Positions 1 to 64,000 of a stretch of 64,000 nucleotides of DNA are shown piece by piece (the first letter of the stretch is position 1; every line of letters starts with the position of its first letter). The notes below the pieces were generated by a model. That model was not told the DNA's origin and did not search any database. It saw nothing but the letters and a program-made list of their open reading frames with translations. The position numbers and the translations under genes are program-made. This stretch comes from an uncultured Dehalococcoidia bacterium (GTDB lineage Bacteria; Chloroflexota; Dehalococcoidia; SZUA-161), in contig CAZGDV010000002.1 of the NCBI GenBank assembly GCA_964524995.1, forward strand, positions 1,787 to 65,786. Direction: 5' to 3'.

Positions 1-1
1 C

Positions 2-694
2 GGTGCCGGGCTGGCGCAGCTGGGGAAGAGAGTGCTCCTGGTGGACACAGACCCCCAGGGCCATCTGGCCGAGGGGTTCGGGCTGTCGTCGGGCGCGCTG
101 GACAAGGAGCTCTCCCTCGTCCTCGATGGCAAGCTCAGCCTCGCCGAGATCATAGTCAATCTGCGGCCCAATCTCGACCTCGCCCCGAGCAACATCCGCC
201 TGTCCTACCTCGAAGCGCTTCTGTTCACCAGGCATCGACGTGAAGACAAGCTGAAGAAGGCCATCGAACCCGCAAGGCAGGGCTACGACCTGATCCTGAT
301 CGACTGTCCACCGAGTCTGGGGCTCCTGACGGTGAACGCCCTGTCTGCAGCGGACCAGGTCCTCATACCAATGGTTTGCGAGTTCTACGCCATGCTCGGA
401 GTGAGCTTGCTCCTCGACGTCATCGAGGATATGAGGGCTGAGCTCAACCCTTCACTCAAGATACTCGGCATACTACCCACGCGCCTGAACCGCACTATAC
501 ATGCCCGCGAGGTCCTCGAACGTACGAAGGCAGAGCTGCAGGGACGTGTCAGGGTATTCGAACCGGCGGTGAACGAGAGCGTGAGGTTCAAGGAGGCGGC
601 AGCGGCAGGACAGACCATATTCGAGTACGCCCCCGGCATCGAGGGCGCGGAGGCATATCGACATCTGGCCAAGGAGATAGCAGATGAGCTCTAA
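2..694 (+). CDS. parA: ParA/Soj-family partition ATPase (5' end outside window)
   Basis: Frame is open to the window edge. LLVDTDPQGH, DLILIDCPPSLG and ILPTRLN blocks are typical of ParA/MinD-class ATPases. Confidence 0.85.
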   Translation, partial: GAGLAQLGKRVLLVDTDPQGHLAEGFGLSSGALDKELSLVLDGKLSLAEIIVNLRPNLDLAPSNIRLSYLEALLFTRHRREDKLKKAIEPARQGYDLILIDCPPSLGLLTVNALSAADQVLIPMVCEFYAMLGVSLLLDVIEDMRAELNPSLKILGILPTRLNRTIHAREVLERTKAELQGRVRVFEPAVNESVRFKEAAAAGQTIFEYAPGIEGAEAYRHLAKEIADEL

Positions 695-965
695 GGAGAG
701 GACTCTCGGGACCAGAGCTACGATTTTCCGCAGAACTGACCAGGGAATACCGGAGCTTGATCAAGAACCTACAGACGCAGGTGATGTGTCAATCACGCCG
801 GTGAAACGGCCCCGGATAAAAGCGACTTTCTACCTCAATCCCGAGGACATACTGGCGATCGACTTCATACAGAGTGAGGAGTTCCGGGAGAAGGGCAAGA
901 AGCCGGAGCGCTCCGAGATAGTGAGTTGGGCCATCCAGGCGTATAAGGAGCAGCGCGGCCTCTGA
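684..965 (+). CDS. Small ribbon-helix-helix-like protein, putative ParA partner (ParG/CopG-like)
   Basis: 93 aa, 11-nt overlap with parA. Basic disordered N-tail followed by a KATFYLNPEDILAIDFI strand-helix pattern. Confidence 0.45.
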   Translation: MSSKERTLGTRATIFRRTDQGIPELDQEPTDAGDVSITPVKRPRIKATFYLNPEDILAIDFIQSEEFREKGKKPERSEIVSWAIQAYKEQRGL

Positions 966-1006
966 AAGCGTGTCGCCGCAACCGGAATCGAAGGCGGCAC
1001 AGCCTG

Positions 1007-1066
1007 GCCGCCCGACCGGCGGGCGGCGCCAGACCTGTTTCCCCGCTCTACCCCGAGCGAGCGGGG
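1007..1066 (+). terminator. Two GC-rich hairpins after the parA operon
   Basis: GCCGCCCG-ACCGG-CGGGCGGC (1007-1027) and CCCCGCTC-N10-GAGCGGGG (1041-1066). The T-tract is weak. Confidence 0.35.
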
Positions 1067-1100
1067 CTGTGTTCCAACATCGAATGAAGAGCTAAGCACC

Positions 1101-2330
1101 ATGACCATCACCAATGGTGTCCAGTTTATCCAGGGTGGCACTGTAACCACGCCTGCGGGATACCGCGCGGGGGCCACACGCATCGGCCTCAAGACGATAG
1201 GGGAGGATGCACTCGATCTCGGAATCCTGTGCTCGGACGTGCAATGCACCGCCGCCGGCGTGTTCACCACAAACCGGATCAAGGCCGCTCCAGTCGTGCT
1301 ATGCCAACGCCGCCTCGAAAACGCCCGGGCGCAGGCGCTGGTGGTGAACAGCGGTTGCGCCAACGCCTGTACCGGCCCCCAGGGCGCATCCGACGCCGAA
1401 GAAATGGCTTCCGGGACAGCCGAGAAGCTCGGCCTGCCGGTCGAAGATGTGCTGGTAGCCAGCACAGGGGTTATCGGCGACCCGCTCCCCATGGATCGCG
1501 TACGGGCAGGCATCCGGTCGGTGCTGCTGTCGGAGGACGGCGGTCACAGCCTGGCAAGGGCGATCATGACCACGGATACAAAGCCAAAGGAGGCAGCCCT
1601 CAGGTACAGCGCCGTGCAAGACGGTCCCGAGTTCACAATTGCAGGCATCGCCAAGGGCTCCGGCATGATACACCCCAACCTGGCAACCATGCTGTGTTTC
1701 CTCACGACGGACGCAGCCGTCGCGCCTGCCTTTCTCAGGACCGCTCTGAAGCGCGCCGCGGACGCTTCCTTCAACATGGTCACGGTGGACGGTGACACCA
1801 GCCCCAATGACTCCGTCATCATCCTCGCTAACGGCCTGACTGGGAATCAACTTATCGATGCCGACAACACCCAGGCAGAGGCGTTCCAAACAGCCCTGAC
1901 GGAGGTCTGCATTCACCTGGCCAAGTCGATCGCCAGGGACGGCGAGGGCGCGACCAAGCTGATAGAGGTCATCGTGGAGGGAGCCGCGACAGTCGAGGAT
2001 GCCCGCCTCGCCTCCCGCACGATTGCGGGCTCGTCGCTGGTCAAGACGGCGATCCACGGCTCGGACCCCAACTGGGGCCGAATCGTGGCGGCGCTGGGGA
2101 GGAGCAGCATACCATTCGACGACAGTGCTCTCGATCTACACGTATGTGATACCTGTCTGCTCCGCTCCGGTTGTGCCCAGCGTTTCGACGAGCGAGAAGT
2201 GGCCCGGCTACTCGACAAGCCTGAGGTGCTGATTCGCGTCAGCATCAAGTCGGGCGGGGCCTCGGCGACGGCCTGGGGCTGCGACATGTCGCCCGAGTAC
2301 GTGCGGCTGAACAGCGAGTATACGACCTAG
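1101..2330 (+). CDS. argJ: Bifunctional ornithine acetyltransferase / N-acetylglutamate synthase
   Basis: 409 aa. GSGMIHPNLATMLCFLTTDA autoprocessing region and the TTDT motif are characteristic of ArgJ. Confidence 0.93.
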   Translation: MTITNGVQFIQGGTVTTPAGYRAGATRIGLKTIGEDALDLGILCSDVQCTAAGVFTTNRIKAAPVVLCQRRLENARAQALVVNSGCANACTGPQGASDAEEMASGTAEKLGLPVEDVLVASTGVIGDPLPMDRVRAGIRSVLLSEDGGHSLARAIMTTDTKPKEAALRYSAVQDGPEFTIAGIAKGSGMIHPNLATMLCFLTTDAAVAPAFLRTALKRAADASFNMVTVDGDTSPNDSVIILANGLTGNQLIDADNTQAEAFQTALTEVCIHLAKSIARDGEGATKLIEVIVEGAATVEDARLASRTIAGSSLVKTAIHGSDPNWGRIVAALGRSSIPFDDSALDLHVCDTCLLRSGCAQRFDEREVARLLDKPEVLIRVSIKSGGASATAWGCDMSPEYVRLNSEYTT

Positions 2331-2414
2331 GGCTCAGCGCCACCCTTTCGCCGTGGGCACAGCCGCCACCCCATCAGGTAGTCAGGCCACCATGCCCCGG
2401 AAGCATCGCTTGGT

Positions 2415-2459
2415 TTGAAACCCTCCTGGCTTCTGTTATAGTAGCTGTTGTGCTATCAT
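2415..2459 (+). promoter_or_regulatory. Candidate internal promoter(s) for argB and downstream genes
   Basis: TTGAAA(2415)-16 nt-TGtTATAGT(2434-2442), plus a second extended -10 TGcTATCAT (2451-2459), inside the 229-nt argJ-argB gap. Confidence 0.4.
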
Positions 2460-2559
2460 AGCGCTTCCGAGTGCCCTGCCAGCTACGCGGGCTTTCGGCC
2501 GACAATGTTCATCACGCACGGCGAGGCGAGGCTGTTGGCAGCAACAGGAGCCGGTCCAA

Positions 2560-3360
2560 TTGACGAATCCCGGTGAAATACTCGTGATCAAGATTGGAGG
2601 CTCAACACTGGGCAGCCACGATACTACCTTGAGGGACGTCGTGAGCTTGCACAGTAGAGGGCTTCGCCCGGTCGTGGTGCACGGCGGCGGGAATAAGGTG
2701 ACCGAGTGGCTCGGGCGGCTAGGGATTGAGACCGAGTTCGTTCGCGGGAGGCGCGTGACCGACACAGAGACACTACAGGTAGTCATTGCCGTGCTCGCCG
2801 GCCTCGTCAACAAGGAGCTCGTCTCCAGTATCATCGCGCACGGCGGCAACGCCGTAGGCCTGAGCGGGGCCGACGGCGGCCTCATGCGAGCGGAGATACG
2901 TGAGCCGGACTTGGGGTACGTTGGCGAGATCACTCAGGTAGACCCCGCGCCGGTCAATGCGCTTCTGGACGCCGGGTACATACCGGTGATCGCCACGAGC
3001 GCTCTCGGGCCATCGTCCGCTGACGGCAACGACACTCAACTGCTGAACGTCAACGGTGACACAAGCGCTTGTGAGATCGCCGTCGCGCTGAAGGCGAGCA
3101 GGCTGATATTCCTCACCGACGTCCCGGGCGTCAAGGACGGCCAAGGGGCAGTGTTGTCAACGCTGACCCGGAGTCAGGCGCAAACCCTGATGGATTCCGG
3201 GGTGATCTCGGGAGGCATGATACCCAAGGTCGCGGCATGTCTCCATGCCCTCCCGTCGGTCCCCACAACCCAGATCATAGACGGGAGACCCACCGGCGCG
3301 CTGGTCGAGGCCGCAGATAGTGTGCATACGGGCACCACAATCGTAGGGGGGCGGGAATGA
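2560..3360 (+). CDS. argB: Acetylglutamate kinase
   Basis: 266 aa. IKIGGSTLG and VVHGGG amino-acid-kinase motifs; TTG start preceded by AGGAG. Confidence 0.9.
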   Translation: MTNPGEILVIKIGGSTLGSHDTTLRDVVSLHSRGLRPVVVHGGGNKVTEWLGRLGIETEFVRGRRVTDTETLQVVIAVLAGLVNKELVSSIIAHGGNAVGLSGADGGLMRAEIREPDLGYVGEITQVDPAPVNALLDAGYIPVIATSALGPSSADGNDTQLLNVNGDTSACEIAVALKASRLIFLTDVPGVKDGQGAVLSTLTRSQAQTLMDSGVISGGMIPKVAACLHALPSVPTTQIIDGRPTGALVEAADSVHTGTTIVGGRE

Positions 3361-6173
3361 ACTGGAACCCGGACGATGGAGGCACCAGGGGAACACCCAG
3401 ATGGCCGGACATGTCCCAAGTGCAGTTGAACATACCGCCGGGCGTGAGCAAGTGGGCGAAGTGGCTGTCCATACCGGCCGTCCTGATCATCCTGTTCATA
3501 ATCTTCAACATACTCAAGACGATCTGGACCGAATGGCTCTGGTTCTCCAACCTCGGGTTCAGCAGTGTGTACGGCACGGTGATCGGTACCAAAGTCACTA
3601 TCTTCTTCGTTGCCGCTATCATCTTCTGCGCGTTCTTCATCGGGAACATGTACCTGGCCCACAGGCTGGGGCCCAAGGCGAACATACCCATTGTCCCTGC
3701 CGACACGCAGGACAGGCTGCGCAAGTTCACGATCGCGGGCCTTATCGTTGTCGCGGTCCTTCTCGGCCTCATCTTCGGTTCCTCCGCTCAGGGCAGTTGG
3801 GAGACGGTCCTCAGGTTCCAGAACGGGCAGGTTTTTGACATCTCCGACCCCATCTTCCACAAGGACGTGAGCTTCTATATGTTTTCGATGCCATTCCAGA
3901 GGTTCGCCCAGGGATGGCTCCTCGGCGCGTTCTTCGTAACATTGATCGCCTCTCTCGGCTACTACTTCGTCAGCTACAACATACGCCGGTTGAGCTTCAG
4001 TCTGTCGCTCGGTGTGAAGGCACATCTCTCCGCCCTGGTTGCAGCCATTCTGGGGATGTATGCCTGGGGCTACTTCCTGGACATATATTCGCTCGTGTAC
4101 TCGGAGCGAGGCGCGGTGTTCGGCGCGGGCTATACCGACGTCCACGCACAGCTGATCGCATACCGCATTCTCATAGCGGTGACCATCGTCACCGCTATCG
4201 TTGTCCTGGCCAACATATTCCGGCGTGGTCTCAAGCTGCCCGCGTACTCGATCGGGCTACTGATTGTAGCCATAATCGTGGTCAGCGTAATCTACCCGGC
4301 CATAGTGCAGAACTGGGTGGTCAAGCCGGCCGAGCTGACCAAGGAGACCTCGTACATCGAGTACAACATCGAGTTCACGACTCAGGCCTTCGCCCTGGAC
4401 AGGATCGAGGAGCAGCCGTTCACAGCCGAAGAGGTGCTGACATTCGCAGACATCGACAGCAATCCGGCGACCGTCCAGAACATACGCCTGTGGGACAACC
4501 GGCCCCTCAAGTCGACGTACTACCAGAAGCAGGCCCTTCGACAGTACTACGATTTCTATGACATCGACATAGACCGCTACGAGGTCGACGGGGAGTACCG
4601 GCAGGTGATGCTGGGCATTCGCGAGCTGTACCAGGAGAACCTGGATGAGGACGCCAAGACTTGGATCAACCAGCGCCTGGTCTATACCCACGGATACGGC
4701 CTTGCCCTTAGCCCCGTAACAGAGGTGAGCGAGGAGGGTGGACCGATACTCCAGGTCAAGGATATCCCTCCCATGAGTGATTTCGACAGGTTCCAGATAT
4801 CCAGGCCCGAGATCTACTACGGCGAGAAGACGGACGACTACGTCGTCGTGGCCACGAAGGTGGACGAGTTCGACTACCCCATGGGCGACCAGAACATATA
4901 CACCAGGTACGGCGGCGAGGGTGGTGTGCATCTCAGCTCGTTCTTCCGCAAGGTCGCGTACGCCTGGCAGCTGGGCGACTTCAACATCCTGATCAGTGGA
5001 GAGCTGGACTCGGACAGCAGGGTGCTCTACTACCGGAACATCCAGGAGCGTGTGAACCGTGTCGCGCCGTTCCTGCTTCTCGACTCCGACCCCTACCCTG
5101 TGATCACTGAGGACGGCAAGATTGTCTGGATTCAGGACGCCTACACCTGGAGCACCAGGTACCCGTACTCCGAGCCTTCGCCCGACGGTGTCAACTACAT
5201 CCGCAACAGCGTCAAGGCGGTCGTGGATGCCTACAATGGCACCGTCACGCTGTACGTGGTTGAACCCGACGACCCCGTCCTGCAGACATACGCGTCCATA
5301 TTCCCCGATATGTTCACGTCCGGCGACGAGATGCCCTCGGACATAAGGGCAAACCTTCGCTACCCTCTGGACCTGTTCACGCGGCAGGCGCAGGTCTACG
5401 AGAGATACCACATGAAAGACGTCAAGGTCTTCTACGGCAAGGAAGACCTCTGGGAGACGCCGCAGGAGATATACCGGGGCACACCACAGCCCATGGAGCC
5501 TTACTACATCATCATGAGGCTCCCGGAGGAGCAGCAAGAGGAGTTCATGCTGATCCGGCCCTTCACGCCGGAGAACAAGAAAAACACTGTAGCCTGGCTT
5601 GCGGCCCGCTCCGACGGGGACAACTATGGCACGCTGCTGGCCTACTACCTGCCCAAGGACAAGCTGATATACGGTCCCATGCAGGTGGAGAACCGCATCG
5701 AGCAGGATACGGCCATAACGGAGCAGTTCGCGCTGTGGGGCAGGGGCGGGTCGACAGTGATTCGCGGCAACCTCCTGGTGATTCCCATCGAGGACTCGTT
5801 TCTCTATGTGGAGCCTGTGTTCTTGCAGGGGGCGGCCGGCGGCGTCCCCGAGCTGAAGAGGGTGATAGTCGCCACCGGGGATTCGATCGCCATGGAGCAG
5901 ACGCTGGATGAGGCCCTTGCGGCCGTCTTCGGCGAAGCGCCACCCGGGCCAACGCCCACTCCGGGTCCTTCGCCGGGGCCCACGCCGACTCCACCACCGT
6001 CGGGCGAGCTTCCGGCGGACGTGCAGGCAGTCCTGCAGGATATCCAGCAGCGCCTAGACAATATGAAGCAATATGCCGAGGCGGGCGATTGGGAGAGCTG
6101 GGGTGCAGAGTACGAAGCCTTGCAGTCGCTGCAGGAGGAGATTGACAGAATCCTGCAACCGAACGCAGAATAG
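3357..6173 (+). CDS. UPF0182-family large membrane protein
   Basis: 938 aa. Multi-TM N-terminal third. YTHGYG, LRYPLDLF and LYVEPVFLQ blocks as I recall them for UPF0182. Pro/Thr-rich linker (PPGPTPTPGPSPGPTPTPPP). ATGA overlap with argB. Confidence 0.75.
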   Translation: MNWNPDDGGTRGTPRWPDMSQVQLNIPPGVSKWAKWLSIPAVLIILFIIFNILKTIWTEWLWFSNLGFSSVYGTVIGTKVTIFFVAAIIFCAFFIGNMYLAHRLGPKANIPIVPADTQDRLRKFTIAGLIVVAVLLGLIFGSSAQGSWETVLRFQNGQVFDISDPIFHKDVSFYMFSMPFQRFAQGWLLGAFFVTLIASLGYYFVSYNIRRLSFSLSLGVKAHLSALVAAILGMYAWGYFLDIYSLVYSERGAVFGAGYTDVHAQLIAYRILIAVTIVTAIVVLANIFRRGLKLPAYSIGLLIVAIIVVSVIYPAIVQNWVVKPAELTKETSYIEYNIEFTTQAFALDRIEEQPFTAEEVLTFADIDSNPATVQNIRLWDNRPLKSTYYQKQALRQYYDFYDIDIDRYEVDGEYRQVMLGIRELYQENLDEDAKTWINQRLVYTHGYGLALSPVTEVSEEGGPILQVKDIPPMSDFDRFQISRPEIYYGEKTDDYVVVATKVDEFDYPMGDQNIYTRYGGEGGVHLSSFFRKVAYAWQLGDFNILISGELDSDSRVLYYRNIQERVNRVAPFLLLDSDPYPVITEDGKIVWIQDAYTWSTRYPYSEPSPDGVNYIRNSVKAVVDAYNGTVTLYVVEPDDPVLQTYASIFPDMFTSGDEMPSDIRANLRYPLDLFTRQAQVYERYHMKDVKVFYGKEDLWETPQEIYRGTPQPMEPYYIIMRLPEEQQEEFMLIRPFTPENKKNTVAWLAARSDGDNYGTLLAYYLPKDKLIYGPMQVENRIEQDTAITEQFALWGRGGSTVIRGNLLVIPIEDSFLYVEPVFLQGAAGGVPELKRVIVATGDSIAMEQTLDEALAAVFGEAPPGPTPTPGPSPGPTPTPPPSGELPADVQAVLQDIQQRLDNMKQYAEAGDWESWGAEYEALQSLQEEIDRILQPNAE

Positions 6174-6188
6174 CATGGGAAGGACGAA

Positions 6189-7382
6189 ATGAGCGACTGG
6201 CAGGGAATGGAGCAGCAGTACTACATGCGGACGTTCAACCGCATGCCCGTCACCATCGTGCGCGGCCAGGGCGCTCGTGTCTGGGACGAGAACGGCAGGG
6301 AGTACCTCGACTTCACATCCGGCTGGGCCGTGAACTGCCTGGGGCATTGCCATCCGGCGGTCGTTACCGCCGTGATAGAGCAGGTCAAGACGCTGATTCA
6401 GACCAGCAACCAGTTTTACACGATCCCGCAGCTACAGCTCGCCGAACTCCTGGTGGAGAATAGCTGCCTCGACAGGGTGTTCTTCTGCAACAGCGGCGTG
6501 GAGGCGACGGAGGGCGCTGTCAAGCTGGCGCGCAGGTACGGAAAGCTGCACCTGGGTGGGGCCTACAACGTCATAACCGCCTTCAACTCCTTCCACGGCA
6601 GGACCCTGGCGATGACCGCCGCAACAGGCCAGAAGAAGTTCCAGGAGCCCTACACGCCGACGCCGGACGGTTTCGTCAACGTCGAATACAACAGCATCGA
6701 CGCTATCAAGACGGCAACGAACCCGCAAACATGCGCGGTCATGCTGGAGCCGATCCAGGGCGAGGGCGGCGTCAACATCCCCGACGACGATTACCTGAAG
6801 AAGGTGCGGGCCTGGTGCGACGAGAAGGGGATACTCCTGATTCTGGACGAGGTACAGACCGGTATCGGACGCATCGGGTCGCTTTTCGGATACCAGCACT
6901 ACGACGTCGAGCCCGACATCATGACGTTGGGCAAGGGGCTGGCGGGCGGGGTCGCTATAGGCGCTTTCCTGGCCAAGGAGCATGCCTCGGTGTTCGTGCC
7001 CGGAGACCACGGCTCGACGTACGGCGGCAATCCACTGGCCTGTGCCGCCGGCTGCGCCACCGTGAACTTCGTCATCGAGGACGATATCCCGAACTGGGTC
7101 AAGCAGGTCGGCGCATATCTCATGGAGTATCTCGATAAACTGGCGTCGAAGTACGGATTCATCGTCGATGTGAGGGGAGTCGGCCTGCTGACGGCCATCC
7201 AGTTCGACAGCGACCTCTCCGACTGGATCGTGAGGGACTGCATCGGCAAGGGGCTGCTGCTCAATCCCGTGAAGCTGGACGTTGTTCGCTTCATCCCGCC
7301 ACTGAACATCGCCAGGGCCGACGTGGACGAGGCGATGCGAATCCTGGACGCGTCGCTGGCCGAGGTCGGCAATCAGGAGTAG
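6189..7382 (+). CDS. argD: Acetylornithine aminotransferase (class III PLP)
   Basis: 397 aa. LILDEVQTGIGRIG and TLGKGLAGG (PLP lysine) motifs; lies in an arg gene context. Confidence 0.9.
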   Translation: MSDWQGMEQQYYMRTFNRMPVTIVRGQGARVWDENGREYLDFTSGWAVNCLGHCHPAVVTAVIEQVKTLIQTSNQFYTIPQLQLAELLVENSCLDRVFFCNSGVEATEGAVKLARRYGKLHLGGAYNVITAFNSFHGRTLAMTAATGQKKFQEPYTPTPDGFVNVEYNSIDAIKTATNPQTCAVMLEPIQGEGGVNIPDDDYLKKVRAWCDEKGILLILDEVQTGIGRIGSLFGYQHYDVEPDIMTLGKGLAGGVAIGAFLAKEHASVFVPGDHGSTYGGNPLACAAGCATVNFVIEDDIPNWVKQVGAYLMEYLDKLASKYGFIVDVRGVGLLTAIQFDSDLSDWIVRDCIGKGLLLNPVKLDVVRFIPPLNIARADVDEAMRILDASLAEVGNQE

Positions 7383-7425
7383 TGACTAAGCCCGTCAGGG
7401 CACGCGTACATACGGAGGAATCGAG

Positions 7426-8622
7426 TTGAAGGACAAGGTGGTACTGGCTTACAGCGGGGGACTGGACACGTCCGTCGCGATTAAATGGATCGGTGAGCGC
7501 TACGGCATGGACGTGATCGCGCTCAGCGTTGACATTGGGGCGGAGAAGGAGTACGAGGCCATCCGACAGAAGGCCCTCAAGGTGGGCGCGACAAAGGCCC
7601 TGGTCATCGATGCCAGAGAGGTCTTCCTGAAAGACTACGTATTCCCGGCCCTCCAGGCCGATGCGATATACGAGGGCCAGTATACGCTGGCGACCGCCAT
7701 CGCCCGTCCGCTGATCGCCAAGCTGCTCGTGGATGTGGCCCACCAGGAGGGGGCAGCGGCGATTTCGCACGGGTGCACCGGTAAAGGCAACGATCAGGTC
7801 AGGTTCGATGTCAGCACGGCGGCGCTCGACTCCAAGCTGAGGATCATCGCCCCGGCCCGCGAGTGGGGCATGACACGGGAGCAGTCGATCGAGTACGCGA
7901 AGAAGCACGACATCCCCGTGCCCGTGACCGTTAAGAGCCCGTATTCCATAGACGAAAACCTCTGGGGCAAGAGCATCGAGTGCGGCGTCCTGGACGACCC
8001 GTGGGTCGAGCCCCCGGAGGAGATATTCACCTGGACGAAGTCACCGCAGGACGCGCCGGACGAACCACGGTACGTCGAGCTCGGTTTCGGGCAGGGTACA
8101 CCGGTCAGCCTCGACGGACGGGAGATGAGTCCCGTCGACCTCATGGAGAAGCTGAACGAGATAGCCGGAGAGCACGGCGTGGGCCGCACTGACAACATGG
8201 AGAACCGCCTGGTTGGCATCAAGTCGCGGGAGATATACGAGGCCCCGGCGGCGACAACGCTGCTGGCGGCCCACCTGGCGCTGGAGCAGCTGACGCTATC
8301 ACGGGACCAGTTCCGCTTCAAGCAGAGTGTGGCCCAGAAGTACGCCGAGCTGATCTACGACGGCCTCTGGTTCTCGGGGCTGCATCAGGACCTTCGAGCT
8401 TATGTCAAGAGCACGCAGCGCAACGTGACGGGCACGGTCAGGATGAAGCTGTTCAAGGGCAAGGCGACGCTGGTCGGGCGCAAGTCGCCCAAGTCGCTGT
8501 ACAGCTACGGGCTGGCCACCTACGATGAGGCTGACCAGTTCGACCACTCCGCCGCCGAGGGTTTCATCAAGGTCTACGGCCTGCCGGTGAAGACGCAGGC
8601 GGAGATGCAAGGGCTGGAATAG
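7426..8622 (+). CDS. argG: Argininosuccinate synthase
   Basis: 398 aa. AYSGGLDTS PP-loop motif; conserved throughout. Confidence 0.95.
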   Translation: MKDKVVLAYSGGLDTSVAIKWIGERYGMDVIALSVDIGAEKEYEAIRQKALKVGATKALVIDAREVFLKDYVFPALQADAIYEGQYTLATAIARPLIAKLLVDVAHQEGAAAISHGCTGKGNDQVRFDVSTAALDSKLRIIAPAREWGMTREQSIEYAKKHDIPVPVTVKSPYSIDENLWGKSIECGVLDDPWVEPPEEIFTWTKSPQDAPDEPRYVELGFGQGTPVSLDGREMSPVDLMEKLNEIAGEHGVGRTDNMENRLVGIKSREIYEAPAATTLLAAHLALEQLTLSRDQFRFKQSVAQKYAELIYDGLWFSGLHQDLRAYVKSTQRNVTGTVRMKLFKGKATLVGRKSPKSLYSYGLATYDEADQFDHSAAEGFIKVYGLPVKTQAEMQGLE

Positions 8623-8626
8623 GCAG

Positions 8627-9997
8627 ATGACGACGCGGGGCCGTTTCGAGAAGGGCATGGACGAGAAGGCAAAGAAGTATACTCTGTCTGTGCCGTTCGA
8701 CAAGCGCCTGTACAAGCATGACATCGCCGGCTCCATCGCCCATGCCCGGATGCTGGCCAAACAGGGCGTCATCTCGGACAAGGATGCCGAGCTGATCATC
8801 ATGGGCCTCACCTCGATCAGGGACGAGATCGAGCGCGGCGACTTCGAGTTCAAGGACGAACTGGAAGACATCCACATGAACGTCGAGGCCCGCCTCATCG
8901 AGAAGACAGGCGACGTCGGGGCGAAGCTGCATACAGCGCGATCGAGAAACGACCAGGTCGCCGTCGACATGAGGATGTTCGTCAAGGACGCGGCCTCCGA
9001 GACCATCGCGGGCATCAAGGCTTTGCAGAAGGCCCTTCTGGACCTGGCGGAGGGTAACCTCGATGTCGTGATGCCCGGCTACACGCACCTTCAGAGGGCG
9101 CAGCCGGTCCTGTTCGCACACCACATGCTGGCCTATTTCGAGATGATGCAGCGAGACATCGAGCGCCTCAAGCTGGGCCGTGAGCGGGCTGATGTGATGC
9201 CGCTGGGGAGCGGGGCGCTCGCCGGTGTGCCCTATCCAATCGATCGCGAGTTCCTGGCCAAGGAGCTGGGCTTCAGCCGGATCAGCGCCAACAGCATCGA
9301 CGCCGTCTCCGACCGCGATTTCGTGGTCGACTACCACGCGGCAGCAAGCGTGACCATGATGCACATCTCGCGTCTCGCCGAGGAGATTGTCCTCTGGGCC
9401 TCGGCCGAGTTCAGCTTCGTCGAGATCGACGAAGGGTTCGCCACAGGATCGAGCATCATGCCACAGAAGAGGAACCCGGACGTCGCGGAGCTGGCACGGG
9501 GCAAGACGGGACGGGTCTACGGCAACCTGATGGCCGCCCTCACGATGATGAAGGGGCTGCCGCTTGCCTACAACCGGGACCTCCAGGAGGACAAGGAAGG
9601 CCTGTTCGATACGGTTGACACGCTCCAATCGACGCTGGATGTACTCGCAGGCATGATGGCCACATTGCGCGTAAACGGCGAAAGAATGTGGCAGGTAGCC
9701 ACGGAGAACTACACATTGGCCACGGACGTCGCCGACTACCTCGTCAAGAAGGGCGTGCCCTTCCGCCGGGCCCACGGGATCGTGGGCAGCCTCATCCGCT
9801 ACGCCGCCGACAATGGCAAGACCCTCCCGGAGTTGAACTCAGCCGAGTACAAGAAGTTCAGCGACCGCTTCGAGGAGGACATCGAGACGCTGACGGTTGA
9901 ATCATCCATAGCGGCGCGGGACGTACCGGGCGGCACCGCGCCGGGCAGGGTGAAAAGCGCGCTGAAGAGGGCCAGGGAGATGCTCGATGGCTCATAA
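8627..9997 (+). CDS. argH: Argininosuccinate lyase
   Basis: 456 aa. Fumarate-lyase signature [12 protein letters not shown]. Confidence 0.95.
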
Positions 9998-10670
9998 GAT
10001 CAAGCTGGCGCCTTCGATACTGTCCGCCGACTTCGGTCGCCTGTCAGAGGAAGTAGCCAGGGCGACGGAGGCGGGAGCCGATTACATCCACGTCGACGTC
10101 ATGGACGGGCACTTCGTGCCCAACATCACAATCGGCCCTCCCATCGTCAAGGCGATACGCCCGTGCACGCACCTTCCCCTGGACGTCCACCTCATGATCT
10201 CGGCTCCAGAGATGTACGTCGAGAGATTCGCCGATGCGGGGGCTAACATCCTGACCGTGCACGCGGAGGCGTGCATACATCTCCACAGGGTCGTGGAGTC
10301 GATCAAAGAGCTGGGCATCAAGGCAGGAGTGTCGATCAACCCCGCGACTCCGACCGATGCCATCGAGGAGGTCCTGCCCTTCGTAGACCTCGTGCTAGTC
10401 ATGTCGGTGAACCCCGGCTTCGGCGGCCAGCGTTTCATCGAGACCAGCGTGGACAAGATCGCCAGGCTCAGGAGGCAACTCGACGAGCGTGGTCTGGATG
10501 CCGAACTGGAGGTGGATGGTGGAATCAACGCGGAGATCGCCCCCAGGGTCGTTCAGGCCGGTGCGAGAGTCCTGGTAGCGGGGGCTGCAGTATTCAATGA
10601 CAGAGAGACAGTGGCACAGGCGATCTCAAGGATCAGGAAATCGGTCAAGCCGTTCGAGGAACCAAGCTAG
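9987..10670 (+). CDS. rpe: Ribulose-phosphate 3-epimerase
   Basis: 227 aa. [12 protein letters not shown] and [10 protein letters not shown] motifs; 11-nt overlap with argH. Confidence 0.93.
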
Positions 10671-10674
10671 TGCG

Positions 10675-10857
10675 CTAGCCAGCGACCTTGTGCTGAGTGC
10701 GAAGGCACCTGGTGCAGATGTGGACGCGCTCTCTCTTGCCGTTCTTCACAATCGTGGCGGTGGTTATGTTGGGAAGCCAGAGCCGCTTGGTGTGGCGCTT
10801 GGAGTGTGAAACATTGTTTCCGAATTGCGGCCCCTTGCCGCACAAGTCGCACTTCAC
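10675..10857 (-). CDS. rpmB: 50S ribosomal protein L28
   Basis: 60 aa from GTG 10857, preceded by AAGGAG. KCDLCGKGPQFGNNVSHSKRHTKR is typical of L28. The 86-aa ORF-track start is rejected. Confidence 0.88.
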   Translation of the reverse strand: MKCDLCGKGPQFGNNVSHSKRHTKRLWLPNITTATIVKNGKRERVHICTRCLRTQHKVAG

Positions 10858-11017
10858 TTCAGTCTCCTTTGACTGGGGCCGTTTTTTTGAGTAGAATTCG
10901 GCAGAAAGAATAACACATCGGGCTCGATCTGGCAAGGGCAGAGAGAGCTGCCGGAATGGGGGCGTCGTTCCCCCGCAATGTCTTGGCTATGCTGAACTCT
11001 ACGGGTGAGGGCCGGCT

Positions 11018-12631
11018 GTGAACAAAATCACTTCCTGCAACGGGCAGGACCTCAGCGGCATGTTTGGCGCGGCTACCCGTTGGCTGGAGCGCAGCGCCCA
11101 GGCGATCAACCTCCTGAACGTGTTCCCGGTACCCGACGGCGACACCGGAATCAACATGCTTCTCACGATGCGCGCTGCGATGGAGGAAGCCCGACGGGCC
11201 TCCGACGATAGTGCGTCCGCTATCGCGCAGGCTATGGCCCGGGGGTCGCTGATGGGGGCCCGTGGCAACAGCGGCGTGATTCTGTCCCAGATACTCCGAG
11301 GGTTTGCACAGGGCCTCGAAGGGAAGTCATCCTTCACGGGCAAGGACCTGGCCGCAGCCCTAGAACAATCGTCGACCCTCGCCTACAAGGCGGTTACGAA
11401 GCCCGTGGAGGGAACCATTCTGACAGTGGTACGCGAGGCCGCCGCAGCGGCCAGGAACAGGAGCAAGTCGAACAGCGCCGATCTGACGGCGATAATGGAA
11501 GCCACCGTCGAGGAAGCGCGCGACGCCGTTGCGAGGACTCCATCCCTGTTACCGGTCTTGCGTCAGGCCGGGGTCGTCGACGCGGGGGGGCAGGGGCTCT
11601 ATGTCGTTCTGGAGGGTGCTCTCCGCTATCTGAAGGGCGAATCCGAGGACATCGATCAGGACTTGGGCCCGGCCACCATTTCGCCGCAGGCGGTACTGGA
11701 CCCAGCCGGCGAGACGCAATACGGTTACTGTACGGAGTTCCTCCTGGAGGGCGAGAACCTGAATCAGGATGCGATAAGGGAGTGGCTGCTCGGCGTGGGC
11801 GACTCGGTCCTGGTGGTGGGGGATGACGACGCCACCAGAGTCCATGTCCACACCCACGACCCCGGTGCGGTCCTCAGCTACGCCACCTCGTTGGGTACCC
11901 TGCGCAAGATCAAGATCGATAACATGGAGGACCAGCACCAGGATTTCATCGCATCTCAGCCCCAGCTCCAGGTATCGCAGATATCGACTGTCGCCGTGGC
12001 CGCAGGCGACGGGCTGATCCAGGCGTTCTACAGTATCGGGGCCACCACAGTGGTCTCAGGCGGCGACACGATGAACCCGAGCGTACAGGAACTCCTCCAG
12101 GCCGTCGAATCCGCACCGTCCAACCAGATCGCGATTCTGCCCAACAACTCCAATGTCATTCTGACAGCCAGCCGGGTGCAGGAACTCACCGAGAAACGCG
12201 TAGCAGTGGTGCCGTCGAAGACCATACCGCAGGGCATCGCCGCCCTTCTCGCACTCAACTACGAGACCGATCTGGAGGCTAACTCCGAGGCTATGAAGAG
12301 GGCGCTGTCCACGGTGCTCAGCGGCGAGGTCACGAGGGCGGTCAGGGCTATGGAACTCGATGGGCTGAAGATCTCGCGGGGGCAGGCAATAGCCTTCCTG
12401 GATGGCAAGCTGGTGGCAAGTGCGGAAAGCATCTCTCAGGCCGTTGCCAATATGCTCAGCCATGTGGACTTCGAGCAGTACGGATTGCTTACGATTTACT
12501 ACGGCGCGGACACAGAGACCGCAGAGGCACAAGAGCTGTCCGAATCGATCCAGGAGCAGTATCCGTCCCTGGAGATAGAGCTGGTTGCCGGCAGGCAGCC
12601 GCACTACAACTACATCATCTCAGCAGAGTAA
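11018..12631 (+). CDS. DAK2-domain fusion protein (YloV-like)
   Basis: 537 aa. NLLNVFPVPDGDTGINM DAK2 motif. The rpmB / yloV / recG neighbourhood matches the one conserved in Firmicutes. Confidence 0.85.
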   Translation: MNKITSCNGQDLSGMFGAATRWLERSAQAINLLNVFPVPDGDTGINMLLTMRAAMEEARRASDDSASAIAQAMARGSLMGARGNSGVILSQILRGFAQGLEGKSSFTGKDLAAALEQSSTLAYKAVTKPVEGTILTVVREAAAAARNRSKSNSADLTAIMEATVEEARDAVARTPSLLPVLRQAGVVDAGGQGLYVVLEGALRYLKGESEDIDQDLGPATISPQAVLDPAGETQYGYCTEFLLEGENLNQDAIREWLLGVGDSVLVVGDDDATRVHVHTHDPGAVLSYATSLGTLRKIKIDNMEDQHQDFIASQPQLQVSQISTVAVAAGDGLIQAFYSIGATTVVSGGDTMNPSVQELLQAVESAPSNQIAILPNNSNVILTASRVQELTEKRVAVVPSKTIPQGIAALLALNYETDLEANSEAMKRALSTVLSGEVTRAVRAMELDGLKISRGQAIAFLDGKLVASAESISQAVANMLSHVDFEQYGLLTIYYGADTETAEAQELSESIQEQYPSLEIELVAGRQPHYNYIISAE

Positions 12632-12668
12632 TCGCTCCACTTCAATTCGAAGTGAGAAGGCGAACCAC

Positions 12669-12700
12669 GCCCGGTGTGATCCCGGGCTGTGTTTGTTTTG
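12669..12700 (+). terminator. Rho-independent terminator-like hairpin after the yloV-like gene
   Basis: GCCCGG-tgtgatc-CCGGGC followed by TGTGTTTGTTTTG. It overlaps the first codons of the longest recG ORF. Confidence 0.5.
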
Positions 12701-15121
12701 AGAAGTGGAAGCTTGAATCAGACGCTGGAACGACTCCGCAAGATCCTCGAACTCGAACAGTCACGGGGGTACAGTAACCAGGCGGTGATTGGCGGCCTGG
12801 ACCGGTTCCTGCAACGTATGCCCCCAAGCACCCCGATGCTCTCCGAGTTGCTCTCACGGAGCTACGCTACCCTGGATGCCGCCGAGCGACGGCAGTGGGT
12901 CCAGAGCATACTCAGGGAGATCGAGTCAGGGGCCGGGCCTGCGTCTGCAGCCCCTCCCCACCCCAAGGGCACAACGAGTCGCCCCCAGGTACGGAAGCGG
13001 GCCCCGATGGCCATCGCGGACCTCAATGCGCCGATAACCTCGCTACGGGGAGTGAATGCCAGCCTGGCATCCAAGTTCGCCAAGCTCGGTGTATCCACAG
13101 TGCTCGACCTGATCTACCTGTTCCCGAACCGGCACGCCGACTACAGCTGCACGAGACCTGTCGCCGAACTGGTGCCCGGCGTGGAACAGACCGCTATCGC
13201 CACCGTATGGGAGGCCGGCGAGAGGGTCATGCCGGGCCGCAAGCGAGCCGCAGAGGCCATTGTCGGCGACGAGTCAGGCAACGTACGGGTCATCTGGTTC
13301 AACCAACCGTACCTCGCGAAGACACTCAAGCCCAACAGCCGCATCGTCATCAGCGGCAAGGTAGGCCTGTACCATGGAAGGAAGGTATTCGAGTCTCCCG
13401 AGTGGGAGTTTCTCGACTCCGACGACCTGACGCACACGGGCAGGCTCGTTCCAGTCTACCCTCTGACGGCGGGCCTGTCCCCCAGGGTCGTCAGGCGGCT
13501 GATCAAGGGTGTGCTCGACTCTTGCCTGCCTGCGCTGGTCGATTTCCTGCCCGAGGAAGTGCGGGAGCGCGCCAGCCTGCTTTCGCTTCCCGAAGCCATC
13601 AGCCAGGCGCACTATCCCGATACCGAGTCGAGCAAGGACCAGGCCAGGAAGCGACTGGCCTTCGACGAACTCTTCCTCATCCAGCTGGGCGTGTTATCGA
13701 AGAGACGAGACTGGCGTGAGGAGGAGAGCGGGTACGCGCTTCGCGCAGACGACGATGCGATCGAACCGTTTCTCAGGTCATTGCCATTCGCGCTGACGGA
13801 TGCCCAGCGAAGGGCTCTGAGAGAGACTCAGAGCGACCTCGCGAGCAGCAGGCCGATGAGCCGCCTCCTGCAGGGCGACGTTGGCAGTGGCAAGACCGTG
13901 GTAGCGACCGCCGCGATGCTGCTCGCAGTGGCCGGCGGCTGTCAGGCCGCCTTGATGGCCCCCACCGAGATACTCGCGGAGCAGCACTTCGGAACGCTGT
14001 GCAGGCTGTTCCGAGGAGAGCAAGACACAGGCGATGGTGGTAGCGTCAGGACGTTTCGATTGGCGCCGTCGCGTCCCATCACCGTAGCCTTGCTTCACGG
14101 GGGTCTGAGGAACAGCGTCAAACAGGATGCGCAGGAGAGGATATCGGCCGGCGAGGTCGACATCGTCATCGGCACCCACGCCCTGATCCAGAAGGGCGTG
14201 GAGTTCAGCCGACTCGGGCTCAGCATCGTCGACGAGCAGCACAGGTTCGGCGTGATGCAGCGGTTGGAGCTGCGCTCCAAGGGGTCGAGCCCGCACGTCC
14301 TGGTCATGAGTGCGACCCCCATCCCCCGCACGCTCGCGCTCACGATGTACGGCGATCTCGACATCTCGGTGATAGACGAGATGCCCCCCGGCAGGACCGA
14401 GATCAAGACCAAGTGGCTCAGCCCCAACCAGCGGCAGAGCGCCTACGACTTCGTTGCCAAGCAGATCGGTGCCGGACGCCAAGCCTTCATCATATGCCCG
14501 CTGATAGAGGAGTCCGAGGCAATCCAGGCCAAGGCAGCGGTCGCGGAATACGAACGCCTTTGCAGCAGCATCTTTCCGGGCCTCCGGCTCGGTCTTCTGC
14601 ACGGACGCATGTCCAGCTCGGACAAGGAAGGCGTGATGGAGCAGTTCCGGTGCGGCGGCCTCGATATACTGGTGTCGACCCCGGTTGTCGAGGTGGGGGT
14701 TGACGTGCCCAACGCAACGGTTATGCTCATTGAGGGGGCTGATCGCTTCGGCCTGGCACAGTTGCACCAGTTCCGAGGGCGCGTGGGCAGGGGCGAGCAC
14801 CAGAGCTTCTGCCTCCTGCTGGCCGATACGCCGTCGCCCGAGGCCAGGCAACGGCTATCGTTGCTGGAGCGCACCAGGGACGGGTTCGCGCTCGCGGAGG
14901 AGGACTTGAGGCTGAGAGGGCCGGGGGAGTTCTTTGGCACTCGACAAAGCGGCCTCCCAGAGCTTAGAATGGCGAGGTTGTCCGATGTCCAGCTGCTGGA
15001 GCTGGCTCGTAGAGAAGCAATACGCCTGTTTGACGATGATCCCTATCTCGAGCGACCGGAACACCGGCTTCTGTCCGAAGAGGTCGGCAGACTGTGGCGA
15101 AGCGGAGGAGAACCTAGTTAG
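12689..15121 (+). CDS. recG: ATP-dependent DNA helicase RecG
   Basis: 810 aa. GDVGSGKT (Walker A), DEQHRFG, and helicase C motifs. Start is ambiguous (GTG 12689, TTG 12698 or TTG 12713). Confidence 0.92.
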   Translation: MFVLRSGSLNQTLERLRKILELEQSRGYSNQAVIGGLDRFLQRMPPSTPMLSELLSRSYATLDAAERRQWVQSILREIESGAGPASAAPPHPKGTTSRPQVRKRAPMAIADLNAPITSLRGVNASLASKFAKLGVSTVLDLIYLFPNRHADYSCTRPVAELVPGVEQTAIATVWEAGERVMPGRKRAAEAIVGDESGNVRVIWFNQPYLAKTLKPNSRIVISGKVGLYHGRKVFESPEWEFLDSDDLTHTGRLVPVYPLTAGLSPRVVRRLIKGVLDSCLPALVDFLPEEVRERASLLSLPEAISQAHYPDTESSKDQARKRLAFDELFLIQLGVLSKRRDWREEESGYALRADDDAIEPFLRSLPFALTDAQRRALRETQSDLASSRPMSRLLQGDVGSGKTVVATAAMLLAVAGGCQAALMAPTEILAEQHFGTLCRLFRGEQDTGDGGSVRTFRLAPSRPITVALLHGGLRNSVKQDAQERISAGEVDIVIGTHALIQKGVEFSRLGLSIVDEQHRFGVMQRLELRSKGSSPHVLVMSATPIPRTLALTMYGDLDISVIDEMPPGRTEIKTKWLSPNQRQSAYDFVAKQIGAGRQAFIICPLIEESEAIQAKAAVAEYERLCSSIFPGLRLGLLHGRMSSSDKEGVMEQFRCGGLDILVSTPVVEVGVDVPNATVMLIEGADRFGLAQLHQFRGRVGRGEHQSFCLLLADTPSPEARQRLSLLERTRDGFALAEEDLRLRGPGEFFGTRQSGLPELRMARLSDVQLLELARREAIRLFDDDPYLERPEHRLLSEEVGRLWRSGGEPS

Positions 15122-15123
15122 CA

Positions 15124-16782
15124 ATGCTTAGGAACAAACTTGCAACCCTTCTGGAACAGGCAGCGAAGGAGGCGCAGGCGAAAGGCCTGCTCCCTCAGGT
15201 CGCCCTTCCGGAGACTATGCTGGAACACCCCCAGAACCCGGAGCACGGCGACTATGCCTGCAGCCTGCCGCTGAAGGTGGCGAGGGCGGCGCGGACCGAC
15301 CCGCTGAGCATCGCGAAGAGCCTGGTAAAGCTGCTCCCGCAGATGGATGAAGTCGCCGAAGTGTCCGTGGCGGCTCCGGGCTTCATCAACTTCCGACTCA
15401 GCAACGACTGGCTGACGCGCCAGGTGGAAGACATACTGAGCGCCGGTACGGCCTACGGCGACCTCGAGATCGGCAAAGGCACCAAGGTCCAGGTGGAGTA
15501 CGTGAGCGTGAACCCCACCGGCCCCATCCACGTAGGCCACGGCCGCGGTGCTGTACTTGGCAGCACTCTCGCCAGCATACTAAGCGCAGCCGGATATGAA
15601 GTCGAGCGCGAGTATTATGTCAATGATGCCGGCAACCAGATGGACGCGTTCTATCGCTCTCTATACTGTCGCTACCTTCAGGCCATGGGCAAGGAAGCCG
15701 AGATGCCCACGGACGGATATCAGGGGTGGTACCCCGCAGAGCTGGCCAAGGAGATATCGTCCGAGCGGGGCAACGCATTCCTGCAACTCGCGGAGGAGGA
15801 GGCCGTCCGCGAGCTGGGGCGAATCGGCCTGGAGAAGGTCCTGGCCTCCATCAGGTCTGACCTCGAGAGACTGGGGGTCTTCTTCGATTCGTGGTTCAGC
15901 GAACGCACGTTGTTCGAGAAGGGACAATACGAACGTGCGATGGCTATGCTGCGGGACGGCGGCCACATAGAGGAGCGAGAAGGAGCCCAGTGGTTCGTGT
16001 CCACAGCCCTCGGGGAGGACAAGGACAACGTCCTTGTTCGAAGTAATGGCGTGCCCACCTACTTCGCGTCAGACGTTGCCTACCACTACAACAAGTTCCT
16101 CGAGCGTAGCTTCGACCGCGTAATCAACGTATGGGGCGCCGACCACCAGGGCCACGTGTCCAGGATGAAGGCGATGCTCAGCGCACTGAACATCAACCCC
16201 GACAGGCTGGACATCATCATAGCGCAAATGGTGAGCCTCAGGCGAGGAGACACGGCGATCAAGGTCTCGAAGCGCACCGGTGAGCTAGTCACTATAAGCG
16301 AGCTTCTGGACGAGGTGGGGGCGGATGCCTGTCGCTTCTTCTTCCTCTCGCGATCGGCAGACAGCCAGATGGACTTCGACCTGGAGCTGGCGAAGCGGGA
16401 GTCAGCGGACAATCCCGTGTACTACGTTCAGTATGCGCATGCCCGGATCGCCAGCATTCTCCGCCTGGCCGAAGAAAGGAACATAGACAGCGCCGACGGC
16501 GATGTCTCCCTACTCACAATAGACGCGGAGCTGAGCCTCATCCGCAGGATGATCCAGTTCCCCGAGGCTATCGACCTCGCTGCCAGGAATCTGGAGCCTC
16601 ACCACCTACCCTACTTCGCCCAGGAACTGGCGACAGCCTTCCACAGTTTCTACAAGCAGTGCAGGGTTGTCTCCGATGACCCCGTCATGTCGAAGGCACG
16701 TTTGAAGATCGTGAAGGCAGCACAGATCGTGCTGGCGAAGGCTCTCACACTGATGGGGATGACAGCGCCGGAGACGATGTAG
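15124..16782 (+). CDS. argS: Arginine--tRNA ligase
   Basis: 552 aa. Class-I aaRS PIHVGHGRG (HIGH) and a KVSKRTG (KMSK-like) motif. Confidence 0.95.
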   Translation: MLRNKLATLLEQAAKEAQAKGLLPQVALPETMLEHPQNPEHGDYACSLPLKVARAARTDPLSIAKSLVKLLPQMDEVAEVSVAAPGFINFRLSNDWLTRQVEDILSAGTAYGDLEIGKGTKVQVEYVSVNPTGPIHVGHGRGAVLGSTLASILSAAGYEVEREYYVNDAGNQMDAFYRSLYCRYLQAMGKEAEMPTDGYQGWYPAELAKEISSERGNAFLQLAEEEAVRELGRIGLEKVLASIRSDLERLGVFFDSWFSERTLFEKGQYERAMAMLRDGGHIEEREGAQWFVSTALGEDKDNVLVRSNGVPTYFASDVAYHYNKFLERSFDRVINVWGADHQGHVSRMKAMLSALNINPDRLDIIIAQMVSLRRGDTAIKVSKRTGELVTISELLDEVGADACRFFFLSRSADSQMDFDLELAKRESADNPVYYVQYAHARIASILRLAEERNIDSADGDVSLLTIDAELSLIRRMIQFPEAIDLAARNLEPHHLPYFAQELATAFHSFYKQCRVVSDDPVMSKARLKIVKAAQIVLAKALTLMGMTAPETM

Positions 16783-16787
16783 CAGCC

Positions 16788-17291
16788 CTACAGTCCCTGC
16801 TCCTTGTACCGCTTGGCCAGGTCAGGATAAGCGTGCTCGTGACCATCCAGCCACGCCATCTGCTGCTTCACCTCGCCCTTCACCTTGGCTGGAATCCCGA
16901 CAACGAAGCTGTTGGGGGGTATCTTCTGGCCTTCGGTAACGACAGCGCCAGCCGCGATTATCGAGCCATCCCCAATCTCAGAGTTATGTAGAGTTGTAGC
17001 GTTCATGCCTATCAGGACTCTGCTCCCTACCCTGGCGCTGTGCACCGCGGCACCATGCCCGACTATGACATTGTCGCCGATCTCCATGTCCGTTCCTGCG
17101 TGGAGTGCACAGTTGTCCTCGATGTCCACGCAGCTCCCGATCTTGATCTTTGCGAAATCGGCGCGGATCACGGCCCCCGGCCACACGTTCGAATGCTCGC
17201 CGATCTCCACATCCCCCACTACGTACGCGGCCTCACTGATGAAGCATGAATCCGCTATCCGGGGTGTCTTGCCATCGAAGCTTCTTATCAC
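16788..17291 (-). CDS. Gamma-carbonic-anhydrase-like hexapeptide-repeat protein (YrdA/PaaY family)
   Basis: 167 aa. Left-handed beta-helix hexapeptide repeats with a VWPGAVIRAD motif. Confidence 0.85.
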   Translation of the reverse strand: MIRSFDGKTPRIADSCFISEAAYVVGDVEIGEHSNVWPGAVIRADFAKIKIGSCVDIEDNCALHAGTDMEIGDNVIVGHGAAVHSARVGSRVLIGMNATTLHNSEIGDGSIIAAGAVVTEGQKIPPNSFVVGIPAKVKGEVKQQMAWLDGHEHAYPDLAKRYKEQGL

Positions 17292-17390
17292 GCGCGCCTC
17301 CCGCGCCCAGGCAACTCATCGACAACGTTGCGCTGCGACCGGCAAAAAATTCGGTATCTGAGAACCCCGAGGAATCATACGCATTTCGGG

Positions 17391-17822
17391 CTAGGCGTGC
17401 TTGTCAGCCCAGTCACCTGCAACAGGGAGCTTGTACCTTTCTCCCTGGTATGCCTTGTACATGAGGAAGACCCAGAGGACCAGGCCCACAAACAGGGCGA
17501 AAGTACCCACTATGCCGAACACGGCACCAACATATGGGACATTGGTCAACACGATCAGAAGGCCTATGGCAATAGTCAACCCCCCGAAAGCGGCTATCGA
17601 CTGCAGAGCGTGGAATCGGACGAAACCGTCCTGCCTCTCGACTGCCACAAACAGCAGCCCCGTTACCCACCCGAACAGGTAGCTAAGTACCCCTCCCATG
17701 TTCCTCACCCCAGCCGACCTGCCCGGCCGAATCTCACCACTCCCACCCTCCAGCGGAGCGCCACTTACTTCGCAGGTTCCAGGGTCGCCTGAGTTCGTGG
17801 TGCCGCGGTCGGGAGAGTCCAT
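17391..17822 (-). CDS. DUF4870-like small membrane protein
   Basis: The ERQDGFVRFHALQSI motif plus 3 TM segments resembles DUF4870. Start placed at ATG 17822 after GGAAGGAGG. Confidence 0.6.
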   Translation of the reverse strand: MDSPDRGTTNSGDPGTCEVSGAPLEGGSGEIRPGRSAGVRNMGGVLSYLFGWVTGLLFVAVERQDGFVRFHALQSIAAFGGLTIAIGLLIVLTNVPYVGAVFGIVGTFALFVGLVLWVFLMYKAYQGERYKLPVAGDWADKHA

Positions 17823-17904
17823 GGGGCCTCCTTCCATCGATCCTGGCACATTGTAGACCACGGCGCACATTGTGTAAAGCAGGCCAAGCCCCGACCATCC
17901 TGCC

Positions 17905-17984
17905 GTCAAGACGTTTGAACATCTGGCTGTCTGCGCGTGCAGACATCTGGCCCTTCAGACGTTCAGCTGCGCCGCTGTCCCGTG
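17905..17984 (+). repeat. 8-bp-phased intergenic repeat cluster (YCWGNYGT family)
   Basis: GTTTGAAC ATCTGGCT GTCTGCGC GTGCAGAC ATCTGGCC CTTCAGAC GTTCAGCT in the divergent DUF4870/trpS spacer. Confidence 0.6.
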
Positions 17985-18040
17985 TTGTGTGCACTCTGCG
18001 TTTTATGTTACACTCCGCTCGTGATCCCAGGAGGCACGAA

Positions 18041-19018
18041 TTGAAGAAGAGGCGAGTGTTCTCTGGAGCCCGACCTACCGGCAGACAGCACATCGGCAAC
18101 TACATCGGAGCGATTCAGAACTACGTCGGCCTGCAGGAGGACTACGACTGCATCTACTGCGTGGTCGATGTCCACGCTCTGACTACACTCGAGGATACGC
18201 ACCTCCTCAAGGAGAACACCCGGGAGATGGTGCTCGACTGGCTGGCGGCCGGACTCGATCCCGAGCGAAGTATCATCTTCGTGCAGTCCCACGTACCCCA
18301 GGTCATGGAGCTTCACACCTACCTGAGCATGGTTACACCTCTGGGCTGGCTCATGCGAGTTGCCACGTTCAAAGAGAAAGTGAAGAGCCAGCCCCATAAT
18401 GTCAACTACGGGCTTGTGGGCTACCCCGTGCTGATGACAGCCGATATCGTGCTGTACAAGGCGGACACGATACCGGTCGGTGAGGACCAATTGCCCCACT
18501 TGGAACTCGCCCGTGAGATCGTGCGCCGCTTCAACTTCCTCTTCAGTCCGACCTTCCCTGAGCCAAAGGCGAAGCTCACGACTTACCCCATGGTTATGGG
18601 CCTCGACGGCGAGCGCAAGATGAGCAAGAGCTACGACAACCACCTGGAGCTGGCCGCCACGCCGGAGGAGACGGCCCAGCGTGTCATGACCGCTTTCACA
18701 GACCCTGCGAGGAAGCGCCGCAACGACCCGGGACACCCCGAGGTCTGCAACATCTACAGCCTCCATCATAACTACAACCCCGATCGGGTGGAGGAACTCG
18801 CCAGCCAGTGCCGGAGCGCAGGAATAGGCTGCGTGGAATGCAAGCAGCTCCTAGCTGCGGGGATCAATCGGGACCTTGAACCCTTCCGCCAGCGAAGAGC
18901 CGAGATCTCGGCGCGCAAGGGCTACGTGGAAGAGGTGCTGGCCGATGGTGCGAGACGCGCTCGCGTCATAGCGGATGACACGATGCAAGAGGTCAGGGAG
19001 AGAATGGGCCTGCCATGA
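18041..19018 (+). CDS. trpS: Tryptophan--tRNA ligase
   Basis: 325 aa from TTG 18041, 8 nt after GGAGG. TGRQHIGNY (HIGH-type) and RKMSKS motifs. The upstream 57-codon extension is rejected. Confidence 0.93.
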   Translation: MKKRRVFSGARPTGRQHIGNYIGAIQNYVGLQEDYDCIYCVVDVHALTTLEDTHLLKENTREMVLDWLAAGLDPERSIIFVQSHVPQVMELHTYLSMVTPLGWLMRVATFKEKVKSQPHNVNYGLVGYPVLMTADIVLYKADTIPVGEDQLPHLELAREIVRRFNFLFSPTFPEPKAKLTTYPMVMGLDGERKMSKSYDNHLELAATPEETAQRVMTAFTDPARKRRNDPGHPEVCNIYSLHHNYNPDRVEELASQCRSAGIGCVECKQLLAAGINRDLEPFRQRRAEISARKGYVEEVLADGARRARVIADDTMQEVRERMGLP

Positions 19019-19815
19019 CAGACCTGCCCGACTCCGTTACCGGAAAGGACGCTCTCGAAGTCGCCGTCGCCGCCGCCCGGCAAGCCGGCGCTATCCTCAC
19101 CGATCGTTTTCGCGGGAGTACGAAGGCGCACTTCAAGGGCAGGGCCAACATCGTTACCGAGGCCGATCTGGAGGCGGAGCGAGCCATCATCTCATTACTC
19201 CGCGCCGAGTTCCCCGACCACGGCATACTCTCCGAGGAATCCGAACCGATCGCCGGCGACGCTGGCCTGACGTGGATCCTGGACCCGCTGGACGGCACGA
19301 ACAACTTCTCCTTCGGCATACCTCTGTTCTGCGTCGTACTCGCCCTGACCAGGAGTGACGAGTCGCTGCTTGGCGTTATCTACGATCCCCTCCGAGACGA
19401 GCTTTTCTCCGCCCGCAAGGGCGGTGGTGCCTATCTCAACGGCCAGCCAATGTCGGTCACACGCAAGACCACCGTCCCGGAGTCGCTGGTCGGCCTGGAC
19501 CTGGGCTACGTTGATGAGAACGGGAAGAGGCTTCTTCAGCTGTTGGCCAGGCTCTGGCCGAACGTGTACGCCTTCAGGCTGATGGGCTCGGCAGCCCTCT
19601 CAATGGCATACGTCGCCTGCGGCCGGCTCGATCTGTACTTCCACCTGCTTCTGTACCCCTGGGAGCTCGCCTGTGGCCAGCTCCTGGTCACCGAAGCGGG
19701 CGGGGTGGCCACGAACTGGAGTGGCGCACCGCTGGGAACGCAGGGCGACTCCATTGTCGCCTCCAATCCCGAGGTCCACGCCGACTTCCTGGCACGGCTC
19801 CGCGACATGGCCTAG
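19015..19815 (+). CDS. Inositol monophosphatase family protein
   Basis: 266 aa. WILDPLDGTNNF motif; ATGA overlap with trpS. Confidence 0.88.
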   Translation: MTDLPDSVTGKDALEVAVAAARQAGAILTDRFRGSTKAHFKGRANIVTEADLEAERAIISLLRAEFPDHGILSEESEPIAGDAGLTWILDPLDGTNNFSFGIPLFCVVLALTRSDESLLGVIYDPLRDELFSARKGGGAYLNGQPMSVTRKTTVPESLVGLDLGYVDENGKRLLQLLARLWPNVYAFRLMGSAALSMAYVACGRLDLYFHLLLYPWELACGQLLVTEAGGVATNWSGAPLGTQGDSIVASNPEVHADFLARLRDMA

Positions 19816-19969
19816 CCACACGAAGACCGCGATCCGCAGACCTCCAGCTCCGCAACGCGTGCTTATGGTTTTCTTATTCTCAGCTAACATAATCCTAATA
19901 CTCAAACGTTATCATTGTTGATCACAAGGGCTGGAGGGCCAGACCGTCTACCCCTTCGGGAGGTGAGCG

Positions 19970-20218
19970 ATGTCTGGGCCTGACGAGAGCGAAGGCGATC
20001 GTAGAAGTGACAGAGGTCCGTGGGTGACAGTGCAGGAAGCCGCTCGACTCCTGAACGTACACCCCAACACACTGAGGCGCTGGGGCAACCGAGGGTTGAT
20101 CAGAACGTTTCGGGTCGGCCCCCGTGGCGACAGGCGCTATAGGCGTCAGGACATCGACGACCTGCTCTGCGAGCAAGCACCTCAACTGCCCGCGGGTCAA
20201 CCCGGACGACACAGGTAG
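19970..20218 (+). CDS. Small excisionase/MerR-type HTH DNA-binding protein
   Basis: 82 aa. WVTVQEAARLLNVHPNTLRRWGNRGLI HTH; GGGAGGTG SD; preceded by an AT-rich patch. Confidence 0.6.
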   Translation: MSGPDESEGDRRSDRGPWVTVQEAARLLNVHPNTLRRWGNRGLIRTFRVGPRGDRRYRRQDIDDLLCEQAPQLPAGQPGRHR

Positions 20219-20270
20219 CATAGCCAACGGTCAGGCAACGTCTGCTCGAATCGTTGCGCTTGAACCGTGT

Positions 20271-20304
20271 CAGAAGAAGGGAGCCAGCCATTAGGCCGGC
20301 CCCC
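20271..20304 (-). terminator. Rho-independent terminator of cooS
   Basis: On the minus strand: GGGGGCCGGCC-TAAT-GGCTGGCTCCC (11 bp, 2 G-U) followed by TTCTTCTG. Lies 30 nt past the cooS stop. Confidence 0.6.
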
Positions 20305-20335
20305 TTACTGTTCCCCGTCCGCGAGAGACCATACG

Positions 20336-22240
20336 TCAGATACCCAGCTTCTTGCGTTTGGCCTCGATGTGGGCCTCAATCCCATCGACAGCCTTCACAG
20401 CATCTGTCTCTACATCCAGCAGGCCTCCGGTCACATCCTTGCATTCCTGCGTCAGGAGCTTCACGAGATTCGGCGCGCCGGTTACCGTGGGCACGGGATT
20501 GACGTATGTATACAGGCCGAAGGCGAGAGCGAACACCGCGTCAATGGTCGCCTTCTGCTCCATGTACTCAGGAGCTACCGCGGCAACCGGCAGGTCGGTC
20601 ACCGGCATATCGCCCAGCGCGGCAGCGATCGCCGATAGCAGGTCGGCCACCCGCCCCGTGTCCGTGCATGTGCCGTAGCTAAGGACGGGCGGAACGCCGA
20701 GCGCCCTGCAGATCTTCTGGAGACCCGGCCCGGCGAGCCCCACGGCCTCAGGACTGCACAGCCCGGCGACCTGCATCGCCCCGTTTCCACATCCCATCGA
20801 CAGTACGAGGATATCCCGCTTGATCAGTTCCTTGGCCACTCGAACGCTGTGCACGTCCTGTCCTGTGTCCCTGAGCGTTGTGCAGGATACAAGAGCAGCT
20901 ACGCCCCGCAGCGTGCCGTCCTTAATAGCATCCAGCAACGGGTCCAGCCTACCACCCAAGGCATCGAGAATACTCTCCGTAGAGAAACCGACTACGGCCT
21001 CCTTCAGAGGCAGTTGCACGATGGGCTCCACGCTGGCCCTGCGCTCCTTGAAGTTGTCTATCGCCATCTGCAGCAGTTCGGCGGCTTGCTCCTCGGCCCT
21101 CTCCGGCAGGTAGTTGACGCGGTCTGTTACGCCCTCGAACGCCACGAGGTCACTGACGGGCACCAGCCTGAACTTGTACTTCTCGGCGTACATGGGATCG
21201 ATCGGCATCGAGCAGTTCATGTCGCATGCAAACAGGTCCACGCATCCGCTCGCGAGAACGGCCTCCTGCATGATCCAGTTGCCGGTGAACCCATAGAACG
21301 CGTCGTCCATCTCCCACCGCTGGATCATCTCCTGCCCCGTCTCGATGCTGGCGATGACCCTCAGGCCCTTCGCGCCGACCGCCTTGGCCTTCTCCTGCCA
21401 TTCCGGCCCACGGGCGAGTTGCACCATGGCGAAGCCGAGGAAGGGCTCGTGGCCATTCGGCAGGACGTTCACATAGTCGGGGTCCAGAACACCCAGATCC
21501 ACACGCATCCTGTGCGGTCTGGCAATGCCGAAGATGACATCCTGACAGTATTCATTAACGATCTGGCTCTGGTAAGCCATGGCGATTCCGAGACGCATGG
21601 CCTTGAGCGCCAGGCTCTGGTAGTATCCATCCACGTTGGTGAGACACGAACTCGTGACACGCATCATCTCACCGTAAATCCCGCCCGGGAAGATGTCCAG
21701 CTTCCCCCAAAGGCGCTTCCGCTCCTCCGGTGCCAGAGCTTCGACTATCAGGCTGGGCTCGTCGGCCTTCCGGTTGAAATCCGCCGAGACGAAGTCACAC
21801 AATCGCAGTGCAACGTCGTCCGGAGAGCCCGTCGTGTCTATACCCAGCCGCGCCGCGAAGTCCGTAAGTTTGCCGGGCTCTCTGATCTCAAACGGAGTCT
21901 GCCCCCGGGCGGTGGCCCGCAGTGTCTTCACCGTCTGCTCCGCGTGATAGTGATATGTGGAAGCGCCCAGCACGTTCCTGAGCAGCATCATCCTCATGGC
22001 CATGCCATCGGCCGTGATGCCGCAGACGCCGCGCTTGTCCTTCTCGGCGTCAGCACGGCATGGACCGTTCGAACACAGGTCGCATCTGGTGCCGGCCAGA
22101 CAGAACGGGCACCTCTTGTCGGGGTCTCCCCCCATGCCCTGAGCCTCGAACCTGTCCCAGACATTGGTGATGCCGTCGTTCTTGACTCTCTCGTAGACCT
22201 TCTGTACGGACTCATGCTGAGATATTCGTGTTCCTTCCAT
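20336..22240 (-). CDS. cooS: Anaerobic carbon-monoxide dehydrogenase catalytic subunit
   Basis: 634 aa. N-terminal CPFCLAGTRCDLCSNGPCR cluster motifs and conserved CooS blocks; AAAGGAGG SD. Confidence 0.92.
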   Translation of the reverse strand: MEGTRISQHESVQKVYERVKNDGITNVWDRFEAQGMGGDPDKRCPFCLAGTRCDLCSNGPCRADAEKDKRGVCGITADGMAMRMMLLRNVLGASTYHYHAEQTVKTLRATARGQTPFEIREPGKLTDFAARLGIDTTGSPDDVALRLCDFVSADFNRKADEPSLIVEALAPEERKRLWGKLDIFPGGIYGEMMRVTSSCLTNVDGYYQSLALKAMRLGIAMAYQSQIVNEYCQDVIFGIARPHRMRVDLGVLDPDYVNVLPNGHEPFLGFAMVQLARGPEWQEKAKAVGAKGLRVIASIETGQEMIQRWEMDDAFYGFTGNWIMQEAVLASGCVDLFACDMNCSMPIDPMYAEKYKFRLVPVSDLVAFEGVTDRVNYLPERAEEQAAELLQMAIDNFKERRASVEPIVQLPLKEAVVGFSTESILDALGGRLDPLLDAIKDGTLRGVAALVSCTTLRDTGQDVHSVRVAKELIKRDILVLSMGCGNGAMQVAGLCSPEAVGLAGPGLQKICRALGVPPVLSYGTCTDTGRVADLLSAIAAALGDMPVTDLPVAAVAPEYMEQKATIDAVFALAFGLYTYVNPVPTVTGAPNLVKLLTQECKDVTGGLLDVETDAVKAVDGIEAHIEAKRKKLGI

Positions 22241-22352
22241 AGCCCGGCCTCCTTTCAGAGCACTACGGTCATACCCGTGCTATCTTAATCGAGGTGCATT
22301 ACATAGTCACAAAACCACCCTGCGAAAGCTTACAAATGCCAAACATCGGGCT

Positions 22353-23072
22353 TCAGCCAAGCAACTCGCCTCTCGTCCCCACCGTTACCTCGCTCAGCGG
22401 GATATCCACGCCGCTCGCCGCAACGGCCCGTTTGGCCATCTCCACGAGCCCCGAGCAGCACGGCACCTCCATGTGCGCTACCGAGAGGCTGCGTATGTCG
22501 GACTGGCGCAATATCTGGGTCAGCCTGGCAAGATGGGCCCGGAAGTCATCCAGCTTGGGGCAGGCCACGAGCACCGCCCGGTCGTTCAAGAAATCACGAT
22601 GGAAGCCAGCGTACGCGAACGGCACGCAGTCTGCCACCAGGACCACGTCGGCCCCTCGCAGAAACGGCGCTCCCGGCGGCACGAGGGCAAGCTGCACCGG
22701 CCAATGCCCGAGCAACGACGGTTGGTGTGCCGCAGTCCCGCATTCGGCCATCTCAGGCCGCTCGAACTGGGCCACGGCAGCCCCCGGGCAGCCGCACGGC
22801 GCTTCCTGCCTCGGCTCGCTCAATTCGTGGAGCCGACGCTCGACCGTTGCCTCATCGAACTCCTCCGCCTCGCGTTCCTCGATGCTGATTGCGCCCTGGG
22901 GGCACTCGCCCAGGCAAGCGCCGAACCCGTCGCAGTAGACCTCGCCGACCAGCCTCGCCTTGCCATCGACGATCTGCAGCGCGCCCTCGGCACACGCGGG
23001 GACGCAGGCCCCGCAGCCATTGCACTTCTCCTCGTCGATCTTGACTATCTTCCTGATAACCCCGGTCGTCAT
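22353..23072 (-). CDS. 2x[4Fe-4S] ferredoxin-domain protein with conserved Cys-rich C-terminal domain
   Basis: CNGCGACVPACAEG and CDGFGACLGECPQG motifs. C-terminal WPVQLALVP...ADCVPFA...CPKLD...MEVPCCSGL blocks. ATG 23072 follows GGGAGGTG. Confidence 0.8.
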   Translation of the reverse strand: MTTGVIRKIVKIDEEKCNGCGACVPACAEGALQIVDGKARLVGEVYCDGFGACLGECPQGAISIEEREAEEFDEATVERRLHELSEPRQEAPCGCPGAAVAQFERPEMAECGTAAHQPSLLGHWPVQLALVPPGAPFLRGADVVLVADCVPFAYAGFHRDFLNDRAVLVACPKLDDFRAHLARLTQILRQSDIRSLSVAHMEVPCCSGLVEMAKRAVAASGVDIPLSEVTVGTRGELLG

Positions 23073-23090
23073 GTCACACCTCCCCACACG

Positions 23091-23912
23091 CTATGACCGG
23101 CGTTGTCCGTGTTCACTGGCAGCTGACGTTGCCTCTCCCGGAGGCCGGACCCGCAACGTGTATCGAATGCCGCTTGTGGGACAGGCATCTTTGCACCGGT
23201 TGCAGAGGTAGCACTCCTGCTTCGAGTCGGCATCACCAGCCTCGTTCGTAGGGCAGACCCGCTCGCACTTGCCACACTCCGTACACTCTTCGTTGCGCCT
23301 GAGCTTGAACCGGCTCCAGCCCGCGGCTATGGAGAGCAGCGCTCCATAGGGGCAAAGGAACCTGCAGAACGGCCTGTAGAAGAACGCTGATGTCACCGTC
23401 AGCCCGAGGAACACGTAGAAGAAGGCCGACGACGCCTCCAGATGGAAGAACTCCCTGATCCCCAAGTACCTGAGCATGCCGATAGAGAACCCCGAAGCCA
23501 GCACTAGGAAGGCCACCAGAACGAGTATTCGAATCGCGAACGGTCCACGCTTGTTCGACAGCCTCAGCTTCCTCACCGGCACGTGCGAAAGCAGCTCCTG
23601 CACCGCGCCAATCGGGCATACGTATCCGCAGAACGCCCTGCCGAAAGCAAAAGAAAGGACCACAAACACCACCAGAACTGCTATCGCCAAGGCGACCGGC
23701 ACGCCGAGCTGCGCTGCTTTCCCGAGCAGCACCGTCTGGAACTGGTACGGCAGCATGGGCGCGAACACCAGGAAACCTACAACCGTCGAGAGCCCCAGGA
23801 ACACATAGCCGATCCTGCGATCGAACCTGCCGGTACGCAGGAGGACGACTACGGCCAGCGTCGCCACGATTGCGTAGGCCATCCCCACGAACTTCGGAAT
23901 GCTCTCGATCAT
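23091..23912 (-). CDS. Membrane-integral polyferredoxin (NapH/MauN-like)
   Basis: 273 aa. About 6 TM segments with CGYVCPIGA and CRFLCPYGA motifs, plus a C-terminal CTECGKCERVCP / CYLCNRCKDACP pair. Confidence 0.8.
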   Translation of the reverse strand: MIESIPKFVGMAYAIVATLAVVVLLRTGRFDRRIGYVFLGLSTVVGFLVFAPMLPYQFQTVLLGKAAQLGVPVALAIAVLVVFVVLSFAFGRAFCGYVCPIGAVQELLSHVPVRKLRLSNKRGPFAIRILVLVAFLVLASGFSIGMLRYLGIREFFHLEASSAFFYVFLGLTVTSAFFYRPFCRFLCPYGALLSIAAGWSRFKLRRNEECTECGKCERVCPTNEAGDADSKQECYLCNRCKDACPTSGIRYTLRVRPPGEATSAASEHGQRRS

Positions 23913-23950
23913 CCGATATCACCTCGCAGATTCTGAGGCAGTCGGGCGCA

Positions 23951-24124
23951 TCACGGGAAGCAACCCAGCTGGCATCCTCTTATCCTTATGTCGAGTTCGT
24001 TCGCGGCGTCCCCGACCTGCCTGACGGGAACGCCCAGCTTCTCCGCAATTCGGAAAGCCACCACGCACGGCAGCTTGCCGTCAACCAGCGCCCCCCTGAT
24101 CTCGTCCTCCAGCCTTTTGTCCAA
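23951..24124 (-). CDS. Small hypothetical protein with C-terminal CQLGC motif
   Basis: 57 aa from TTG 24124 after GGAGGTG. KLPCVVAFRIAEKLGVPVRQVGDAANEL is HTH-like. The longer Arg-rich ORF prefix is rejected. Confidence 0.4.
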   Translation of the reverse strand: MDKRLEDEIRGALVDGKLPCVVAFRIAEKLGVPVRQVGDAANELDIRIRGCQLGCFP

Positions 24125-24143
24125 CTCGCACCTCCGTCTCGAT

Positions 24144-24380
24144 CTAGTCCTTACCGCAGCCTTGCAGCTCCCTCCACTTCTCCTCGCCGAGGCATTGTCG
24201 CGCCGACGAGCACCACTCCACGCAAGAAGGCGTCTTCTCCCTGTAGATCCACTCCCCGCACTCGCGGCATTTGACCCTCGTCTCATTGGAGAATATCTCT
24301 TCCTCCGTGCCGCAGCCCGGACACTTGTGCACCTCGACCTTCAACCACCTGAACTCCTGTCCCGGACACCTCATCCTCAT
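24144..24380 (-). CDS. Small Cys-rich zinc-ribbon protein
   Basis: 78 aa from ATG 24380 after GGAGGTGA. CPGCG...CRECG zinc ribbon plus further Cys residues. Confidence 0.5.
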   Translation of the reverse strand: MRMRCPGQEFRWLKVEVHKCPGCGTEEEIFSNETRVKCRECGEWIYREKTPSCVEWCSSARQCLGEEKWRELQGCGKD

Positions 24381-24505
24381 CTTGATCACCTCCTCAACCG
24401 GAGAGGGTAAGCACCAGTACATCCATGATGCACGCTCTGCGCCGCTATAGTCTATGATCTAGGTCATGTTTGGCGGGGCTTTGCAGAACGCGAGGGTCAT
24501 AAGGA

Positions 24506-24532
24506 GACGGCCTCCGCAAGGCGGAGGCCGTC
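24506..24532 (-). terminator. Strong hairpin downstream of gene 24585-24941
   Basis: Perfect 12-bp stem GACGGCCTCCGC-AAG-GCGGAGGCCGTC. Confidence 0.5.
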
Positions 24533-24584
24533 GAGGTCAGCACACGTTTCTTCCAGCTGCTGTCAGCCCGCCAGACAGGTCGCC

Positions 24585-24941
24585 TCAGTCGTAGACCTTG
24601 AGTTCGTAGTCGACCACTACGTTGGCGTCCACCCTGAAGCCCGTGACCACGAAGTCCCACTCCTCCCCCGGCCCCAGGTCGCCGGGGTGGTAGGCGTTGG
24701 ATGTGTAGACCAAAGTGCCGTTGCCGTCATACCACCTGACTTGGGCTATGGGCTCACTCATCACGTGATCGGTATCGTTCCGGGCTGTGCCTAAGACCAT
24801 GGGCAGATCGTCTTCCAGGTTCAGCGAGCTGTCCAGGATGGTCAGGTCCTGCATGCCGGTGAGCGCCAGGATGAGTATTACGAGGAACGCAACAATGATC
24901 ACGACCGTGATGCTGCCAACGAAGATGACTATCTTGCGCAT
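24585..24941 (-). CDS. Single-pass membrane protein with beta-rich ectodomain (FxLYD-like C-terminus)
   Basis: 118 aa from ATG 24941. N-terminal TM segment; the protein ends DYELKVYD. An extended -10 at 24976-24984 argues against the TTG 24971 start. Confidence 0.5.
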   Translation of the reverse strand: MRKIVIFVGSITVVIIVAFLVILILALTGMQDLTILDSSLNLEDDLPMVLGTARNDTDHVMSEPIAQVRWYDGNGTLVYTSNAYHPGDLGPGEEWDFVVTGFRVDANVVVDYELKVYD

Positions 24942-24975
24942 GAGCCCCCGAAGACCAGGAACCTGAGTCAACTGC

Positions 24976-24984
24976 AGTATACCA
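24976..24984 (-). promoter_or_regulatory. Extended -10 element TGGTATACT
   Basis: The reverse complement reads TGGTATACT, about 35 nt upstream of ATG 24941. Confidence 0.4.
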
Positions 24985-25116
24985 TGCCAGCCGCAGTTGG
25001 ACTAAGCTCGAAGGGTGTCAGAGAGTGGTAGGCCTGCCGGTAGCGTTGCTCCTGTCGCCCGGATCATGAGTGCACCTCTGGGGGAAAGGCACTGGTGAGC
25101 AGAGGATGTCGGTTCT

Positions 25117-25797
25117 CTAGAGTGGCGAGGTCTCCTCGCTCGCCGATCTCAGCTTCGCTTCGTCCAGGATCAAGGTCTTGCCGCGAGCAGAGGAGAGTAT
25201 CCCCTTCTCCTTGAAACCACTCATCACCCGGATGGCGGTCTCGATGGTGGTGCCGGCCATGTCGGCGATCTCCTGACGGGTGAACGGCAGCTCTGGCCCG
25301 AGCCTCGACGCCAGCATCAAGAGCAGGTTCCCTATGCGCTGCTCTACCCGCTCGTTGGCTATGTCCCTGAGCCGGTTCTGGGCATCCCGCAGCCTGCCGC
25401 TCAGGACGAGCATTATCCGCAGCGCAACATCGGGGCGCTCACCGAGAAGTCGGACGAAGTCCCCTCTCATGATAGAGAATACGGAGGTGGGCTCAACGGC
25501 CTGCGCCGAAGCCGGGTACGGTTTGCCGTCGAAAACGGCGACCTCGCCAAACATCTCCCCCGGCCCGACGAACGCCACGATGAACTCCTTCCCGGCCGAC
25601 GAGTGCTTGAGCACCTTCACCCTGCCTTCACATATTATGTAAAGTGCGTCAGCAGCGTCCCCTTCCCAGAACAGGTACTCCTCCGGCTCCAATGCGGTGA
25701 CCCGGACGATCCCTGCCAGCTCGCCCAGCTCTTCCTCGCTCAGACCCGAGAACAGCAGCGAGTCCCTGAGGGCCTCCGTCTTGCTCCTGGCGACCAA
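25117..25797 (-). CDS. Crp/Fnr-family transcriptional regulator
   Basis: 226 aa. cNMP-binding-like beta-roll (FGEVAVFDG) and a C-terminal HTH (TRQEIADMAGTTIETAIRVMS). TTG start. Confidence 0.85.
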   Translation of the reverse strand: MVARSKTEALRDSLLFSGLSEEELGELAGIVRVTALEPEEYLFWEGDAADALYIICEGRVKVLKHSSAGKEFIVAFVGPGEMFGEVAVFDGKPYPASAQAVEPTSVFSIMRGDFVRLLGERPDVALRIMLVLSGRLRDAQNRLRDIANERVEQRIGNLLLMLASRLGPELPFTRQEIADMAGTTIETAIRVMSGFKEKGILSSARGKTLILDEAKLRSASEETSPL

Positions 25798-25849
25798 CTC
25801 CCCTTCCCTTCCGGTTCGGCATTATAGCATACGCAGAACGCAGCACCGC

Positions 25850-25945
25850 CTGGACTCCTGACCGTCTGGACATTGGTATAGCTGAATGTCCAGACGTGTC
25901 GACTGCCAAACGTCTGACCATTCCAATGTCGCGACATCCAGGCGA
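25850..25945 (+). repeat. 8-bp-phased intergenic repeat cluster
   Basis: TCTGGACA TTGGTATA GCTGAATG TCCAGACG TGTCGACT GCCAAACG TCTGACCA TTCCAATG TCGCGACA TCCAGGCG. Confidence 0.6.
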
Positions 25946-26032
25946 GACCACGCCGGCTACTCGACTATGCTCATACTATCACAGGCGCATTGATGACTGG
26001 GAGTCTGGGACGGCGGGACTGCTCGACAGAGG

Positions 26033-26085
26033 TATGTTTGGCCATCCAGACCTTCAGGCGTCTGGCTGTCTCGACGCGTTGGTCC
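26033..26085 (+). repeat. 8-bp-phased intergenic repeat cluster
   Basis: CCATCCAG ACCTTCAG GCGTCTGG CTGTCTCG ACGCGTTG, just before the trkA stop. Confidence 0.5.
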
Positions 26086-26095
26086 GCCGGTCACC

Positions 26096-26788
26096 CTAAT
26101 CAGACTTCTGGTTCCCCTCCTGCTGCTTCCTGGCATCGGTCAGGAACTGCTCCAGTTTCTCGTCGCGGCCTGAGGCTACAAGGATATCGTTCTCCCGTAG
26201 CGTCTCGCTCAGAGCCGGAGCTACTATCACCTCCTTGCCGCGCTGTACGAGCAGTGCGGCAAGCTCCCATTTCCCCTCAGGCCCGAAGCCGAGTCCCTCC
26301 AGGGTCTTGCCCACGCAATACGGCGGCACCTTCATCTTGGCGACCCCGTACTTCTCCGCCACGGACATATAGTCCGATACATCCCGCAGTGTCAGTTCGT
26401 GCGCCACCTCTCTCCCCATCTCCCGCTCAGGATACACCACCCTGTCGGCACCGATTCTGCCGAGTATGACACCATGCAACTCGTCCTCAGCCCTCGCGAT
26501 GACGTACTTCACGCCAAGCATCTTGAGGAGAATGGTCGACAAGACACTGCTTTCGATTGCAGACCCCAACGCTACTATGGCCACGTCGAAATCCACTATA
26601 CCCAGTTCCCTCAACACCGCTTCGTCCGTGGCATCCGCCTGCACTGTGTGCGTTATCTTCGTCGCCATGGCCTGCACTCGCTTCTCGTCCGTATCCATCG
26701 CCAACACATCGTGTCCCAGCTTGCACAGCGTCTCGGCCAGGCTTGACCCGAATCTGCCCAGGCCAATGACCACCACCTGTTTCCTCAT
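26096..26788 (-). CDS. trkA: Trk/Ktr potassium uptake NAD-binding subunit
   Basis: 230 aa. VVIGLGRFGSSLA Rossmann motif and an RCK_C region. Confidence 0.88.
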   Translation of the reverse strand: MRKQVVVIGLGRFGSSLAETLCKLGHDVLAMDTDEKRVQAMATKITHTVQADATDEAVLRELGIVDFDVAIVALGSAIESSVLSTILLKMLGVKYVIARAEDELHGVILGRIGADRVVYPEREMGREVAHELTLRDVSDYMSVAEKYGVAKMKVPPYCVGKTLEGLGFGPEGKWELAALLVQRGKEVIVAPALSETLRENDILVASGRDEKLEQFLTDARKQQEGNQKSD

Positions 26789-26797
26789 CTCTGCCCC

Positions 26798-28237
26798 CTA
26801 TCCGATCCTTACGGTCTCGTGAGGATACCTGAAAGCGCTCGGCCGCTCCCGCTGTATCAGCGACAACGCCAGCGTGAGAGGCCCCAGCCTGCCCACGAAC
26901 ATGGTAACAACAATGACGATCTTCCCGGCTATCGACAGCTCCGGGGTAATACCTGTTGTCAGGCCCACGGTGCCGAATGCCGAGACCGTTTCGAAGAGCA
27001 GGTCAAGAAACTTGAACGGCTCCGTCATCGTCAGCACCAGCACAACCACCGTCACGAACGCCAACGACAGCATGACCACAGCAAGGGCCCTGTGCACCTG
27101 CTGCATGTCGAACTCACGCCCGAACGCCCCCGCGCGTTCCTTGCCCCTGATCGAACTCCATATCGTGGCAACGAGCATACCGAAGGTGTTGACCTTGATT
27201 CCACCAGCCGTCGAACCCGCCGCCCCACCAACGAACATCAGAAGTATCGTAAAGAACAGCGTGTAGTCAGCCACTTGCCTTATGTCAACCGTTGTGAAAC
27301 CTGCGGTCCTGGCAGTCACCGACTGGAAGAAGGCATCCAGGAAGCGCTGCGGGGTCGACACGGCACCGAGAGTCCCGTCGTTGCCGAACTCGGTGAGCAG
27401 GATCACGGCGAATCCTGCGGCGAGCATGGCCGCCGACGCAGTCAACACAATCTTGCTGTCCAGAGCCAGCCTCTTGAAGCGACGCACGTTGATCACATCA
27501 GAGACGACGATGAACCCTATGCCCCCTGCTATCACCAGGACAGCCGTCACCAGAACGACCAGAACATCGTCGCCGTAGTCGATCAGGCTTCTATAGTTGC
27601 CGAAGACATCAAACCCCGCATTGTTGAAAGCGGACACCGAATGAAACACCGATCGCCAGAGGGCCGTGCCGAAGGGGCCCTCTCCAGAGAAACGTATATA
27701 GAGAATCGCAGCGCCCGCGGCCTCAACGAGGACAGTGAACAAGGCTATCCTCTTCACCAAGCCGATCAGTCCCCCCATCCCACCCATCCCCACCGTTTTC
27801 CCGATGAGCAACTTCTCCTTGAGGCCGATCCTCCTGCCCAGAACGAGGAGGAGGAGGGTAGCACTCGTCATGAACCCGAAGCCGCCGATCTGGATCAAAA
27901 CGAGAATCACGCCCTGCCCGAAGGAACTCCAGTACGTACCGGTATCGACAACGACGAGTCCCGTCACACAAACAGCCGATGTTGCCGTGAAGAACGCGTC
28001 CACAATCGGACCGAAACCACCACCGGTGTTCGATATCGGCAGCCACAGCAGCAGCGTGCCTATCCCTATGACACCAGCGAAGCCGTAGATCAGAAGCAGC
28101 GGGGACAGGAGGGTCCCTTTGGGCCGTGGCACCAATTGAACGGGTACCGTCCACGGCCTCGTCCCCGTCCCGCGACGCGCCGCCCTACCCATCCACATCC
28201 TGAACATTACGTAGCGCCCACCATCGATCTCACTCAA
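26798..28237 (-). CDS. trkH: Trk/Ktr-type potassium transporter membrane subunit
   Basis: 479 aa polytopic protein with repeated pore-loop motifs (TATSAVCVTGL, SAFNNAGF, VTARTAGF, SAFGTVGLT). The exact start is uncertain. Confidence 0.88.
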   Translation of the reverse strand: MSEIDGGRYVMFRMWMGRAARRGTGTRPWTVPVQLVPRPKGTLLSPLLLIYGFAGVIGIGTLLLWLPISNTGGGFGPIVDAFFTATSAVCVTGLVVVDTGTYWSSFGQGVILVLIQIGGFGFMTSATLLLLVLGRRIGLKEKLLIGKTVGMGGMGGLIGLVKRIALFTVLVEAAGAAILYIRFSGEGPFGTALWRSVFHSVSAFNNAGFDVFGNYRSLIDYGDDVLVVLVTAVLVIAGGIGFIVVSDVINVRRFKRLALDSKIVLTASAAMLAAGFAVILLTEFGNDGTLGAVSTPQRFLDAFFQSVTARTAGFTTVDIRQVADYTLFFTILLMFVGGAAGSTAGGIKVNTFGMLVATIWSSIRGKERAGAFGREFDMQQVHRALAVVMLSLAFVTVVVLVLTMTEPFKFLDLLFETVSAFGTVGLTTGITPELSIAGKIVIVVTMFVGRLGPLTLALSLIQRERPSAFRYPHETVRIG

Positions 28238-28375
28238 ACTCCAGATGTGCCAGCAGCCACCGTTGCCATCCTGGATGGTTCTGGACTATTCTAATAGACT
28301 TTGCACCTTGTTGCGATGCGCCAACAGCCTCCCACACCCGCCCGGGTCCCCGCTGACGGCGGCCAAGGCGCTACA

Positions 28376-28465
28376 CGATTGTCAGCTGGACAGCCAGCTG
28401 TTCAAATGTCTAGCTGTCCAGCTACCCGATCTCTGTGCCTGCTGGCGACCAATGCAGTTGCCGAG
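28376..28465 (+). repeat. 8-bp-phased intergenic repeat cluster with internal inverted pair
   Basis: GTCAGCTG GACAGCCA GCTGTTCA AATGTCTA GCTGTCCA GCTACCCG... The pair GCTGGACAGC / GCTGTCCAGC is inverted. A weaker patch lies at 28240-28292. Confidence 0.6.
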
Positions 28466-28487
28466 TGCGCTGCGTTTCTCTATCATA

Positions 28488-29117
28488 ATGGCTATGGACT
28501 GGGAAGAGATCATCCCCATAATCACGGCGCTCCTGTTCACAGTCGGCCTGCCCATAGCCCTTCTGGCCCGCCGAAAGCGCGGCCCCAAACCGGCACAGGA
28601 CTTCCTCCTGCATCTCCAGGGCATCGGCGTGAAGGCACGCGCCCTGGAAGAGGGGGACGAACCGGATGCCATACAGCCGAAACGCTCGTGGGGGGAGAAG
28701 CTCGACACGCTGGCCAAGATCGAAGGCAGCAACATCGACTACGTGGCCATCACCAGCACGTCCAGCCAATACGGCACGAATCTCTACATCAACTACCTGG
28801 TCCGGGAGACAGGGGCACCGGGCCGCCCCGACCGGAAGAAGACCAAGATGGTGCGCAGGAAGAGCCCACCCATCTGGGGCAAGGTCGTCGATATCGAGTG
28901 GAAGGGCGACCCGCACCTCTCGCAACGCCTCAACTTCGACTATTCGCTCAAGTACAAGCTTCTCAACGAGGGCCTACCGACGCTCAAGGGAGACATCCAG
29001 ATCATCCCCGAGCACAAAGCGGGCCACACGAAGATCAAGACCAACTTCGAGCTCCCTTCACCGGAGCTGTTCCAGTGCCTTGACATAATAGCCAAGCACG
29101 TGAAGTCATGGACCTAG
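28488..29117 (+). CDS. Hypothetical N-terminally anchored protein
   Basis: 209 aa from ATG 28488. One N-terminal TM segment (IIPIITALLFTVGLPIALL). I recognise no family. The upstream ORF extension lies in the repeat region and is rejected. Confidence 0.5.
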   Translation: MAMDWEEIIPIITALLFTVGLPIALLARRKRGPKPAQDFLLHLQGIGVKARALEEGDEPDAIQPKRSWGEKLDTLAKIEGSNIDYVAITSTSSQYGTNLYINYLVRETGAPGRPDRKKTKMVRRKSPPIWGKVVDIEWKGDPHLSQRLNFDYSLKYKLLNEGLPTLKGDIQIIPEHKAGHTKIKTNFELPSPELFQCLDIIAKHVKSWT

Positions 29118-29148
29118 TTGGCCCATTCGCCAAGAAAGACGAGCAGAC

Positions 29149-29580
29149 ATGCTGAGTTGGGAAAAGAAGCTCTCCGAGATCGACAGCAACCAGGATAGCT
29201 GGCCGACCTGCTTCGCTTGCGGCCAGGATAACCCTATCGGCTTGAAGCTGGTGTTCGAGAAGAACGGCGACGAGGCGACCTGCGAGCTTGCCCTCACCGA
29301 TCACTACGAGGGATGGTACGGGGTCGTCCACGGCGGCATCGTGTGCACGGTCCTGGACGAGGCCATGGCGTACACCTACTTTCCCCAGACCAAGGGAGTA
29401 ACGGCCAAGGCGGAGTTCCGGTTCAGGCAGCCAGCTCCGACAGGAGTCCCCATGATCGTTACCGGCAGGCTGGTCAGGAGAACGAGGAAGCTGCTGACAA
29501 CCGAGGCCACGCTTGCCTTGAAGGACGGCACCGTGATCGCCGAGGCAACGGCCCAGGCCTATGTCGTGAATCCAAGGTAG
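29149..29580 (+). CDS. PaaI-family hotdog-fold thioesterase
   Basis: 143 aa. NPIGLKL...VVHGGIVCTVLDEAM motif. Confidence 0.85.
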   Translation: MLSWEKKLSEIDSNQDSWPTCFACGQDNPIGLKLVFEKNGDEATCELALTDHYEGWYGVVHGGIVCTVLDEAMAYTYFPQTKGVTAKAEFRFRQPAPTGVPMIVTGRLVRRTRKLLTTEATLALKDGTVIAEATAQAYVVNPR

Positions 29581-29594
29581 ACCCCTCAGGCCCC

Positions 29595-30506
29595 TCACCG
29601 CATCCTTCTGGCCTGCCAGTGCAGCCACACGAAGTGGATAACCGAGAAGGCCGAGAAGACCGCCACCGGCATAGCCGCCTGCGCCCCGAAGAAGGCCAGC
29701 GCTATCGCGGCACTCAGGCCATCGTTCTTCCTCGCGCCGAACAGCATCATCGTGATCCGCTCGGCCCTGGGCACGCCGAACAGGCCGGCTACGCGGCTTA
29801 TCACCTCCGCGAGAACGAATGTGCAGATGAACGCTATGACAATGAGGGGCGGCAGCAGGCTCGGCTCCTGCAGGAACGTATCCCGGTTCAGGCCGACGAT
29901 GGTGTAGATGACCAGGAAGAACCCCCAGTTGGCGACGGGCGCCCTCGACCTCTTGACGACACCGAGCAGCCTCGTTCGCCTGATCACCCTCGATGCCAAG
30001 ATGGGCGCAACGATAAGCTCGGCCAGTATCACCAGCAGCCTCGCCGGCTCGACGAGACTGCTGCCGAGCAACAGCACCGACAGCAAAGGAGTGATGGCCA
30101 GCGCGGCGACGTAGGCACCCAGATTGCCCACCAGCGCCAGGCTGGTGCTTCCACCTAGAAGGTAGCTCAGCGGGATGACCGCCACGGCCGGAGGCACCGC
30201 CGCCATCAGCGCGTATCCGTTGCGGAAGTCGGGCTCGGACACGAGAAGCAACGATAGGCCGATGAATGCGCCCCCGAGTACGATCCAGTTCAGTACCACG
30301 GCGATGAGGACGGGCCGCACGACCTCTCGGGGCTCCAGGAACACCCTGGTCGACACATCGCAGATCGATACTGTCATGATGACGGCCAGGACCGGCACAA
30401 GGGCGTGCTCCGTCCATGAAGCGCCCTGACCGGCTGCCAGGCCGGCAACCATGGCCAGCAGGAAAACGAAGCTGCTGTTGCCAAGCAACAGGCGCAGCAG
30501 GCGCAT
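29595..30506 (-). CDS. BASS/SBF-like (bile acid:Na+ symporter fold) transporter, paralog 1
   Basis: 303 aa polytopic protein from ATG 30506 (ATGA overlap with the upstream paralog). Clearly similar to 30506-31438. The longer ORF prefix is rejected. Confidence 0.65.
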   Translation of the reverse strand: MRLLRLLLGNSSFVFLLAMVAGLAAGQGASWTEHALVPVLAVIMTVSICDVSTRVFLEPREVVRPVLIAVVLNWIVLGGAFIGLSLLLVSEPDFRNGYALMAAVPPAVAVIPLSYLLGGSTSLALVGNLGAYVAALAITPLLSVLLLGSSLVEPARLLVILAELIVAPILASRVIRRTRLLGVVKRSRAPVANWGFFLVIYTIVGLNRDTFLQEPSLLPPLIVIAFICTFVLAEVISRVAGLFGVPRAERITMMLFGARKNDGLSAAIALAFFGAQAAMPVAVFSAFSVIHFVWLHWQARRMR

Positions 30507-31438
30507 CAGCGCATCCTCTTCGCCCACCACGTCAGCCAGACGAAGTGGAGGATGTTGAACACCGAGCACACCGCGGCGGGCATCGCGGCTTTGGTGCCGA
30601 AGAAGATGACGGCAATGGCACCGGCGAGCGCGTACGTCTTCCTCGTCCCCAGCAGGGCATAGCTGATCCTGTCCGCCTTGGGACTCCCGAGAGCCCTTGT
30701 ACCCCGATCGATCAACTCCCCGAGCACGAAGGTGCTGGCGAAGGCGATCCCGATGCTGAGCAGGAGGACGCGCGGCTCGCTGATGAACGTATCCCTGTTC
30801 AGGCCGAAGATGGTGTAGAAAATGACGAAGAAACTCCAGTTGACTACGGGCCCTCTCCACCTGTCCACGGTTGACATAATACGGGTGCGCCGAATGACCT
30901 GGGATATGAGGATCGGCGCGAGGATGAGTTCGCCCAGCAGAATGAGCAGGCGGTTCAGCTCTATGAAGTTGCTGCCGAGGAAGATGACGCAGATCAACGG
31001 CGTAATGGCGAGGGCCGCGAGATACGCGGCGACGTCGCCCACCAGCGACAGCCTGGTGTTGCCGCCGAGCTGGAACGTGAAGGGGATCACCGCCACCGCC
31101 GGCGGCACCGCTGCCACGAGGACGAAACCGGTATGTATGTCGGAATCGTCGAAAATGAGGGCCGAGAGACCGATGTAGGTCCCGCTGAGCAGGACGTAGT
31201 TGAGCAAGAGGGCAACGGCGATGGGGACAATGATGCGTCGAAGCTCCAGGAATACGCCCAGCGACACCTCGAGGATGGAGAGGGTCATGATCAGGCCGAG
31301 CAGGGGCACCATTGCGGGCTCCGTGAACTCCGCGCCCTCGGGATAGAGCAGGCCCACCACGATGGCCAAGATCAGTATGAACCTGTTGTTGCGCAGGAGC
31401 CCCAAGATACGCGCTCTGACCGGTCCCGTTCTCATCAC
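30506..31438 (-). CDS. BASS/SBF-like transporter, paralog 2
   Basis: 310 aa. Shares VAAVPPAVAVIP, LAALAITPL, APIL.S.VIRRTR and IYTI.GLNRDTF blocks with paralog 1. Confidence 0.65.
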   Translation of the reverse strand: MMRTGPVRARILGLLRNNRFILILAIVVGLLYPEGAEFTEPAMVPLLGLIMTLSILEVSLGVFLELRRIIVPIAVALLLNYVLLSGTYIGLSALIFDDSDIHTGFVLVAAVPPAVAVIPFTFQLGGNTRLSLVGDVAAYLAALAITPLICVIFLGSNFIELNRLLILLGELILAPILISQVIRRTRIMSTVDRWRGPVVNWSFFVIFYTIFGLNRDTFISEPRVLLLSIGIAFASTFVLGELIDRGTRALGSPKADRISYALLGTRKTYALAGAIAVIFFGTKAAMPAAVCSVFNILHFVWLTWWAKRMR

Positions 31439-31580
31439 CCCACAGCCCTCATCTCCGACCGCACACGCGACATGTTAGCACGCGCCCTGCAATCCATACA
31501 ATTGCCGTCAAACAGCCGTTAGCAGCAACCGTCCACTGGTATACTGGTGTTGTCGCGCCGCTGATTGCTTTGTCCGAGGA

Positions 31581-31589
31581 TGGTATAAT
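31581..31589 (+). promoter_or_regulatory. Extended -10 TGGTATAAT upstream of hicB
   Basis: TGGTATAAT lies 19 nt before ATG 31608. A second TGGTATACT lies at 31537-31545. Confidence 0.45.
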
Positions 31590-31607
31590 GATTCCGGAGG
31601 TACACGG

Positions 31608-31985
31608 ATGCCAGCGAAAGCGCCAATCGAGGGGTATGTAGATCTCACATTCAAGTTCCATAAGGAAGGCGAGAACTGGCTGGCGGAGTGTCTAGAACTC
31701 GGCACGGCGACATTCGCACCGACTCTGGAGGAGGCGCAGAAGGATATCGCAAGTGCAATCTCCGCCCAGCTTCGGGACTGCCAGGAACTCCGCGAGTTGA
31801 GAGAGTATCTGCGTTCTCACAAGGTGAGGATTCACAAGACCCGACCCCGGGGCAGCAGGAAGCTCGTTGATCGCTCGAACGGAAAGGCATTATACCAGCC
31901 ACTAGTACTGCCTGTTCGGGGAAAGGCGTCTCGTGTACACAAGCATTCCCAAGATCACAGGACCCCAGCTCATAAGGCTGCTTAG
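31608..31985 (+). CDS. hicB: HicB-family antitoxin
   Basis: 125 aa. N-terminal YVDLTFKFHKEGENWLAECLELGTATFAPTLEEAQKDI matches the HicB/UPF0150 fold pattern. GGAGG SD. Confidence 0.7.
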   Translation: MPAKAPIEGYVDLTFKFHKEGENWLAECLELGTATFAPTLEEAQKDIASAISAQLRDCQELRELREYLRSHKVRIHKTRPRGSRKLVDRSNGKALYQPLVLPVRGKASRVHKHSQDHRTPAHKAA

Positions 31986-32184
31986 CTTAGACGGTTGGGA
32001 GATACGCAGAAAAGCCAGGCATGGTCTGGTATTGAGAAAGCGTATCGCCGGCAGACTGTTCCGCACCGTCGTTTCGACTAGACCTGAACCCCTGCCAGAG
32101 GGTACGCTGAGTGCCATTCTCCGCCAGACCGGGCTCGGCAAGGAAGGGCTCCTCCGGCTCCTCAACAAGCACGGCCTGAAATAG
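31933..32184 (+). CDS. hicA: HicA-family mRNA-interferase toxin
   Basis: 83 aa from GTG. ITGPQLIRLLSLDGWEI...H...LPEGTLSAILRQTGL is a typical HicA/YcfA pattern. Overlaps hicB by 53 nt. Confidence 0.7.
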   Translation: MYTSIPKITGPQLIRLLSLDGWEIRRKARHGLVLRKRIAGRLFRTVVSTRPEPLPEGTLSAILRQTGLGKEGLLRLLNKHGLK

Positions 32185-32217
32185 GTCGTGCGCACTACCC
32201 CCCCCCAACATCTGCGA

Positions 32218-32246
32218 TTGAAGTGTTAAGATAACGATGGTATCAT
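32218..32246 (+). promoter_or_regulatory. Promoter for the ImmA/DUF4411 pair
   Basis: TTGAAG(32218)-17 nt-TATCAT(32241) with a TGg extension (TGGTATCAT). Confidence 0.5.
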
Positions 32247-32272
32247 GCTGACATCTGTGCGCTAACCCCTGT

Positions 32273-33472
32273 TTGCAGACTCCTGCTGAGCAGAGGCTTG
32301 ATTTGACCGTTCTAGCGTCAAGTGCCAATCCTGAAGTACTGAGGTGGGCACGAGAGCGAGCTGGCTACTCCGTTCAGGAGATCGCCACAGCGCTCAACAA
32401 GGACGTCAGCTTGATTCAGGGCTGGGAATCCAGCGACAGCGGCGAGGTGCCTACTTACGCCCAACTTGAGATGCTCGCCTATAGGTACTACAAGAGGCCG
32501 CTCGCCCTCTTCTTCTTCCCCGCACCGCCTGACGAGGTGGAGCCGCGACAGTCATTCCGCACGCTTCCTGATGCTGAGATCGATCGTCTCTTGCCGGACA
32601 CGCTACACGTGATCAGGATGGCAAGGGCAATGCAGATCGCCTTGATGGAACTCAACGACGGAGTCAATCCGGCACTCCGCAGGATCTTCGAGGATATGCA
32701 GCCAACTCCCGACGCAAGTGTTGGCAAGTTGACCACGCAGGTGAGGGATTACCTATCCGTCGAGCTGGAGCAGCAGGTCAATTGTAGGACGGCTGAGGAT
32801 GCATTCAAGCTGTGGCGAGATGCTGTGCAGCAGGCGGGCATCTTCGTATTCAAGCAACCCCTGAAACAGGAGGACGTCTCTGGTTTCTGTCTCCTTCATG
32901 ATGAGTTCCCTGTGATCTATGTGAACAACTCCACACCCGCAACCCGTCAGATATTCACACTATTCCACGAGTTGTCACACATACTACTACGAACGAATGG
33001 CATCACGAAGCAAGATGACACTTATCTCAGGCATCTCTCTGGGTACAACAGGGATGTCGAGGTATTCTGCAATCAGTTTGCGGCCGAGTTCCTCGTACCT
33101 TCGGCGGACTTCGAACGCCACATTGTTGGGACTCGTGTGTGGAACGAGAGGGCCATCACCAAGGTCGCTGACAGATACAACGTGAGCCGGGAGGTCATCC
33201 TTCGGAAGCTACTGGATCGTGGGCTCGTGGAACAGGACTACTACGAGGTCAAGTCACGAGAGTGGGCCGGACAGTCGGGCAAACGTGGCAAAGGGGGCGA
33301 CTACTACCTCAATCAGATCACCTACTTAGGGGACAAGTACCTTGAACTTGCGTTTGGCAGGTACTATGCGGGTCGCTGCAGTCTCGAGTCGCTCTCCGAT
33401 TACCTCAACGTAGCTGCGAAGAGCATCGTCACCCTGGAGGCCTACTTGGAGGGGAGAGGTTCCTCGGGATGA
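32273..33472 (+). CDS. XRE-HTH + ImmA/IrrE (DUF955) zinc metallopeptidase fusion
   Basis: N-terminal LRWARERAGYSVQEIATAL HTH and the FTLFHELSHILL HExxH motif. The start may instead be TTG 32303 (AGAGG SD). Confidence 0.8.
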   Translation: MQTPAEQRLDLTVLASSANPEVLRWARERAGYSVQEIATALNKDVSLIQGWESSDSGEVPTYAQLEMLAYRYYKRPLALFFFPAPPDEVEPRQSFRTLPDAEIDRLLPDTLHVIRMARAMQIALMELNDGVNPALRRIFEDMQPTPDASVGKLTTQVRDYLSVELEQQVNCRTAEDAFKLWRDAVQQAGIFVFKQPLKQEDVSGFCLLHDEFPVIYVNNSTPATRQIFTLFHELSHILLRTNGITKQDDTYLRHLSGYNRDVEVFCNQFAAEFLVPSADFERHIVGTRVWNERAITKVADRYNVSREVILRKLLDRGLVEQDYYEVKSREWAGQSGKRGKGGDYYLNQITYLGDKYLELAFGRYYAGRCSLESLSDYLNVAAKSIVTLEAYLEGRGSSG

Positions 33473-33939
33473 CGTACGTGATTGACACGTGTAGCCTTAT
33501 TGTCCTCGGCAACTTCTACCCGAACCGTTTTCCATCAGTGTGGGCTCTACTTGGGGAGCTTGTGGCCGACGAGAGACTCATCTCCGTGAGAGAAGTGCTT
33601 AGGGAGTTCCAGAAGAGGAACGGCAGTCCTCATATGTTTGCCTGGGTACGGGCGAACAATGGGATCTTCCTGTCACCCAGTCAAGCGGAGATGGCCTTCG
33701 TCAGTCAGATCTTTTCCGTTCCGCATTTCCAGAACGCAATCCCGAGCAAAGCAAGGTTCACTGGAAGCCCCGTTGCTGACCCCTTCGTGATTGCCTCCGC
33801 GTGGGTAAGGGGTGGCTGTGTAGTGACACAGGAGGAACTGAGGCCGAACGCAGCGAAGATCCCCAACATCTGCGCGCACTTCGGTATCGAGTGTACCAAC
33901 CTGGAAGGCCTAATGGCTGCCGAAGGATGGCAGTTCTAG
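33469..33939 (+). CDS. DUF4411 PIN-like nuclease-domain protein
   Basis: 156 aa. YVIDTCSLI..., ADPFVIASA and KIPNICAHFGIECTNLEGLMAAEGWQF match my recollection of DUF4411. ATGA overlap with the ImmA gene. Confidence 0.75.
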   Translation: MTYVIDTCSLIVLGNFYPNRFPSVWALLGELVADERLISVREVLREFQKRNGSPHMFAWVRANNGIFLSPSQAEMAFVSQIFSVPHFQNAIPSKARFTGSPVADPFVIASAWVRGGCVVTQEELRPNAAKIPNICAHFGIECTNLEGLMAAEGWQF

Positions 33940-33989
33940 CTTACGAAATGCCTAGGAGCCCCTCCGTTAGGTTGACCGGCGATTCTCTC

Positions 33990-34013
33990 AAGGCATTTCC
34001 CGGAAAATGCCTT
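33990..34013 (+). terminator. Hairpin after the DUF4411 gene
   Basis: AAGGCATTT-CCCGGA-AAATGCCTT, a 9-bp perfect stem with no clear T-tract. Confidence 0.4.
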
Positions 34014-34162
34014 AGATGCCCTTGAGGGGCGACAAGACCAAGCGGCGAGCCCTCTCTTACCTCGACAGAGCTATTCACCCTCGGCCTGTAACACCAGTAC
34101 ACTGGTGTGCTGTCCTCCATCCCTCCCAGGCACCTTCGCCCTCAACAATACCAAAGTACCCC

Positions 34163-34224
34163 TTGACACGGCCTCGACACGAGCGTTATGATGTATTCAC
34201 TGACTGACCGGTCAGTCAGTGAAT
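34163..34224 (+). promoter_or_regulatory. TetR-operon promoter plus 30-bp perfect palindromic operator
   Basis: TTGACA(34163)-18 nt-TATGAT(34187), then ATTCACTGACTGACC|GGTCAGTCAGTGAAT (34195-34224). Confidence 0.65.
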
Positions 34225-34247
34225 CGCCAGCCGGGGAGCACCACACG

Positions 34248-34850
34248 TTGGAGTCACCAGCCAGACGAAAGGACATACCGCCGCAGAGACGCCGCCAGAT
34301 CCTCGACGCCGCCCGAGAGCTGTTCGCACAGGGCGGATACCACGGCGTCACCGTCGAGGCCATCGCGGAGAGGGTCGGGGTCAGCAAGGGCAACATCTAC
34401 TGGTATTTCAAGTCGAAGCAGGAGATATTCCAGCTGCTTTTCGACGACATCGTGGAGAAGCTGTTCCTGCCGCTGGCGGGTGCGCTGGAGGGCGAGGCCC
34501 CCGCCGTCGAGAAGCTCCGGGCGCTCGCGAGGTACACGCTGGACGCCGCCGAGAAGGAGGAGAACGTCGAGGCGCTGCATTTCATGTGGCAGATCGGCGT
34601 TCAGCCCGAGCTTCACAAGCTGCTTCCGTCCGATTACTCACATTGGGTAAGCCCGTTTATCGAGCACCTGACGCCCCTGTTCGAGGAGATGGGAGACGCA
34701 ACCCCGGAGGGCGCCGCCCAGCTATACCTCATCATGCTCGATGCGTGCTGGTTCGTCGGCGCGCTGCGCCCCGATTTCTACGACAGGGAAGCCATCATGG
34801 CCGCCATCGAAGACAAGTTCCTCAACCCGGGAAGGAGGCAGGATGCCTAG
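34248..34850 (+). CDS. TetR/AcrR-family transcriptional regulator
   Basis: RRRQILDAARELFAQGGYHGVTVEAIAERVGVSKGNIYWYF HTH. TTG 34248 is preferred because ATG 34188 lies inside the -10/operator. Confidence 0.8.
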   Translation: MESPARRKDIPPQRRRQILDAARELFAQGGYHGVTVEAIAERVGVSKGNIYWYFKSKQEIFQLLFDDIVEKLFLPLAGALEGEAPAVEKLRALARYTLDAAEKEENVEALHFMWQIGVQPELHKLLPSDYSHWVSPFIEHLTPLFEEMGDATPEGAAQLYLIMLDACWFVGALRPDFYDREAIMAAIEDKFLNPGRRQDA

Positions 34851-35574
34851 ATCACCCTCAGCGGACCCCGCGATCACCGTATTGCATGCAGAGAACGTGT
34901 CCCGAACATACCAGATGGGCCAGGTCGAGGTGAACGCCCTGAAGGATGCCAGCCTCGACATCACGCCCGGCGAGTTCGTCGTCATCCTCGGCCCCAGCGG
35001 GTCCGGCAAGACAACGCTCCTCAACATGATCGGCGGCATGGACAAGCCTACGTCGGGCAGGATCGCAGTCGATGGACTTGACATAACATCACTCGGCGAG
35101 AAGGGCCTGACGGGCTACCGGCGCAGGTACATCGGGTTCGTCTTCCAGTTCTTCAACCTTATCCCGACTTTGACCGCCAGGGAGAACGTGGAGTTCGCGG
35201 GGGAACTGGTAACCAACCCTCGGCCCGCCTCGGAGGTACTCGATGTCGTCGGGCTCGGGGACCGCGCCGAACACTACCCGAGCGAGCTGTCGGGCGGGGA
35301 GCAGCAGCGCGTGGCCATCGCCAGAGCGCTGGCCAAGGACACGCCAATCCTGCTCTGCGACGAGCCGACAGGGGAGCTGGACTTCGAGACCGGCAAGCAC
35401 ATCCTGGGCGCTATACGCTCGATCAACAGGGCCGACAGCAAGACCGTACTGCTGGTCACACACAACACGGCCATTGGGGAGATGGCCGACAGGGTGATCC
35501 GGCTCAGGAGCGGCGAGATCATCGAGGACAGGAGCAACGCCAGCCCTATAGATCCGCAGGAGCTGAGGTGGTAG
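34843..35574 (+). CDS. ABC transporter ATP-binding protein (MacB/LolD-like)
   Basis: GPSGSGKTT, LSGGEQQRVAIARAL and LLCDEPTGELD motifs. ATG 34843 follows GGAAGGAGG and overlaps the TetR stop. Confidence 0.92.
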   Translation: MPRSPSADPAITVLHAENVSRTYQMGQVEVNALKDASLDITPGEFVVILGPSGSGKTTLLNMIGGMDKPTSGRIAVDGLDITSLGEKGLTGYRRRYIGFVFQFFNLIPTLTARENVEFAGELVTNPRPASEVLDVVGLGDRAEHYPSELSGGEQQRVAIARALAKDTPILLCDEPTGELDFETGKHILGAIRSINRADSKTVLLVTHNTAIGEMADRVIRLRSGEIIEDRSNASPIDPQELRW

Positions 35575-35580
35575 GCCGGC

Positions 35581-37974
35581 ATGAATAGAGTCAGGCGCCT
35601 GTTCCAGCGCAAGCTGCAGCGGAAGCTCATCCGTGACCTCGCCGGTTCAAAGGGCCTCTTCATCGCCGTATCCATCGTCATATTCCTCGGTGTGGCCCTC
35701 TTCGGGGCTTCCTTCCTCGGCTACCGGAATCTGAAGTCATCCTACGACTACTCGTACGAAGTGCTGCGCATGGCCGACTTCACCATCCGGGTAGTGGAGG
35801 CCCCGCCGGAGTTGGTCGACGAACTGGAGGCCGTACCAGGGATCGAAGCTGTGACCGGCAGGGTCAATACCGAGATCGTAATGGCCATCCCCGGTGACGA
35901 GGTGAAGCGTATATCGGCCACCTTCATCTCGCTGCCCGGTGCAACTAGGCCCGACGTCAACGACGTCAAGGTAGAGGAGGGCGACTACTTCGGCGATCCC
36001 GGCGGCAAGGCACTTCTGCTGGAGAAGGGCTTCGCCGAGCACCACGACCTGCACGCAGGCGACACAGTCAGCCTGGTCATCGGCGACGCTGAAGTGGGGT
36101 ACAGCGTAGCCGGTATCGTCACAAGCCCGGAGTACATCTGGCCCGCCAAGAGCCGGCAGGAGATACTGGTCTCGTTCGAGACATGGGGCGTCGGATTCCT
36201 CCCGCAGGAAACGATCGGCGGTCTTACGGGCTCCAGCGGCCTGAACGAGTTCTGCTTCCTGGTTGACGACGCGGTGGACAGAGATTCCGTGATCGAGCAG
36301 GTCGAAGCGATACTGTCGCCGTACAGCGTAATCGACGTGGTACCACAGGAGGAGCAGCCCAGCAACAACGCTCTCAAGCTGGACCTACAGGAGTTCGGCG
36401 AGATGGCCGAGATATTCCCCCTGATGTTCCTCGTCGTCGGCGCGCTCGCCACGTACATCCTTCTCACAAGGCTGGTACAGAACCAGCGGGCCCAGATCGG
36501 CCTGATGCGGGCAATCGGCTACACCCGGCGACAGGTCCTGTTTCACTATCTCGGCTTCGCCCTGATCATAGGTATCGCGGGGTCGGTCGCAGGAATCATA
36601 GCGGGATACCTGCTCGGCGGCGCGGTAACGAACCTGTATGTAGACATACTCGGCCTGCCGTACACCCACACCCAGATGGGCTGGATCGAGTGGCTGGCGA
36701 TAGAGGAGGGGATCGCCGCAGGCGTCCTGCCCTGCCTGATCGGAGGTTTCATACCCGCGTTCGCCGCCTCACGATTGATACCGGCGGAGGCGATGCGCAC
36801 GCCCCCTCCTGCCGCCGGCAGGCGACCGGTGATCGAGCGCATCTTCCCCTTCCTCGCCAGGCTGTCCTTCCTGTGGAAGGTCCCGCTGCGCAATATCTTC
36901 CGCAACCGGCGCCGCAGCATCTACACGATGATAGGCGTTGCCTTCGGCATCATGCTGATCCTCGTCTCGGCCTCGTTCATCGACTCTTTCGACGCGGTCT
37001 TCTCGATGCAGTTCGACGATATACAGCGGAGCGACGCGCAGATTAACTTCGCCGATCCCCAGCCCGAATACGTGCTCGACGAGATAGCGGGATGGGAGGA
37101 AGTCGAGACAGTCGAGCCGGTGCTCCAAATCCCGGCGCGTCTCGCGTATGGAGACGAGACCTACTCGACGTTGGCAATCGGCCTGGCCGAAGACTCCGAC
37201 CTTTACGGCCTCTACCGAACTTCGGGCGAACGAGTCTACGCAAGCCAGGGCCAGGTACTGCTCAGCGAGGCGCTGGAGGACAAGCTGGGCGTGCACGTGG
37301 GAGACACTATTGGGGTGGACGCCGCGCCCTACGGCGGCGGCGAGCTCGAAGTCGCGGGATTCGTCAAGCAACCACTGGGCAGCTACGGGTACATCGCCAT
37401 CGAGGATGCGCAGCAGATGGCGGGATACCCCGTGGTCAACGGCATCATGCTGGCCTCCAGTACAGATGACCTCAGCCCGCTCAGGGACAAGGCTCATGGC
37501 CTGCCGGGAGCTGCCTCCATCGACGTGACGTCCGAGTTGGGAGACAAGGTGGACGAGATGCTGTCGCTGATTCGCGGCATCATGTACGTGATGCTCGCCT
37601 TCGGCGCCGCCCTCTGCCTGGCTATAGTATTCACCACGGTCACCATAAGCATAGTGGAGCGCAGGCGCGAGATCGCGACCATGCGCACCCTCGGCGAGGG
37701 CAAGGGCCGTATCGCCGCCATGATAACGATCGAGAACCTGATCCTCGGCCTGGTTGCGGTGATACCGGGCATACCGCTCGCCTACGGCGTCGCGATGATG
37801 ATGTCGCGCTTCTTCCAGACCGACATGATGAACTTCTACCTGGCCATATACCCCCGCACCTACGTCATGGTGGTCGCTATAGTCGTGATCATCATGCTGG
37901 TATCACAGCTGCCCGGCATAAGGCAGCTCAACCGCATGGACCTGGCGAAGGTGATAAAGGAACAGACTACCTAG
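35581..37974 (+). CDS. ABC transporter permease with two FtsX/MacB-type domains
   Basis: 797 aa. Two 4-TM FtsX-like modules, each preceded by a large extracytoplasmic domain. Confidence 0.85.
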   Translation: MNRVRRLFQRKLQRKLIRDLAGSKGLFIAVSIVIFLGVALFGASFLGYRNLKSSYDYSYEVLRMADFTIRVVEAPPELVDELEAVPGIEAVTGRVNTEIVMAIPGDEVKRISATFISLPGATRPDVNDVKVEEGDYFGDPGGKALLLEKGFAEHHDLHAGDTVSLVIGDAEVGYSVAGIVTSPEYIWPAKSRQEILVSFETWGVGFLPQETIGGLTGSSGLNEFCFLVDDAVDRDSVIEQVEAILSPYSVIDVVPQEEQPSNNALKLDLQEFGEMAEIFPLMFLVVGALATYILLTRLVQNQRAQIGLMRAIGYTRRQVLFHYLGFALIIGIAGSVAGIIAGYLLGGAVTNLYVDILGLPYTHTQMGWIEWLAIEEGIAAGVLPCLIGGFIPAFAASRLIPAEAMRTPPPAAGRRPVIERIFPFLARLSFLWKVPLRNIFRNRRRSIYTMIGVAFGIMLILVSASFIDSFDAVFSMQFDDIQRSDAQINFADPQPEYVLDEIAGWEEVETVEPVLQIPARLAYGDETYSTLAIGLAEDSDLYGLYRTSGERVYASQGQVLLSEALEDKLGVHVGDTIGVDAAPYGGGELEVAGFVKQPLGSYGYIAIEDAQQMAGYPVVNGIMLASSTDDLSPLRDKAHGLPGAASIDVTSELGDKVDEMLSLIRGIMYVMLAFGAALCLAIVFTTVTISIVERRREIATMRTLGEGKGRIAAMITIENLILGLVAVIPGIPLAYGVAMMMSRFFQTDMMNFYLAIYPRTYVMVVAIVVIIMLVSQLPGIRQLNRMDLAKVIKEQTT

Positions 37975-38041
37975 CACGGCCTCGGCTCGTCAATCCAGCG
38001 TGCGACGCTCAAGATCGAGAGGAAAGGGGAGCTTTTGGGAA

Positions 38042-38070
38042 TTGACGCGATGCGCTGCGTCGGCTAGACT
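38042..38070 (+). promoter_or_regulatory. Orphan sigma70-like promoter
   Basis: TTGACG(38042)-17 nt-TAGACT(38065), located 68 nt after the ABC permease stop. Confidence 0.45.
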
Positions 38071-38076
38071 CAGTCC

Positions 38077-38204
38077 ACACGGTAAGCATCTCGGGAGGGG
38101 AACTCAGCATCCCCCTTGAGGGGGCTTTGAGCCGCCAGTCTTAATTGGTCACTTGACTGGTGGGGAGCCAGTAGTGAAACCGACCTCGTGAGGTCGGTTT
38201 TCTT
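38077..38204 (+). ncRNA. Candidate structured leader or small RNA (class unknown)
   Basis: Between the promoter and the terminator there are hairpins CCCCC-TTGA-GGGGG (38111-38124) and CCGCCAGTC-N14-GACTGGTGG (38132-38163), then a terminator. Confidence 0.35.
38178..38204 (+). terminator. Rho-independent terminator
   Basis: AACCGACCT-CGTG-AGGTCGGTT followed by TTCTTGTTG. Lies 42 nt upstream of ATG 38246. Confidence 0.65.
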
Positions 38205-38245
38205 GTTGTCCGGCCACCGCGACCAACCGGATCAAGGGCAAGAGC

Positions 38246-38794
38246 ATGAAGACCGTACGTACTATTATCACCGCCCTTGTAGTCACGATTGCCATCTGTG
38301 TGATGGCCGCTGGCCTGTCGTGCACTAGCGAGACACGTGAGATATCGCAAGCTGATCCGATCTCGCCCACTAAGGCGTATACCTCTGCAGTCATACCGAT
38401 ACTGACCTCCATTTCCTCCGCCAACAAGGTCTACCTGATGCCGATGGAACGCGCTCACCAACTCAGCGAGAGCAGTGCGCCGGGCGAATTCACCGCAATC
38501 CAAGAGGCGGCCACTCTGTACGCTGACGAGATAGCGAGATGCCGTGAGCAGTGGAACGAGATCAGCCCTCCCGACGCACTCAGCAGGTTCCACGTTGACT
38601 ATGCCGGCTACCTCCAGGTCGAAGAGGATAGTGCCAAGCTCCTCGCTTTGAGCGTCCGGCTGCATGATCTGGACGGTGTGTCCATAGCGATGGATATCAG
38701 GGACGACAACTTCGAGTGGCTGAAGGACTGTCTGGAGCAATTCGAAGCGACTACCACCATCCCGGACATGGGTGACGACGACCTCATCCTCTGA
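38246..38794 (+). CDS. Hypothetical secreted/lipoprotein-like protein
   Basis: 182 aa. N-terminal signal-like TM ending AAGLSC (non-canonical lipobox). No family recognised. Confidence 0.55.
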   Translation: MKTVRTIITALVVTIAICVMAAGLSCTSETREISQADPISPTKAYTSAVIPILTSISSANKVYLMPMERAHQLSESSAPGEFTAIQEAATLYADEIARCREQWNEISPPDALSRFHVDYAGYLQVEEDSAKLLALSVRLHDLDGVSIAMDIRDDNFEWLKDCLEQFEATTTIPDMGDDDLIL

Positions 38795-39045
38795 AACATC
38801 TCGCCGTCCACGCCTCAACTCACCGACACCACCCCAGCCTGCCGAGCCGCCTAGCCCTCTGCCGAGCCATAAGGCTCCATCGTGCTCTCCATGACCGAAT
38901 GGTGTGCCTAGCATGTCGCAAAGGCGAGACGGGCTCCTGAGCGCCTCTGAGAGGCCTCCAGGGTCGGCGGGCGGGCAGGCACTACCAAGGCTCGACGGCG
39001 GGGCGAGGGCATAATACCTCACAAATCAGCACCAACGTCGTTCTA

Positions 39046-39066
39046 CCCACCCGGCGCCCGATGGCA
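39046..39066 (+). repeat. Copy of the CCACC..CGCCCGATGGCA motif
   Basis: CCCACCCGGCGCCCGATGGCA. Related to the direct repeats at 56585-56615 and 56820-56853. Sits 32 nt upstream of a TTGACA -35. Confidence 0.4.
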
Positions 39067-39160
39067 GCAGGTTGCCCGCAGTAGTCACGCGCAGGTGTTT
39101 GACAACGAGACCCCCAAGTAGCAGAATGCACAAATCAGACCAACCACCTGGAGGCTCGCC

Positions 39161-39964
39161 ATGAATGTTGCCCAGTTTCGCAAGTCGCGATCCGGTGTAC
39201 TCCTCTTAGCCCTCACTCTCGTTTCCGCTCTCACCTTGCTCGTGGCTGGTTGCAGCACCGGCCCGGAAACGAGCGAGACATACACATTCAATGTCGGTGA
39301 GATGGCCAAGCTCGTGGTGACCGCTGACAACACCCAGGTGGACATCCAGGCCCAACCGGGCGGCAACATAACCGTACAGGCAACGCTGCGCCGCGCCGAC
39401 GACCTGACCTACGAGTTATCCCAGGACGGCAACACCGTCACCATCGACATCGACATCGAGGGCGCAGGGTTCATCGGCGAGAGCCCCGGCGCGGAGCTTG
39501 ACATAACCGTCCCGCCGCAGACGGAACTCGATATCCGCACATCCAACGGCGCGGTTAACGGCAACGGTACGCACGGCATCGCCAAGGTGGAGACGTCGAA
39601 CGGCAAGATCGAGTTCAAGAACGCGAGCGGCGATTTCGACCTCAGGACCAGCAACGGCAGCCTGAACCTGTCGGACTTCTCAGGCCAGGTTGACGGCGAG
39701 ACGAGCAACGGCCGGATCGAGTTCGAGGGCAACCTGACTGACGGGTCGGAGAACCGCCTCACAACGAGTAATGGCAGAATAGACGTAGAGTTCGATGCCG
39801 AGCCCAACATCGACCTGGACGCCGAGACGAGCAACGGCGATATCGATTGCGACTTCCCCATCACGGCGACGGTGACCGGCGACGACCGCCTGGTCGGCAC
39901 GATCGGCGCCGGCGGCACGAAGCTGGACCTGAGCACGAGCAACGGCGACATAACGATCAGGTAG
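39161..39964 (+). CDS. DUF4097-like beta-repeat lipoprotein (putative adhesin fold)
   Basis: Lipobox LLVAGC. Seven (E/T)TSNG(x)I(D/E) repeats typical of DUF4097. Confidence 0.75.
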   Translation: MNVAQFRKSRSGVLLLALTLVSALTLLVAGCSTGPETSETYTFNVGEMAKLVVTADNTQVDIQAQPGGNITVQATLRRADDLTYELSQDGNTVTIDIDIEGAGFIGESPGAELDITVPPQTELDIRTSNGAVNGNGTHGIAKVETSNGKIEFKNASGDFDLRTSNGSLNLSDFSGQVDGETSNGRIEFEGNLTDGSENRLTTSNGRIDVEFDAEPNIDLDAETSNGDIDCDFPITATVTGDDRLVGTIGAGGTKLDLSTSNGDITIR

Positions 39965-39980
39965 ACGCTCCACCATCCCT

Positions 39981-40035
39981 ATGTCCCAATGTCCGGGCTG
40001 CCAGATGTTCAGATGTCTGGCTGGCTACCCAGAGG
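39981..40035 (+). repeat. 8-bp-phased intergenic repeat cluster (strong copy)
   Basis: ATGTCCCA ATGTCCGG GCTGCCAG ATGTTCAG ATGTCTGG CTGGCTAC. Has a 22-nt identity with 61582-61603. Confidence 0.75.
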
Positions 40036-40184
40036 TAACATCTATCGAATCTTGACGCTTATGCTCGCCTAGAGTAGCATTGTGCCGGCATTCCCCGCTT
40101 GAAACCCGAGGACGAAGTGGATGTGTGCAAGGGCACGTGAGTGGGTGCGATTCTCATGACAGCTTTGCATTCAAGAGTGCTCCC

Positions 40185-41606
40185 ATGACGATACAACAAC
40201 AACCTGAGTTGGCCGATCTCTCCAGTCATGAAAGTGCGCACTCAGGCTATCGCGACACCTTAACACGTCTAATTAGGGGCGACCTAGACTTCCACGATGA
40301 CAACAGCCTGTACTCATCACACAACTTCCACCCGTTTCCCGCCAAGTTCCCCCCACAGCTCCCACGCCTATTCATCGAGCAACTGACTAAGCCAAACGAT
40401 GTCGTTTTGGACCCCATGATGGGGTCAGGCACTACCGTGCTTGAAGCCTATCTCGCGGGAAGACGTGCGATCGGCCTGGATATAGACCCGCTAGCAATTA
40501 CGATATCGAACGTCAAAACGACCCCCTACGACAAGAACGAGCTAATCGAGTTGACAAAAGTCATAGTCGCCAAAGCCCGTGAGTCGGTGGGACACCGCCG
40601 AACGGAGCTAGAGAGCGCTCTTCAGTCAGGTTTCGACGCGCCAACGCGGCGATTCCTTGACACATGGTTTCCGAAAGACACTCAACTGGAACTCCTTGCA
40701 CTCATTCAGGAGACAGAAAGGGAGACAGATCATTCCACGAGATCCTTCTTTGAATTGGCGTTTTCGGGGGTTATCATTACGAAGTCCGGCGGGGTATCCT
40801 ACGCACTCGACTTAGCGCACACACGGCCGCACAGAGCCAAGTTGGTTCTCGACATGTCCGGCAGAGTGCTCCTCGGTCATCGTGCACTTGGAGTCGCCAG
40901 TTCAGAACGCGATAGGCTCCTGACCAAGACAATCCGTTCTGCTATTGAAGAGTTCGAGAGGCGAGTGTTCAACAATCTCAAGGGTGTTCTGGATAGAAGC
41001 AGTGGCTTCCCCAAGCCCTACGTCACGTTCGGAGACGCGAGGAGCCTGTCCCTGGACGAGAACTCGGTCGACCTGATTGTCACTTCGCCCCCCTACGCAT
41101 CCAATGCCATAGACTACATGAGGGCTCACAAGTTCGCTCTCGTGTGGATGGGGTACTCAATAGCCGAGCTCAGCGAGCGACGTCGGGAGTATATCGGTAG
41201 CGAGGTCATTCAGGGCGCAGACCTAGTCGACTTCCCGTCTCGAACGACCGCGGTCATCGAAGATATATCGGTCGTCGATGCACGGAAGGGGCTCGTCTTG
41301 CGACACTACTATTCGGAGATGGCATTGGTGTTGAGGGAGATGCTTCGAGTACTGAAGCCCGGGAAGGCTGCTATCGTCGTTGTGGGTAGCTCCCTCATGC
41401 GCGGACGGGATACGCAGACAGGCGATTGTCTTGCAGAAATAGGCGCGCGCCTAGGCTTAGATGTCGTGGCCGTGGGAACCCGGAGCCTCGACCGCAATCG
41501 CAGAATGCTGCCGGCTGGTCACCGAGTTGACCCTAGTTCGCAGATCCAGCAACGGATGCACAAGGAACAGGTGATCGCTTTCTGCAAACCTGCCCAGCGA
41601 AGTTGA
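40185..41606 (+). CDS. Type II DNA methyltransferase (amino-MTase, SPPY catalytic motif; probably N4-cytosine or N6-adenine)
   Basis: Motif I LDPMMGSGTTVLEA and, about 220 aa later, motif IV IVTSPPYASN (alpha-type order). ATG 40185 is preferred. Confidence 0.85.
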   Translation: MTIQQQPELADLSSHESAHSGYRDTLTRLIRGDLDFHDDNSLYSSHNFHPFPAKFPPQLPRLFIEQLTKPNDVVLDPMMGSGTTVLEAYLAGRRAIGLDIDPLAITISNVKTTPYDKNELIELTKVIVAKARESVGHRRTELESALQSGFDAPTRRFLDTWFPKDTQLELLALIQETERETDHSTRSFFELAFSGVIITKSGGVSYALDLAHTRPHRAKLVLDMSGRVLLGHRALGVASSERDRLLTKTIRSAIEEFERRVFNNLKGVLDRSSGFPKPYVTFGDARSLSLDENSVDLIVTSPPYASNAIDYMRAHKFALVWMGYSIAELSERRREYIGSEVIQGADLVDFPSRTTAVIEDISVVDARKGLVLRHYYSEMALVLREMLRVLKPGKAAIVVVGSSLMRGRDTQTGDCLAEIGARLGLDVVAVGTRSLDRNRRMLPAGHRVDPSSQIQQRMHKEQVIAFCKPAQRS

Positions 41607-41627
41607 CGACGCGGCGAAGGAGGGCAG

Positions 41628-42485
41628 ATGAGCATATCTCAACTGCGCCGAGAGTACCACGAGCGTATCTGCGCTGAGATAATCAGAGTCACTGAGAATA
41701 AGAGTGTAACATACCCCAACTTCGCTGATGGCAGCAACAAGTCGAGTCGCGATATCGCTTGGGCAATCACGAGGCTTCTAGGCCACAGGCCCCAACAAGA
41801 GAGGATCGATGGTCAAACAGTGGGTGATCGATTTGAGTTGGCAACGCGAGATTTCCTAGAGTCTGCATTCCTTCTCCTGGAGCACATCCGCCCCGGTAAA
41901 TGGATGTACCAAGTTAAGACAGCTATATCGAAGTTCTACCAGTTCGAGCATCTTCGGTATCTGGAAGAGGTTGTGAAAAGTGACAAAGTGCTCTCATCAG
42001 CCTTTGGCGGTGACTACATCGTCAAGCCCGACATTGTTGTCGGAAGGTATCCTGTGACAGATAAGGAGGTCAACAGCCATCATGTGCTTGTTCGCAGGCA
42101 AGACAAAGTGGCGAAGTTGACACCCCTGCGAGTTCAAAATCAGAAGGATGCTCTTCCTCTACTTCATGCCAGCATCTCCTGCAAGTGGACCATCCGAAGC
42201 GACAGGTCGCAGAACACGCGAACAGAGGCTCTCAACCTCATCCGGAACCGCAAGGGCCATTTGCCCCACATAGTCGCGGTCACGGCCGAACCCTTGCCCT
42301 CTCGCCTAGCAACCCTAGCGCTAGGCACCGGCGACCTCGACTGCGTATACCACTTCGCGCTCCCCGAATTGTGCTCATCAATCGAAGACTTGGACAACCA
42401 AGACCAACTGGACATGCTCCGAATCCTAATGGATGGTCGGCGCTTGCGTGACATCAGCGACTTGCCATTCGATCTAGCGATCTAA
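41628..42485 (+). CDS. NgoMIV/Cfr10I-family Type II restriction endonuclease
   Basis: 285 aa. VKPDIVV and SISCKWTIRSDRSQN match the PD...(S)xK catalytic motif and the R-S-D-R CCGG-recognition motif as I recall them for NgoMIV. Confidence 0.75.
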   Translation: MSISQLRREYHERICAEIIRVTENKSVTYPNFADGSNKSSRDIAWAITRLLGHRPQQERIDGQTVGDRFELATRDFLESAFLLLEHIRPGKWMYQVKTAISKFYQFEHLRYLEEVVKSDKVLSSAFGGDYIVKPDIVVGRYPVTDKEVNSHHVLVRRQDKVAKLTPLRVQNQKDALPLLHASISCKWTIRSDRSQNTRTEALNLIRNRKGHLPHIVAVTAEPLPSRLATLALGTGDLDCVYHFALPELCSSIEDLDNQDQLDMLRILMDGRRLRDISDLPFDLAI

Positions 42486-42581
42486 TCCCCACCAAAGGGC
42501 ATTGTCTTCCCATGTCTCGCAAACTCTATCCGATGCCCTAACATTAGCCCCCAATACCCCTCCTGCGCTAAAATACTCCCC

Positions 42582-43253
42582 GTGATCAATCGCAAGGATG
42601 TCAAAGTCGAGCGCCGCAGGGTCAAGAGCGGACGTATCATGGTCCATCCCGACCTGCGGATCGAACTCATCGTCCCGCTCCGCACCTCGAACGCCGAGAT
42701 CGATGAGATCATCCGCCACAAGTCGAAGTGGATCGAGAAGAAGCTGCGCTACTTCAGGCACAGGAAGACCCTGGGCGTGCAGCTCAAGCGGGGCGAGGTC
42801 CTGCTGTACGGCGAGGTCTATAGGTTCCGGCCCGTCCCCGAGCTCGGTCGGAAGGTGGCAGTCGATTCAAAGGGCAAGACGATATCCTCCGGCAGGGACT
42901 TGCTGGACGCCCACGTGCTGGAGGAATGGTACCGGGAGGAGGCCAGGAGAGTCATCTCGAAGCGGCTGCGCCACTATGCCAGGGAGTACGGTCTCCCGTA
43001 CAATAGAGTGTACATTCGCGGCCAGAAGACAAGATGGGGGAGCTGTTCGGCGAAGAAGAACCTCTCGTTCAACTGGCGTCTGGTCCAGGTCCCGCCGCGT
43101 ATTCTGGACTACGTAGTGGCCCACGAGTTGGTTCACGCGCAGCACTTCGACCACTCGGACGCCTTCTGGGAGCGGCTGGAAGGGGTATACCCCGAATACG
43201 AAGAGGCAAGGGAGTGGCTGGAGAACTACCACGCCTACCAGAGGCACTCGTAG
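42582..43253 (+). CDS. DUF45/YgjP-like (M48-related) zinc metallopeptidase
   Basis: 223 aa. RWGSCSAKKNLSFNWRL and DYVVAHELVHAQHFDHSDAFW (HExxH) motifs. Confidence 0.8.
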   Translation: MINRKDVKVERRRVKSGRIMVHPDLRIELIVPLRTSNAEIDEIIRHKSKWIEKKLRYFRHRKTLGVQLKRGEVLLYGEVYRFRPVPELGRKVAVDSKGKTISSGRDLLDAHVLEEWYREEARRVISKRLRHYAREYGLPYNRVYIRGQKTRWGSCSAKKNLSFNWRLVQVPPRILDYVVAHELVHAQHFDHSDAFWERLEGVYPEYEEAREWLENYHAYQRHS

Positions 43254-43277
43254 CGGGCGATTCGGCGAATCGCCCGC
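43253..43277 (+). terminator. Strong hairpin at the end of the DUF45 gene
   Basis: GCGGGCGATTC-GGC-GAATCGCCCGC, an 11-bp perfect stem starting at the stop codon. No T-tract. Confidence 0.45.
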
Positions 43278-43330
43278 AGATGCACACAACCGAGACAGTG
43301 TCAAGCAGGACTTGCCATTCGCAACATTAT

Positions 43331-43369
43331 GTGACAACATTTGACAACATGTGACAACACTGATATAAT
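43331..43369 (+). promoter_or_regulatory. Consensus promoter overlapping a 3x10-bp tandem operator-like repeat
   Basis: GTGACAACAT TTGACAACAT GTGACAACAC (43331-43360). TTGACA(43341)-17 nt-TATAAT(43364) with a TG extension (43361-62). Confidence 0.7.
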
Positions 43370-43379
43370 AATACCAGAC

Positions 43380-44477
43380 ATGGTAGAGTACCTGACAATA
43401 CCTGAAGCGGCCACGCGACTCCACGTGACAAGGCAAACGGTCTACAGGTGGATCAAGGAGGGCCGAATCGATCCCGTGTGGACTCCGGGAGGAAGCTACA
43501 GGGTACCTGACGACCAGTTGATCCAATCAGCGGCAACCCCACCCTCCAGAACGTACAATGACAGGAAGATTTTCCCAGTCACCAACATATCAGAATTCGA
43601 ACCAGAAATCATTGAGCAGCTGGGCACGAAGTTCAAGTTCTGGTACAGAACGCAGGTGGGAAAACGAGTGCTATTCAAGGAAGGACGACCAGGAACAGGC
43701 GAGAATTGGGCGGAGAAGGCAGCGAGCGAGCTGTGCGGACTGCTCGGTTTGCCGCACGTACCCTATGAACTGGCGGTGTGGAAGGGAAAGGAAGGCGTTG
43801 TCTGTGATGATTTCGAACCACCCGGCGGAAGACTTGTGCACGGCAACGAACTCCTGGCCTTAAGAGAAGATGCCTACGACAGAGACAAGCGCTATCGGCA
43901 GGGGCAGCATACCCTCAGGCTCGTATTGGATACGATTCGTGACGAGGTTCTTGAAGTCCCTCTGGACTGGAATCCATTCGATATCATCGAATCTCCCATT
44001 GATGTATTCGTTGGCTATCTGATGCTCGACACATGGATCGCGAACCAGGACCGGCATCACCAAAACTGGGGACTCGTTCTGACCAAGGATCAGGTCACTC
44101 ACCTCGCTCCATCCTTCGACCACGCCTCCAGTCTCGGCAGGAACGAGTCGGACGACGTCCGAAAAGAAAGGCTAGTCACCAAGGACAAAGCGCGAAGCAT
44201 CGAGAGATATGTTGAGAAAGCCAGGTCGGCGTTCTATGCATCGCCAGAATCGGCAAGACCGATGTTCACGATCGAGGCTTTTGAAATGGCTGCTATGCAG
44301 AGCAGGGACGCCGCCCGCTCATGGCTCGGGCGGTTGGAGCAAGTGGCTAGCGCAGATACTATGTCAGTATTCGAGCGCATTCCTGACACGAAGATCACAC
44401 CTGCGGCCGTGGAGTTCGCCCAGCACATGCTCGAGCTGAACCGCGAGCGACTACTGGGCCTCAGAAAGGGGCTATGA
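43380..44477 (+). CDS. Excisionase-type HTH fused to a HipA-like Ser/Thr kinase
   Basis: LTIPEAATRLHVTRQTVYRWIKEG HTH. Kinase core QLGTKFKFWY, LDTWIANQDRHHQNWGL, LAPSFDHASSLG. ATG 43380 is only about 10 nt past the -10. Confidence 0.8.
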   Translation: MVEYLTIPEAATRLHVTRQTVYRWIKEGRIDPVWTPGGSYRVPDDQLIQSAATPPSRTYNDRKIFPVTNISEFEPEIIEQLGTKFKFWYRTQVGKRVLFKEGRPGTGENWAEKAASELCGLLGLPHVPYELAVWKGKEGVVCDDFEPPGGRLVHGNELLALREDAYDRDKRYRQGQHTLRLVLDTIRDEVLEVPLDWNPFDIIESPIDVFVGYLMLDTWIANQDRHHQNWGLVLTKDQVTHLAPSFDHASSLGRNESDDVRKERLVTKDKARSIERYVEKARSAFYASPESARPMFTIEAFEMAAMQSRDAARSWLGRLEQVASADTMSVFERIPDTKITPAAVEFAQHMLELNRERLLGLRKGL

Positions 44478-45250
44478 TGAAAACGCTCTACCTCGCATGG
44501 CAAGACCCGGTCGACCGCATGTGGAGGACCGTCGGGCGCTTGACATTAGACAATGGCAAGTACAAGTTCGTCTACACTAAGGGCGCGAAGAATGCCCCTC
44601 GGTTCTCGACCTTTGGCGGCATGAAGAAACTGGATCAGCCCTACGAGTCAACTGAGTTGTTCCCCGTATTCGCGAATAGGCTGTTGTCGGAACGACGCCC
44701 CGAGTATGAGGACTATCTGAAGTGGGCAAACTTGAGCCGCCATGATATCACAGGGGTTCTGTCTGCAACTGGTGGCAAACGAGTCACGGATTCTTTCAGG
44801 GTATTCCCAAAACCAGAGCCGACGCCTGAGGAGAGATATGAAGTCACATTCTTCGCCCACGGCCTCCGCTACTTCCCCGAGGAAGCGAGGCGGCGTGTCG
44901 ATGCTCTTCAAGCAGGCGAAAGGCTCTACCTCATGCCTGATCCGCAGAACGAATATGATCCAATGGCAATCCTCCTCCGCACAGGCGATCCCCTATTCTT
45001 GGCAGGTTACTGTCCGAGGTTTTTTGCGACCGACTTCAAGCAGTTGCTTCAATTGAACCCCGACCAACCGGCAGTTGTGGTGATCCGGGTCAACCGAGAC
45101 GCGCCTCTCCAGATGCGTTTATTGTGCAGACTGTCCTCGCCGTGGCCTGCGGGCTTCGAAACCTGCAGCGGAGAGGAGTACAAGCCGCTTGTTGAGGAAC
45201 CGACAGTCGTAGGGAGAGTTCAGCCATGGAAATGGACACAGAAGACATAG
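44474..45250 (+). CDS. HipS-like (HipA N-subdomain-like) + HIRAN domain protein
   Basis: ATGA overlap with the kinase. ELFPVFANRLLSERRPEYEDYL is HipA-N-like. GERLYLMPDPQNEYDPMAILLRTGDPLFLAGYCPR is HIRAN-like. Confidence 0.7.
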   Translation: MMKTLYLAWQDPVDRMWRTVGRLTLDNGKYKFVYTKGAKNAPRFSTFGGMKKLDQPYESTELFPVFANRLLSERRPEYEDYLKWANLSRHDITGVLSATGGKRVTDSFRVFPKPEPTPEERYEVTFFAHGLRYFPEEARRRVDALQAGERLYLMPDPQNEYDPMAILLRTGDPLFLAGYCPRFFATDFKQLLQLNPDQPAVVVIRVNRDAPLQMRLLCRLSSPWPAGFETCSGEEYKPLVEEPTVVGRVQPWKWTQKT

Positions 45251-45771
45251 TGCAACGTGCCCACCAACTCGGAATCCATACGTGCATCGAGTTCGACCCG
45301 GGCCTCCTGACCCCCGAGGAGCGGATACGGGAAATATGCCATGGTAACAAGTGCGGTAACTACAGGGTACACTACATGTGCCCGCCCCACGTCGGGTCGC
45401 TGGAGGACGCCGAGCGCCGCTTCGGAGAGTTCAAGAGGGGCGTGCTGCTCCAGTACTCGGAGGCTCTCGACGTGACGACAGACATCGAAGGGCTCTTGCG
45501 AGCGAAGATGGAGCTCCATACACGCGTGCTGCAGATGGAAGAGTACCTGCGCAGCAGGGGCCTGGCCAACGCCTGGGGCTTGATCGGCGGGTCCTGCTGG
45601 CTGTGCTACCCATGTAAGGCCAGGTCGGGCGAGCCCTGCCCTCATCCGGAGGCAGCCAGGCCCTCCCCCGAGGCTTTCGGCGTCGACGTCATGGCCCTCC
45701 TGGGCAAGCTCGGCCTCGACAACCAGTTCCACTCCGACCGGGTAACCTGGACAGGTTGCGTCCTATTCTGA
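45226..45771 (+). CDS. DUF2284-like Cys-rich metal-binding protein
   Basis: 181 aa. CHGNKCGNY...YMCPP and GGSCWLCYPCKA...CPHPE motifs. 25-nt overlap with the upstream gene. Confidence 0.65.
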   Translation: MEMDTEDIVQRAHQLGIHTCIEFDPGLLTPEERIREICHGNKCGNYRVHYMCPPHVGSLEDAERRFGEFKRGVLLQYSEALDVTTDIEGLLRAKMELHTRVLQMEEYLRSRGLANAWGLIGGSCWLCYPCKARSGEPCPHPEAARPSPEAFGVDVMALLGKLGLDNQFHSDRVTWTGCVLF

Positions 45772-45857
45772 GGTCATCGAGTCGAGAGGCCGAACCCGAC
45801 ATCGACAAGCCAACGCGCCTCCACCTTATGCGCAAGCAGCTTCCTCAACATAGCCGT

Positions 45858-45975
45858 GCAACGGCTCTGCGACGTTCAGCTGTCTGGCTGTTCAGCCGTC
45901 CCAACGATGGTACGTTGACTCACGCGACCGCCGTATTGTAGGATACGTCGAGTGCGACGGCTGTCTGCGAGAGGT
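45858..45975 (+). repeat. 8-bp-phased intergenic repeat cluster
   Basis: TGCGACGT TCAGCTGT CTGGCTGT TCAGCCGT CCCAACGA TGGTACGT TGACTCAC ... Confidence 0.55.
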
Positions 45976-46015
45976 ATCGCAACCGCCAACTCACGCTGAG
46001 AAGAAAGGGCCAGAA

Positions 46016-46855
46016 GTGGAGTACGTAGTGCTGGGCCTGAGCATCGCCTTCGGGATCCTGGTTTTCCTCCTATCGATCACGGCTCTCGTGATCTGCATCA
46101 AGAACCGCTACGAGACCGCGGCCACCCTGAAACACGGTGTTCTTCTGGCGGCCGTGGTCATAGGCCTCGATCTATTGGCGATCCCCCTGGTACCCGACGC
46201 CCTCGCCGACATGGACACGGCGGTAATCGCCGTGCTGGCCATAGGGTCGATTCTGCGCTTCATCGCGATCACTCTTCTAACTTGTCTCGGCATCCACTGC
46301 GCCCGGTCGCTCGGCTATCAGGACGTACCACTGCTGAGAAGGCTTCTCGCGAGAGAGGAAGGCGACGGCGGTGTGGTCAGCAAGGGCTACCTCCTCTCGA
46401 GCATCGGCCTGGCGCTGGGCGCGGTTGCCTTCACCGCCATCCTGTTCGTGGCGATACCACCGCAACTGTCCAGCACCTTCGTCGACGTCTCGGAGATCGA
46501 CATGGCCGAGTACGGGATAGCCGAGTTCATAACGCCCGCGCTGATACTCGTGGTTATCCAGGCGACCATATACGAAGAGATACTGTTCCGCCTCTGCATC
46601 CAGAGCTTCGTCGCCAAGTACCTCGGACTGAACGGCAGGAAGTACGTCTGGGCGGTACTGCTCACGGCAGGTCTGTGGGCGATACTGCATCTCGGTGCAC
46701 TAGACCCGGTATGGATCAAGTTCGTTCAGGTGTTCCCGATCGGGATAGCCCTGGGATTTCTGTTCCGTAAGTACGGGCTGGGAAGCGCCATCCTGGCCCA
46801 CGGAGCCTTCAATGTGGCGGGCATGTTCCTGGCCGTCCATCTCGTCAACTGGTGA
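46016..46855 (+). CDS. CPBP-family intramembrane glutamic endopeptidase (CAAX protease/Abi-like)
   Basis: 279 aa polytopic protein. YEEILFRL, WAILHLG and ILAHGAFNV motifs. Confidence 0.85.
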   Translation: MEYVVLGLSIAFGILVFLLSITALVICIKNRYETAATLKHGVLLAAVVIGLDLLAIPLVPDALADMDTAVIAVLAIGSILRFIAITLLTCLGIHCARSLGYQDVPLLRRLLAREEGDGGVVSKGYLLSSIGLALGAVAFTAILFVAIPPQLSSTFVDVSEIDMAEYGIAEFITPALILVVIQATIYEEILFRLCIQSFVAKYLGLNGRKYVWAVLLTAGLWAILHLGALDPVWIKFVQVFPIGIALGFLFRKYGLGSAILAHGAFNVAGMFLAVHLVNW

Positions 46856-46907
46856 CATCCGGACAGCGGAATGTCAGGCTGTCTGGATGCGGCCATGTGA
46901 ACCCTCG
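46854..46907 (+). repeat. 8-bp-phased intergenic repeat cluster
   Basis: ...GGAATGT CAGGCTGT CTGGATGC GGCCATGT..., starting at the CPBP stop codon. Confidence 0.6.
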
Positions 46908-46929
46908 AAAGAGCCGGCGACAAGGAGGT

Positions 46930-47460
46930 ATGATGCTGGAACCTGAAGAACGACAGAGGTTGCGGTCGGGGCTGTCCACTATCCAGAAAACTTGGATTGC
47001 CTTCTTCCTCGCGCCGATTGTCTACGCGATCATCTCGCATATCGTGAGCAATGTCGCGTCGGAGATGGCGGCCTTCGAGGATCATTTAGGCATAATGGCA
47101 GGCGTGTTGGCCGCGATGTCGGTAATACATTTCTTCACAGTACGCCGCATGCGAAAGCGGATACTCGCAGAGCGCGAACATCAAGGCAGCCACCGGTCCA
47201 TCGCCACCCTGTTGCGAGCGGCTGAAGTCTATGACTCCAACTCGGCAGTCCGTCGGTACTTCGACGCCACGATAATATCGTCTGCACTATTCGAGGCAGT
47301 CGGCATCTACGGCTTCATCATCTACATCCTGAGCGGCAGCTTCGCCGCGCTGTATGGATTCATCATTCCCGCGATGATCGCCATGCTGATGGTCCGCCCG
47401 CGTTACGACGAGCTGGAGAGGCTGGCCATCGATATGCGGAACTCTACCCCAGAGACTTAA
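46930..47460 (+). CDS. Hypothetical 4-TM membrane protein
   Basis: 176 aa from ATG 46930 after AAGGAGG. No family recognised. Confidence 0.55.
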   Translation: MMLEPEERQRLRSGLSTIQKTWIAFFLAPIVYAIISHIVSNVASEMAAFEDHLGIMAGVLAAMSVIHFFTVRRMRKRILAEREHQGSHRSIATLLRAAEVYDSNSAVRRYFDATIISSALFEAVGIYGFIIYILSGSFAALYGFIIPAMIAMLMVRPRYDELERLAIDMRNSTPET

Positions 47461-47476
47461 CGAGGGGGATGATCGC

Positions 47477-48121
47477 CTACAGCCGGCCCATGTCGATGGT
47501 GCGCCGGTTCAGCCTGAGGTACAGTCTGTAGGTGATGAGCAGGGGAGGCCGGGACAGCCACCCGATAAGGCGCACGAAGTAGTTGGGGTGCATCTGCACC
47601 AGCTTCCGCCCATCCTCCTTCGCCCCCGCCACGGTCTTGATGCCGAGCACCTTGATCGAGCGATAGTCCGCCCATAGCTCGAAGAGCCAGGACAGGAAGC
47701 AAGCAAACACCACCAGCATAGGGGCGACGATGAGGGCTATGGGTATGGCGATAGCGTACTGGATGTCCGAGTTCGTAGCAGCGACTATCGGGAACACGGT
47801 CAAGGCTGCGGCCACCAGCCCGATCGATTCGGCGAGCAGCAACATGCTGAGTGGATAGAAGACGTAAGGGTATAGCTGCCGCCGATGCGACAGCTCATGA
47901 ACCAGAACGTACTTTAGAAGCCTGTCGCTGACGAACACCAGATCATGGATGATTATGGTGCCAACCCCCGTCGTCTGACTGAGGATAACCGGGTTGCCTG
48001 AGGAGAAGACGACGACCTCCTGCTTAGCGCCTTCCGGTGTCCGGACCACCGCCACCTCCTTGAAGTCAGCGTTGATCCACCTTATGTGCACCTTGGTAGC
48101 GGCCAGGCGCAATTGGTTCAT
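47477..48121 (-). CDS. Membrane-associated HExxH zinc metallopeptidase (M48/M56-like)
   Basis: 214 aa. VLVHELSHRR plus a downstream ELWADY motif; TM segments in between. Confidence 0.6.
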   Translation of the reverse strand: MNQLRLAATKVHIRWINADFKEVAVVRTPEGAKQEVVVFSSGNPVILSQTTGVGTIIIHDLVFVSDRLLKYVLVHELSHRRQLYPYVFYPLSMLLLAESIGLVAAALTVFPIVAATNSDIQYAIAIPIALIVAPMLVVFACFLSWLFELWADYRSIKVLGIKTVAGAKEDGRKLVQMHPNYFVRLIGWLSRPPLLITYRLYLRLNRRTIDMGRL

Positions 48122-48159
48122 TTCGGCGGGCCTTCCCCTCCAAAAAGGGAGATGGGACT

Positions 48160-48222
48160 CTCCTGCCGCTCCGACATCCGGCCATCCAGCTGTCTGGACG
48201 TGGAGCCAGCTGCCGGGGACGC
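48160..48222 (+). repeat. 8-bp-phased intergenic repeat cluster
   Basis: CCGACATC CGGCCATC CAGCTGTC TGGACGTG GAGCCAGC TGCC. Confidence 0.55.
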
Positions 48223-49248
48223 CTAGGGTACTCTGTCGAGCGGGCTTATGCTCCTGACGATCTCGGCGTGCCCGTTACCGCCGACCTCGTTTCCACCCAA
48301 CCACCCCGCAACGACGGTGTTGCCCTCCCAGAACTGGTAGGCGACCTCGGGCATGAGCTCGAACATTCTGATCTCCTGCTCCGGATACCGGGCCCTGATC
48401 TCTAGGTCAACACCCTGCGTTCGTTCCTTCACCTGCCAGACGATGCCATACTCCCTACCGGTCGCGGGAGACACCCAGGATTCCACGCTCTGCATCGCCA
48501 CATCGTGTGTATGATACATCGAGCAATCCGGGAACATGATCATCAGGTCGCGTGACTCGATCGAGTCGTCGGGGTTCACGATCTGCCAGACAAGCAACTC
48601 GGTATCGTTGTCGAGCTGTACGGAGAACCAGTCCCAACCCCTTCGCCCGAGGTTGGCCATCCACTGGTGGTCCATCCACCCGGCCCCTTCGACATCGATC
48701 TGCCTGCCGCCTATCTGAATCCACCCGCCGACCTCGAGCCTGGTCAGTGAGTAGTAATACGAAGTCCCCCCGCTCCACTGCACAAGGCCGTCGCCGCCGG
48801 CCAGCATGGGCGGCTTCTGCGACTCCATACTCAGATCGAGTCCTATGCCTTTCCCCTTCGCCTCCAGACGGTAGAGGGGCGTTTCCGAACCCGCCCGCCG
48901 CCAGCGGTCGCGGCCACCCCAGACGAGGTCCAGCGCCCCTTCGGCGAATCTTGGCGTCGAGCCAGCCACCTCGTGATGGAGCGTGCGCCCATCGATATCC
49001 GAGATGGCGATGATCTTGAGGCCGGGGCTGAAGTAGGCCACCATCGCGCCATACTCGCCTCCGTCCGATCCGGTCAAGGCGGTGTTGAGATACCACCACT
49101 CGATCAGAGCGTTCGGATGCGCTCCCTCGTCCTCGGGAAAGTGGATACGAGGCGGGCCGCTGCTCGGTTGTTTCCTGCGCGCCGTCAATTCGTGAGCGTT
49201 TCTCTGAGCAATGTGAGTTGCAGGCCAGCCGAAGCCAGCAAGCCACAC
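48223..49248 (-). CDS. CrtC/AttH-like lipocalin-domain protein (hydroxyneurosporene-synthase family)
   Basis: HFPEDEGAHPNALIEWWYLNTALTG motif. Start is uncertain (GTG 49248 chosen). The upstream 160 codons of the ORF overlap the SDR gene and are rejected. Confidence 0.7.
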   Translation of the reverse strand: MWLAGFGWPATHIAQRNAHELTARRKQPSSGPPRIHFPEDEGAHPNALIEWWYLNTALTGSDGGEYGAMVAYFSPGLKIIAISDIDGRTLHHEVAGSTPRFAEGALDLVWGGRDRWRRAGSETPLYRLEAKGKGIGLDLSMESQKPPMLAGGDGLVQWSGGTSYYYSLTRLEVGGWIQIGGRQIDVEGAGWMDHQWMANLGRRGWDWFSVQLDNDTELLVWQIVNPDDSIESRDLMIMFPDCSMYHTHDVAMQSVESWVSPATGREYGIVWQVKERTQGVDLEIRARYPEQEIRMFELMPEVAYQFWEGNTVVAGWLGGNEVGGNGHAEIVRSISPLDRVP

Positions 49249-49346
49249 TTTACGTAACAGGCATGGCGTTGTCAAGGAGGTGATTGGTATCTCGAAGTGC
49301 GCAGGTAGCTCAGGACTGTCCGACGAGGCAAGCCCCCACACGCACG

Positions 49347-50150
49347 TCAGCTCAACAGGAACCCACCGTCCACTATGACCACGCTTCCCGTCATGTAATC
49401 CACAGCGGGGCTGGCCAGAAAGAGCACCACCTTCGCCACATCGTCGGGTTCTCCGAGCCGGCCCAGCGGCAAGCGCGCCATGAACTTCTCGTAAATTTCC
49501 CTTAGAGACTTGCCACTGGCCTTGATCGCAGTCTGCTGGGCCGCGGCGCCTGCCGTCATGATGCCGCCGGGGGCAACAGCGTTCACGAGGATATTGTGTG
49601 GTGCTAGCTCCAAAGCCAATGCCTTCGTCAGCATTACGACCCCGGCCTTCGCCGTAACGTAGTGCGCGAGGTCTTCTCTGGGATGCAGGCCCTCCATGGA
49701 GGCGATGTTCACGATCCTGCCCCCCCACCCGGACTCGGTCATCTTCCTAGCAGCGGCCTGGGAGTAGAACATCACGCTCTTGAGGTTCACATTCAGCACC
49801 CTGTCCCACATTTCCTCGGTAACATCGAAGACAGGTGCATGCGGAAACACGCCGGCGTTGTTCACCAGGACGTCAAGCCTACCGAACGCCTCTGTGGCCG
49901 CCTGCATCACATTCGCAGCGTCCGCAACGCTTGCAGCGTTGGCGACTACGGCGCGGCCGCTACCGCCATTCTGCTTGATCTGTTCTACGGTACGATCGGC
50001 TGCCTCTGAGTCGATGTCAGTCACCACGACGCTCGCCCCAGCCTCGGCCAGACGGAATGCAATAGCCTGGCCTATACCTGCACCACCACCTGTCACGATT
50101 GCGCACTCATCAGTGAGGTCCAGGAGTTCGGCAACTCTCCTTCCCGACAT
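49347..50150 (-). CDS. SDR-family oxidoreductase (FabG-like)
   Basis: 267 aa. TGGGAGIGQAIA (TGxxxGxG), NNAG and YVTAKAG (YxxxK) motifs. Confidence 0.9.
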   Translation of the reverse strand: MSGRRVAELLDLTDECAIVTGGGAGIGQAIAFRLAEAGASVVVTDIDSEAADRTVEQIKQNGGSGRAVVANAASVADAANVMQAATEAFGRLDVLVNNAGVFPHAPVFDVTEEMWDRVLNVNLKSVMFYSQAAARKMTESGWGGRIVNIASMEGLHPREDLAHYVTAKAGVVMLTKALALELAPHNILVNAVAPGGIMTAGAAAQQTAIKASGKSLREIYEKFMARLPLGRLGEPDDVAKVVLFLASPAVDYMTGSVVIVDGGFLLS

Positions 50151-50402
50151 GGCACCTCCTACCGCAAACGGAGTCTATCGAAAGCGATAATGCCCGACAA
50201 TTCCACCCGAAAGCCGAGTAATCGTGTGCAGCGCGGCTCCGGATGCTACGGCTGTCCCAATCGAAGTCTCTCAACATAAGATAGCACCAATGTCAAACGC
50301 TATCCTCAAAGGGTGAACCCGTTGACCGACCCAAGCCTCCTCCAGAAGCGGAGGGCGTTCCATGTTATGATAGTGACCAACGCCATTACCCAAGTACTCG
50401 AT

Positions 50403-52019
50403 ATGACAGAAGAACCCGCAAACGTAGCACTACCCCCCCAGCCCCCGGGCGTACGCTCCCTCCCCCGACGCCAGATCGCCATCACTATGGCGGGCGTGAT
50501 GCTGGCGATGTTCCTCGCTTCGCTGGACCAAACGATTGTTGGGACGGCCCTGCCCCGCATTGTCGCGGACTTGGGCGGGTTCACGAAGTACACCTGGGTC
50601 GCCACGGCCTACATAATCGCCTCGACGATCGCCGTGCCGATTACGGGGAAGCTCACCGACATGTACGGGCGCAAGTGGTTCTACGTCGGGGGCCTCTGCA
50701 TCTTCACCGTGGGCTCGATCCTCTGCGGGATCAGCGACACCATGAACCAGATCATCGCCTTCCGGGGGCTGCAGGGTGTGGGTGCCGGCGTAATGATGGC
50801 CAACGCCTTCATCGTGGTGGGGGACCTCTTCCCCCCTTCGGAGCGCGGCAAGTACCAGGGTCTCGTCGCGGGCATCTTCGGCCTGTCGTCGGTGATCGGC
50901 CCAACGCTCGGGGGGTTCATTACCGACTCCCTGTCCTGGCATTGGGTCTTCTTCGTCAACATTCCACTGGGGCTGCTGATAATCGGTTTGTTCATCTTTT
51001 TCTTCCCCAACGTCCGGCCGCAGGGCGTGAAGCCAAAGATAGACTTCCTCGGCGTGGCCTTGATGGTACTCGCGGTGGTGCCCGCCATGCTGGCGCTCAC
51101 TCTGGGCGGCGTGGACTACCCATGGCTCTCCGCCCAGATAATCGGGATGTTCGCCTTCTCCGCTGTCATGGCCCTTCTGTTCGTTCTCGCGGAGCCACGC
51201 GCCGCCGAACCCATAATGCCGATGTGGATATTCAAGAACCCCATAGTCGCCGTCTCACTCCTGGTCATATTCATAACCGGATTCGGCATGTTCGGTGCCA
51301 TCATCTACATACCGCTCTTCTTCCAGGGCGTGCTCGGGATGTCGGCGACGGCAAGTGGCAGCTTTCTCACGCCTATGATGCTGGGGCTCGTAGCCGGAAG
51401 CGTCATCTCCGGCCAGATACTGTCGCGCGCCGGAGGTCACTACCGCCTCCAGGGCGTTTTCGGCCTGGCCATGATGGCCGCGGGCATGGGCCTGATGTCG
51501 ACCATGACCGCGGAGACGAGCTACGCGACGGCGGTTGCCTACATCGTGCTGCTGGGGTTCGGCCTGGGTTGCACGATGCCGTTGTACGTCATAGCTGTAC
51601 AGAATGCCGTCCCGTACAAGGTCATGGGGATCGCCACTTCCTCAACCGCCTTCTTCCGCCAGATAGGCGGCGCTTTGGGGCTGGCCATTCTCGGGTCGAT
51701 CGTGACCAACAGATTCCAGTCCGACTTCCTGTCGGGCCTGTCCCAGGCCGCAAAGGAGGCCACGCCGCCGCAGCTCCTGGACGAACTGGCGCAGAACCCT
51801 CAGGCGCTGATGAACGTTGAAGCTCAGGACAACCTGCGGGCCTTCTTCGAGCAGTTCGGTCAACAGGGGGCCGCGCTGTTCGAACACATCATGGAGACCC
51901 TGAAGATAGCGCTCAGCTCAGCGATAGCCCAAGCGTTCCTGATCGGATTGTTCGTAGTGATCGCCGCATGGGTGGTCAACTGGTTCATCAAGGAGATACC
52001 TCTCCGCACGCAGCACTGA
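50403..52019 (+). CDS. MFS transporter, DHA2 (EmrB/QacA-like, 14-TM) family, paralog A
   Basis: LDQTIVGTALPRI, GKLTDMYGRK and RGLQGVGAG motifs. ATG 50403 is preferred. Confidence 0.88.
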   Translation: MTEEPANVALPPQPPGVRSLPRRQIAITMAGVMLAMFLASLDQTIVGTALPRIVADLGGFTKYTWVATAYIIASTIAVPITGKLTDMYGRKWFYVGGLCIFTVGSILCGISDTMNQIIAFRGLQGVGAGVMMANAFIVVGDLFPPSERGKYQGLVAGIFGLSSVIGPTLGGFITDSLSWHWVFFVNIPLGLLIIGLFIFFFPNVRPQGVKPKIDFLGVALMVLAVVPAMLALTLGGVDYPWLSAQIIGMFAFSAVMALLFVLAEPRAAEPIMPMWIFKNPIVAVSLLVIFITGFGMFGAIIYIPLFFQGVLGMSATASGSFLTPMMLGLVAGSVISGQILSRAGGHYRLQGVFGLAMMAAGMGLMSTMTAETSYATAVAYIVLLGFGLGCTMPLYVIAVQNAVPYKVMGIATSSTAFFRQIGGALGLAILGSIVTNRFQSDFLSGLSQAAKEATPPQLLDELAQNPQALMNVEAQDNLRAFFEQFGQQGAALFEHIMETLKIALSSAIAQAFLIGLFVVIAAWVVNWFIKEIPLRTQH

Positions 52020-52074
52020 CGAATGTCTGGCTGTCCAGGCGTCTCGCCATTCGACCGCTCAGCTGTCGAACCCT
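52018..52074 (+). repeat. 8-bp-phased intergenic repeat cluster (strong copy)
   Basis: ACGAATGT CTGGCTGT CCAGGCGT CTCGCCAT TCGACCGC TCAGCTGT, in the convergent spacer. It overlaps both stop codons. Confidence 0.7.
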
Positions 52075-52748
52075 ACTTTGGCCGTGCCCGCGCTGCACTT
52101 GTCGATGCTCCAGATCAGCCCCGGCATCAGGTGGTAGGGAACCGTGACATACAGCTCGTCTACGCCATAGCCCCGTGCCCTTCGATCCGTGTAGTCCATC
52201 AGGCTGACGTTCAGCTCGCCGGTCATCACCGGGTAGGCAATCACCATATGGCAGGTGGAGCCCGCCATCTCGACCTTCGGAGGGATGCCGCTGGGGTACA
52301 TCGCCAGCCACAACAGGCGGCACGCCTGCTCCGGGTTGCACAGGAACACGACGAGGTCGGGCGCCCACTCCGACTTCTCAAGAGGGGAGAGTATGACGTT
52401 CTCGGCGAGGCCTTCGGGAGCCGCCGTCGTCAAATGGAAGGTGCGCCCCGCCGTGGCCAGCGTACAGAACAGCTTCTCGCCGTCGACCAGGAACCGCTTC
52501 AACCCTTCCATGAGTTTCCCGCTGGGCCGGGGCCCCAGCCCGAGATGCCAGACACCGCCGGGGCAGGAGCACGACTCCCTGGTGAGGTTGATCACCTTGC
52601 CGGAGCGAGCCTCGATAAGTGCTCTGCACACCGGGCGTTTCCCCTCGTCTGCACCTTCGACCGGGGTCATCGAGTAGGTGACGGCGATCGGGCTGCCCTC
52701 CAACTCGAGCAATTCCTTCAACGTCTCCGAGTACTCCTTCCAGATCAT
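52059..52748 (-). CDS. DUF169-domain protein
   Basis: 229 aa. The SPIAVTYS...PVCRAL...SCPGGVWHLGLG pattern is as I recall for DUF169/COG2043. Confidence 0.7.
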   Translation of the reverse strand: MIWKEYSETLKELLELEGSPIAVTYSMTPVEGADEGKRPVCRALIEARSGKVINLTRESCSCPGGVWHLGLGPRPSGKLMEGLKRFLVDGEKLFCTLATAGRTFHLTTAAPEGLAENVILSPLEKSEWAPDLVVFLCNPEQACRLLWLAMYPSGIPPKVEMAGSTCHMVIAYPVMTGELNVSLMDYTDRRARGYGVDELYVTVPYHLMPGLIWSIDKCSAGTAKVGFDS

Positions 52749-52791
52749 GGCGAGTCCTCCTTGGTTGTGCTGATCATATCAACATCGGGCG

Positions 52792-53451
52792 CTATGGCTG
52801 AATCAAGAACACCTCACGCCCCGTGAGGAACCTCTCCAATAACGCCTTGGAGAGCAACGGACGTTTCTGCTGTTTCGAGAACACTGTAGTCTGGCTGCGG
52901 TACTCCGCCATGGCTTGCCTCTTCAGCGAGAGCACCTCCCTGATGTCCACTATCAGCTCATCCTGTTCTGCATCGCCCTCTCGGGCGTCACCGCCCCATA
53001 CCACGTATGTGTATCTGGCGGGATGCTGGACGAGGCCACATAGAGCCTTCTCAATGACGTCGTGGGCAGCCGCGTGAGTCCGGTGCGACTCGGTCGAGTC
53101 CGGGTAGTAGACCTCGTCCGGGGTCATGTCCCGCAGCAGCCGTCCGACCCTCTCCACCACGACCGCGTTGTCCGATCTCAGCTCCGCGCTGCCGATGTCC
53201 AGGAAGAGCAGATTCTCGCTGGGCACCCCCAGTATGCCGGTGGCCCGTATCGCCTCTTTCTTCCTGATCCTCGCGAGTTCGCCGGGCGTCGGGTCCGAGG
53301 CTATGCCCAGCGCATGCAAGTGCGAGTTCCTGCCATCGGTCATGAAAACGATGTTGACCTCTTCGCCGCGTCGTGCCTTCAGCGCGATCGTGCCGCCGCA
53401 CGCCAGTGTCTCGTCGTCAGGGTGAGGGGCAAAGACCACGGCTATCGTCAC
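52792..53451 (-). CDS. PIG-L/LmbE-family deacetylase
   Basis: VVFAPHPDDETLACGG motif. GTG 53451 follows GAGG. The longer ORF start overlaps the antiporter gene and is rejected. Confidence 0.82.
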   Translation of the reverse strand: MTIAVVFAPHPDDETLACGGTIALKARRGEEVNIVFMTDGRNSHLHALGIASDPTPGELARIRKKEAIRATGILGVPSENLLFLDIGSAELRSDNAVVVERVGRLLRDMTPDEVYYPDSTESHRTHAAAHDVIEKALCGLVQHPARYTYVVWGGDAREGDAEQDELIVDIREVLSLKRQAMAEYRSQTTVFSKQQKRPLLSKALLERFLTGREVFLIQP

Positions 53452-53458
53452 GAAGACC

Positions 53459-55384
53459 TCAGTCCTTCCGATCCCCCTCTGAGTCGCCCTTGTCGCTGTC
53501 GCCCGGCGATTCGCCCTCCGGGTCACGGCCTCGTGCCCGCATGGGGTGCCAAAGCCCCAACCTTCGCGCGAGCGCCGTCAGCCCGCCCTGCGCCGTCTTC
53601 GATAGGCCATCCGTCCCTGAGGATACCTCCCGGCCCAGCAGTACACGACTGAACGTTCTCTCCATCTCGAGGTGAATCTCTCTGATAGACCTGACCATGA
53701 GATACAGGACGACAGCTGCAACCAGAACCGGCACGATCATGGCATAGGACCCCACAGAGAACAGGCGTACGAACAGCGGCACAAACCACATAGCCACGAA
53801 GACCGTCAGCACGATCAGCACACTGTCCCTGAGCACCACGCGAAGGGCATCCCGGCTCCACCACTTCGCCGACTTGCGTTTCCTGATCACGTACAGGACA
53901 GCCTCGTCAGCCAGCGACTGAAGGCTGCGCCACATCACGACAAAAGATGGTACGCAAAGGACCAGCACCGCTATGCTGAAGAACAGCGCCAGGATGTCCG
54001 TGCGCGCAGTGAACGGCAGATCGATGTCCTCAATGAACTTGAGTGAGAAGGTACCGACGCCTATGATGACCATCACGATGACGAGGTTCAGGACTATCAT
54101 TCGAGCGGAGTGTTTGACCCGACGGGCTACCGGGCTGTCATAGGCGAAGACTGCCCGCAGGGCTTGAAGCCAGTCGCCCACTCGCAACGTGTACTCCCTG
54201 AGGATCGAGGGCGACCTGCGTTCCAGCAGGCTGGCTGTCCAATCGGTGGAGCGCGAGATATACGGGGAAGCAAGAGATGTGAGTGCCGTCACAAGTGCAA
54301 TGACAGGATACAAGGGTGCCGTGACCACACCGCGGTCCAGACCCAGCTTGGCGATCGCCAACGAGAATTCACCCATCTGCGGCATCCCCATCCCGACCTC
54401 GAGGGCGGTCCTCCCATCATGACCCGAGACGAAAGTAGCGGTTGTGTTGCCCAGCATCTTGCCCACCATGAAAGCCAAGGCTACTATGACGGCCGGGACA
54501 ATGAAACTCCCTATCTGCGTGATATCGATCAGCATGCCTATGGCCACGAAGAATATGGCCGCGAACATATCGCGTATGGGCACAACCAGGTTCTCCACTT
54601 CCTCGGAATGCTCGGTATCCCCGATAAGGGCGCCCATGAGGAATGCACCTGCAGCTACGGACAGCCCGAGGTACTTGCCGATCAGAGCCATGGCAAAGCA
54701 GAGAGCCAGAGCGGTAATCAGCAACGCCTCCTTGGACCCGAACTGGTGTGTGAACCTGACGACCCTCGGCACCACTATAGCGCCCAGCACGAGAGACGCA
54801 GCCACGAATACTACCAGCTTCAGAATCACAGACCCCACATCACCGACGCCTGCGGTATCTGAGCCTGCCACCCCCGAAAGCACAGTGATGATTATGACCG
54901 CAGCGAAGTCCTCGACCACCAGGATGCCGACTATGATTCTCGAAGACAGGCGCTCGAGCTTGCCGGAGTCCCTCAGTATCTTGACGATAATCGCCGAGCT
55001 GCTGATGTGAAGCGCTGCGCCCAGGAATATGGAGTCCATCGTTGGCCAGCCGAGCAGCCGCCCCAACCAGTACCCCAGATACACCATCGTAGCTATCTCG
55101 ATGACGCCGATGAGCAGGACTGCCACTCCCACCTGTCGTATCTTGCTCCAGCTGAACTCCAGTCCAAGGCCGAAGAGAAGCAGGACCAGCCCGAGATCGG
55201 CAAGGAGGCTTATTGTGTGAAGGTCCGTAACCGGGGGCGAGGGCAGAACGTAGGGGCCGATGAGAAGCCCGGCGAGCAGGTAGCCGAGTACCGGAGGCTG
55301 TCGTAGCTTTCGAAAAAGCAGTGTGATGACGCCCGCCGTGACCATGATGACGGCGATATCTTTAATCAGGGTGACTTCTTCCAT
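53459..55384 (-). CDS. Cation:proton antiporter (CPA2/Kef-type) with extra C-terminal membrane region
   Basis: 641 aa. N-terminal Na+/H+ exchanger-type 12-13 TM core (GYLLAGLLIGP). The acidic tail is Asp/Ser-rich. Confidence 0.85.
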   Translation of the reverse strand: MEEVTLIKDIAVIMVTAGVITLLFRKLRQPPVLGYLLAGLLIGPYVLPSPPVTDLHTISLLADLGLVLLLFGLGLEFSWSKIRQVGVAVLLIGVIEIATMVYLGYWLGRLLGWPTMDSIFLGAALHISSSAIIVKILRDSGKLERLSSRIIVGILVVEDFAAVIIITVLSGVAGSDTAGVGDVGSVILKLVVFVAASLVLGAIVVPRVVRFTHQFGSKEALLITALALCFAMALIGKYLGLSVAAGAFLMGALIGDTEHSEEVENLVVPIRDMFAAIFFVAIGMLIDITQIGSFIVPAVIVALAFMVGKMLGNTTATFVSGHDGRTALEVGMGMPQMGEFSLAIAKLGLDRGVVTAPLYPVIALVTALTSLASPYISRSTDWTASLLERRSPSILREYTLRVGDWLQALRAVFAYDSPVARRVKHSARMIVLNLVIVMVIIGVGTFSLKFIEDIDLPFTARTDILALFFSIAVLVLCVPSFVVMWRSLQSLADEAVLYVIRKRKSAKWWSRDALRVVLRDSVLIVLTVFVAMWFVPLFVRLFSVGSYAMIVPVLVAAVVLYLMVRSIREIHLEMERTFSRVLLGREVSSGTDGLSKTAQGGLTALARRLGLWHPMRARGRDPEGESPGDSDKGDSEGDRKD

Positions 55385-55459
55385 CCGCTACCGTCCAAGC
55401 CAGTCACGACTACCCACCCCGGCATTCCGATCTCACCATGTTCCCAATCCAGGACGCTA

Positions 55460-56410
55460 TCAACTCGACGTCGCAGGGGTTAGCTTGAAACCACCGATGC
55501 CTTGTGCCGTGAGGATGTGCTCAGCCTCGCTGATGATGCAGTCGATAAGCTCCCCCGCTGCTGGAATCCTGTCGATGAGTCCGATAGACAGCGATATGGT
55601 AGACAGCCCGCACTCCTCAGGTATCGCCGCGCGCTCCGCCTTCCCCGCCGCCCGCACGATAGCCTCCGTGCTGTCCGCCTCCACCATCGCCCGCAGCTCC
55701 TGCACCGTTGGGGTTGACAATATCGGGTCGCGCCAGGCCGGGTCGTAGGGATCAGCATCCACGAGGACCTGCTTGCGCCTTTCGGCGAGGGGACATTCCT
55801 TGACCGCGCAGAATGCCGAGCCGAGCTGGACGGCCTCAGCACCGAGCGCCAGCATTGCCAGGAAGGTCCTGGCATCGCCGATCCCCCCGGCGGCGATCAC
55901 GGGAACGCTCACCTGCCGTACCGCCATCGCCACGCTAACCAGCGTGGTGAGCATGGCCGGGGACTTCAGCCCCGCCCCTTCCAGCCCCATGATGCAGACA
56001 GCATCGGCCCCGTCCCGCTCGGCCGCAACCGCGTGTCTGACCGTATGCACCTTGTGAATCCAGGTCAGTCCCTCCGCTTTGACCTTGGTCCCGTGATGGC
56101 CGGCTCTGTAGCCAGCGGTCTCGATGACCGGTATTCCTTCCTCGATAGCCACGTCCCGCATCGCATCGAGAGAGGGGTCATGAGCCGGGCTCAGATTCAC
56201 AGCGAGAGGCCTGTCGGTCAGGGCCCTGGCCTTGCGTATCTCCTGGCGGAGCTTGTCCCCACTGCCCAACGTGAGGGCGGTGATCGTACCGAGTCCTCCG
56301 GCCTCGGAGACCGCGGCCGCCAGCTCCGCCCTCCCTATGACCGCTAGCGCACCCTGCATAATTGGATAGCGCGTGCCGACCATCTCCGTGAATCTCGTTC
56401 TCCATTCCAT
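55460..56410 (-). CDS. Nitronate monooxygenase / FabK-like FMN oxidoreductase
   Basis: 316 aa. YPIMQGALAV...AAVSEAGGLGTI and VIAAGGIGD motifs. Confidence 0.85.
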   Translation of the reverse strand: MEWRTRFTEMVGTRYPIMQGALAVIGRAELAAAVSEAGGLGTITALTLGSGDKLRQEIRKARALTDRPLAVNLSPAHDPSLDAMRDVAIEEGIPVIETAGYRAGHHGTKVKAEGLTWIHKVHTVRHAVAAERDGADAVCIMGLEGAGLKSPAMLTTLVSVAMAVRQVSVPVIAAGGIGDARTFLAMLALGAEAVQLGSAFCAVKECPLAERRKQVLVDADPYDPAWRDPILSTPTVQELRAMVEADSTEAIVRAAGKAERAAIPEECGLSTISLSIGLIDRIPAAGELIDCIISEAEHILTAQGIGGFKLTPATSS

Positions 56411-56464
56411 GCCTTCACCTCATGCGCCGTACAATGTCCCGACTGGTCCACAGCCATTGCCACG

Positions 56465-56473
56465 AGTATACCA
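56465..56473 (-). promoter_or_regulatory. Extended -10 TGGTATACT upstream of the nitronate monooxygenase gene
   Basis: The reverse complement reads TGGTATACT, about 55 nt upstream of ATG 56410. Confidence 0.4.
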
Positions 56474-56514
56474 GAGCCGCAGGCAGATTACTTACCTCAC
56501 GTTGGGAGAGTAGT

Positions 56515-56537
56515 AGGGGTCAGGTGACCTGACCCCT
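56515..56537. promoter_or_regulatory. 23-bp perfect palindrome
   Basis: AGGGGTCAGGT-G-ACCTGACCCCT. Candidate operator or bidirectional hairpin. Confidence 0.4.
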
Positions 56538-56584
56538 AACGAGCCATGTCGGGGGCTTCGCGCCAGCTACCCCGAGTCCACATC

Positions 56585-56615
56585 GCGGGTGGGCACCACC
56601 CAACGCCCGATGGCA
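56585..56615 (+). repeat. Direct repeat copy 1 (GCGGGTGGGCACCACCCAACGCCCGATGGCA)
   Basis: Near-identical to 56820-56853, about 235 bp downstream. Confidence 0.6.
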
Positions 56616-56819
56616 GAGTCCCTGCAATCACGCACCGGACAAGGCGAACGTTGTTCTTTCCCACCCTCCCTCCCACATACGTCTTCGGGGGCTCCGCCCC
56701 CGAGGCCCCCGACCCCACATCCGGCAACCACCCACAACTCCGCGAGTTCACACGCCAACGCATGCATATCTTGGGGGTAGAAGGGGGGAAGCGAGGGCTC
56801 GGGTGCGCAGCGCCTGTGG

Positions 56820-56853
56820 GCGGGTGGGTGGGCACCACCAACGCCCGATGGCA
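56820..56853 (+). repeat. Direct repeat copy 2 (GCGGGTGGGTGGGCACCACCAACGCCCGATGGCA)
   Basis: Differs from copy 1 by a TGGG insertion and a 1-nt C deletion. Lies 26 nt upstream of the candidate MFS promoter. Confidence 0.6.
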
Positions 56854-56914
56854 ATACCTACACTTGGGATCGCCGCAGCTTGAGAGACACGCCCCTGTGT
56901 TATCATGTGACGCG

Positions 56915-58519
56915 ATGCCAGCCCTATCTACTCGTGACGCCGGTGGCCCAACCAGCCTCCCCAGGCGACAAGCGAACATCGCCCTGATCGGGGCCGTGGT
57001 CGCCCTGTTCCTCGGCTCGCTCGATCAGACCATCATCGGCACCGCCATGCCGAAGATAGGCCTGGAACTCGGGGGCTTCACGGAATATACCCTGATCACG
57101 ACGGTCTACATAATCACATCGACTATTGTAGCCCCGATCACGGGCAGGTTGTCCGACATCTTCGGACGCAAGCGCTTCTACATTCTGGGGCTGGCCGTTT
57201 TCGTGATCGGCTCGCTCCTCTGCGGCGTCAGCCAGAACATCGCGCAGCTCGTCGCCTTCAGGGGCATCCAGGGGGCAGGGGCGGGGGTGCTCCTCGCCAA
57301 CGCCTTCATCTACATCGGCGACCTGTTCCCGCCGGCCGAGCGCGGCAAGTACCAGGGTCTGACCGCCGGCGTCTTCGGCATAGCCGCCGTGATGGGCCCA
57401 ATGCTCGGCGGCTTCATCACGGACAGTCTCGGCTGGAGGTGGGTATTCCTCGTCAACGTCCCCGTCGGCCTGATCCTGATCGGCCTGTTCGCCCTCTTCC
57501 TGCCCAGGCTCCGGCCCGCCAGCGAAGACCAGGGAATCGACTACCTCGGTATCGGTGCTCTGGTGCTGGCCACAGTCCCCTTGATGCTCGCGCTTTCGTG
57601 GGCCGGAGTGGAGTATCCCTGGGTCTCCGCCCCCATAATCGCTATGCTTGTCTGTTCCGCCACCACGGCCGCGGCCTTCGTCCTCATAGAACGCCGAGCC
57701 ACGGCCCCCATCATTCCGCTCTGGGTATTCGGAAACCGTATTGTAACCCTGTCGCTGATAATCGTGGCGCTGACCGGGGTGGTGATGTACGGGGGCATCG
57801 TCTACCTGCCGCTCTACTTCCAGGGAGTGTTCGGGATGTCGCCCACCACGAGCGGGGGCTTCCTTACGCCGCTCCTGGTCGCCGTGGTCGTCGGCAGTCT
57901 GGTCTCGGGACAGGTCCTTTCTCGCGCCGGGGGCCACTACCGGCTACAGGGAGCGGCCGGGCTCACCATCATGGCAATCGCGGTGGCACTCATCGCGACC
58001 ATGTCCGTCAACACAGGCAGCGCCACCGCCGTGGCATACACGGCGCTCATCGGGCTCGGCCTCGGCATCATCTACCCGCTATACACGATCGCTGTCCAGA
58101 ACGCCGTGCCCTACTCGGTAATGGGCGTCACAACGTCGTCGGCCACGTTCTTCAGGGCGCTTGGCGGCGTGCTGGGCTTGGCCATCGCCGGCTCTCTCGT
58201 GAACAACCGGTTCGCGCCCGACTTCCTGGGCAGGCTGGCGCCGGATGTCGCGGCACCCATCTCCCCCGAGCCCCTGAACACCCTGGCGTACAACCCGGAG
58301 GCGCTGGTGAGCCCCGAGAAACAGGCGGAGTTGCTGGAGCTGTACGAGGCAACCGGGCCGCAGGGCCTCCGCCTCTACGACCAGATGTTCCAGTCGCTCA
58401 AGCTGGCGTTGGACTCCACCCTGACGGAGATCTTCGTCATCGGGGTCGGTATTGTGGCAGCGGCCTGGATAGCGAACTGGTTCATCGCCGAAGTGCCGCT
58501 GAGACGGCACCACGAGTAG
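56915..58519 (+). CDS. MFS transporter, DHA2 family, paralog B
   Basis: 534 aa from ATG 56915. Collinear similarity to 50403-52019 (LDQTIIGTAMPKI, GRLSDIFGRK, RGIQGAGAG). The 123-codon upstream extension is rejected. Confidence 0.88.
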   Translation: MPALSTRDAGGPTSLPRRQANIALIGAVVALFLGSLDQTIIGTAMPKIGLELGGFTEYTLITTVYIITSTIVAPITGRLSDIFGRKRFYILGLAVFVIGSLLCGVSQNIAQLVAFRGIQGAGAGVLLANAFIYIGDLFPPAERGKYQGLTAGVFGIAAVMGPMLGGFITDSLGWRWVFLVNVPVGLILIGLFALFLPRLRPASEDQGIDYLGIGALVLATVPLMLALSWAGVEYPWVSAPIIAMLVCSATTAAAFVLIERRATAPIIPLWVFGNRIVTLSLIIVALTGVVMYGGIVYLPLYFQGVFGMSPTTSGGFLTPLLVAVVVGSLVSGQVLSRAGGHYRLQGAAGLTIMAIAVALIATMSVNTGSATAVAYTALIGLGLGIIYPLYTIAVQNAVPYSVMGVTTSSATFFRALGGVLGLAIAGSLVNNRFAPDFLGRLAPDVAAPISPEPLNTLAYNPEALVSPEKQAELLELYEATGPQGLRLYDQMFQSLKLALDSTLTEIFVIGVGIVAAAWIANWFIAEVPLRRHHE

Positions 58520-58531
58520 TCCACAGACCCC

Positions 58532-58622
58532 TTGACAAACCAGAATCCTGGTATATAATCGAAGCAGGTAACTTTGCACTACAAAGTACTTTGCACAATT
58601 CCCAGCTGCAAGGAGGTGCAGC
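58532..58622 (+). promoter_or_regulatory. Promoter, ACTTTGCAC direct repeats and SD-enclosing hairpin
   Basis: TTGACA(58532)-16 nt-TATAAT(58554). ACTTTGCAC at 58571 and 58588. GCTGCA-AGGAGG-TGCAGC (58605-58622) abuts ATG 58623. Confidence 0.6.
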
Positions 58623-59213
58623 ATGAGCCAGAGCTTAGACCTGAAAGAGATAGAGCGCAAGGCCTGGAAGTCCTACTACGAGGACGGCATGTGGGACACG
58701 TTCATGGGGCTGCTAATGATAGCGATGGGCGTCGATCTGCTCACGCAGGAGGGCCCCGCCTTCTACGCCCTGATCGGCGTCGCCGCACTCAGCCCGGCCC
58801 TCATCAAGTGGTTCATCACCATGCCCAGGCTGGGTTGGGTCAAGTTTGGCCCTATGAGGCGGACCAGGGACAAGCTGATGAAGGCCGTCCTCGCGTTCTC
58901 GATACTGATTGGAATCGGCGGCTTCGTGGCGTACACGGTCGGCGCGGAGCCTCCGAGCGGTGTGTTCCCGGCCATCGCGGCTGTCGTGATCTTCGCCGTG
59001 TTCGCGTCGATGGCATACCTGAAAGAGTTCCCTCGCCTCTACGGGTACGCCGTGGCGTACTCGCTTTCGATAGGGCTGGCGCTCACCATGGAGGACTTCG
59101 TGCCAATGGTGCTGTTCTTCGTATTCGGCGGGACAGGCCTGGTCATCGGGCTGGCGCTGATAGCCCGCTTCGTCCGGAGGTATCCAGTGATCAGAACGGA
59201 AGGTGCAGGGTAG
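58623..59213 (+). CDS. Hypothetical polytopic membrane protein, tandem paralog 1
   Basis: 196 aa. The N-terminal LDLKEIERKAWKSYYEDGMWD plus about 5 TM segments is paralogous to 59311-59904. Confidence 0.7.
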   Translation: MSQSLDLKEIERKAWKSYYEDGMWDTFMGLLMIAMGVDLLTQEGPAFYALIGVAALSPALIKWFITMPRLGWVKFGPMRRTRDKLMKAVLAFSILIGIGGFVAYTVGAEPPSGVFPAIAAVVIFAVFASMAYLKEFPRLYGYAVAYSLSIGLALTMEDFVPMVLFFVFGGTGLVIGLALIARFVRRYPVIRTEGAG

Positions 59214-59310
59214 GATGGGAGCATCTGCCCCCATGCCGTACAACGCGAGTGCGGTTTGGTGCCGCCTGCGCGGAGCGGATGCTCCGCGCCCACCCAAGGG
59301 GGAGTGAGCC
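59214..59310 (+). repeat. Intergenic element E1 with two GGAGC-N4-GC(T/C)CC dyads
   Basis: GGAGC-ATCT-GCCCC (59218-59231) and GCGCGGAGC-GGAT-GCTCCGCGC (59268-59289), then the SD AAGGGGGAG. Confidence 0.6.
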
Positions 59311-59904
59311 ATGACGACTCAGATCGATCTGAAGCAGATAGAGCGCAGGGCCTGGACCATGTATTTCGATGACGGGCTGTGGGAGATCTTCCTCGGGGTC
59401 CTGCTGATCGGAATGGGGGTTCGAACAGTCACGGACAACGTGTGGTTCACGTTCCTCGCGCTTTCCTCCGTACTGGTGTGGCCTTTGGGAAAGAGGCTGG
59501 TCACGATTCCGCGCGTGGGCCTCGCCAAGTTCGGCCCGGCCCGCAGGGCCAAGCAGTTCAAGATAACGGTGATCATAGTTGTCGCTGTCCTGGCGACGTT
59601 TGCGCTGTGGATCTACGCCGCCAACTCGGGTGTCAACCTTCCCGACGCCGCTTCCGCGGCCGTCGTCGGTGGATTCATTACGTTCATCTTCTGGCTGCTG
59701 GCATACTTCCTCGATTTCCGCCGCCTCTACCTCTACGCGCCTCTCTTTGCCTCGACGCTTGCCCTTTCGGAGGTGTTCGAAGACCCCATACCGGGGTACG
59801 CGGCGCTGGGTGCCGGGGGCCTGATCCTGCTGATCGGCGCGTTGTACCTCCTGCGGTTCATGCGCCGGTACCCGAAGCCTTCGCTGGAGGAATCGGATGC
59901 CTGA
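59311..59904 (+). CDS. Hypothetical polytopic membrane protein, tandem paralog 2
   Basis: 197 aa. IDLKQIERRAWTMYFDDGLWE. Same topology and the same C-terminal L(I/Y)(A/L)RF(V/M)RRYP motif as paralog 1. Confidence 0.7.
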   Translation: MTTQIDLKQIERRAWTMYFDDGLWEIFLGVLLIGMGVRTVTDNVWFTFLALSSVLVWPLGKRLVTIPRVGLAKFGPARRAKQFKITVIIVVAVLATFALWIYAANSGVNLPDAASAAVVGGFITFIFWLLAYFLDFRRLYLYAPLFASTLALSEVFEDPIPGYAALGAGGLILLIGALYLLRFMRRYPKPSLEESDA

Positions 59905-59910
59905 CCCGGG

Positions 59911-60000
59911 TAGAGTGGGAGCATCTGCTCCCGCACAACATCATAGAGCCCCTGCAGCAGAGCGGATGCTCCGCTGCTACCCGAAGGAGGCTGGTCTCCG
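59911..60000 (+). repeat. Intergenic element E2 (copy of E1)
   Basis: GGGAGC-ATCT-GCTCCC (59917-59932) and GCAGCAGAGC-GGAT-GCTCCGCTGC (59954-59977), then the SD GAAGGAGG. Confidence 0.6.
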
Positions 60001-60327
60001 GTGACCCATGAAACGCCCTCTGAGGGCTTGCAGCCCATATCCGAGATCGACCGCGTCATTCACGAGCCGGCGAGGCTGATGATCCTGGCCCATCTGTACG
60101 TGGTTGACAGCGCAGATTTCCTCTTCCTCATGCGCCAGACCGGCCTCACCTTCGGCAACCTTTCGTCCCACATGAGCAAGCTGGAGGCCGCGGGGTACGT
60201 GCACGTCGCGAAGGGATTCGCCGGGAGGAAGCCGCGCACCATGCTCAGGCTCACCGGCAAGGGACGCGAGGCCTTCAAGTCCTACCGCCAGAGCATGAAA
60301 CAGGTCCTGGACGGCCTGCCAGACTGA
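60001..60327 (+). CDS. Winged-helix transcriptional regulator (ArsR/MarR-like small wHTH)
   Basis: 108 aa from GTG. IHEPARLMILAHL...LTFGNLSSHMSKLEAAGYV...GRKPRTMLRLTGKGREAF. Confidence 0.75.
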   Translation: MTHETPSEGLQPISEIDRVIHEPARLMILAHLYVVDSADFLFLMRQTGLTFGNLSSHMSKLEAAGYVHVAKGFAGRKPRTMLRLTGKGREAFKSYRQSMKQVLDGLPD

Positions 60328-60400
60328 CGCTTGGGCATTCCACCATTCAGATGTCTGGATGGCCGCATTCAGGCCTTGAGTTCCAGCGCCGTTTGCGGTA
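60328..60400 (+). repeat. 8-bp-phased intergenic repeat cluster
   Basis: CCATTCAG ATGTCTGG ATGGCCGC ATTCAGGC CTTGAGTT CCAGCGCC GTTTGCGG. Confidence 0.55.
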
Positions 60401-60450
60401 TCATTCCACCCCCCAGGCGACCTCCATGACAGGCCGCCAAGGAAGCCGGA

Positions 60451-61551
60451 ATGATACCACTCTTCCAGCAGTACCCGCTGCTCAGCGAGAAGCTGCCCTA
60501 CACGCCTTTGGCCGACTTGCCCACGCCTGTGGAGCAGCTGGAGCGCACCGGTAGAGAGATCGGGCTGGACTCGCTGTACATCAAGAGGGACGACCTCAGT
60601 GGCAGGCTGTACGGCGGGAACAAGGTACGCAAGCTGGAGTTCCTCCTGGGAGAAGCCCTGCGCTCCGGCGCGAGAGAGGTCCTGACGTTCGGATTCGCGG
60701 GCTCCAACCACGCGCTGGCTACGGCGATCTACGCCAGAGAGCTGGGACTGAAGAGCATCTCCATGCTGATGCCCCAGCCCAACGCCCGCTATGTGAGGCG
60801 TAACCTCCTCATGAGCTACGAATGCGGGGCCGAGCTTCACCACGGTCGGAGCATCCCAATCCTGGCGTGCGCGACGTTCTATCAACAGCTCCGGCACCGT
60901 CTGATACGCGGCAGCTTCCCCGTTATGGTTCCCGCCGGTGGTTCGTCAACCCCGGGCGCTACCGGCTTCGTCAACGCCGCTCTGGAGCTGCGGGACCAGA
61001 TCATTGGCGGCCAGATGCCCGAACCCCATGTCGTCTATTTAGCGCTCGGCACGTCGGGGACCGCCTCCGGCCTGATGCTGGGGCTGAAGGCCGCAGGACT
61101 GCAGAGCCGCGTCGTCTGCGTCGCCGTAGCGCCGGAGAGGTTCGCCAACGCCTCGAGGACGGCCGGGCTGCACAACAAGATCGCCAGCTATCTCCATTCC
61201 CTCGATCCATCGTTCCCCGAGCACAACATGGGCGCAGAAGAAGTTGACATAAGACACGGCTTCTTCGGTAAGGGCTACGCCCACTTCACCCAGCAGGGGA
61301 TGGAGGCCGTCAACCTGGTCAAGGAGACCGACGGTATCAAGCTGGAGGGGACGTACACAGGCAAGGCGTTCGCCTGCCTGATCGACGACGCCAGGAAGGG
61401 CCAACTGAAGGGCAAGACAGTGCTGTTCTGGAACACCCACAACTCAAGGGAGTTCCCGGACGCCGTGGACTCGATCGACTACCGCCGCCTGCCCCGGCCT
61501 TTCCACAGGTACTTCGAGCAGGACGTTCAGCCTCTGGACAGGGAACAGTGA
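60451..61551 (+). CDS. PLP-dependent ACC deaminase / D-cysteine desulfhydrase family enzyme
   Basis: 366 aa. LYIKRDDLSGRLYGGNKVRKLEFLL (PLP lysine) motif. Confidence 0.85.
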   Translation: MIPLFQQYPLLSEKLPYTPLADLPTPVEQLERTGREIGLDSLYIKRDDLSGRLYGGNKVRKLEFLLGEALRSGAREVLTFGFAGSNHALATAIYARELGLKSISMLMPQPNARYVRRNLLMSYECGAELHHGRSIPILACATFYQQLRHRLIRGSFPVMVPAGGSSTPGATGFVNAALELRDQIIGGQMPEPHVVYLALGTSGTASGLMLGLKAAGLQSRVVCVAVAPERFANASRTAGLHNKIASYLHSLDPSFPEHNMGAEEVDIRHGFFGKGYAHFTQQGMEAVNLVKETDGIKLEGTYTGKAFACLIDDARKGQLKGKTVLFWNTHNSREFPDAVDSIDYRRLPRPFHRYFEQDVQPLDREQ

Positions 61552-61560
61552 ACCAGCGGG

Positions 61561-61627
61561 GCTGCCCGCTGTCCGGCCCCTCAGATGTTCAGATGTCTGG
61601 CTGTCCAGATGCTCAGACGGGGCAGCC
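61561..61627 (+). repeat. 8-bp-phased intergenic repeat cluster (strongest copy)
   Basis: TCAGATGT TCAGATGT CTGGCTGT CCAGATGC TCAGACGG, flanked by GGGGCTGCCCGCTG / CGGGGCAGCC. It overlaps the GRE stop codon. Confidence 0.75.
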
Positions 61628-64000
61628 GTGCTCCGTTCGCGCTATGATCTCGTCCTGGACGCGCCTCGTCAGGTCGCAGAAGTAGGCCGAGTAGCCAGCC
61701 ACCCGCACCATCAGCGCCGGGTAGTTGTCCGGGTGCGCTTGCGCGTCCAGCAGCGTCTCCCTGTCCACGACGTTGACCTGCAGGTGCATCCCGCCCATGT
61801 CGAAATAGGTACGCACCAGCGAGGTCAGCACGTGCGTCCCGTTGTCGCCGCGCAGGTTCTGCGGGTGGAACTTGAGGTTGACCGCTACGCCGTTCGTGGC
61901 CAGCGAGTAATCGACCTTGGCAACGGACTTGAGGGCTGCCGTGGGGCCCTTCCTGTCCCAGCCATCGCTGGGTGAGATGCCGTTGGCGAAGGTCTCCATC
62001 GCCCTCCGGCCGCTCGGCAGCGCCCCGCAGAACTGGCCGAAGGCCTTGTGACAGGTCATGCTCAGGTGACCGGGCAGGTACGCGCCGCCGCGCGAGTTTG
62101 GATGCTTCGCCACCTCCCGGCAGTAGATGCCCGACACTATCCTCGCGTATTTGTCGGCGAGGTCGTGGTCGTTGCCGTACTTCGCCACCTTCAGAATCTC
62201 TTCGTGCAGGGCCTCATGGCCAGCGAAGTTGTCCTTGAGCGCCTGGAGAAGCTCCTCCATCGTGACGCGCTTCTCGGCGAACACCAGCCGGTCTATCGCC
62301 GCGAGCGAGTCGGCGACATCGGCGGTCCCCACCCCCTGCACCCCCGTGAAGTTGTACTCGGCGCCGCCTGCAGTCACGTCGCGCCCGTTCTCCATACACC
62401 CGCCCATCACCGATGAAAGCAAGGGGCTGGGGCATTGCTCCTCGTGGGCGATGCTGAGGGCGTTGAGGCCGATCACCATCTGCTCGACCACGAAGGACAC
62501 CTGCTTCCTGAAGGCGTCGATCACGTCATCCATCGAGTTGAAGTCACGGGAGTCGCCGGTGGCCAGGCCGACGCGCTGATTGAGGACGGTCATGTAGCCG
62601 TCGTTCAGGGCCATCTCGAGGCAGGCGGGCAGGCTCATCAGCGCCGCGTCCGTGGAGCCGAAAGTCTTGTATGGCACCGACGTCTCCACACAGCCGATGA
62701 TCACGTAGTCCCTGGCGTCCTCGAGCGTGATGCCGGTAGTCTCCAGCGCGGGGACGACGACGTTGTCGTTCAGCAGGGCGGGGTACCCGCTGCCGCGCTT
62801 GATGACCTCGGAGACACGTTTCAGGTAGTCCTGCGGCGAGTCCCTGTGAATGCGCGCATGGATATTGGGGTGCCTGGTGGCTATCAGCTCCCTCGTGTCG
62901 AGTATGCGATGGCTCAGCTCGTTCGTGGCGTCGTCGCCGTCGGCAGTGAGCCCGCCGATCGTGAGGGCGGGCATGGCGGGGAAGCCCTCGAAGAACTGCG
63001 CTATGCCGTCGCAGAACAGGGGCACGAACTCGGAGTACTTGATGAACAGGCAGCCCAGAAGCTCGATCGCCCGGTGCTCGGTGAGGATGCCTTTCTCGAT
63101 ATCGCGCTTGTAGTAGGGGTAGAGGTACTGGTCGAGCCTGCCCAGGCAGATTGCCTGCTCGTAGTTCTCCTGGTGCAGCGCCACCTGCACCAGCCATATG
63201 CTCTGCACGGCCTCGTGGAAGGTCTCTGCGGGCTTCGCGGGCACCTTGTCGCAGATCCTGGCGATCTCCTGCAGCTCGGCCTTGCGCTCGGGATCGGCCA
63301 CCCCGGCGGCGAGCTTCAGCGCCTCGTCGCGGCACCTGTGGGCGTAGTCGATGGCGGCCTGGCAGACGATTTGCACCGCCTTGTAGAAGGAGCGTTTCCT
63401 GAGCAGGCTGGGGTACTCCGCAGGGCCCGTGTCGATCTCCTCCAGTCTCTCCCCGGCCTCCCGGATGATGCCCTCCAGCCCCACCTCCACCAGCCTCGGG
63501 TAGTCCGGCGACGTGTGGGAAATGCCCCCGGCCTCGGTGAGCATGTAGACGCCGAACATGCCCAGCAGCGTTATGGGCGCGGGCGGGGAGGTGTAGGCCT
63601 CCGCGTAGTCCATGACCGCCTTCCCCTGCCAGTAGGGGAAGATGTCGTTCTCCAGCTCCCGCCTGTCGGCGTCCGTGATCTGGAGGGAGTTGCCCTCGCG
63701 CCCGGAGAGGCGGTCGAGCTCGGGCCAGATGAGGAGGCCGGACAGCTCGGGGTAGACGACCGCGCCGATCCGCTTGGTGCTGATGCTGCCCGCGAGCAGC
63801 TCGTCGGGGCGAATCTCGACGTCGATGTTGCGCAGGACGTGGGCCACCGCCTGCGCCCGCCTGATCAGGGGCGGGTCGAACCAGACGTGCTCGCCCCTCA
63901 TGTACTGCGTAAGATAGCGGGCCCTCTGTACGCAGACCTCTTTCTTGGCGTCCAGCAAGCCCTTGTAGAGAAACGACAGCCTGGGGAACGAGTCCAGCGA
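61613..64000 (-). CDS. Glycyl-radical enzyme, PFL2/dehydratase-eliminase type (N-terminus outside window)
   Basis: C-terminal RVAGYSAYF glycyl-radical motif and the GCVETS single-Cys/Glu active-site loop. The frame stays open to position 64000. Confidence 0.9.
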   Translation of the reverse strand, partial: SLDSFPRLSFLYKGLLDAKKEVCVQRARYLTQYMRGEHVWFDPPLIRRAQAVAHVLRNIDVEIRPDELLAGSISTKRIGAVVYPELSGLLIWPELDRLSGREGNSLQITDADRRELENDIFPYWQGKAVMDYAEAYTSPPAPITLLGMFGVYMLTEAGGISHTSPDYPRLVEVGLEGIIREAGERLEEIDTGPAEYPSLLRKRSFYKAVQIVCQAAIDYAHRCRDEALKLAAGVADPERKAELQEIARICDKVPAKPAETFHEAVQSIWLVQVALHQENYEQAICLGRLDQYLYPYYKRDIEKGILTEHRAIELLGCLFIKYSEFVPLFCDGIAQFFEGFPAMPALTIGGLTADGDDATNELSHRILDTRELIATRHPNIHARIHRDSPQDYLKRVSEVIKRGSGYPALLNDNVVVPALETTGITLEDARDYVIIGCVETSVPYKTFGSTDAALMSLPACLEMALNDGYMTVLNQRVGLATGDSRDFNSMDDVIDAFRKQVSFVVEQMVIGLNALSIAHEEQCPSPLLSSVMGGCMENGRDVTAGGAEYNFTGVQGVGTADVADSLAAIDRLVFAEKRVTMEELLQALKDNFAGHEALHEEILKVAKYGNDHDLADKYARIVSGIYCREVAKHPNSRGGAYLPGHLSMTCHKAFGQFCGALPSGRRAMETFANGISPSDGWDRKGPTAALKSVAKVDYSLATNGVAVNLKFHPQNLRGDNGTHVLTSLVRTYFDMGGMHLQVNVVDRETLLDAQAHPDNYPALMVRVAGYSAYFCDLTRRVQDEIIARTEHGCPV

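Follow-up and report, generated by a model that had tools for sequence, protein, structure and literature searches.

Ribbon-helix-helix proteins coat arrays of short DNA boxes with periods of 7, 8 or 9 bp (PMC3130281, PMC9499535, PMC3074162). ParG coats degenerate 4-bp boxes (8 + 12 of them) that stand 4 bp apart, giving an 8-bp period, in both direct and inverted orientation (PMC3130281), and pSM19035 carries six parS sites of 7-10 heptads each, overlapping promoters, with at least 4 contiguous repeats needed (PMC9499535). MetJ is described, in a reference cited in PMC3274233, as binding a tandemly repeated 8-bp palindrome. A self-regulated layout, with the array on the promoter of its own operon, is classic for type Ib partition loci (PMC3074162, PMC9499535). 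As ribbon-helix-helix proteins coat arrays of all three periods, a period off the helical repeat of DNA is no anomaly.

In the stretch of DNA analysed here (the window, 64,000 nt from an uncultured member of the Dehalococcoidia, Chloroflexota), a first-pass annotation had described 11 primary intergenic sites with repeats in 8-nt phase. Scored as four consecutive units of the octamer YYRGMYRT (log-odds in bits, with the consensus Y-Y-R-G-M-Y-R-T taken from a position matrix of 60 in-phase units), all 11 sites were found to hold phased arrays, with best scores of 23.2-33.2 bits, compared to a mean maximum of 12.8 bits and a highest value of 16.9 bits in 20 shuffled 64-kb windows. Exact matches to (YYRGMYRT)x3 occurred three times in the window, and matches to (YYRGMYRT)x4 with up to 2 mismatches eight times, with neither seen in any of 100 shuffles. 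Base identity within arrays was 0.46 at lag 8, 0.42 at lag 16 and 0.45 at lag 24, accompanied by a weaker 4-nt harmonic. As an unbiased test of periodicity, all intergenic DNA was pooled, giving a lag-8 identity of 0.300 versus 0.262 +/- 0.006 in shuffles. Each array consists of 5-12 degenerate 8-bp boxes in a row, the unit being two degenerate palindromic tetramers, CYRG + AYRT (RGMYRTYY in the other phase), which reads the same on either strand when degenerate, and most arrays have the core TCAGATGT-CTGGCTGT in common. The MetJ box, AGACGTCT, is one instance of this unit. The two-tetramer unit and the common core had been missed by the first-pass annotation, as had the parA operon at the window start and the restriction to a narrow lineage.

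The arrays are real and non-random, and they are confined to the DNA between genes, being strictly intergenic or overlapping stop codons; none of 57,154 windows wholly in coding DNA reached 16 bits (maximum 15.4), as the earlier reading of array-free coding interiors had held. Among the 37 spacers of at least 30 nt, scores were bimodal, with 10 array-bearing spacers at 23-33 bits and the remaining 27 at 7.1 bits or less. The arrays had been said to fill nearly every non-operonic spacer after 17.9 kb, which was overstated (10 of 31 there), and the 17.9-kb boundary is not real, as a further array lies just 5' of the window start (L005 1717-1772). Four weaker candidates (19931-19965, 20221-20275, 28240-28292 and 31450-31560) scored at most 1.1 bits and are not arrays. 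The exact matches that had been quoted, a 22-mer at 40002 and 61582 and a 16-mer at 52023 and 61593, are correct; some of the extents given for primary sites run past the phased part (such as 45858-45975 and 28376-28465).

This further array, 103-158 nt before window base 1, is on the promoter of a parA-like Walker ATPase gene (1..694, + strand, with its first 65 nt upstream of the window; 252 aa; Pfam CbiA/AAA_31/MipZ), for which the best NCBIfam match was ParA_partition (E 3e-34, under that model's curated cut-off). An array was found directly upstream of parA in five Dehalococcoidia lineages (L005, L101, L102, L104 and L107), including the distant genome CP070819.1 with 51% G+C. In the first four of these, GTC-TTGACA-GC is invariant at the end of the array; then come 17 nt of spacer, TATAGT or TACTAT, and about 16 nt to the ATG. 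The last unit overlaps the -35 hexamer. When a matrix was trained on 29 units, all of them from parA arrays in four other genomes, it had the same form as the window matrix, and in the 64-kb window it picked out 9 of the 11 arrays, each scoring above all 20 shuffles, with no further hits; in the reciprocal scan, the window-array matrix gave the parA arrays about 27 bits, and in L102 and L104 no cluster but the parA array reached the 15-bit threshold for listing. The window arrays belong to one sequence class with the conserved array of the parA promoter. All arrays seen so far were on parA-bearing contigs or contigs syntenic with these.

The next gene, overlapping the end of parA by 11 nt, encodes a conserved protein of 92-106 residues, which in the window is a 93-residue candidate array-binding protein (684..965, + strand). 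It has a disordered N-terminal tail with a conserved motif and a predicted C-terminal strand-helix-helix domain, in which R44-x-K46-A-T48-F-Y50 is invariant and precedes two helices (AlphaFold2 model of the C-terminal 54 residues: mean pLDDT 90.8; helices 53-70 and 76-91). Homologues formed 116 clusters, with source names, where given, all being Dehalococcoidia, Chloroflexota or Chloroflexi. Sequence searches of Pfam, NCBIfam and the PDB gave no match, Foldseek gave no significant match for the domain model (with ribbon-helix-helix proteins only at ranks 27 and 44), and profile comparisons with Arc and CopG were insignificant; the domain is putatively ribbon-helix-helix-like. As the window arrays are of the same kind as the row on the parA promoter, they would most likely be multiplied docking sites for the small protein of this operon, and we hold with moderate confidence that they are centromere- or operator-like sites for the ParA partner that have multiplied in this lineage. 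A small dimeric DNA-binding protein, most likely the 93-residue partner whose gene follows directly on the parA-like gene, would bind double-stranded DNA with one dimer per 8-bp box, its dimers coating the row cooperatively in 8-bp register. Of the earlier idea of cooperative binding in 8-nt registers, the evidence favours the DNA version over the RNA one, the same array type standing on the parA promoter of five lineages.

Binding of the arrays by the partner is suggested by adjacency at one type of locus, and a different protein, such as a nucleoid-associated protein or global regulator encoded elsewhere, might bind them instead, with the parA promoter as one target among others. We consider this unlikely. 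In its favour, the partner is conserved across Dehalococcoidia and dispersed arrays are limited to a narrow lineage, so the partner by itself does not explain the multiplication and a lineage-specific factor could be indicated, and promoter-like hexamers begin 0-25 nt past six arrays, in the same layout as at parA. Yet the array on the parA/partner operon promoter in five lineages is the classic type Ib self-regulated layout, the box type, invariant across these lineages, is matched by invariant residues in the partner's strand, and we know of no alternative candidate protein.

The window arrays, given here on the + strand unless stated, differ in their genic surroundings. Two are in divergent spacers, upstream of both flanking genes: that at 17891..17978 (about 11 units; 26.2 bits; core TTGAACAT-CTGGCTGT), between a DUF4870-like gene (-) and a TrpRS/TyrRS-family gene (+), and that at 28378..28433 (7 units; 30.3 bits, or 30.1 with the parA-trained matrix; core TCAAATGT-CTAGCTGT; 11-bp-stem dyad), between trkH (-) and a hypothetical gene (+), with a promoter-like -35 beginning at 28458. 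The array at 25850..25945 (- strand; 12 units; 23.8 bits; 14-bp-stem dyad) lies downstream of the start of a Crp/Fnr gene (-) and is best modelled in the opposite orientation (nhmmer match on the - strand, E 0.005). Seven of the window arrays begin no more than about 8 nt from a stop codon, overlap a stop codon or end no more than 20 nt from it. The array at 39961..40032 (9 units; 24.1 bits; repeat family D2) begins at the DUF4097 gene stop codon, upstream of a NgoMIV-type methylase/restriction pair, with a promoter-like TTGACG-17-TAGCAT beginning at 40052; that at 46843..46898 (6-7 units; 25.2 bits; 12-bp-stem dyad) overlaps the CAAX-protease gene stop codon, with a promoter-like motif beginning at 46905; and that at 60323..60370 (about 5-6 units; 23.2 bits; core TCAGATGT-CTGGATGG; nhmmer E 1.1e-6) begins at the HTH_34 gene stop codon, upstream of a PLP-enzyme (PALP) gene, with a promoter-like TTGAGT-17-TATCAT beginning at 60376. 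The array at 45868..45915 (6 units; 27.6 bits; core TCAGCTGT-CTGGCTGT) lies between the DUF2284 and CAAX-protease genes, contains an exact (YYRGMYRT)x3 match and has a promoter-like TTGACT-18-TAGGAT starting on its last base, 45915. That at 26022..26077 (7 units; 26.4 bits, or 22.7 with the independent parA-trained matrix; core TCAGGCGT-CTGGCTGT; nhmmer E 7.5e-8) ends 19 nt ahead of the trkA (-) stop codon, and that at 48162..48209 (6 units; 30.2 bits, or 24.9 with the parA-trained matrix; an exact (YYRGMYRT)x3 match), between two minus-strand genes, ends 14 nt ahead of the CrtC-like gene stop codon. Two arrays fill convergent spacers: 52011..52074 (8 units; 24.8 bits), between MFS (+) and DUF169 (-) genes and overlapping the MFS stop codon, and the best array, 61557..61620 (8 units; 33.2 bits), between the PALP (+) and glycyl-radical-enzyme (PFL-like, -) genes, with the PFL stop codon inside its last unit.

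Arrays that abut promoters could double as operators, but those in convergent spacers cannot be operators, and the many that begin at stop codons, and tend to be oriented like the gene upstream, would be equally compatible with a function at the 3' ends of transcripts. The arrays might work at the level of RNA, or in transcription where genes end, being protein-binding 3'-UTR elements, stabilisers or unconventional terminators, which we regard as improbable. In keeping with such action, arrays following plus-strand genes have the same orientation as the gene, the degenerate unit is the same on both strands, classical terminators were not enriched (9 found versus 7.2 expected), and three arrays form strong hairpins when folded as RNA on both strands (25850, z = -5.0 and -4.0; 28378, z = -4.0 and -4.4; 46843, z = -3.3 and -2.7). 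The other 8 of the 11 arrays, however, had no significant RNA structure on either strand (z -1.25 to +0.3), T-tracts were absent, the divergent-spacer arrays are upstream of both genes, and arrays 26022 and 48162 run opposite to the gene at whose stop codon they lie. The conserved parA array also lies upstream of the -35 hexamer and is therefore not transcribed from that promoter. The first-pass reading was right that the repeats are neither CRISPR nor ordinary terminators nor REP-like hairpins.

Across 80 related loci, arrays were found only in the closest relatives of the source, in the same spacers, and each orthologous spacer compared between the window and a sister genome (ArgS 80% identical) either had an array in both or lacked one in both. 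Arrays 17891 and 25850 have orthologues in the sister genome at L007 12645-12724 and 21073-21144, and in a related metagenome contig the spacer orthologous to that of 52011 also has an array beginning at the stop codon (L091 3946-3997). L088 and L087 (amino-acid identity 89% and 72%) have arrays in the 61557 spacer too, in the same phase to the PFL stop codon; against L088 the spacer is identical at 59 of 61 positions, versus 85-88% identity at third codon positions, so that in the single spacer tested the array is under stronger constraint than synonymous sites. Arrays thus persist at orthologous spacers, which points to their maintenance.

These data also bear on whether the arrays are selfish or structural repeats of REP/BIME or MITE type, spread by transposition and kept where insertion was tolerated. 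The arrays are dispersed, intergenic and about 50-90 nt long, with a core common to most; their orientation is biased (10 to 2 by nhmmer; array 17891 has E 1.9e-6 for the + strand, though the profile used was itself built from that array and nine more of the window); they lie on either side of a trkAH insertion/deletion that separates the window from the sister genome; and one pair, 39961 and 61557, matches exactly over 22 nt and is 85% identical over 39 nt, suggesting copying. Against this, identity per position is only about 45% between copies outside that pair, hairpins are not a consistent feature, the arrays and flanks read showed neither terminal inverted repeats nor target duplications, no Y1 transposase (RAYT) was among the genes scanned or called (~73 kb), array positions are stable across species, and distant genomes keep the parA-promoter copy without dispersed copies, which argues for a functional site first. 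We give such spread little credence. Neutral replication slippage, leaving decayed octanucleotide microsatellites without function, would account for the head-to-tail units, the strict period and the short perfect duplications (TCAGATGT twice at 61581), and slippage-type expansion had been raised in the earlier reading. It appears very improbable, as the units are not identical, with Tandem Repeats Finder detecting just three short array fragments, the degenerate units obey a two-palindrome grammar, position and phase are conserved, the 61557 array exceeds synonymous constraint, and the same unit at 12 or more sites and on the parA promoter of distant genomes would be left unexplained.

Multiplied docking sites for the ParA partner, serving partition, regulation or both, would give this locus close counterparts among known systems. 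ParG, omega and pCXC100 ParB have the same layout as the partner, with the gene after parA, a disordered tail and a C-terminal domain, and these proteins, like MetJ, coat their own arrays, as by analogy the partner may do. The array of type Ib plasmid partition is both operator and centromere, and the single array on the parA promoter of Dehalococcoidia generally would be the same. In the lineage of the window this array type has multiplied and occurs at no fewer than 12 intergenic sites, spread across some 62 kb on the downstream side of parA. The extra arrays would be further places for the partition complex to load, much as in systems with multiple parS sites.

The phased arrays could be described by a single degenerate octamer. 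A unit matrix was built from 60 units, placed in phase by reading the sites claimed in the first-pass annotation, and took the form Y-Y-R-G-M-Y-R-T (RGMYRTYY in shifted phase). The unit is made of two degenerate palindromic tetramers, CYRG then AYRT (position 5 is often C instead of A), and because of this composition an array is near-identical when read on either strand. Scored over four units, all 11 primary intergenic sites (starting at 17891, 25850, 26022, 28378, 39961, 45868, 46843, 48162, 52011, 60323 and 61557) gave 23.2-33.2 bits and were confirmed as phased arrays, relative to maxima in 20 shuffled windows that averaged 12.8 bits and reached 16.9 at the highest; the four weaker candidates of the same annotation scored 1.1 bits or less each and were not retained. 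A five-unit consensus scan of the window found nine clusters of at least 14 bits, with 33 positions reaching that score compared to 0.25 expected from dinucleotide-preserving shuffles. Exact (YYRGMYRT)x3 matches were found three times and (YYRGMYRT)x4 matches with at most two mismatches eight times, neither being found in shuffles, and the 22-mer and 16-mer earlier reported as shared exactly between arrays were present as described. The array observation is solid.

Base identity inside the arrays peaked at lags of 8, 16 and 24 nt (0.46, 0.42 and 0.45), with a weaker 4-nt harmonic, a test that is partly circular because the 8-nt model had selected the arrays. The unbiased test, on pooled intergenic DNA, gave a lag-8 identity of 0.300 compared to 0.262 +/- 0.006 in shuffles, so that the 8-nt periodicity also withstood the shuffle control. 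Tandem Repeats Finder caught only three short fragments of the arrays (63-100% matches, 2-3.8 copies), showing that they are too degenerate for ordinary tandem repeats; with this result and the lag-8 identity inside arrays, a microsatellite or STRR-type simple repeat was ruled out, and the slippage-type expansion that had been proposed was not supported. Anchoring the arrays on the unit CTGGCTGT revealed a common core, (C/T)CAGAYGT - TCAGATGT - CTGGCTGT - CYRG, around which conservation falls off further 5' than 3'. An nhmmer profile from ten anchored window arrays also matched independent copies on other loci, the best in the metagenome locus L091 (E 7e-8).

On a gene map combining recorded gene calls and Pfam hits, 10 of the 37 spacers of at least 30 nt held arrays at 23-33 bits, one of them holding two, and the remaining 27 scored 7.1 bits or less. 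This bimodal distribution means that the arrays had been overstated as filling nearly every spacer. Their reported absence from coding interiors held, as none of the 57,154 wholly coding windows scored reached 16 bits. An apparent onset at 17.9 kb merely reflects the operon-dense arg-recG-argS block, because a further array is found shortly before the first base of the window. By spacer type, arrays were present in 2/3 convergent, 2/6 divergent and 6/28 tandem spacers, and seven begin at, overlap or finish near a stop codon. Promoter-like hexamers begin 0-25 nt past six arrays, the layout also found at parA, and the arrays in convergent spacers are without a promoter. Flanking genes include trkAH, MFS transporters, a restriction-modification pair and a PLP enzyme, among others, none of them methionine-related.

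Some neighbourhoods of the arrays differ between relatives. The trkAH pair (window 26096-28237) is array-flanked in the window and missing from the sister genome (compared with 21013-21164 of its locus, L007), and an array at 16663-16718 of locus L013, from a more distant relative, coincides with a break in synteny; possibly arrays mark changes of gene order, or promote them. Directly after one array, genes for an N6/N4 DNA methylase and an NgoMIV-family restriction enzyme (window 40080-42485, + strand) have a third-position G+C of 0.62, below that of neighbouring genes, and sequence composition suggests that this restriction-modification module was horizontally acquired.

In REP/BIME families every copy is an imperfect palindrome able to form a stable hairpin, with a linked RAYT transposase, and the STRR units of cyanobacteria are near-identical heptamers. 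Arrays 25850, 28378 and 46843 folded better than shuffles (z -2.7 to -5.0), as a hairpin family would, and the other 8/11 gave z-scores of -1.25 to +0.3 on both strands; a REP-like hairpin identity for all arrays was therefore rejected, in agreement with the first-pass annotation, and the genes scanned or called across ~73 kb included no RAYT (Y1 transposase) domain. CRISPR, in which unique spacers alternate with identical repeats of 24-48 nt, is likewise excluded by the 8-nt period and the lack of spacers, as had been stated. Rfam gave no match at the arrays at gathering thresholds, and no description of such a family was found in the searchable literature on the core sequence and on Dehalococcoidia repeats or par systems. 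An 11-mer of the array core that occurs in papers on the IS2 transposase was taken as coincidence.

The further array before the window start belongs to a partition-like locus. The window starts within a parA-like gene (1-694) encoding a product of 252 aa (Pfam CbiA/AAA_31/MipZ), for which the best NCBIfam match was ParA_partition (E 3e-34, under the curated cut-off of the model), and this gene overlaps by 11 nt the gene of a 93-residue partner protein (684-965, + strand). A small Walker-type ParA-superfamily gene directly followed by a partner gene of 92-106 aa was found in five lineages. The octamer matrix placed an array directly upstream of the window parA (1717-1772 of L005, the locus covering this upstream region), and arrays of the same kind lay directly upstream of parA in all four further loci: L101 (on a CAZNOI01-like contig), L102 (CP070819.1, a 2.14-Mb genome of 51% G+C), L104 (CAYVQT01) and L107, whose chosen partner homologue is only 55% identical. 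These upstream arrays have six to 13 units. In L005, L101, L102 and L104 they end in an invariant GTC-TTGACA-GC, in which TTGACA is the -35 hexamer, followed by a 17-nt spacer, TATAGT or TACTAT, ~16 nt and the ATG. The parA array stands alone within 20 kb in L102 and within 18.8 kb in L104, where the neighbouring L013 of the same contig holds one array. Within L107, the most distant parA/partner locus among those examined, array-like octamers were also seen at 4091-4146 and 4294-4333, inside the stretch of the partner gene that encodes the variable N terminus and directly behind the stop codon of this gene.

A second matrix was trained on 29 units taken solely from the four foreign parA arrays. 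It had the same form as the window matrix (Y-Y-R-G/A-A-Y-R-T) and, applied to the window, recovered 9/11 arrays above all shuffles with no other match. Arrays dispersed along the window thus belong to one sequence class with the array conserved at the parA promoter. Matches to the (YYRGMYRT)n pattern were on the + strand only, and the nhmmer profile oriented 10 of 12 arrays on the contig the same way. A strict polarity tied to the replication strand was rejected, with the other 2/12 on the opposite strand and the parA-trained matrix showing mixed unit orientations within individual arrays. The base skew of the window did not identify the replication strand and settles nothing in this respect, because C exceeds G on the + strand although that strand holds most genes.

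Arrays were also retained between relatives. Locus L007, from the nearest genome, is collinear with window 5.7-25.8 kb, and array presence or absence was identical in every orthologous spacer compared: window 17891-17978 corresponds to L007 12645-12724 and window 25850-25945 to L007 21073-21144, and spacers that are array-free in the window are likewise array-free in L007. The convergent spacer between the PLP-enzyme (PALP) and glycyl-radical-enzyme (PFL) genes, which carries array 61557-61620, also holds an array in loci L088 (89% amino-acid identity) and L087 (72%); counted from the PFL stop codon, all three are in the same phase, and each carries TCAGATGTCTGGCTGT. Third codon positions of the window and L088 were 84.8% and 87.6% identical, and in this one array spacer 59/61 positions were identical, about two changes compared to roughly eight expected. 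In L091, arrays lie on either side of the orthologous MFS gene, one starting at the stop codon as in the window.

The window comes from a 105-127 kb metagenome contig, found in identical form in several samples. An ArgS search with one genome per species placed it among uncultured Dehalococcoidia, nearest to the MAG CAZNOI01 (GCA_964574685.1; 80% identical). When the 80 ArgS loci of this comparison set (2.5-22 kb each) were all scanned with the octamer matrix, arrays were found only in CAZNOI01 (L007) and CAYVQT01 (L013; 73% identical), with one borderline match of 16.9 bits in L025 and no arrays in the rest. A core-pattern scan of a metagenome collection without the window's own contig gave 12 loci, of which only L091 and L095 (from a sister sample) were true relatives. 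The PLP-enzyme gene proved a poor marker, its closest homologues being 72% identical or partial and some homologues carrying source names of archaea or other bacterial phyla, but its use yielded L087 and L088. All arrays seen were on parA-bearing contigs or contigs syntenic with them.

Several further features were observed. A full-length c-di-GMP-II riboswitch (Rfam RF01786, 68.8 bits) lies at window 38111-38194 (+), followed by a hypothetical gene (38246-38794) and a DUF4097 gene (39161-39964). Three 10-nt tandem repeats at 43329-43369 (+) (ATGTGACAAC, ATTTGACAAC, ATGTGACAAC) overlap a TG-extended promoter of perfect consensus (TTGACA-17-TATAAT) just 5' of the ATG (43381) of a HTH_17/HipA-like gene; they resemble an operator in its own right, belonging to a toxin-antitoxin-like module and not related to the octamer arrays. 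A small cluster of defence or toxin-antitoxin type at 31608-33939 (+), with a HicA-like toxin, an HTH plus ImmA/IrrE peptidase and DUF4411, has lowered third-position G+C. Tandem paralogues were seen at 29595-31438 (-), encoding SBF-family transporters (159-nt repeat, 74% identity), and at 58623-59904 (+), encoding proteins of ~197 aa without a family (95-nt repeat, 72% identity). The gene for a 938-aa UPF0182 membrane protein (3357-6173, +) lies within argJ-argB-argD-argG-argH, overlapping argB by 4 nt, an order kept in the related Dehalococcoidia loci L101 and L104. Past the window end, a 524-aa reverse-transcriptase (RVT_1) gene (L001 15944-17518, +; ~window 66.4-68.0 kb), possibly a group II intron or retron-type element, has DUF488 genes on one side and the his operon on the other and is missing at the same place in the sister genome (L087). 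A 97-nt non-coding stretch, 82% identical, is common to two otherwise unrelated loci of a CAYVQT01-like genome (L095 7267-7362 and L104 2895-2991; also L105 818-914), one copy being ~230 nt from an octamer array; ARAGORN predicted no tRNA gene at the L095 and L104 copies.

The partner protein is a candidate for binding the arrays. Its homologues formed 116 clusters, all from Dehalococcoidia, Chloroflexota or Chloroflexi where source names were given. Across an alignment of 38 homologues R44-x-K46-A-T48-F-Y50 is invariant, with two helices after this segment, and the otherwise variable N-terminal part carries a conserved motif, ERTLGxRxxIFRKTDxxIPEL. AlphaFold2 predicted the first ~40 residues as disordered and the C-terminal 54 residues as an extended segment with helices 53-70 and 76-91 (mean pLDDT 90.8); the predicted order of elements in this domain is that of a ribbon-helix-helix monomer. 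Family searches gave no assignment: a PDB profile search with the partner had no match, NCBIfam no significant match, and Pfam no significant match on the family, with weak VapB_antitoxin matches in 2/38 members. All Foldseek E-values for the model exceeded 2, with pCXC100 ParB (3no7_B) and ParD2 at ranks 27 and 44, and hhalign against Arc and CopG aligned helix B alone, not significantly. ParG, omega and pCXC100 ParB each have a flexible tail and a C-terminal domain (PMC3074162), a layout that the partner is predicted to share.

Each dimer of a ribbon-helix-helix protein occupies one short box, and rows of contiguous boxes are coated cooperatively in 7-, 8- or 9-bp registers (PMC3130281, PMC9499535, PMC3074162); the 8-bp period, earlier noted to be off the DNA helical repeat, is thus typical of such proteins. 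The other mechanism offered in the first-pass annotation, a protein reading 8-nt registers, is the best supported, and the parA partner can now be named as a candidate for that protein. The partner would coat the arrays, thereby repressing its own operon and building a partition complex at parA; elsewhere the extra arrays would serve as additional loading sites, operators or both. The promoterless arrays in convergent spacers would fit a centromere or roadblock role.

A wider reading, which we hold to be rather unlikely, is that Dehalococcoidia segregate or organise the chromosome by a type Ib-like machine of ParA and a ribbon-helix-helix partner, instead of or besides ParB-parS, with arrays multiplied in the present lineage and coated rows that could both load the partition complex and set transcription units apart (operators at promoters, roadblocks at convergent ends) in a genome with few intrinsic terminators. 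Plasmids are known to have centromeres made of repeat arrays that ribbon-helix-helix proteins recognise, and archaeal SegAB is another such case. A chromosomal version conserved across a bacterial class, its arrays multiplied in a single lineage, would be novel as an arrangement. It would open several questions to test: the way in which such a centromere spreads, the ability of one small protein to be both segregation factor and genome-wide regulator or insulator, and the organisation of the chromosome in uncultured Dehalococcoidia, which are abundant in sediments. It would also give a candidate function to a conserved unannotated protein family with no Pfam or NCBIfam model, and (CYRG AYRT)n upstream of parA offers a simple signature searchable in other genomes.

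Among known dispersed repeats, the nearest precedent for octanucleotide arrays is in Geobacter metallireducens, where four tandem GTTGCTYN octamers at 48 sites were annotated as predicted global-regulator binding sites (PMC2700814); these have another sequence, with pairs on opposite strands. REP/BIME, STRR and the Geobacter octamers resemble the arrays as dispersed intergenic short repeats, but none is linked to a par operon. Chromosomal parS clusters comprise multiple sites over tens of kilobases around the par operon, bound by HTH-ParB, each parS being one 16-bp palindrome to which a CTP-dependent clamp binds. The arrays are alike in being multiple, putatively centromere-like sites over tens of kilobases around a par operon; the canonical parS palindrome TGTTTCACGTGAAACA had no match in the window at up to three mismatches.

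The 8-bp register is shared with MetJ, whose binding site is an 8-bp palindrome in tandem copies (Davidson and Saint Girons 1989, as cited in PMC3274233). The likeness extends to 2-5 or more tandem degenerate palindromic met boxes. Taken in the phase (CTAG ACGT)n, the met box AGACGTCT is one instance of (CYRG AYRT)n, and exact AGACGTCT-like boxes occur inside arrays 25850 and 26022. However, MetJ is the gammaproteobacterial methionine repressor, the genes beside the arrays are unrelated to methionine, and no MetJ homologue or domain was found among the proteins scanned.

Plasmid partition systems also offer likenesses. The centromere of pCXC100, bound by ParB, has nine 9-bp degenerate repeats, contiguous, weakly conserved and detected by periodicity (PMC3074162), but with a 9-bp period at a single plasmid locus, and the structural match of this ParB to the partner model was not significant. 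In pSM19035, the short non-palindromic repeat arrays of delta/omega are both operators and centromeres, with six parS sites of 7-10 heptads overlapping promoters and at least four contiguous repeats required (PMC9499535). Several separate short-repeat arrays at promoters are likewise found here, with 5-12 units per array; the plasmid system differs in its 7-bp period and WATCACW repeat, and several arrays here lie in promoterless convergent spacers. ParG of TP228 covers the eight boxes of OF and the twelve of parH, the boxes being of 4 bp with 4-bp spacers in direct and inverted orientation, cooperatively and with one dimer per box (PMC3130281). As in TP228 ParF/ParG, the gene after the small Walker ParA gene encodes a small partner whose N-terminal tail is flexible and whose C-terminal domain binds DNA (both predicted here), and degenerate 4-bp boxes recur every 8 bp upstream of the operon, direct and inverted. 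TP228 is a type Ib plasmid partition system with one locus and ACTC boxes with AT-rich spacers, whereas the present boxes are CYRG/AYRT, chromosomal and repeated in at least 12 arrays across ~62 kb, with fold and binding predicted. The arrays are probably centromeres or operators of the type Ib partition kind, here chromosomal, in 8-bp phase and multiplied.

Follow-up and report, generated by a model that had tools for sequence, protein, structure and literature searches.

The hipIN modules described by Gerdes et al. (2021) consist of a small kinase homologous to HipA and devoid of N-subdomain 1 (HipI, a core-only protein of 279-321 aa) and, downstream of it, a gene for a protein with HipS-like and HIRAN domains (PMC8262856). 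Fourteen modules were sampled in that survey, and its supplementary text names none from Chloroflexi (PMC8262856). PADLOC carries the module as PDC-M03, which is unvalidated, the PDC systems being unpublished phage-defence candidates. The family is large (566 clusters at 50% identity, E <= 1e-30) and frequent in restriction-modification (R-M) operons and on mobile elements. Kinase plus HipS-HIRAN operons were still called uninvestigated in 2025 (PMC11706625), and no experimental work on hipIN was found in the literature searched for HipI, HipN, hipIN and PDC-M03; a text match to 'HIRAN' in the Millman preprint was set aside as the author name Hirano. The first-pass annotation of the DNA studied here had described such operons as catalogued and functionally uncharacterised, in agreement with these three sources.

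Two adjacent genes of this kind lie on the forward strand of the window, the whole 64,000-nucleotide stretch of Dehalococcoidia DNA that was analysed. The kinase gene (43380-44477, an ORF of 365 aa) and the hipN-type gene (44474-45250, an ORF of 258 aa) overlap by 4 nt and match the PADLOC models PDC-M03A (E 1e-116) and PDC-M03B (E 9e-91), as the definition of PDC-M03 asks, and their domain layout and gene order are those given for hipIN (PMC8262856). The two-gene module is what Gerdes et al. (2021) call hipIN and what PADLOC lists as PDC-M03. The kinase has the expected Gly-rich loop, catalytic and Mg-binding motifs and no N-subdomain 1, and its partner has a clear HIRAN domain and a marginal HipS-like part. 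Because the kinase is not core-only, and instead carries an HTH_17 domain and a linker that bring it to 365 aa, the module is filed as a variant. We read the locus as a hipIN/PDC-M03 variant whose kinase has an added N-terminal excisionase/BldC-type winged HTH, and give the best explanation as a whole, including the regulation proposed below, a probability of roughly 0.6. The module family itself is already catalogued; what is new is the HTH_17-fused kinase together with a promoter design common to the fused loci. No description of a HipA-kinase fused to HTH_17 was found in the literature searched, and neither the 10-bp direct repeats nor the near-leaderless start found here is given for hipIN in PMC8262856.

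Several other systems share parts of this layout. The HipBST system of E. coli O127 (7AB3-7AB5) likewise combines a kinase without N-subdomain 1, a HipS-like protein supplied in trans and a DNA-binding HTH, but it has three genes rather than two, its HipB is a separate XRE-type protein whereas the HTH here is of excisionase type and fused to the kinase, and its HipS lacks the HIRAN domain to which the HipS-like domain is joined here. A separate HipB, a stand-alone HipS and a HipT are therefore not what this locus encodes, and its kinase is nearer to CtkA and clade XI than to HipT. HipH (YjjJ) of E. coli K-12 also has an N-terminal HTH fused to a HipA-family kinase, yet it comes from a monocistronic gene and lacks a HipS/HIRAN partner, unlike the bicistronic locus with hipN. 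The kinase scores a mere 12.6 bits with the NCBIfam YjjJ model NF007297, whose cut-off is 401, and HipH/YjjJ belongs to clade X and the present kinase to clade XI, the two HTH fusions being independent. HipL (PMC8262856) contains the same kinase, HipS-like and HIRAN core domains in one polypeptide encoded by a monocistronic gene; at the present locus two genes share them, and there is an HTH in addition. For the HTH itself, the closest parallels are the HTH_17 proteins BldC (structures 6AMA, 6AMK) and lambda-type Xis; BldC multimers assemble head-to-tail on direct repeats (PMC5859096), and the candidate sites at the present locus are tandem direct repeats as well. BldC and Xis occur as small proteins of their own, however, and the BldC repeat consensus AATTnnnn(C) differs from the TTGACAnnAn read from the sequence here.

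The fused kinase and its partner

The N-terminal HTH_17 domain of the kinase (aa 4-47, 43389-43520) is matched by Pfam PF12728 well above threshold (E 3.8e-12; 46.7 bits, cut-off 27) and by the excisionase-family model TIGR01764 (43.2 bits, cut-off 28.8). A profile of the family also matches the BldC structures 6amk and 6ama (E 0.003), but since the BldC subfamily model reaches only 31.3 bits against a cut-off of 77, the domain is not a BldC ortholog. Residues R18, Q19, Y22 and W24 of the recognition helix are invariant. The HTH is followed by a disordered linker (aa 49-61) and by the kinase core (aa 64-365, 43569-44474); unfused relatives begin at about residue 64 of this protein. Derivation of the fused HTH from a split upstream gene was considered and rejected, as the 1.5 kb preceding each of 145 unfused kinases held no HTH_17-like ORF, and a separate HTH_17 gene was likewise not found within 1.5 kb of these kinases.

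The kinase core contains a Gly-rich-loop equivalent (EQLGTKFKFW, aa 79-88), the invariant lysine K100, the catalytic motif ANQDRHHQNW with D224 and N229, and the Mg-binding motif LAPSFDHASSLG with D247; these motifs are invariant across 31 homologs, and D224, N229 and D247 align with D309, N314 and D332 of E. coli HipA. Position 228 of the catalytic loop is Gln here, Glu in most homologs and Lys in HipA. The Pfam HipA_C match at aa 207-277 (25.4 bits) falls below the cut-off of 30.5, and it is rescued by the PDC-M03A match, the AlphaFold fold match and the alignment of the catalytic loop. The AlphaFold model of the kinase (pLDDT 90.4) has the HipA-like kinase CtkA as its best PDB fold match (E 5e-13, TM 0.77), followed by the HipT proteins of Legionella and E. 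coli and by E. coli HipA. CtkA is the closest solved relative by both structure and sequence. As modelled, the protein is a kinase of the HipA/CtkA fold with all catalytic motifs and without the HipA N-subdomain 1.

The hipN start overlaps the kinase stop in an ATGA; one gene caller selects the alternative ATG at 44477, which gives a protein of 257 aa. A putative Shine-Dalgarno (SD) sequence, AAAGGGG, lies within the 3′ end of the kinase gene (44465-44471), 2 nt from the ATG at 44474 and 5 nt from that at 44477. The C-terminal HIRAN domain (aa 124-218, 44843-45127) is well supported by Pfam (E 7e-11; 42.2 bits, cut-off 24.7), and Foldseek matches its fold to 3k2y (lp_0118, TM 0.73-0.78) and to the HIRAN domain of HLTF (4xzg/4s0n, TM ~0.61); HLTF is absent from the results of a HIRAN profile search of PDB sequences. 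The last 15 aa of HipN do not align with homologs and have low model confidence.

The N-terminal domain of HipN (about aa 1-115, 44474-44818) is marginally HipS-like. Couple_hipA scores 22.7 bits at aa 18-101 against a Pfam cut-off of 22.5, or 24.8 bits when the N-domain is searched alone, and it is matched by 9 of 21 HipN homologs at E <= 0.01. A profile of the domain finds no match among PDB sequences even at E <= 10, hhalign places it on E. coli HipA in a region other than the HipA N-terminus (E 0.046), and a fold search with the whole HipN model returns HIRAN matches only, leaving the HipS-like half without one. The HipS-like assignment therefore rests on the Pfam/TIGRFAM Couple_hipA models and on Gerdes et al. 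With these profile searches and structure predictions, the four domain assignments of the first-pass annotation (HTH, HipA-like kinase, HipS-like and HIRAN) hold. The sequence features that it had described were all recovered at the same positions, and the co-occurrence of the two genes, which it had proposed as a check, is borne out, a HipN homolog lying directly downstream of the kinase in 79 of 80 species genomes.

Promoter and repeat array of the fused loci

Upstream of the kinase gene lies an operator-like array of 10-bp direct repeats (43320-43359, forward strand), found by reading the sequence and by repeat search. It consists of a weak fourth unit (43320-43329) and three strong tandem 10-mers (43330-43359), at spacings of 10 and 10; in the register of the -35 element, in which the array ends at 43360, the units read GCAACATTAT (weak), GTGACAACAT, TTGACAACAT and GTGACAACAC. 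Its 10-bp self-periodicity of 0.90 was equalled by none of 2000 shuffles, and the single other copy of the 10-mer in the window, with 1 mismatch, is consistent with chance. The array overlaps a sigma-70-type promoter (43341-43369) with 12/12 consensus matches, in which the -35 TTGACA (43341-43346) is the second strong repeat unit and an extended -10, TGaTATAAT (43361-43369), follows after a 17-nt spacer. Only 10 nt separate the -10 from the kinase ATG, with no SD-like 4-mer among them. Transcription is predicted to start near 43376-43377, which would leave a leader of about 3-4 nt, and the kinase mRNA is probably leaderless. Just past the stop of the preceding YgjP-like gene, a GC-rich hairpin (GCGGGCGATTC-GGC-GAATCGCCCGC, 43255-43279) can be read from the sequence; a terminator scan is silent on it because it lacks a T-run, but it is a possible transcript boundary, and would then make hipIN its own transcription unit. 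Rfam and tRNA scans found nothing inside the module.

The same promoter design recurs in at least 11 distinct HTH-fused loci, each with 3-4 direct repeats at exact 10-bp spacing, the consensus nT[G/T]AC[A/G]nnAn, and one unit serving as the -35 TTGACA. Repeats at 10 bp (periodicity >= 0.8 or comparable) are present in 11 of 11 fused loci as against 0 of 138 unfused ones, and the mean 10-bp periodicity is 0.75 in the former and 0.41 in the latter (Mann-Whitney p = 1e-8). A matrix shifted by 5 nt still holds half of the motif, and a period scan and shuffles were used as controls in its place; in the scan only period 10 stands out. When the anchoring -35 unit is left out of the counts, the remaining units conserve T2 in 30/33, A4 in 32/33, C5 in 30/33 and R6 in 32/33 cases. 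Bases beyond the hexamer are also repeated within a locus, examples being ACAT for the window and AAAT for L005. The -10 matches the consensus in 6/6 positions in seven fused loci, in 5/6 in L088, L092 and L118 and in 4/6 in L103, the spacer is 17-18 nt in all of them, and in 10 of the 11 the ATG stands 6-10 nt past the TATAAT-like -10. An SD-like 4-mer is found in none of the 11 fused loci and in 25 of the 138 unfused ones, whose start codons are approximate; this comparison does not set the fused loci apart. As each repeat holds a -35-like TTGACA, the periodicity could in part stem from a duplicated promoter and not from binding of a protein.

Proposed regulation and alternative readings

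Palindromes are the sites of HipB, a dimer of the XRE/Cro type. The first-pass annotation had taken the fused HTH to be a HipB-like function built into the kinase, and of this proposal the DNA-binding or autoregulatory role has gained strength, the repeats occurring only in fused loci, while the HipB-like type has to be given up, since the domain is an excisionase/BldC-type winged HTH with direct-repeat sites. The best reading of the locus is a self-repressed, probably leaderless kinase toxin neutralised by HipN. Several HTH domains would bind the 10-bp repeats head-to-tail, as BldC and Xis do, and their occupancy of the repeats would block RNA polymerase, so that the kinase represses its own promoter and itself takes over the DNA-binding role that HipB has in HipBST. 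The kinase mRNA would be translated without a leader or nearly so, and hipN by coupling and from its own SD. The HIRAN domain may bind free DNA 3′ ends, whether of phage DNA, replication intermediates or damaged DNA, and this would free the kinase to phosphorylate an essential translation factor and arrest the cell; by analogy with HipA and HipT, an aminoacyl-tRNA synthetase would be the expected target. That DNA ends activate the kinase and thereby abort infection was already proposed by Gerdes et al. (PMC8262856); alternatively, HIRAN could be a DNA-binding co-repressor instead of a sensor.

The last possibility is part of an explanation that we consider unlikely, in which the module is a plain addiction module, acting by post-segregational killing and stabilising the R-M/hipIN island, with HipN as a labile antitoxin, HIRAN as operator co-repressor and no sensing of phage or DNA ends. 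The module and the R-M system do share one block of lower G+C, hipIN is also carried by plasmids and a prophage-like element, and in type II TA modules it is common for the complex of toxin and antitoxin, HipB-HipA among them, to regulate its own operon (PMC8262856). Solved HIRAN domains, however, bind DNA ends and not specific duplex sites (PMC8262856), and unfused hipIN loci retain HIRAN in the absence of repeats or HTH, from which it follows that HIRAN is not tied to an operator. Less probable still is a non-regulatory HTH, which would anchor the kinase on DNA or on a substrate bound to DNA, or inhibit the kinase in cis, the repeats being promoter or UP-like elements only. The -35-like hexamer in every repeat, the flexible linker between HTH and kinase, and the N-terminal HTH of HipH/YjjJ kinases, for which cis-inhibition has been suggested, would all fit such a role. 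It sits poorly with the strict co-occurrence of repeats and fusion, with the repetition of positions beyond the hexamer and with the invariant recognition helix.

The CtkA kinase of H. pylori is described as proinflammatory and secreted rather than as a TA toxin. With CtkA the closest solved protein in structure and sequence, the present kinase might also be a signalling or effector kinase that does not arrest growth, and HipN a DNA-repair-linked regulator or substrate. Against this, the two genes are tightly coupled, the partner is HipS-like, and the pair occurs within R-M operons and defence islands and stands on a list of defence candidates (PADLOC), all of which makes a signalling role quite improbable. 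For the preferred reading of a self-repressed toxin, the fused variant offers a concrete entry point, as it combines a candidate operator with a consensus promoter and a transcript predicted to be leaderless, and has three separable activities (DNA binding, kinase and HipS/HIRAN partner). Its regulation is directly testable because a DNA-binding domain is part of the kinase and matching 10-bp repeats are part of the promoter. If HIRAN does sense DNA ends, the module would represent a new way of triggering a kinase toxin.

Genomic setting

In the window a type II R-M system lies upstream of hipIN, all on the forward strand: an N4/N6 DNA methyltransferase (40080-41606, or 473 aa from the later start chosen by gene callers) and an NgoMIV-family restriction endonuclease (41628-42485), followed by a YgjP-like metallopeptidase (42582-43253). 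The genes from 40080 to 43253 and hipIN all fall in one block whose G+C (0.51-0.57) is lower than that of the flanks (0.60-0.63). The DUF2284 gene at 45226-45771, which overlaps hipN by 25 nt, was rejected as a third gene of the operon, as no other hipIN locus has it adjacent and its G+C is host-like.

That the pair so often comes immediately behind restriction genes suggests that cutting of DNA and activation of the kinase may be functionally linked. A further proposal, which we hold to be doubtful, is that HTH-HipI and HipN form a self-contained switch gated by DNA ends and fed by phage ends or by cleavage products of the adjacent R-M system. The resting kinase-HipN complex would polymerise head-to-tail on the repeats and keep its own leaderless promoter shut. 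When phage DNA is injected or replicates, or when the adjacent restriction enzyme cuts, the free DNA 3′ ends that arise would capture the HIRAN domain of HipN, and this capture would both free the kinase for phosphorylation of its target and derepress the operon. Were this so, R-M cleavage would feed a second-line abortive response.

The defence-region setting suggested by the first-pass annotation holds. In about 15 loci the pair follows HsdS, HsdR, HsdM or Type ISP genes at a distance of 2-25 nt, and in one locus (L087) CBASS-like genes lie directly downstream. The pair also adjoins the integrase of a Vibrio Vinavirales prophage-like element.

Domain architecture of the gene pair

The two genes at 43380-44477 and 44474-45250 (both on the + strand; 365 and 258 aa) form a real, well-conserved module, which is an unreported form of the known, uncharacterized hipIN kind. 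We put the probability that the pair belongs to this family, listed by PADLOC as PDC-M03, at about 0.95. The ORFs run in the same direction with an ATGA overlap, and the kinase start codon is secure, since an HTH_17 domain begins at residue 4 (aa 4-47; Pfam, E 3.8e-12). The Pfam HipA_C match (aa 207-277) scores 25.4 bits, below the cut-off of 30.5. This is of no concern, because PADLOC model PDC-M03A matches aa 65-361 with E 1e-116, and EQLGTKxKFW, K100, ANQDRHHxNW, and LAPSxDHASSLG are invariant or nearly so among 31 kinase homologs. Furthermore, the AlphaFold model is confident (mean pLDDT 90.4, with disorder limited to the linker at aa 49-61) and finds H. pylori CtkA as its best PDB match (E 5e-13, TM 0.77), followed in order by Legionella HipT, E. 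coli HipA, and E. coli HipT, while hhalign places D224/N229/D247 on HipA D309/N314/D332. Profile searches and structure prediction, proposed in the first-pass annotation as a check, thus return a CtkA/HipT/HipA-type kinase fold. The HTH is of the excisionase/MerR-like type (TIGR01764), and its family profile matches the BldC-DNA structures 6AMK and 6AMA (E 0.003).

The second protein, HipN, is matched by PDC-M03B (E 9e-91) and modeled with a pLDDT of 89.4. Its HIRAN domain (aa 124-218; Pfam, E 7e-11) adopts a HIRAN fold in the model, matching lp_0118 and the HLTF HIRAN, as had been read from the sequence. The N-terminal region, described at the outset as HipS-like, matches Couple_hipA (aa 18-101) at 22.7 bits against a cut-off of 22.5, and the isolated domain reaches 24.8 bits, with 9 of 21 homologs also matching. 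Couple_hipA is the one profile that suggests a HipS-like identity; a profile search against PDB sequences and hhalign against E. coli HipA both failed to corroborate it. The last 15 aa of HipN do not align with homologs and are modeled with low confidence. A DUF2284 metal-binding protein gene (45226-45771, +) overlaps the final 25 nt of hipN, and the odd C-terminus may be a consequence of this junction; the DUF2284 gene has host-like G+C and is unlinked to hipIN at every other locus. HipN is longer at two other loci. At L005, an HTH-fused locus of a Dehalococcoidia MAG (JAUWYX010000002.1, 7114-8358), it has 414 aa, and the C-terminal extension weakly matches the restriction-endonuclease-like pPIWI_RE_REase (24.4 bits, below the cut-off of 26.1). 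HipN of a second locus, L088, is likewise extended (365 aa), and both may be HipN-nuclease fusions.

Relation to described systems and origin of the fusion

The hipIN type was defined from 14 modules, with the proposal that the HipN HIRAN domain senses phage DNA ends and thereby activates the kinase (Gerdes et al., 2021; PMC8262856). PADLOC carries the pair as an unvalidated candidate, and as late as 2025 the HIRAN-HipA operon was described as uninvestigated (PMC11706625), in agreement with the first-pass annotation, which called such operons cataloged but not functionally characterized. Both the module type and the functional model of the first-pass annotation, a switch triggered by DNA damage or phage DNA, have therefore been published previously, as predictions. 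Toxin-antitoxin behavior and DNA-end-triggered defense are predicted here with moderate to low confidence. Unlike the core-only HipI kinases of Gerdes et al. (279-321 aa), the 365-aa kinase carries HTH_17, and a literature search found no description of this fusion, of a direct-repeat operator, or of a near-leaderless promoter. HipH/YjjJ is a separate, independent HTH-kinase fusion from another clade that lacks a partner gene.

The kinase family comprises 2449 clusters at 90% identity (E <= 1e-5) and 566 at 50% identity (E <= 1e-30), and extends across Dehalococcoidia, Binatia, Nitrospira, Proteobacteria, Nostoc, and others. Co-occurrence of the two genes, a check suggested earlier, is nearly complete, with a HipN homolog directly 3′ of the kinase in 79 of 80 species genomes. 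The sole genome locus with the kinase and no HipN, in a Burkholderiales MAG (L067, 2094-5954), has a 1286-aa protein preceding the kinase, in which methyltransferase, PLD-like, helicase, DUF3427, and S24 peptidase domains are joined.

Most family kinases have no HTH and start near residue 64 of the window kinase. Among the 120 best-matching clusters at 90% identity, ~65 carry the HTH; clustering at 50% identity reduces these to 2 among the best 150. In the genomes compared, fused kinases are confined to two Dehalococcoidia MAGs. A neighbor-joining tree of the kinase core separates fused from unfused forms almost cleanly and places the window kinase as basal among the fused ones, which points to a single fusion event. 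None of 145 unfused kinases has an HTH_17-like ORF in the 1.5 kb preceding it, so the HTH was added rather than split off.

Promoter and direct repeats

Three 10-mers at 43330-43359, preceded by a weaker fourth unit, lie upstream of the kinase together with a promoter that scores 12/12 in a promoter scan (TTGACA, 17-nt spacer, TGaTATAAT). The 10 nt between the -10 and the ATG hold no SD-like 4-mer. Triple repeat, consensus promoter, and near-leaderless start were all noticed in the first-pass annotation, whose sequence observations in this region, the ORFs and domains included, are every one confirmed.

This design recurs at all 11 distinct fused loci, each with 3-4 direct repeats spaced by exactly 10 bp. 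Mean 10-bp self-periodicity is 0.75 in fused loci (n = 11) versus 0.41 in unfused loci (n = 138; Mann-Whitney p = 1e-8); of the periods from 6 to 15, 10 alone is conspicuous. In eight fused loci, at most 5 of 2000 shuffles attained the observed value, compared with 38 to 106 in the other three (L088, L090, L103). When units are anchored on the -35 TTGAC and compared at -20, -10, and +10, the consensus is nT(G/T)AC(A/G)nnAn, with T2 and C5 each kept in 30/33, and A4 and R6 each in 32/33. The bases after this core are repeated within each locus and differ among loci (ACAT in the window, AAAT in L005). In every fused locus the -35 hexamer is itself one of the repeats, and the spacer measures 17-18 nt. 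Seven loci have TATAAT as the -10, three more match it at 5 of 6 positions, and L103 has TACATT (4 of 6). The -10 and the start codon are 6-10 nt apart in ten loci and 17 nt apart in L090, a count for which the start in three of the ten (L087, L088, L118) was placed at a downstream ATG, 3′ of the -10 and consistent with the N-terminal alignment; in L087 this ATG gives the conserved ME.. sequence.

BldC, the nearest solved structure to the kinase HTH, assembles head to tail in multimers on direct repeats (PMC5859096), and direct repeats are likewise the candidate sites here. Given this mode of binding, autorepression of the kinase through the 10-bp array is the best-supported inference, and HTH-mediated autoregulation is predicted as probable.

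Genomic neighborhood

In the window, the genes ahead of hipIN encode an N4/N6 methyltransferase, an NgoMIV-family endonuclease, and a YgjP-like peptidase, and the block from the methyltransferase to hipIN is lower in G+C than its flanks. At ~15 loci hipIN lies 2-25 nt 3′ of HsdS, HsdR, HsdM, or Type ISP genes, and a Nostoc plasmid also carries it. These neighborhoods, together with those at L087 and in the Vibrio element described below, fit a defense or mobile-element role, short of proof.

Several individual settings were also recorded. SMODS nucleotidyltransferase and ThiF/E1-like genes (CBASS-like) lie directly 3′ of the fused hipIN at L087 (5953-8816). In Vibrio phage 10N.222.46.E12_PE001 (L166; PQ189286.1, 3932-5646), the pair is annotated as hypothetical proteins only and adjoins the integrase; this element, 14.6 kb long and from Vibrio cyclitrophicus, belongs to the Vinavirales (tectivirus-like). 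The YgjP-like metallopeptidase directly 5′ of hipIN (42582-43253) has a counterpart with 27% identity in the corresponding position, directly 5′ of the pair, at one gammaproteobacterial locus (L024, 5206-5853). A 20-nt direct repeat (40004-40023 and 45871-45890; 18/20 identical; roughly ~0.04 expected by chance) flanks the methyltransferase-to-DUF2284 block and could mark island boundaries; the lower-G+C stretch stops near 45200, before the second copy. Further 5′, a cyclic-di-GMP-II riboswitch (38111-38194, +; RF01786, 68.8 bits, E 2.6e-13) lies just ahead of a 182-aa ORF (38246-38794), which is followed by a DUF4097 gene (39161-39964).
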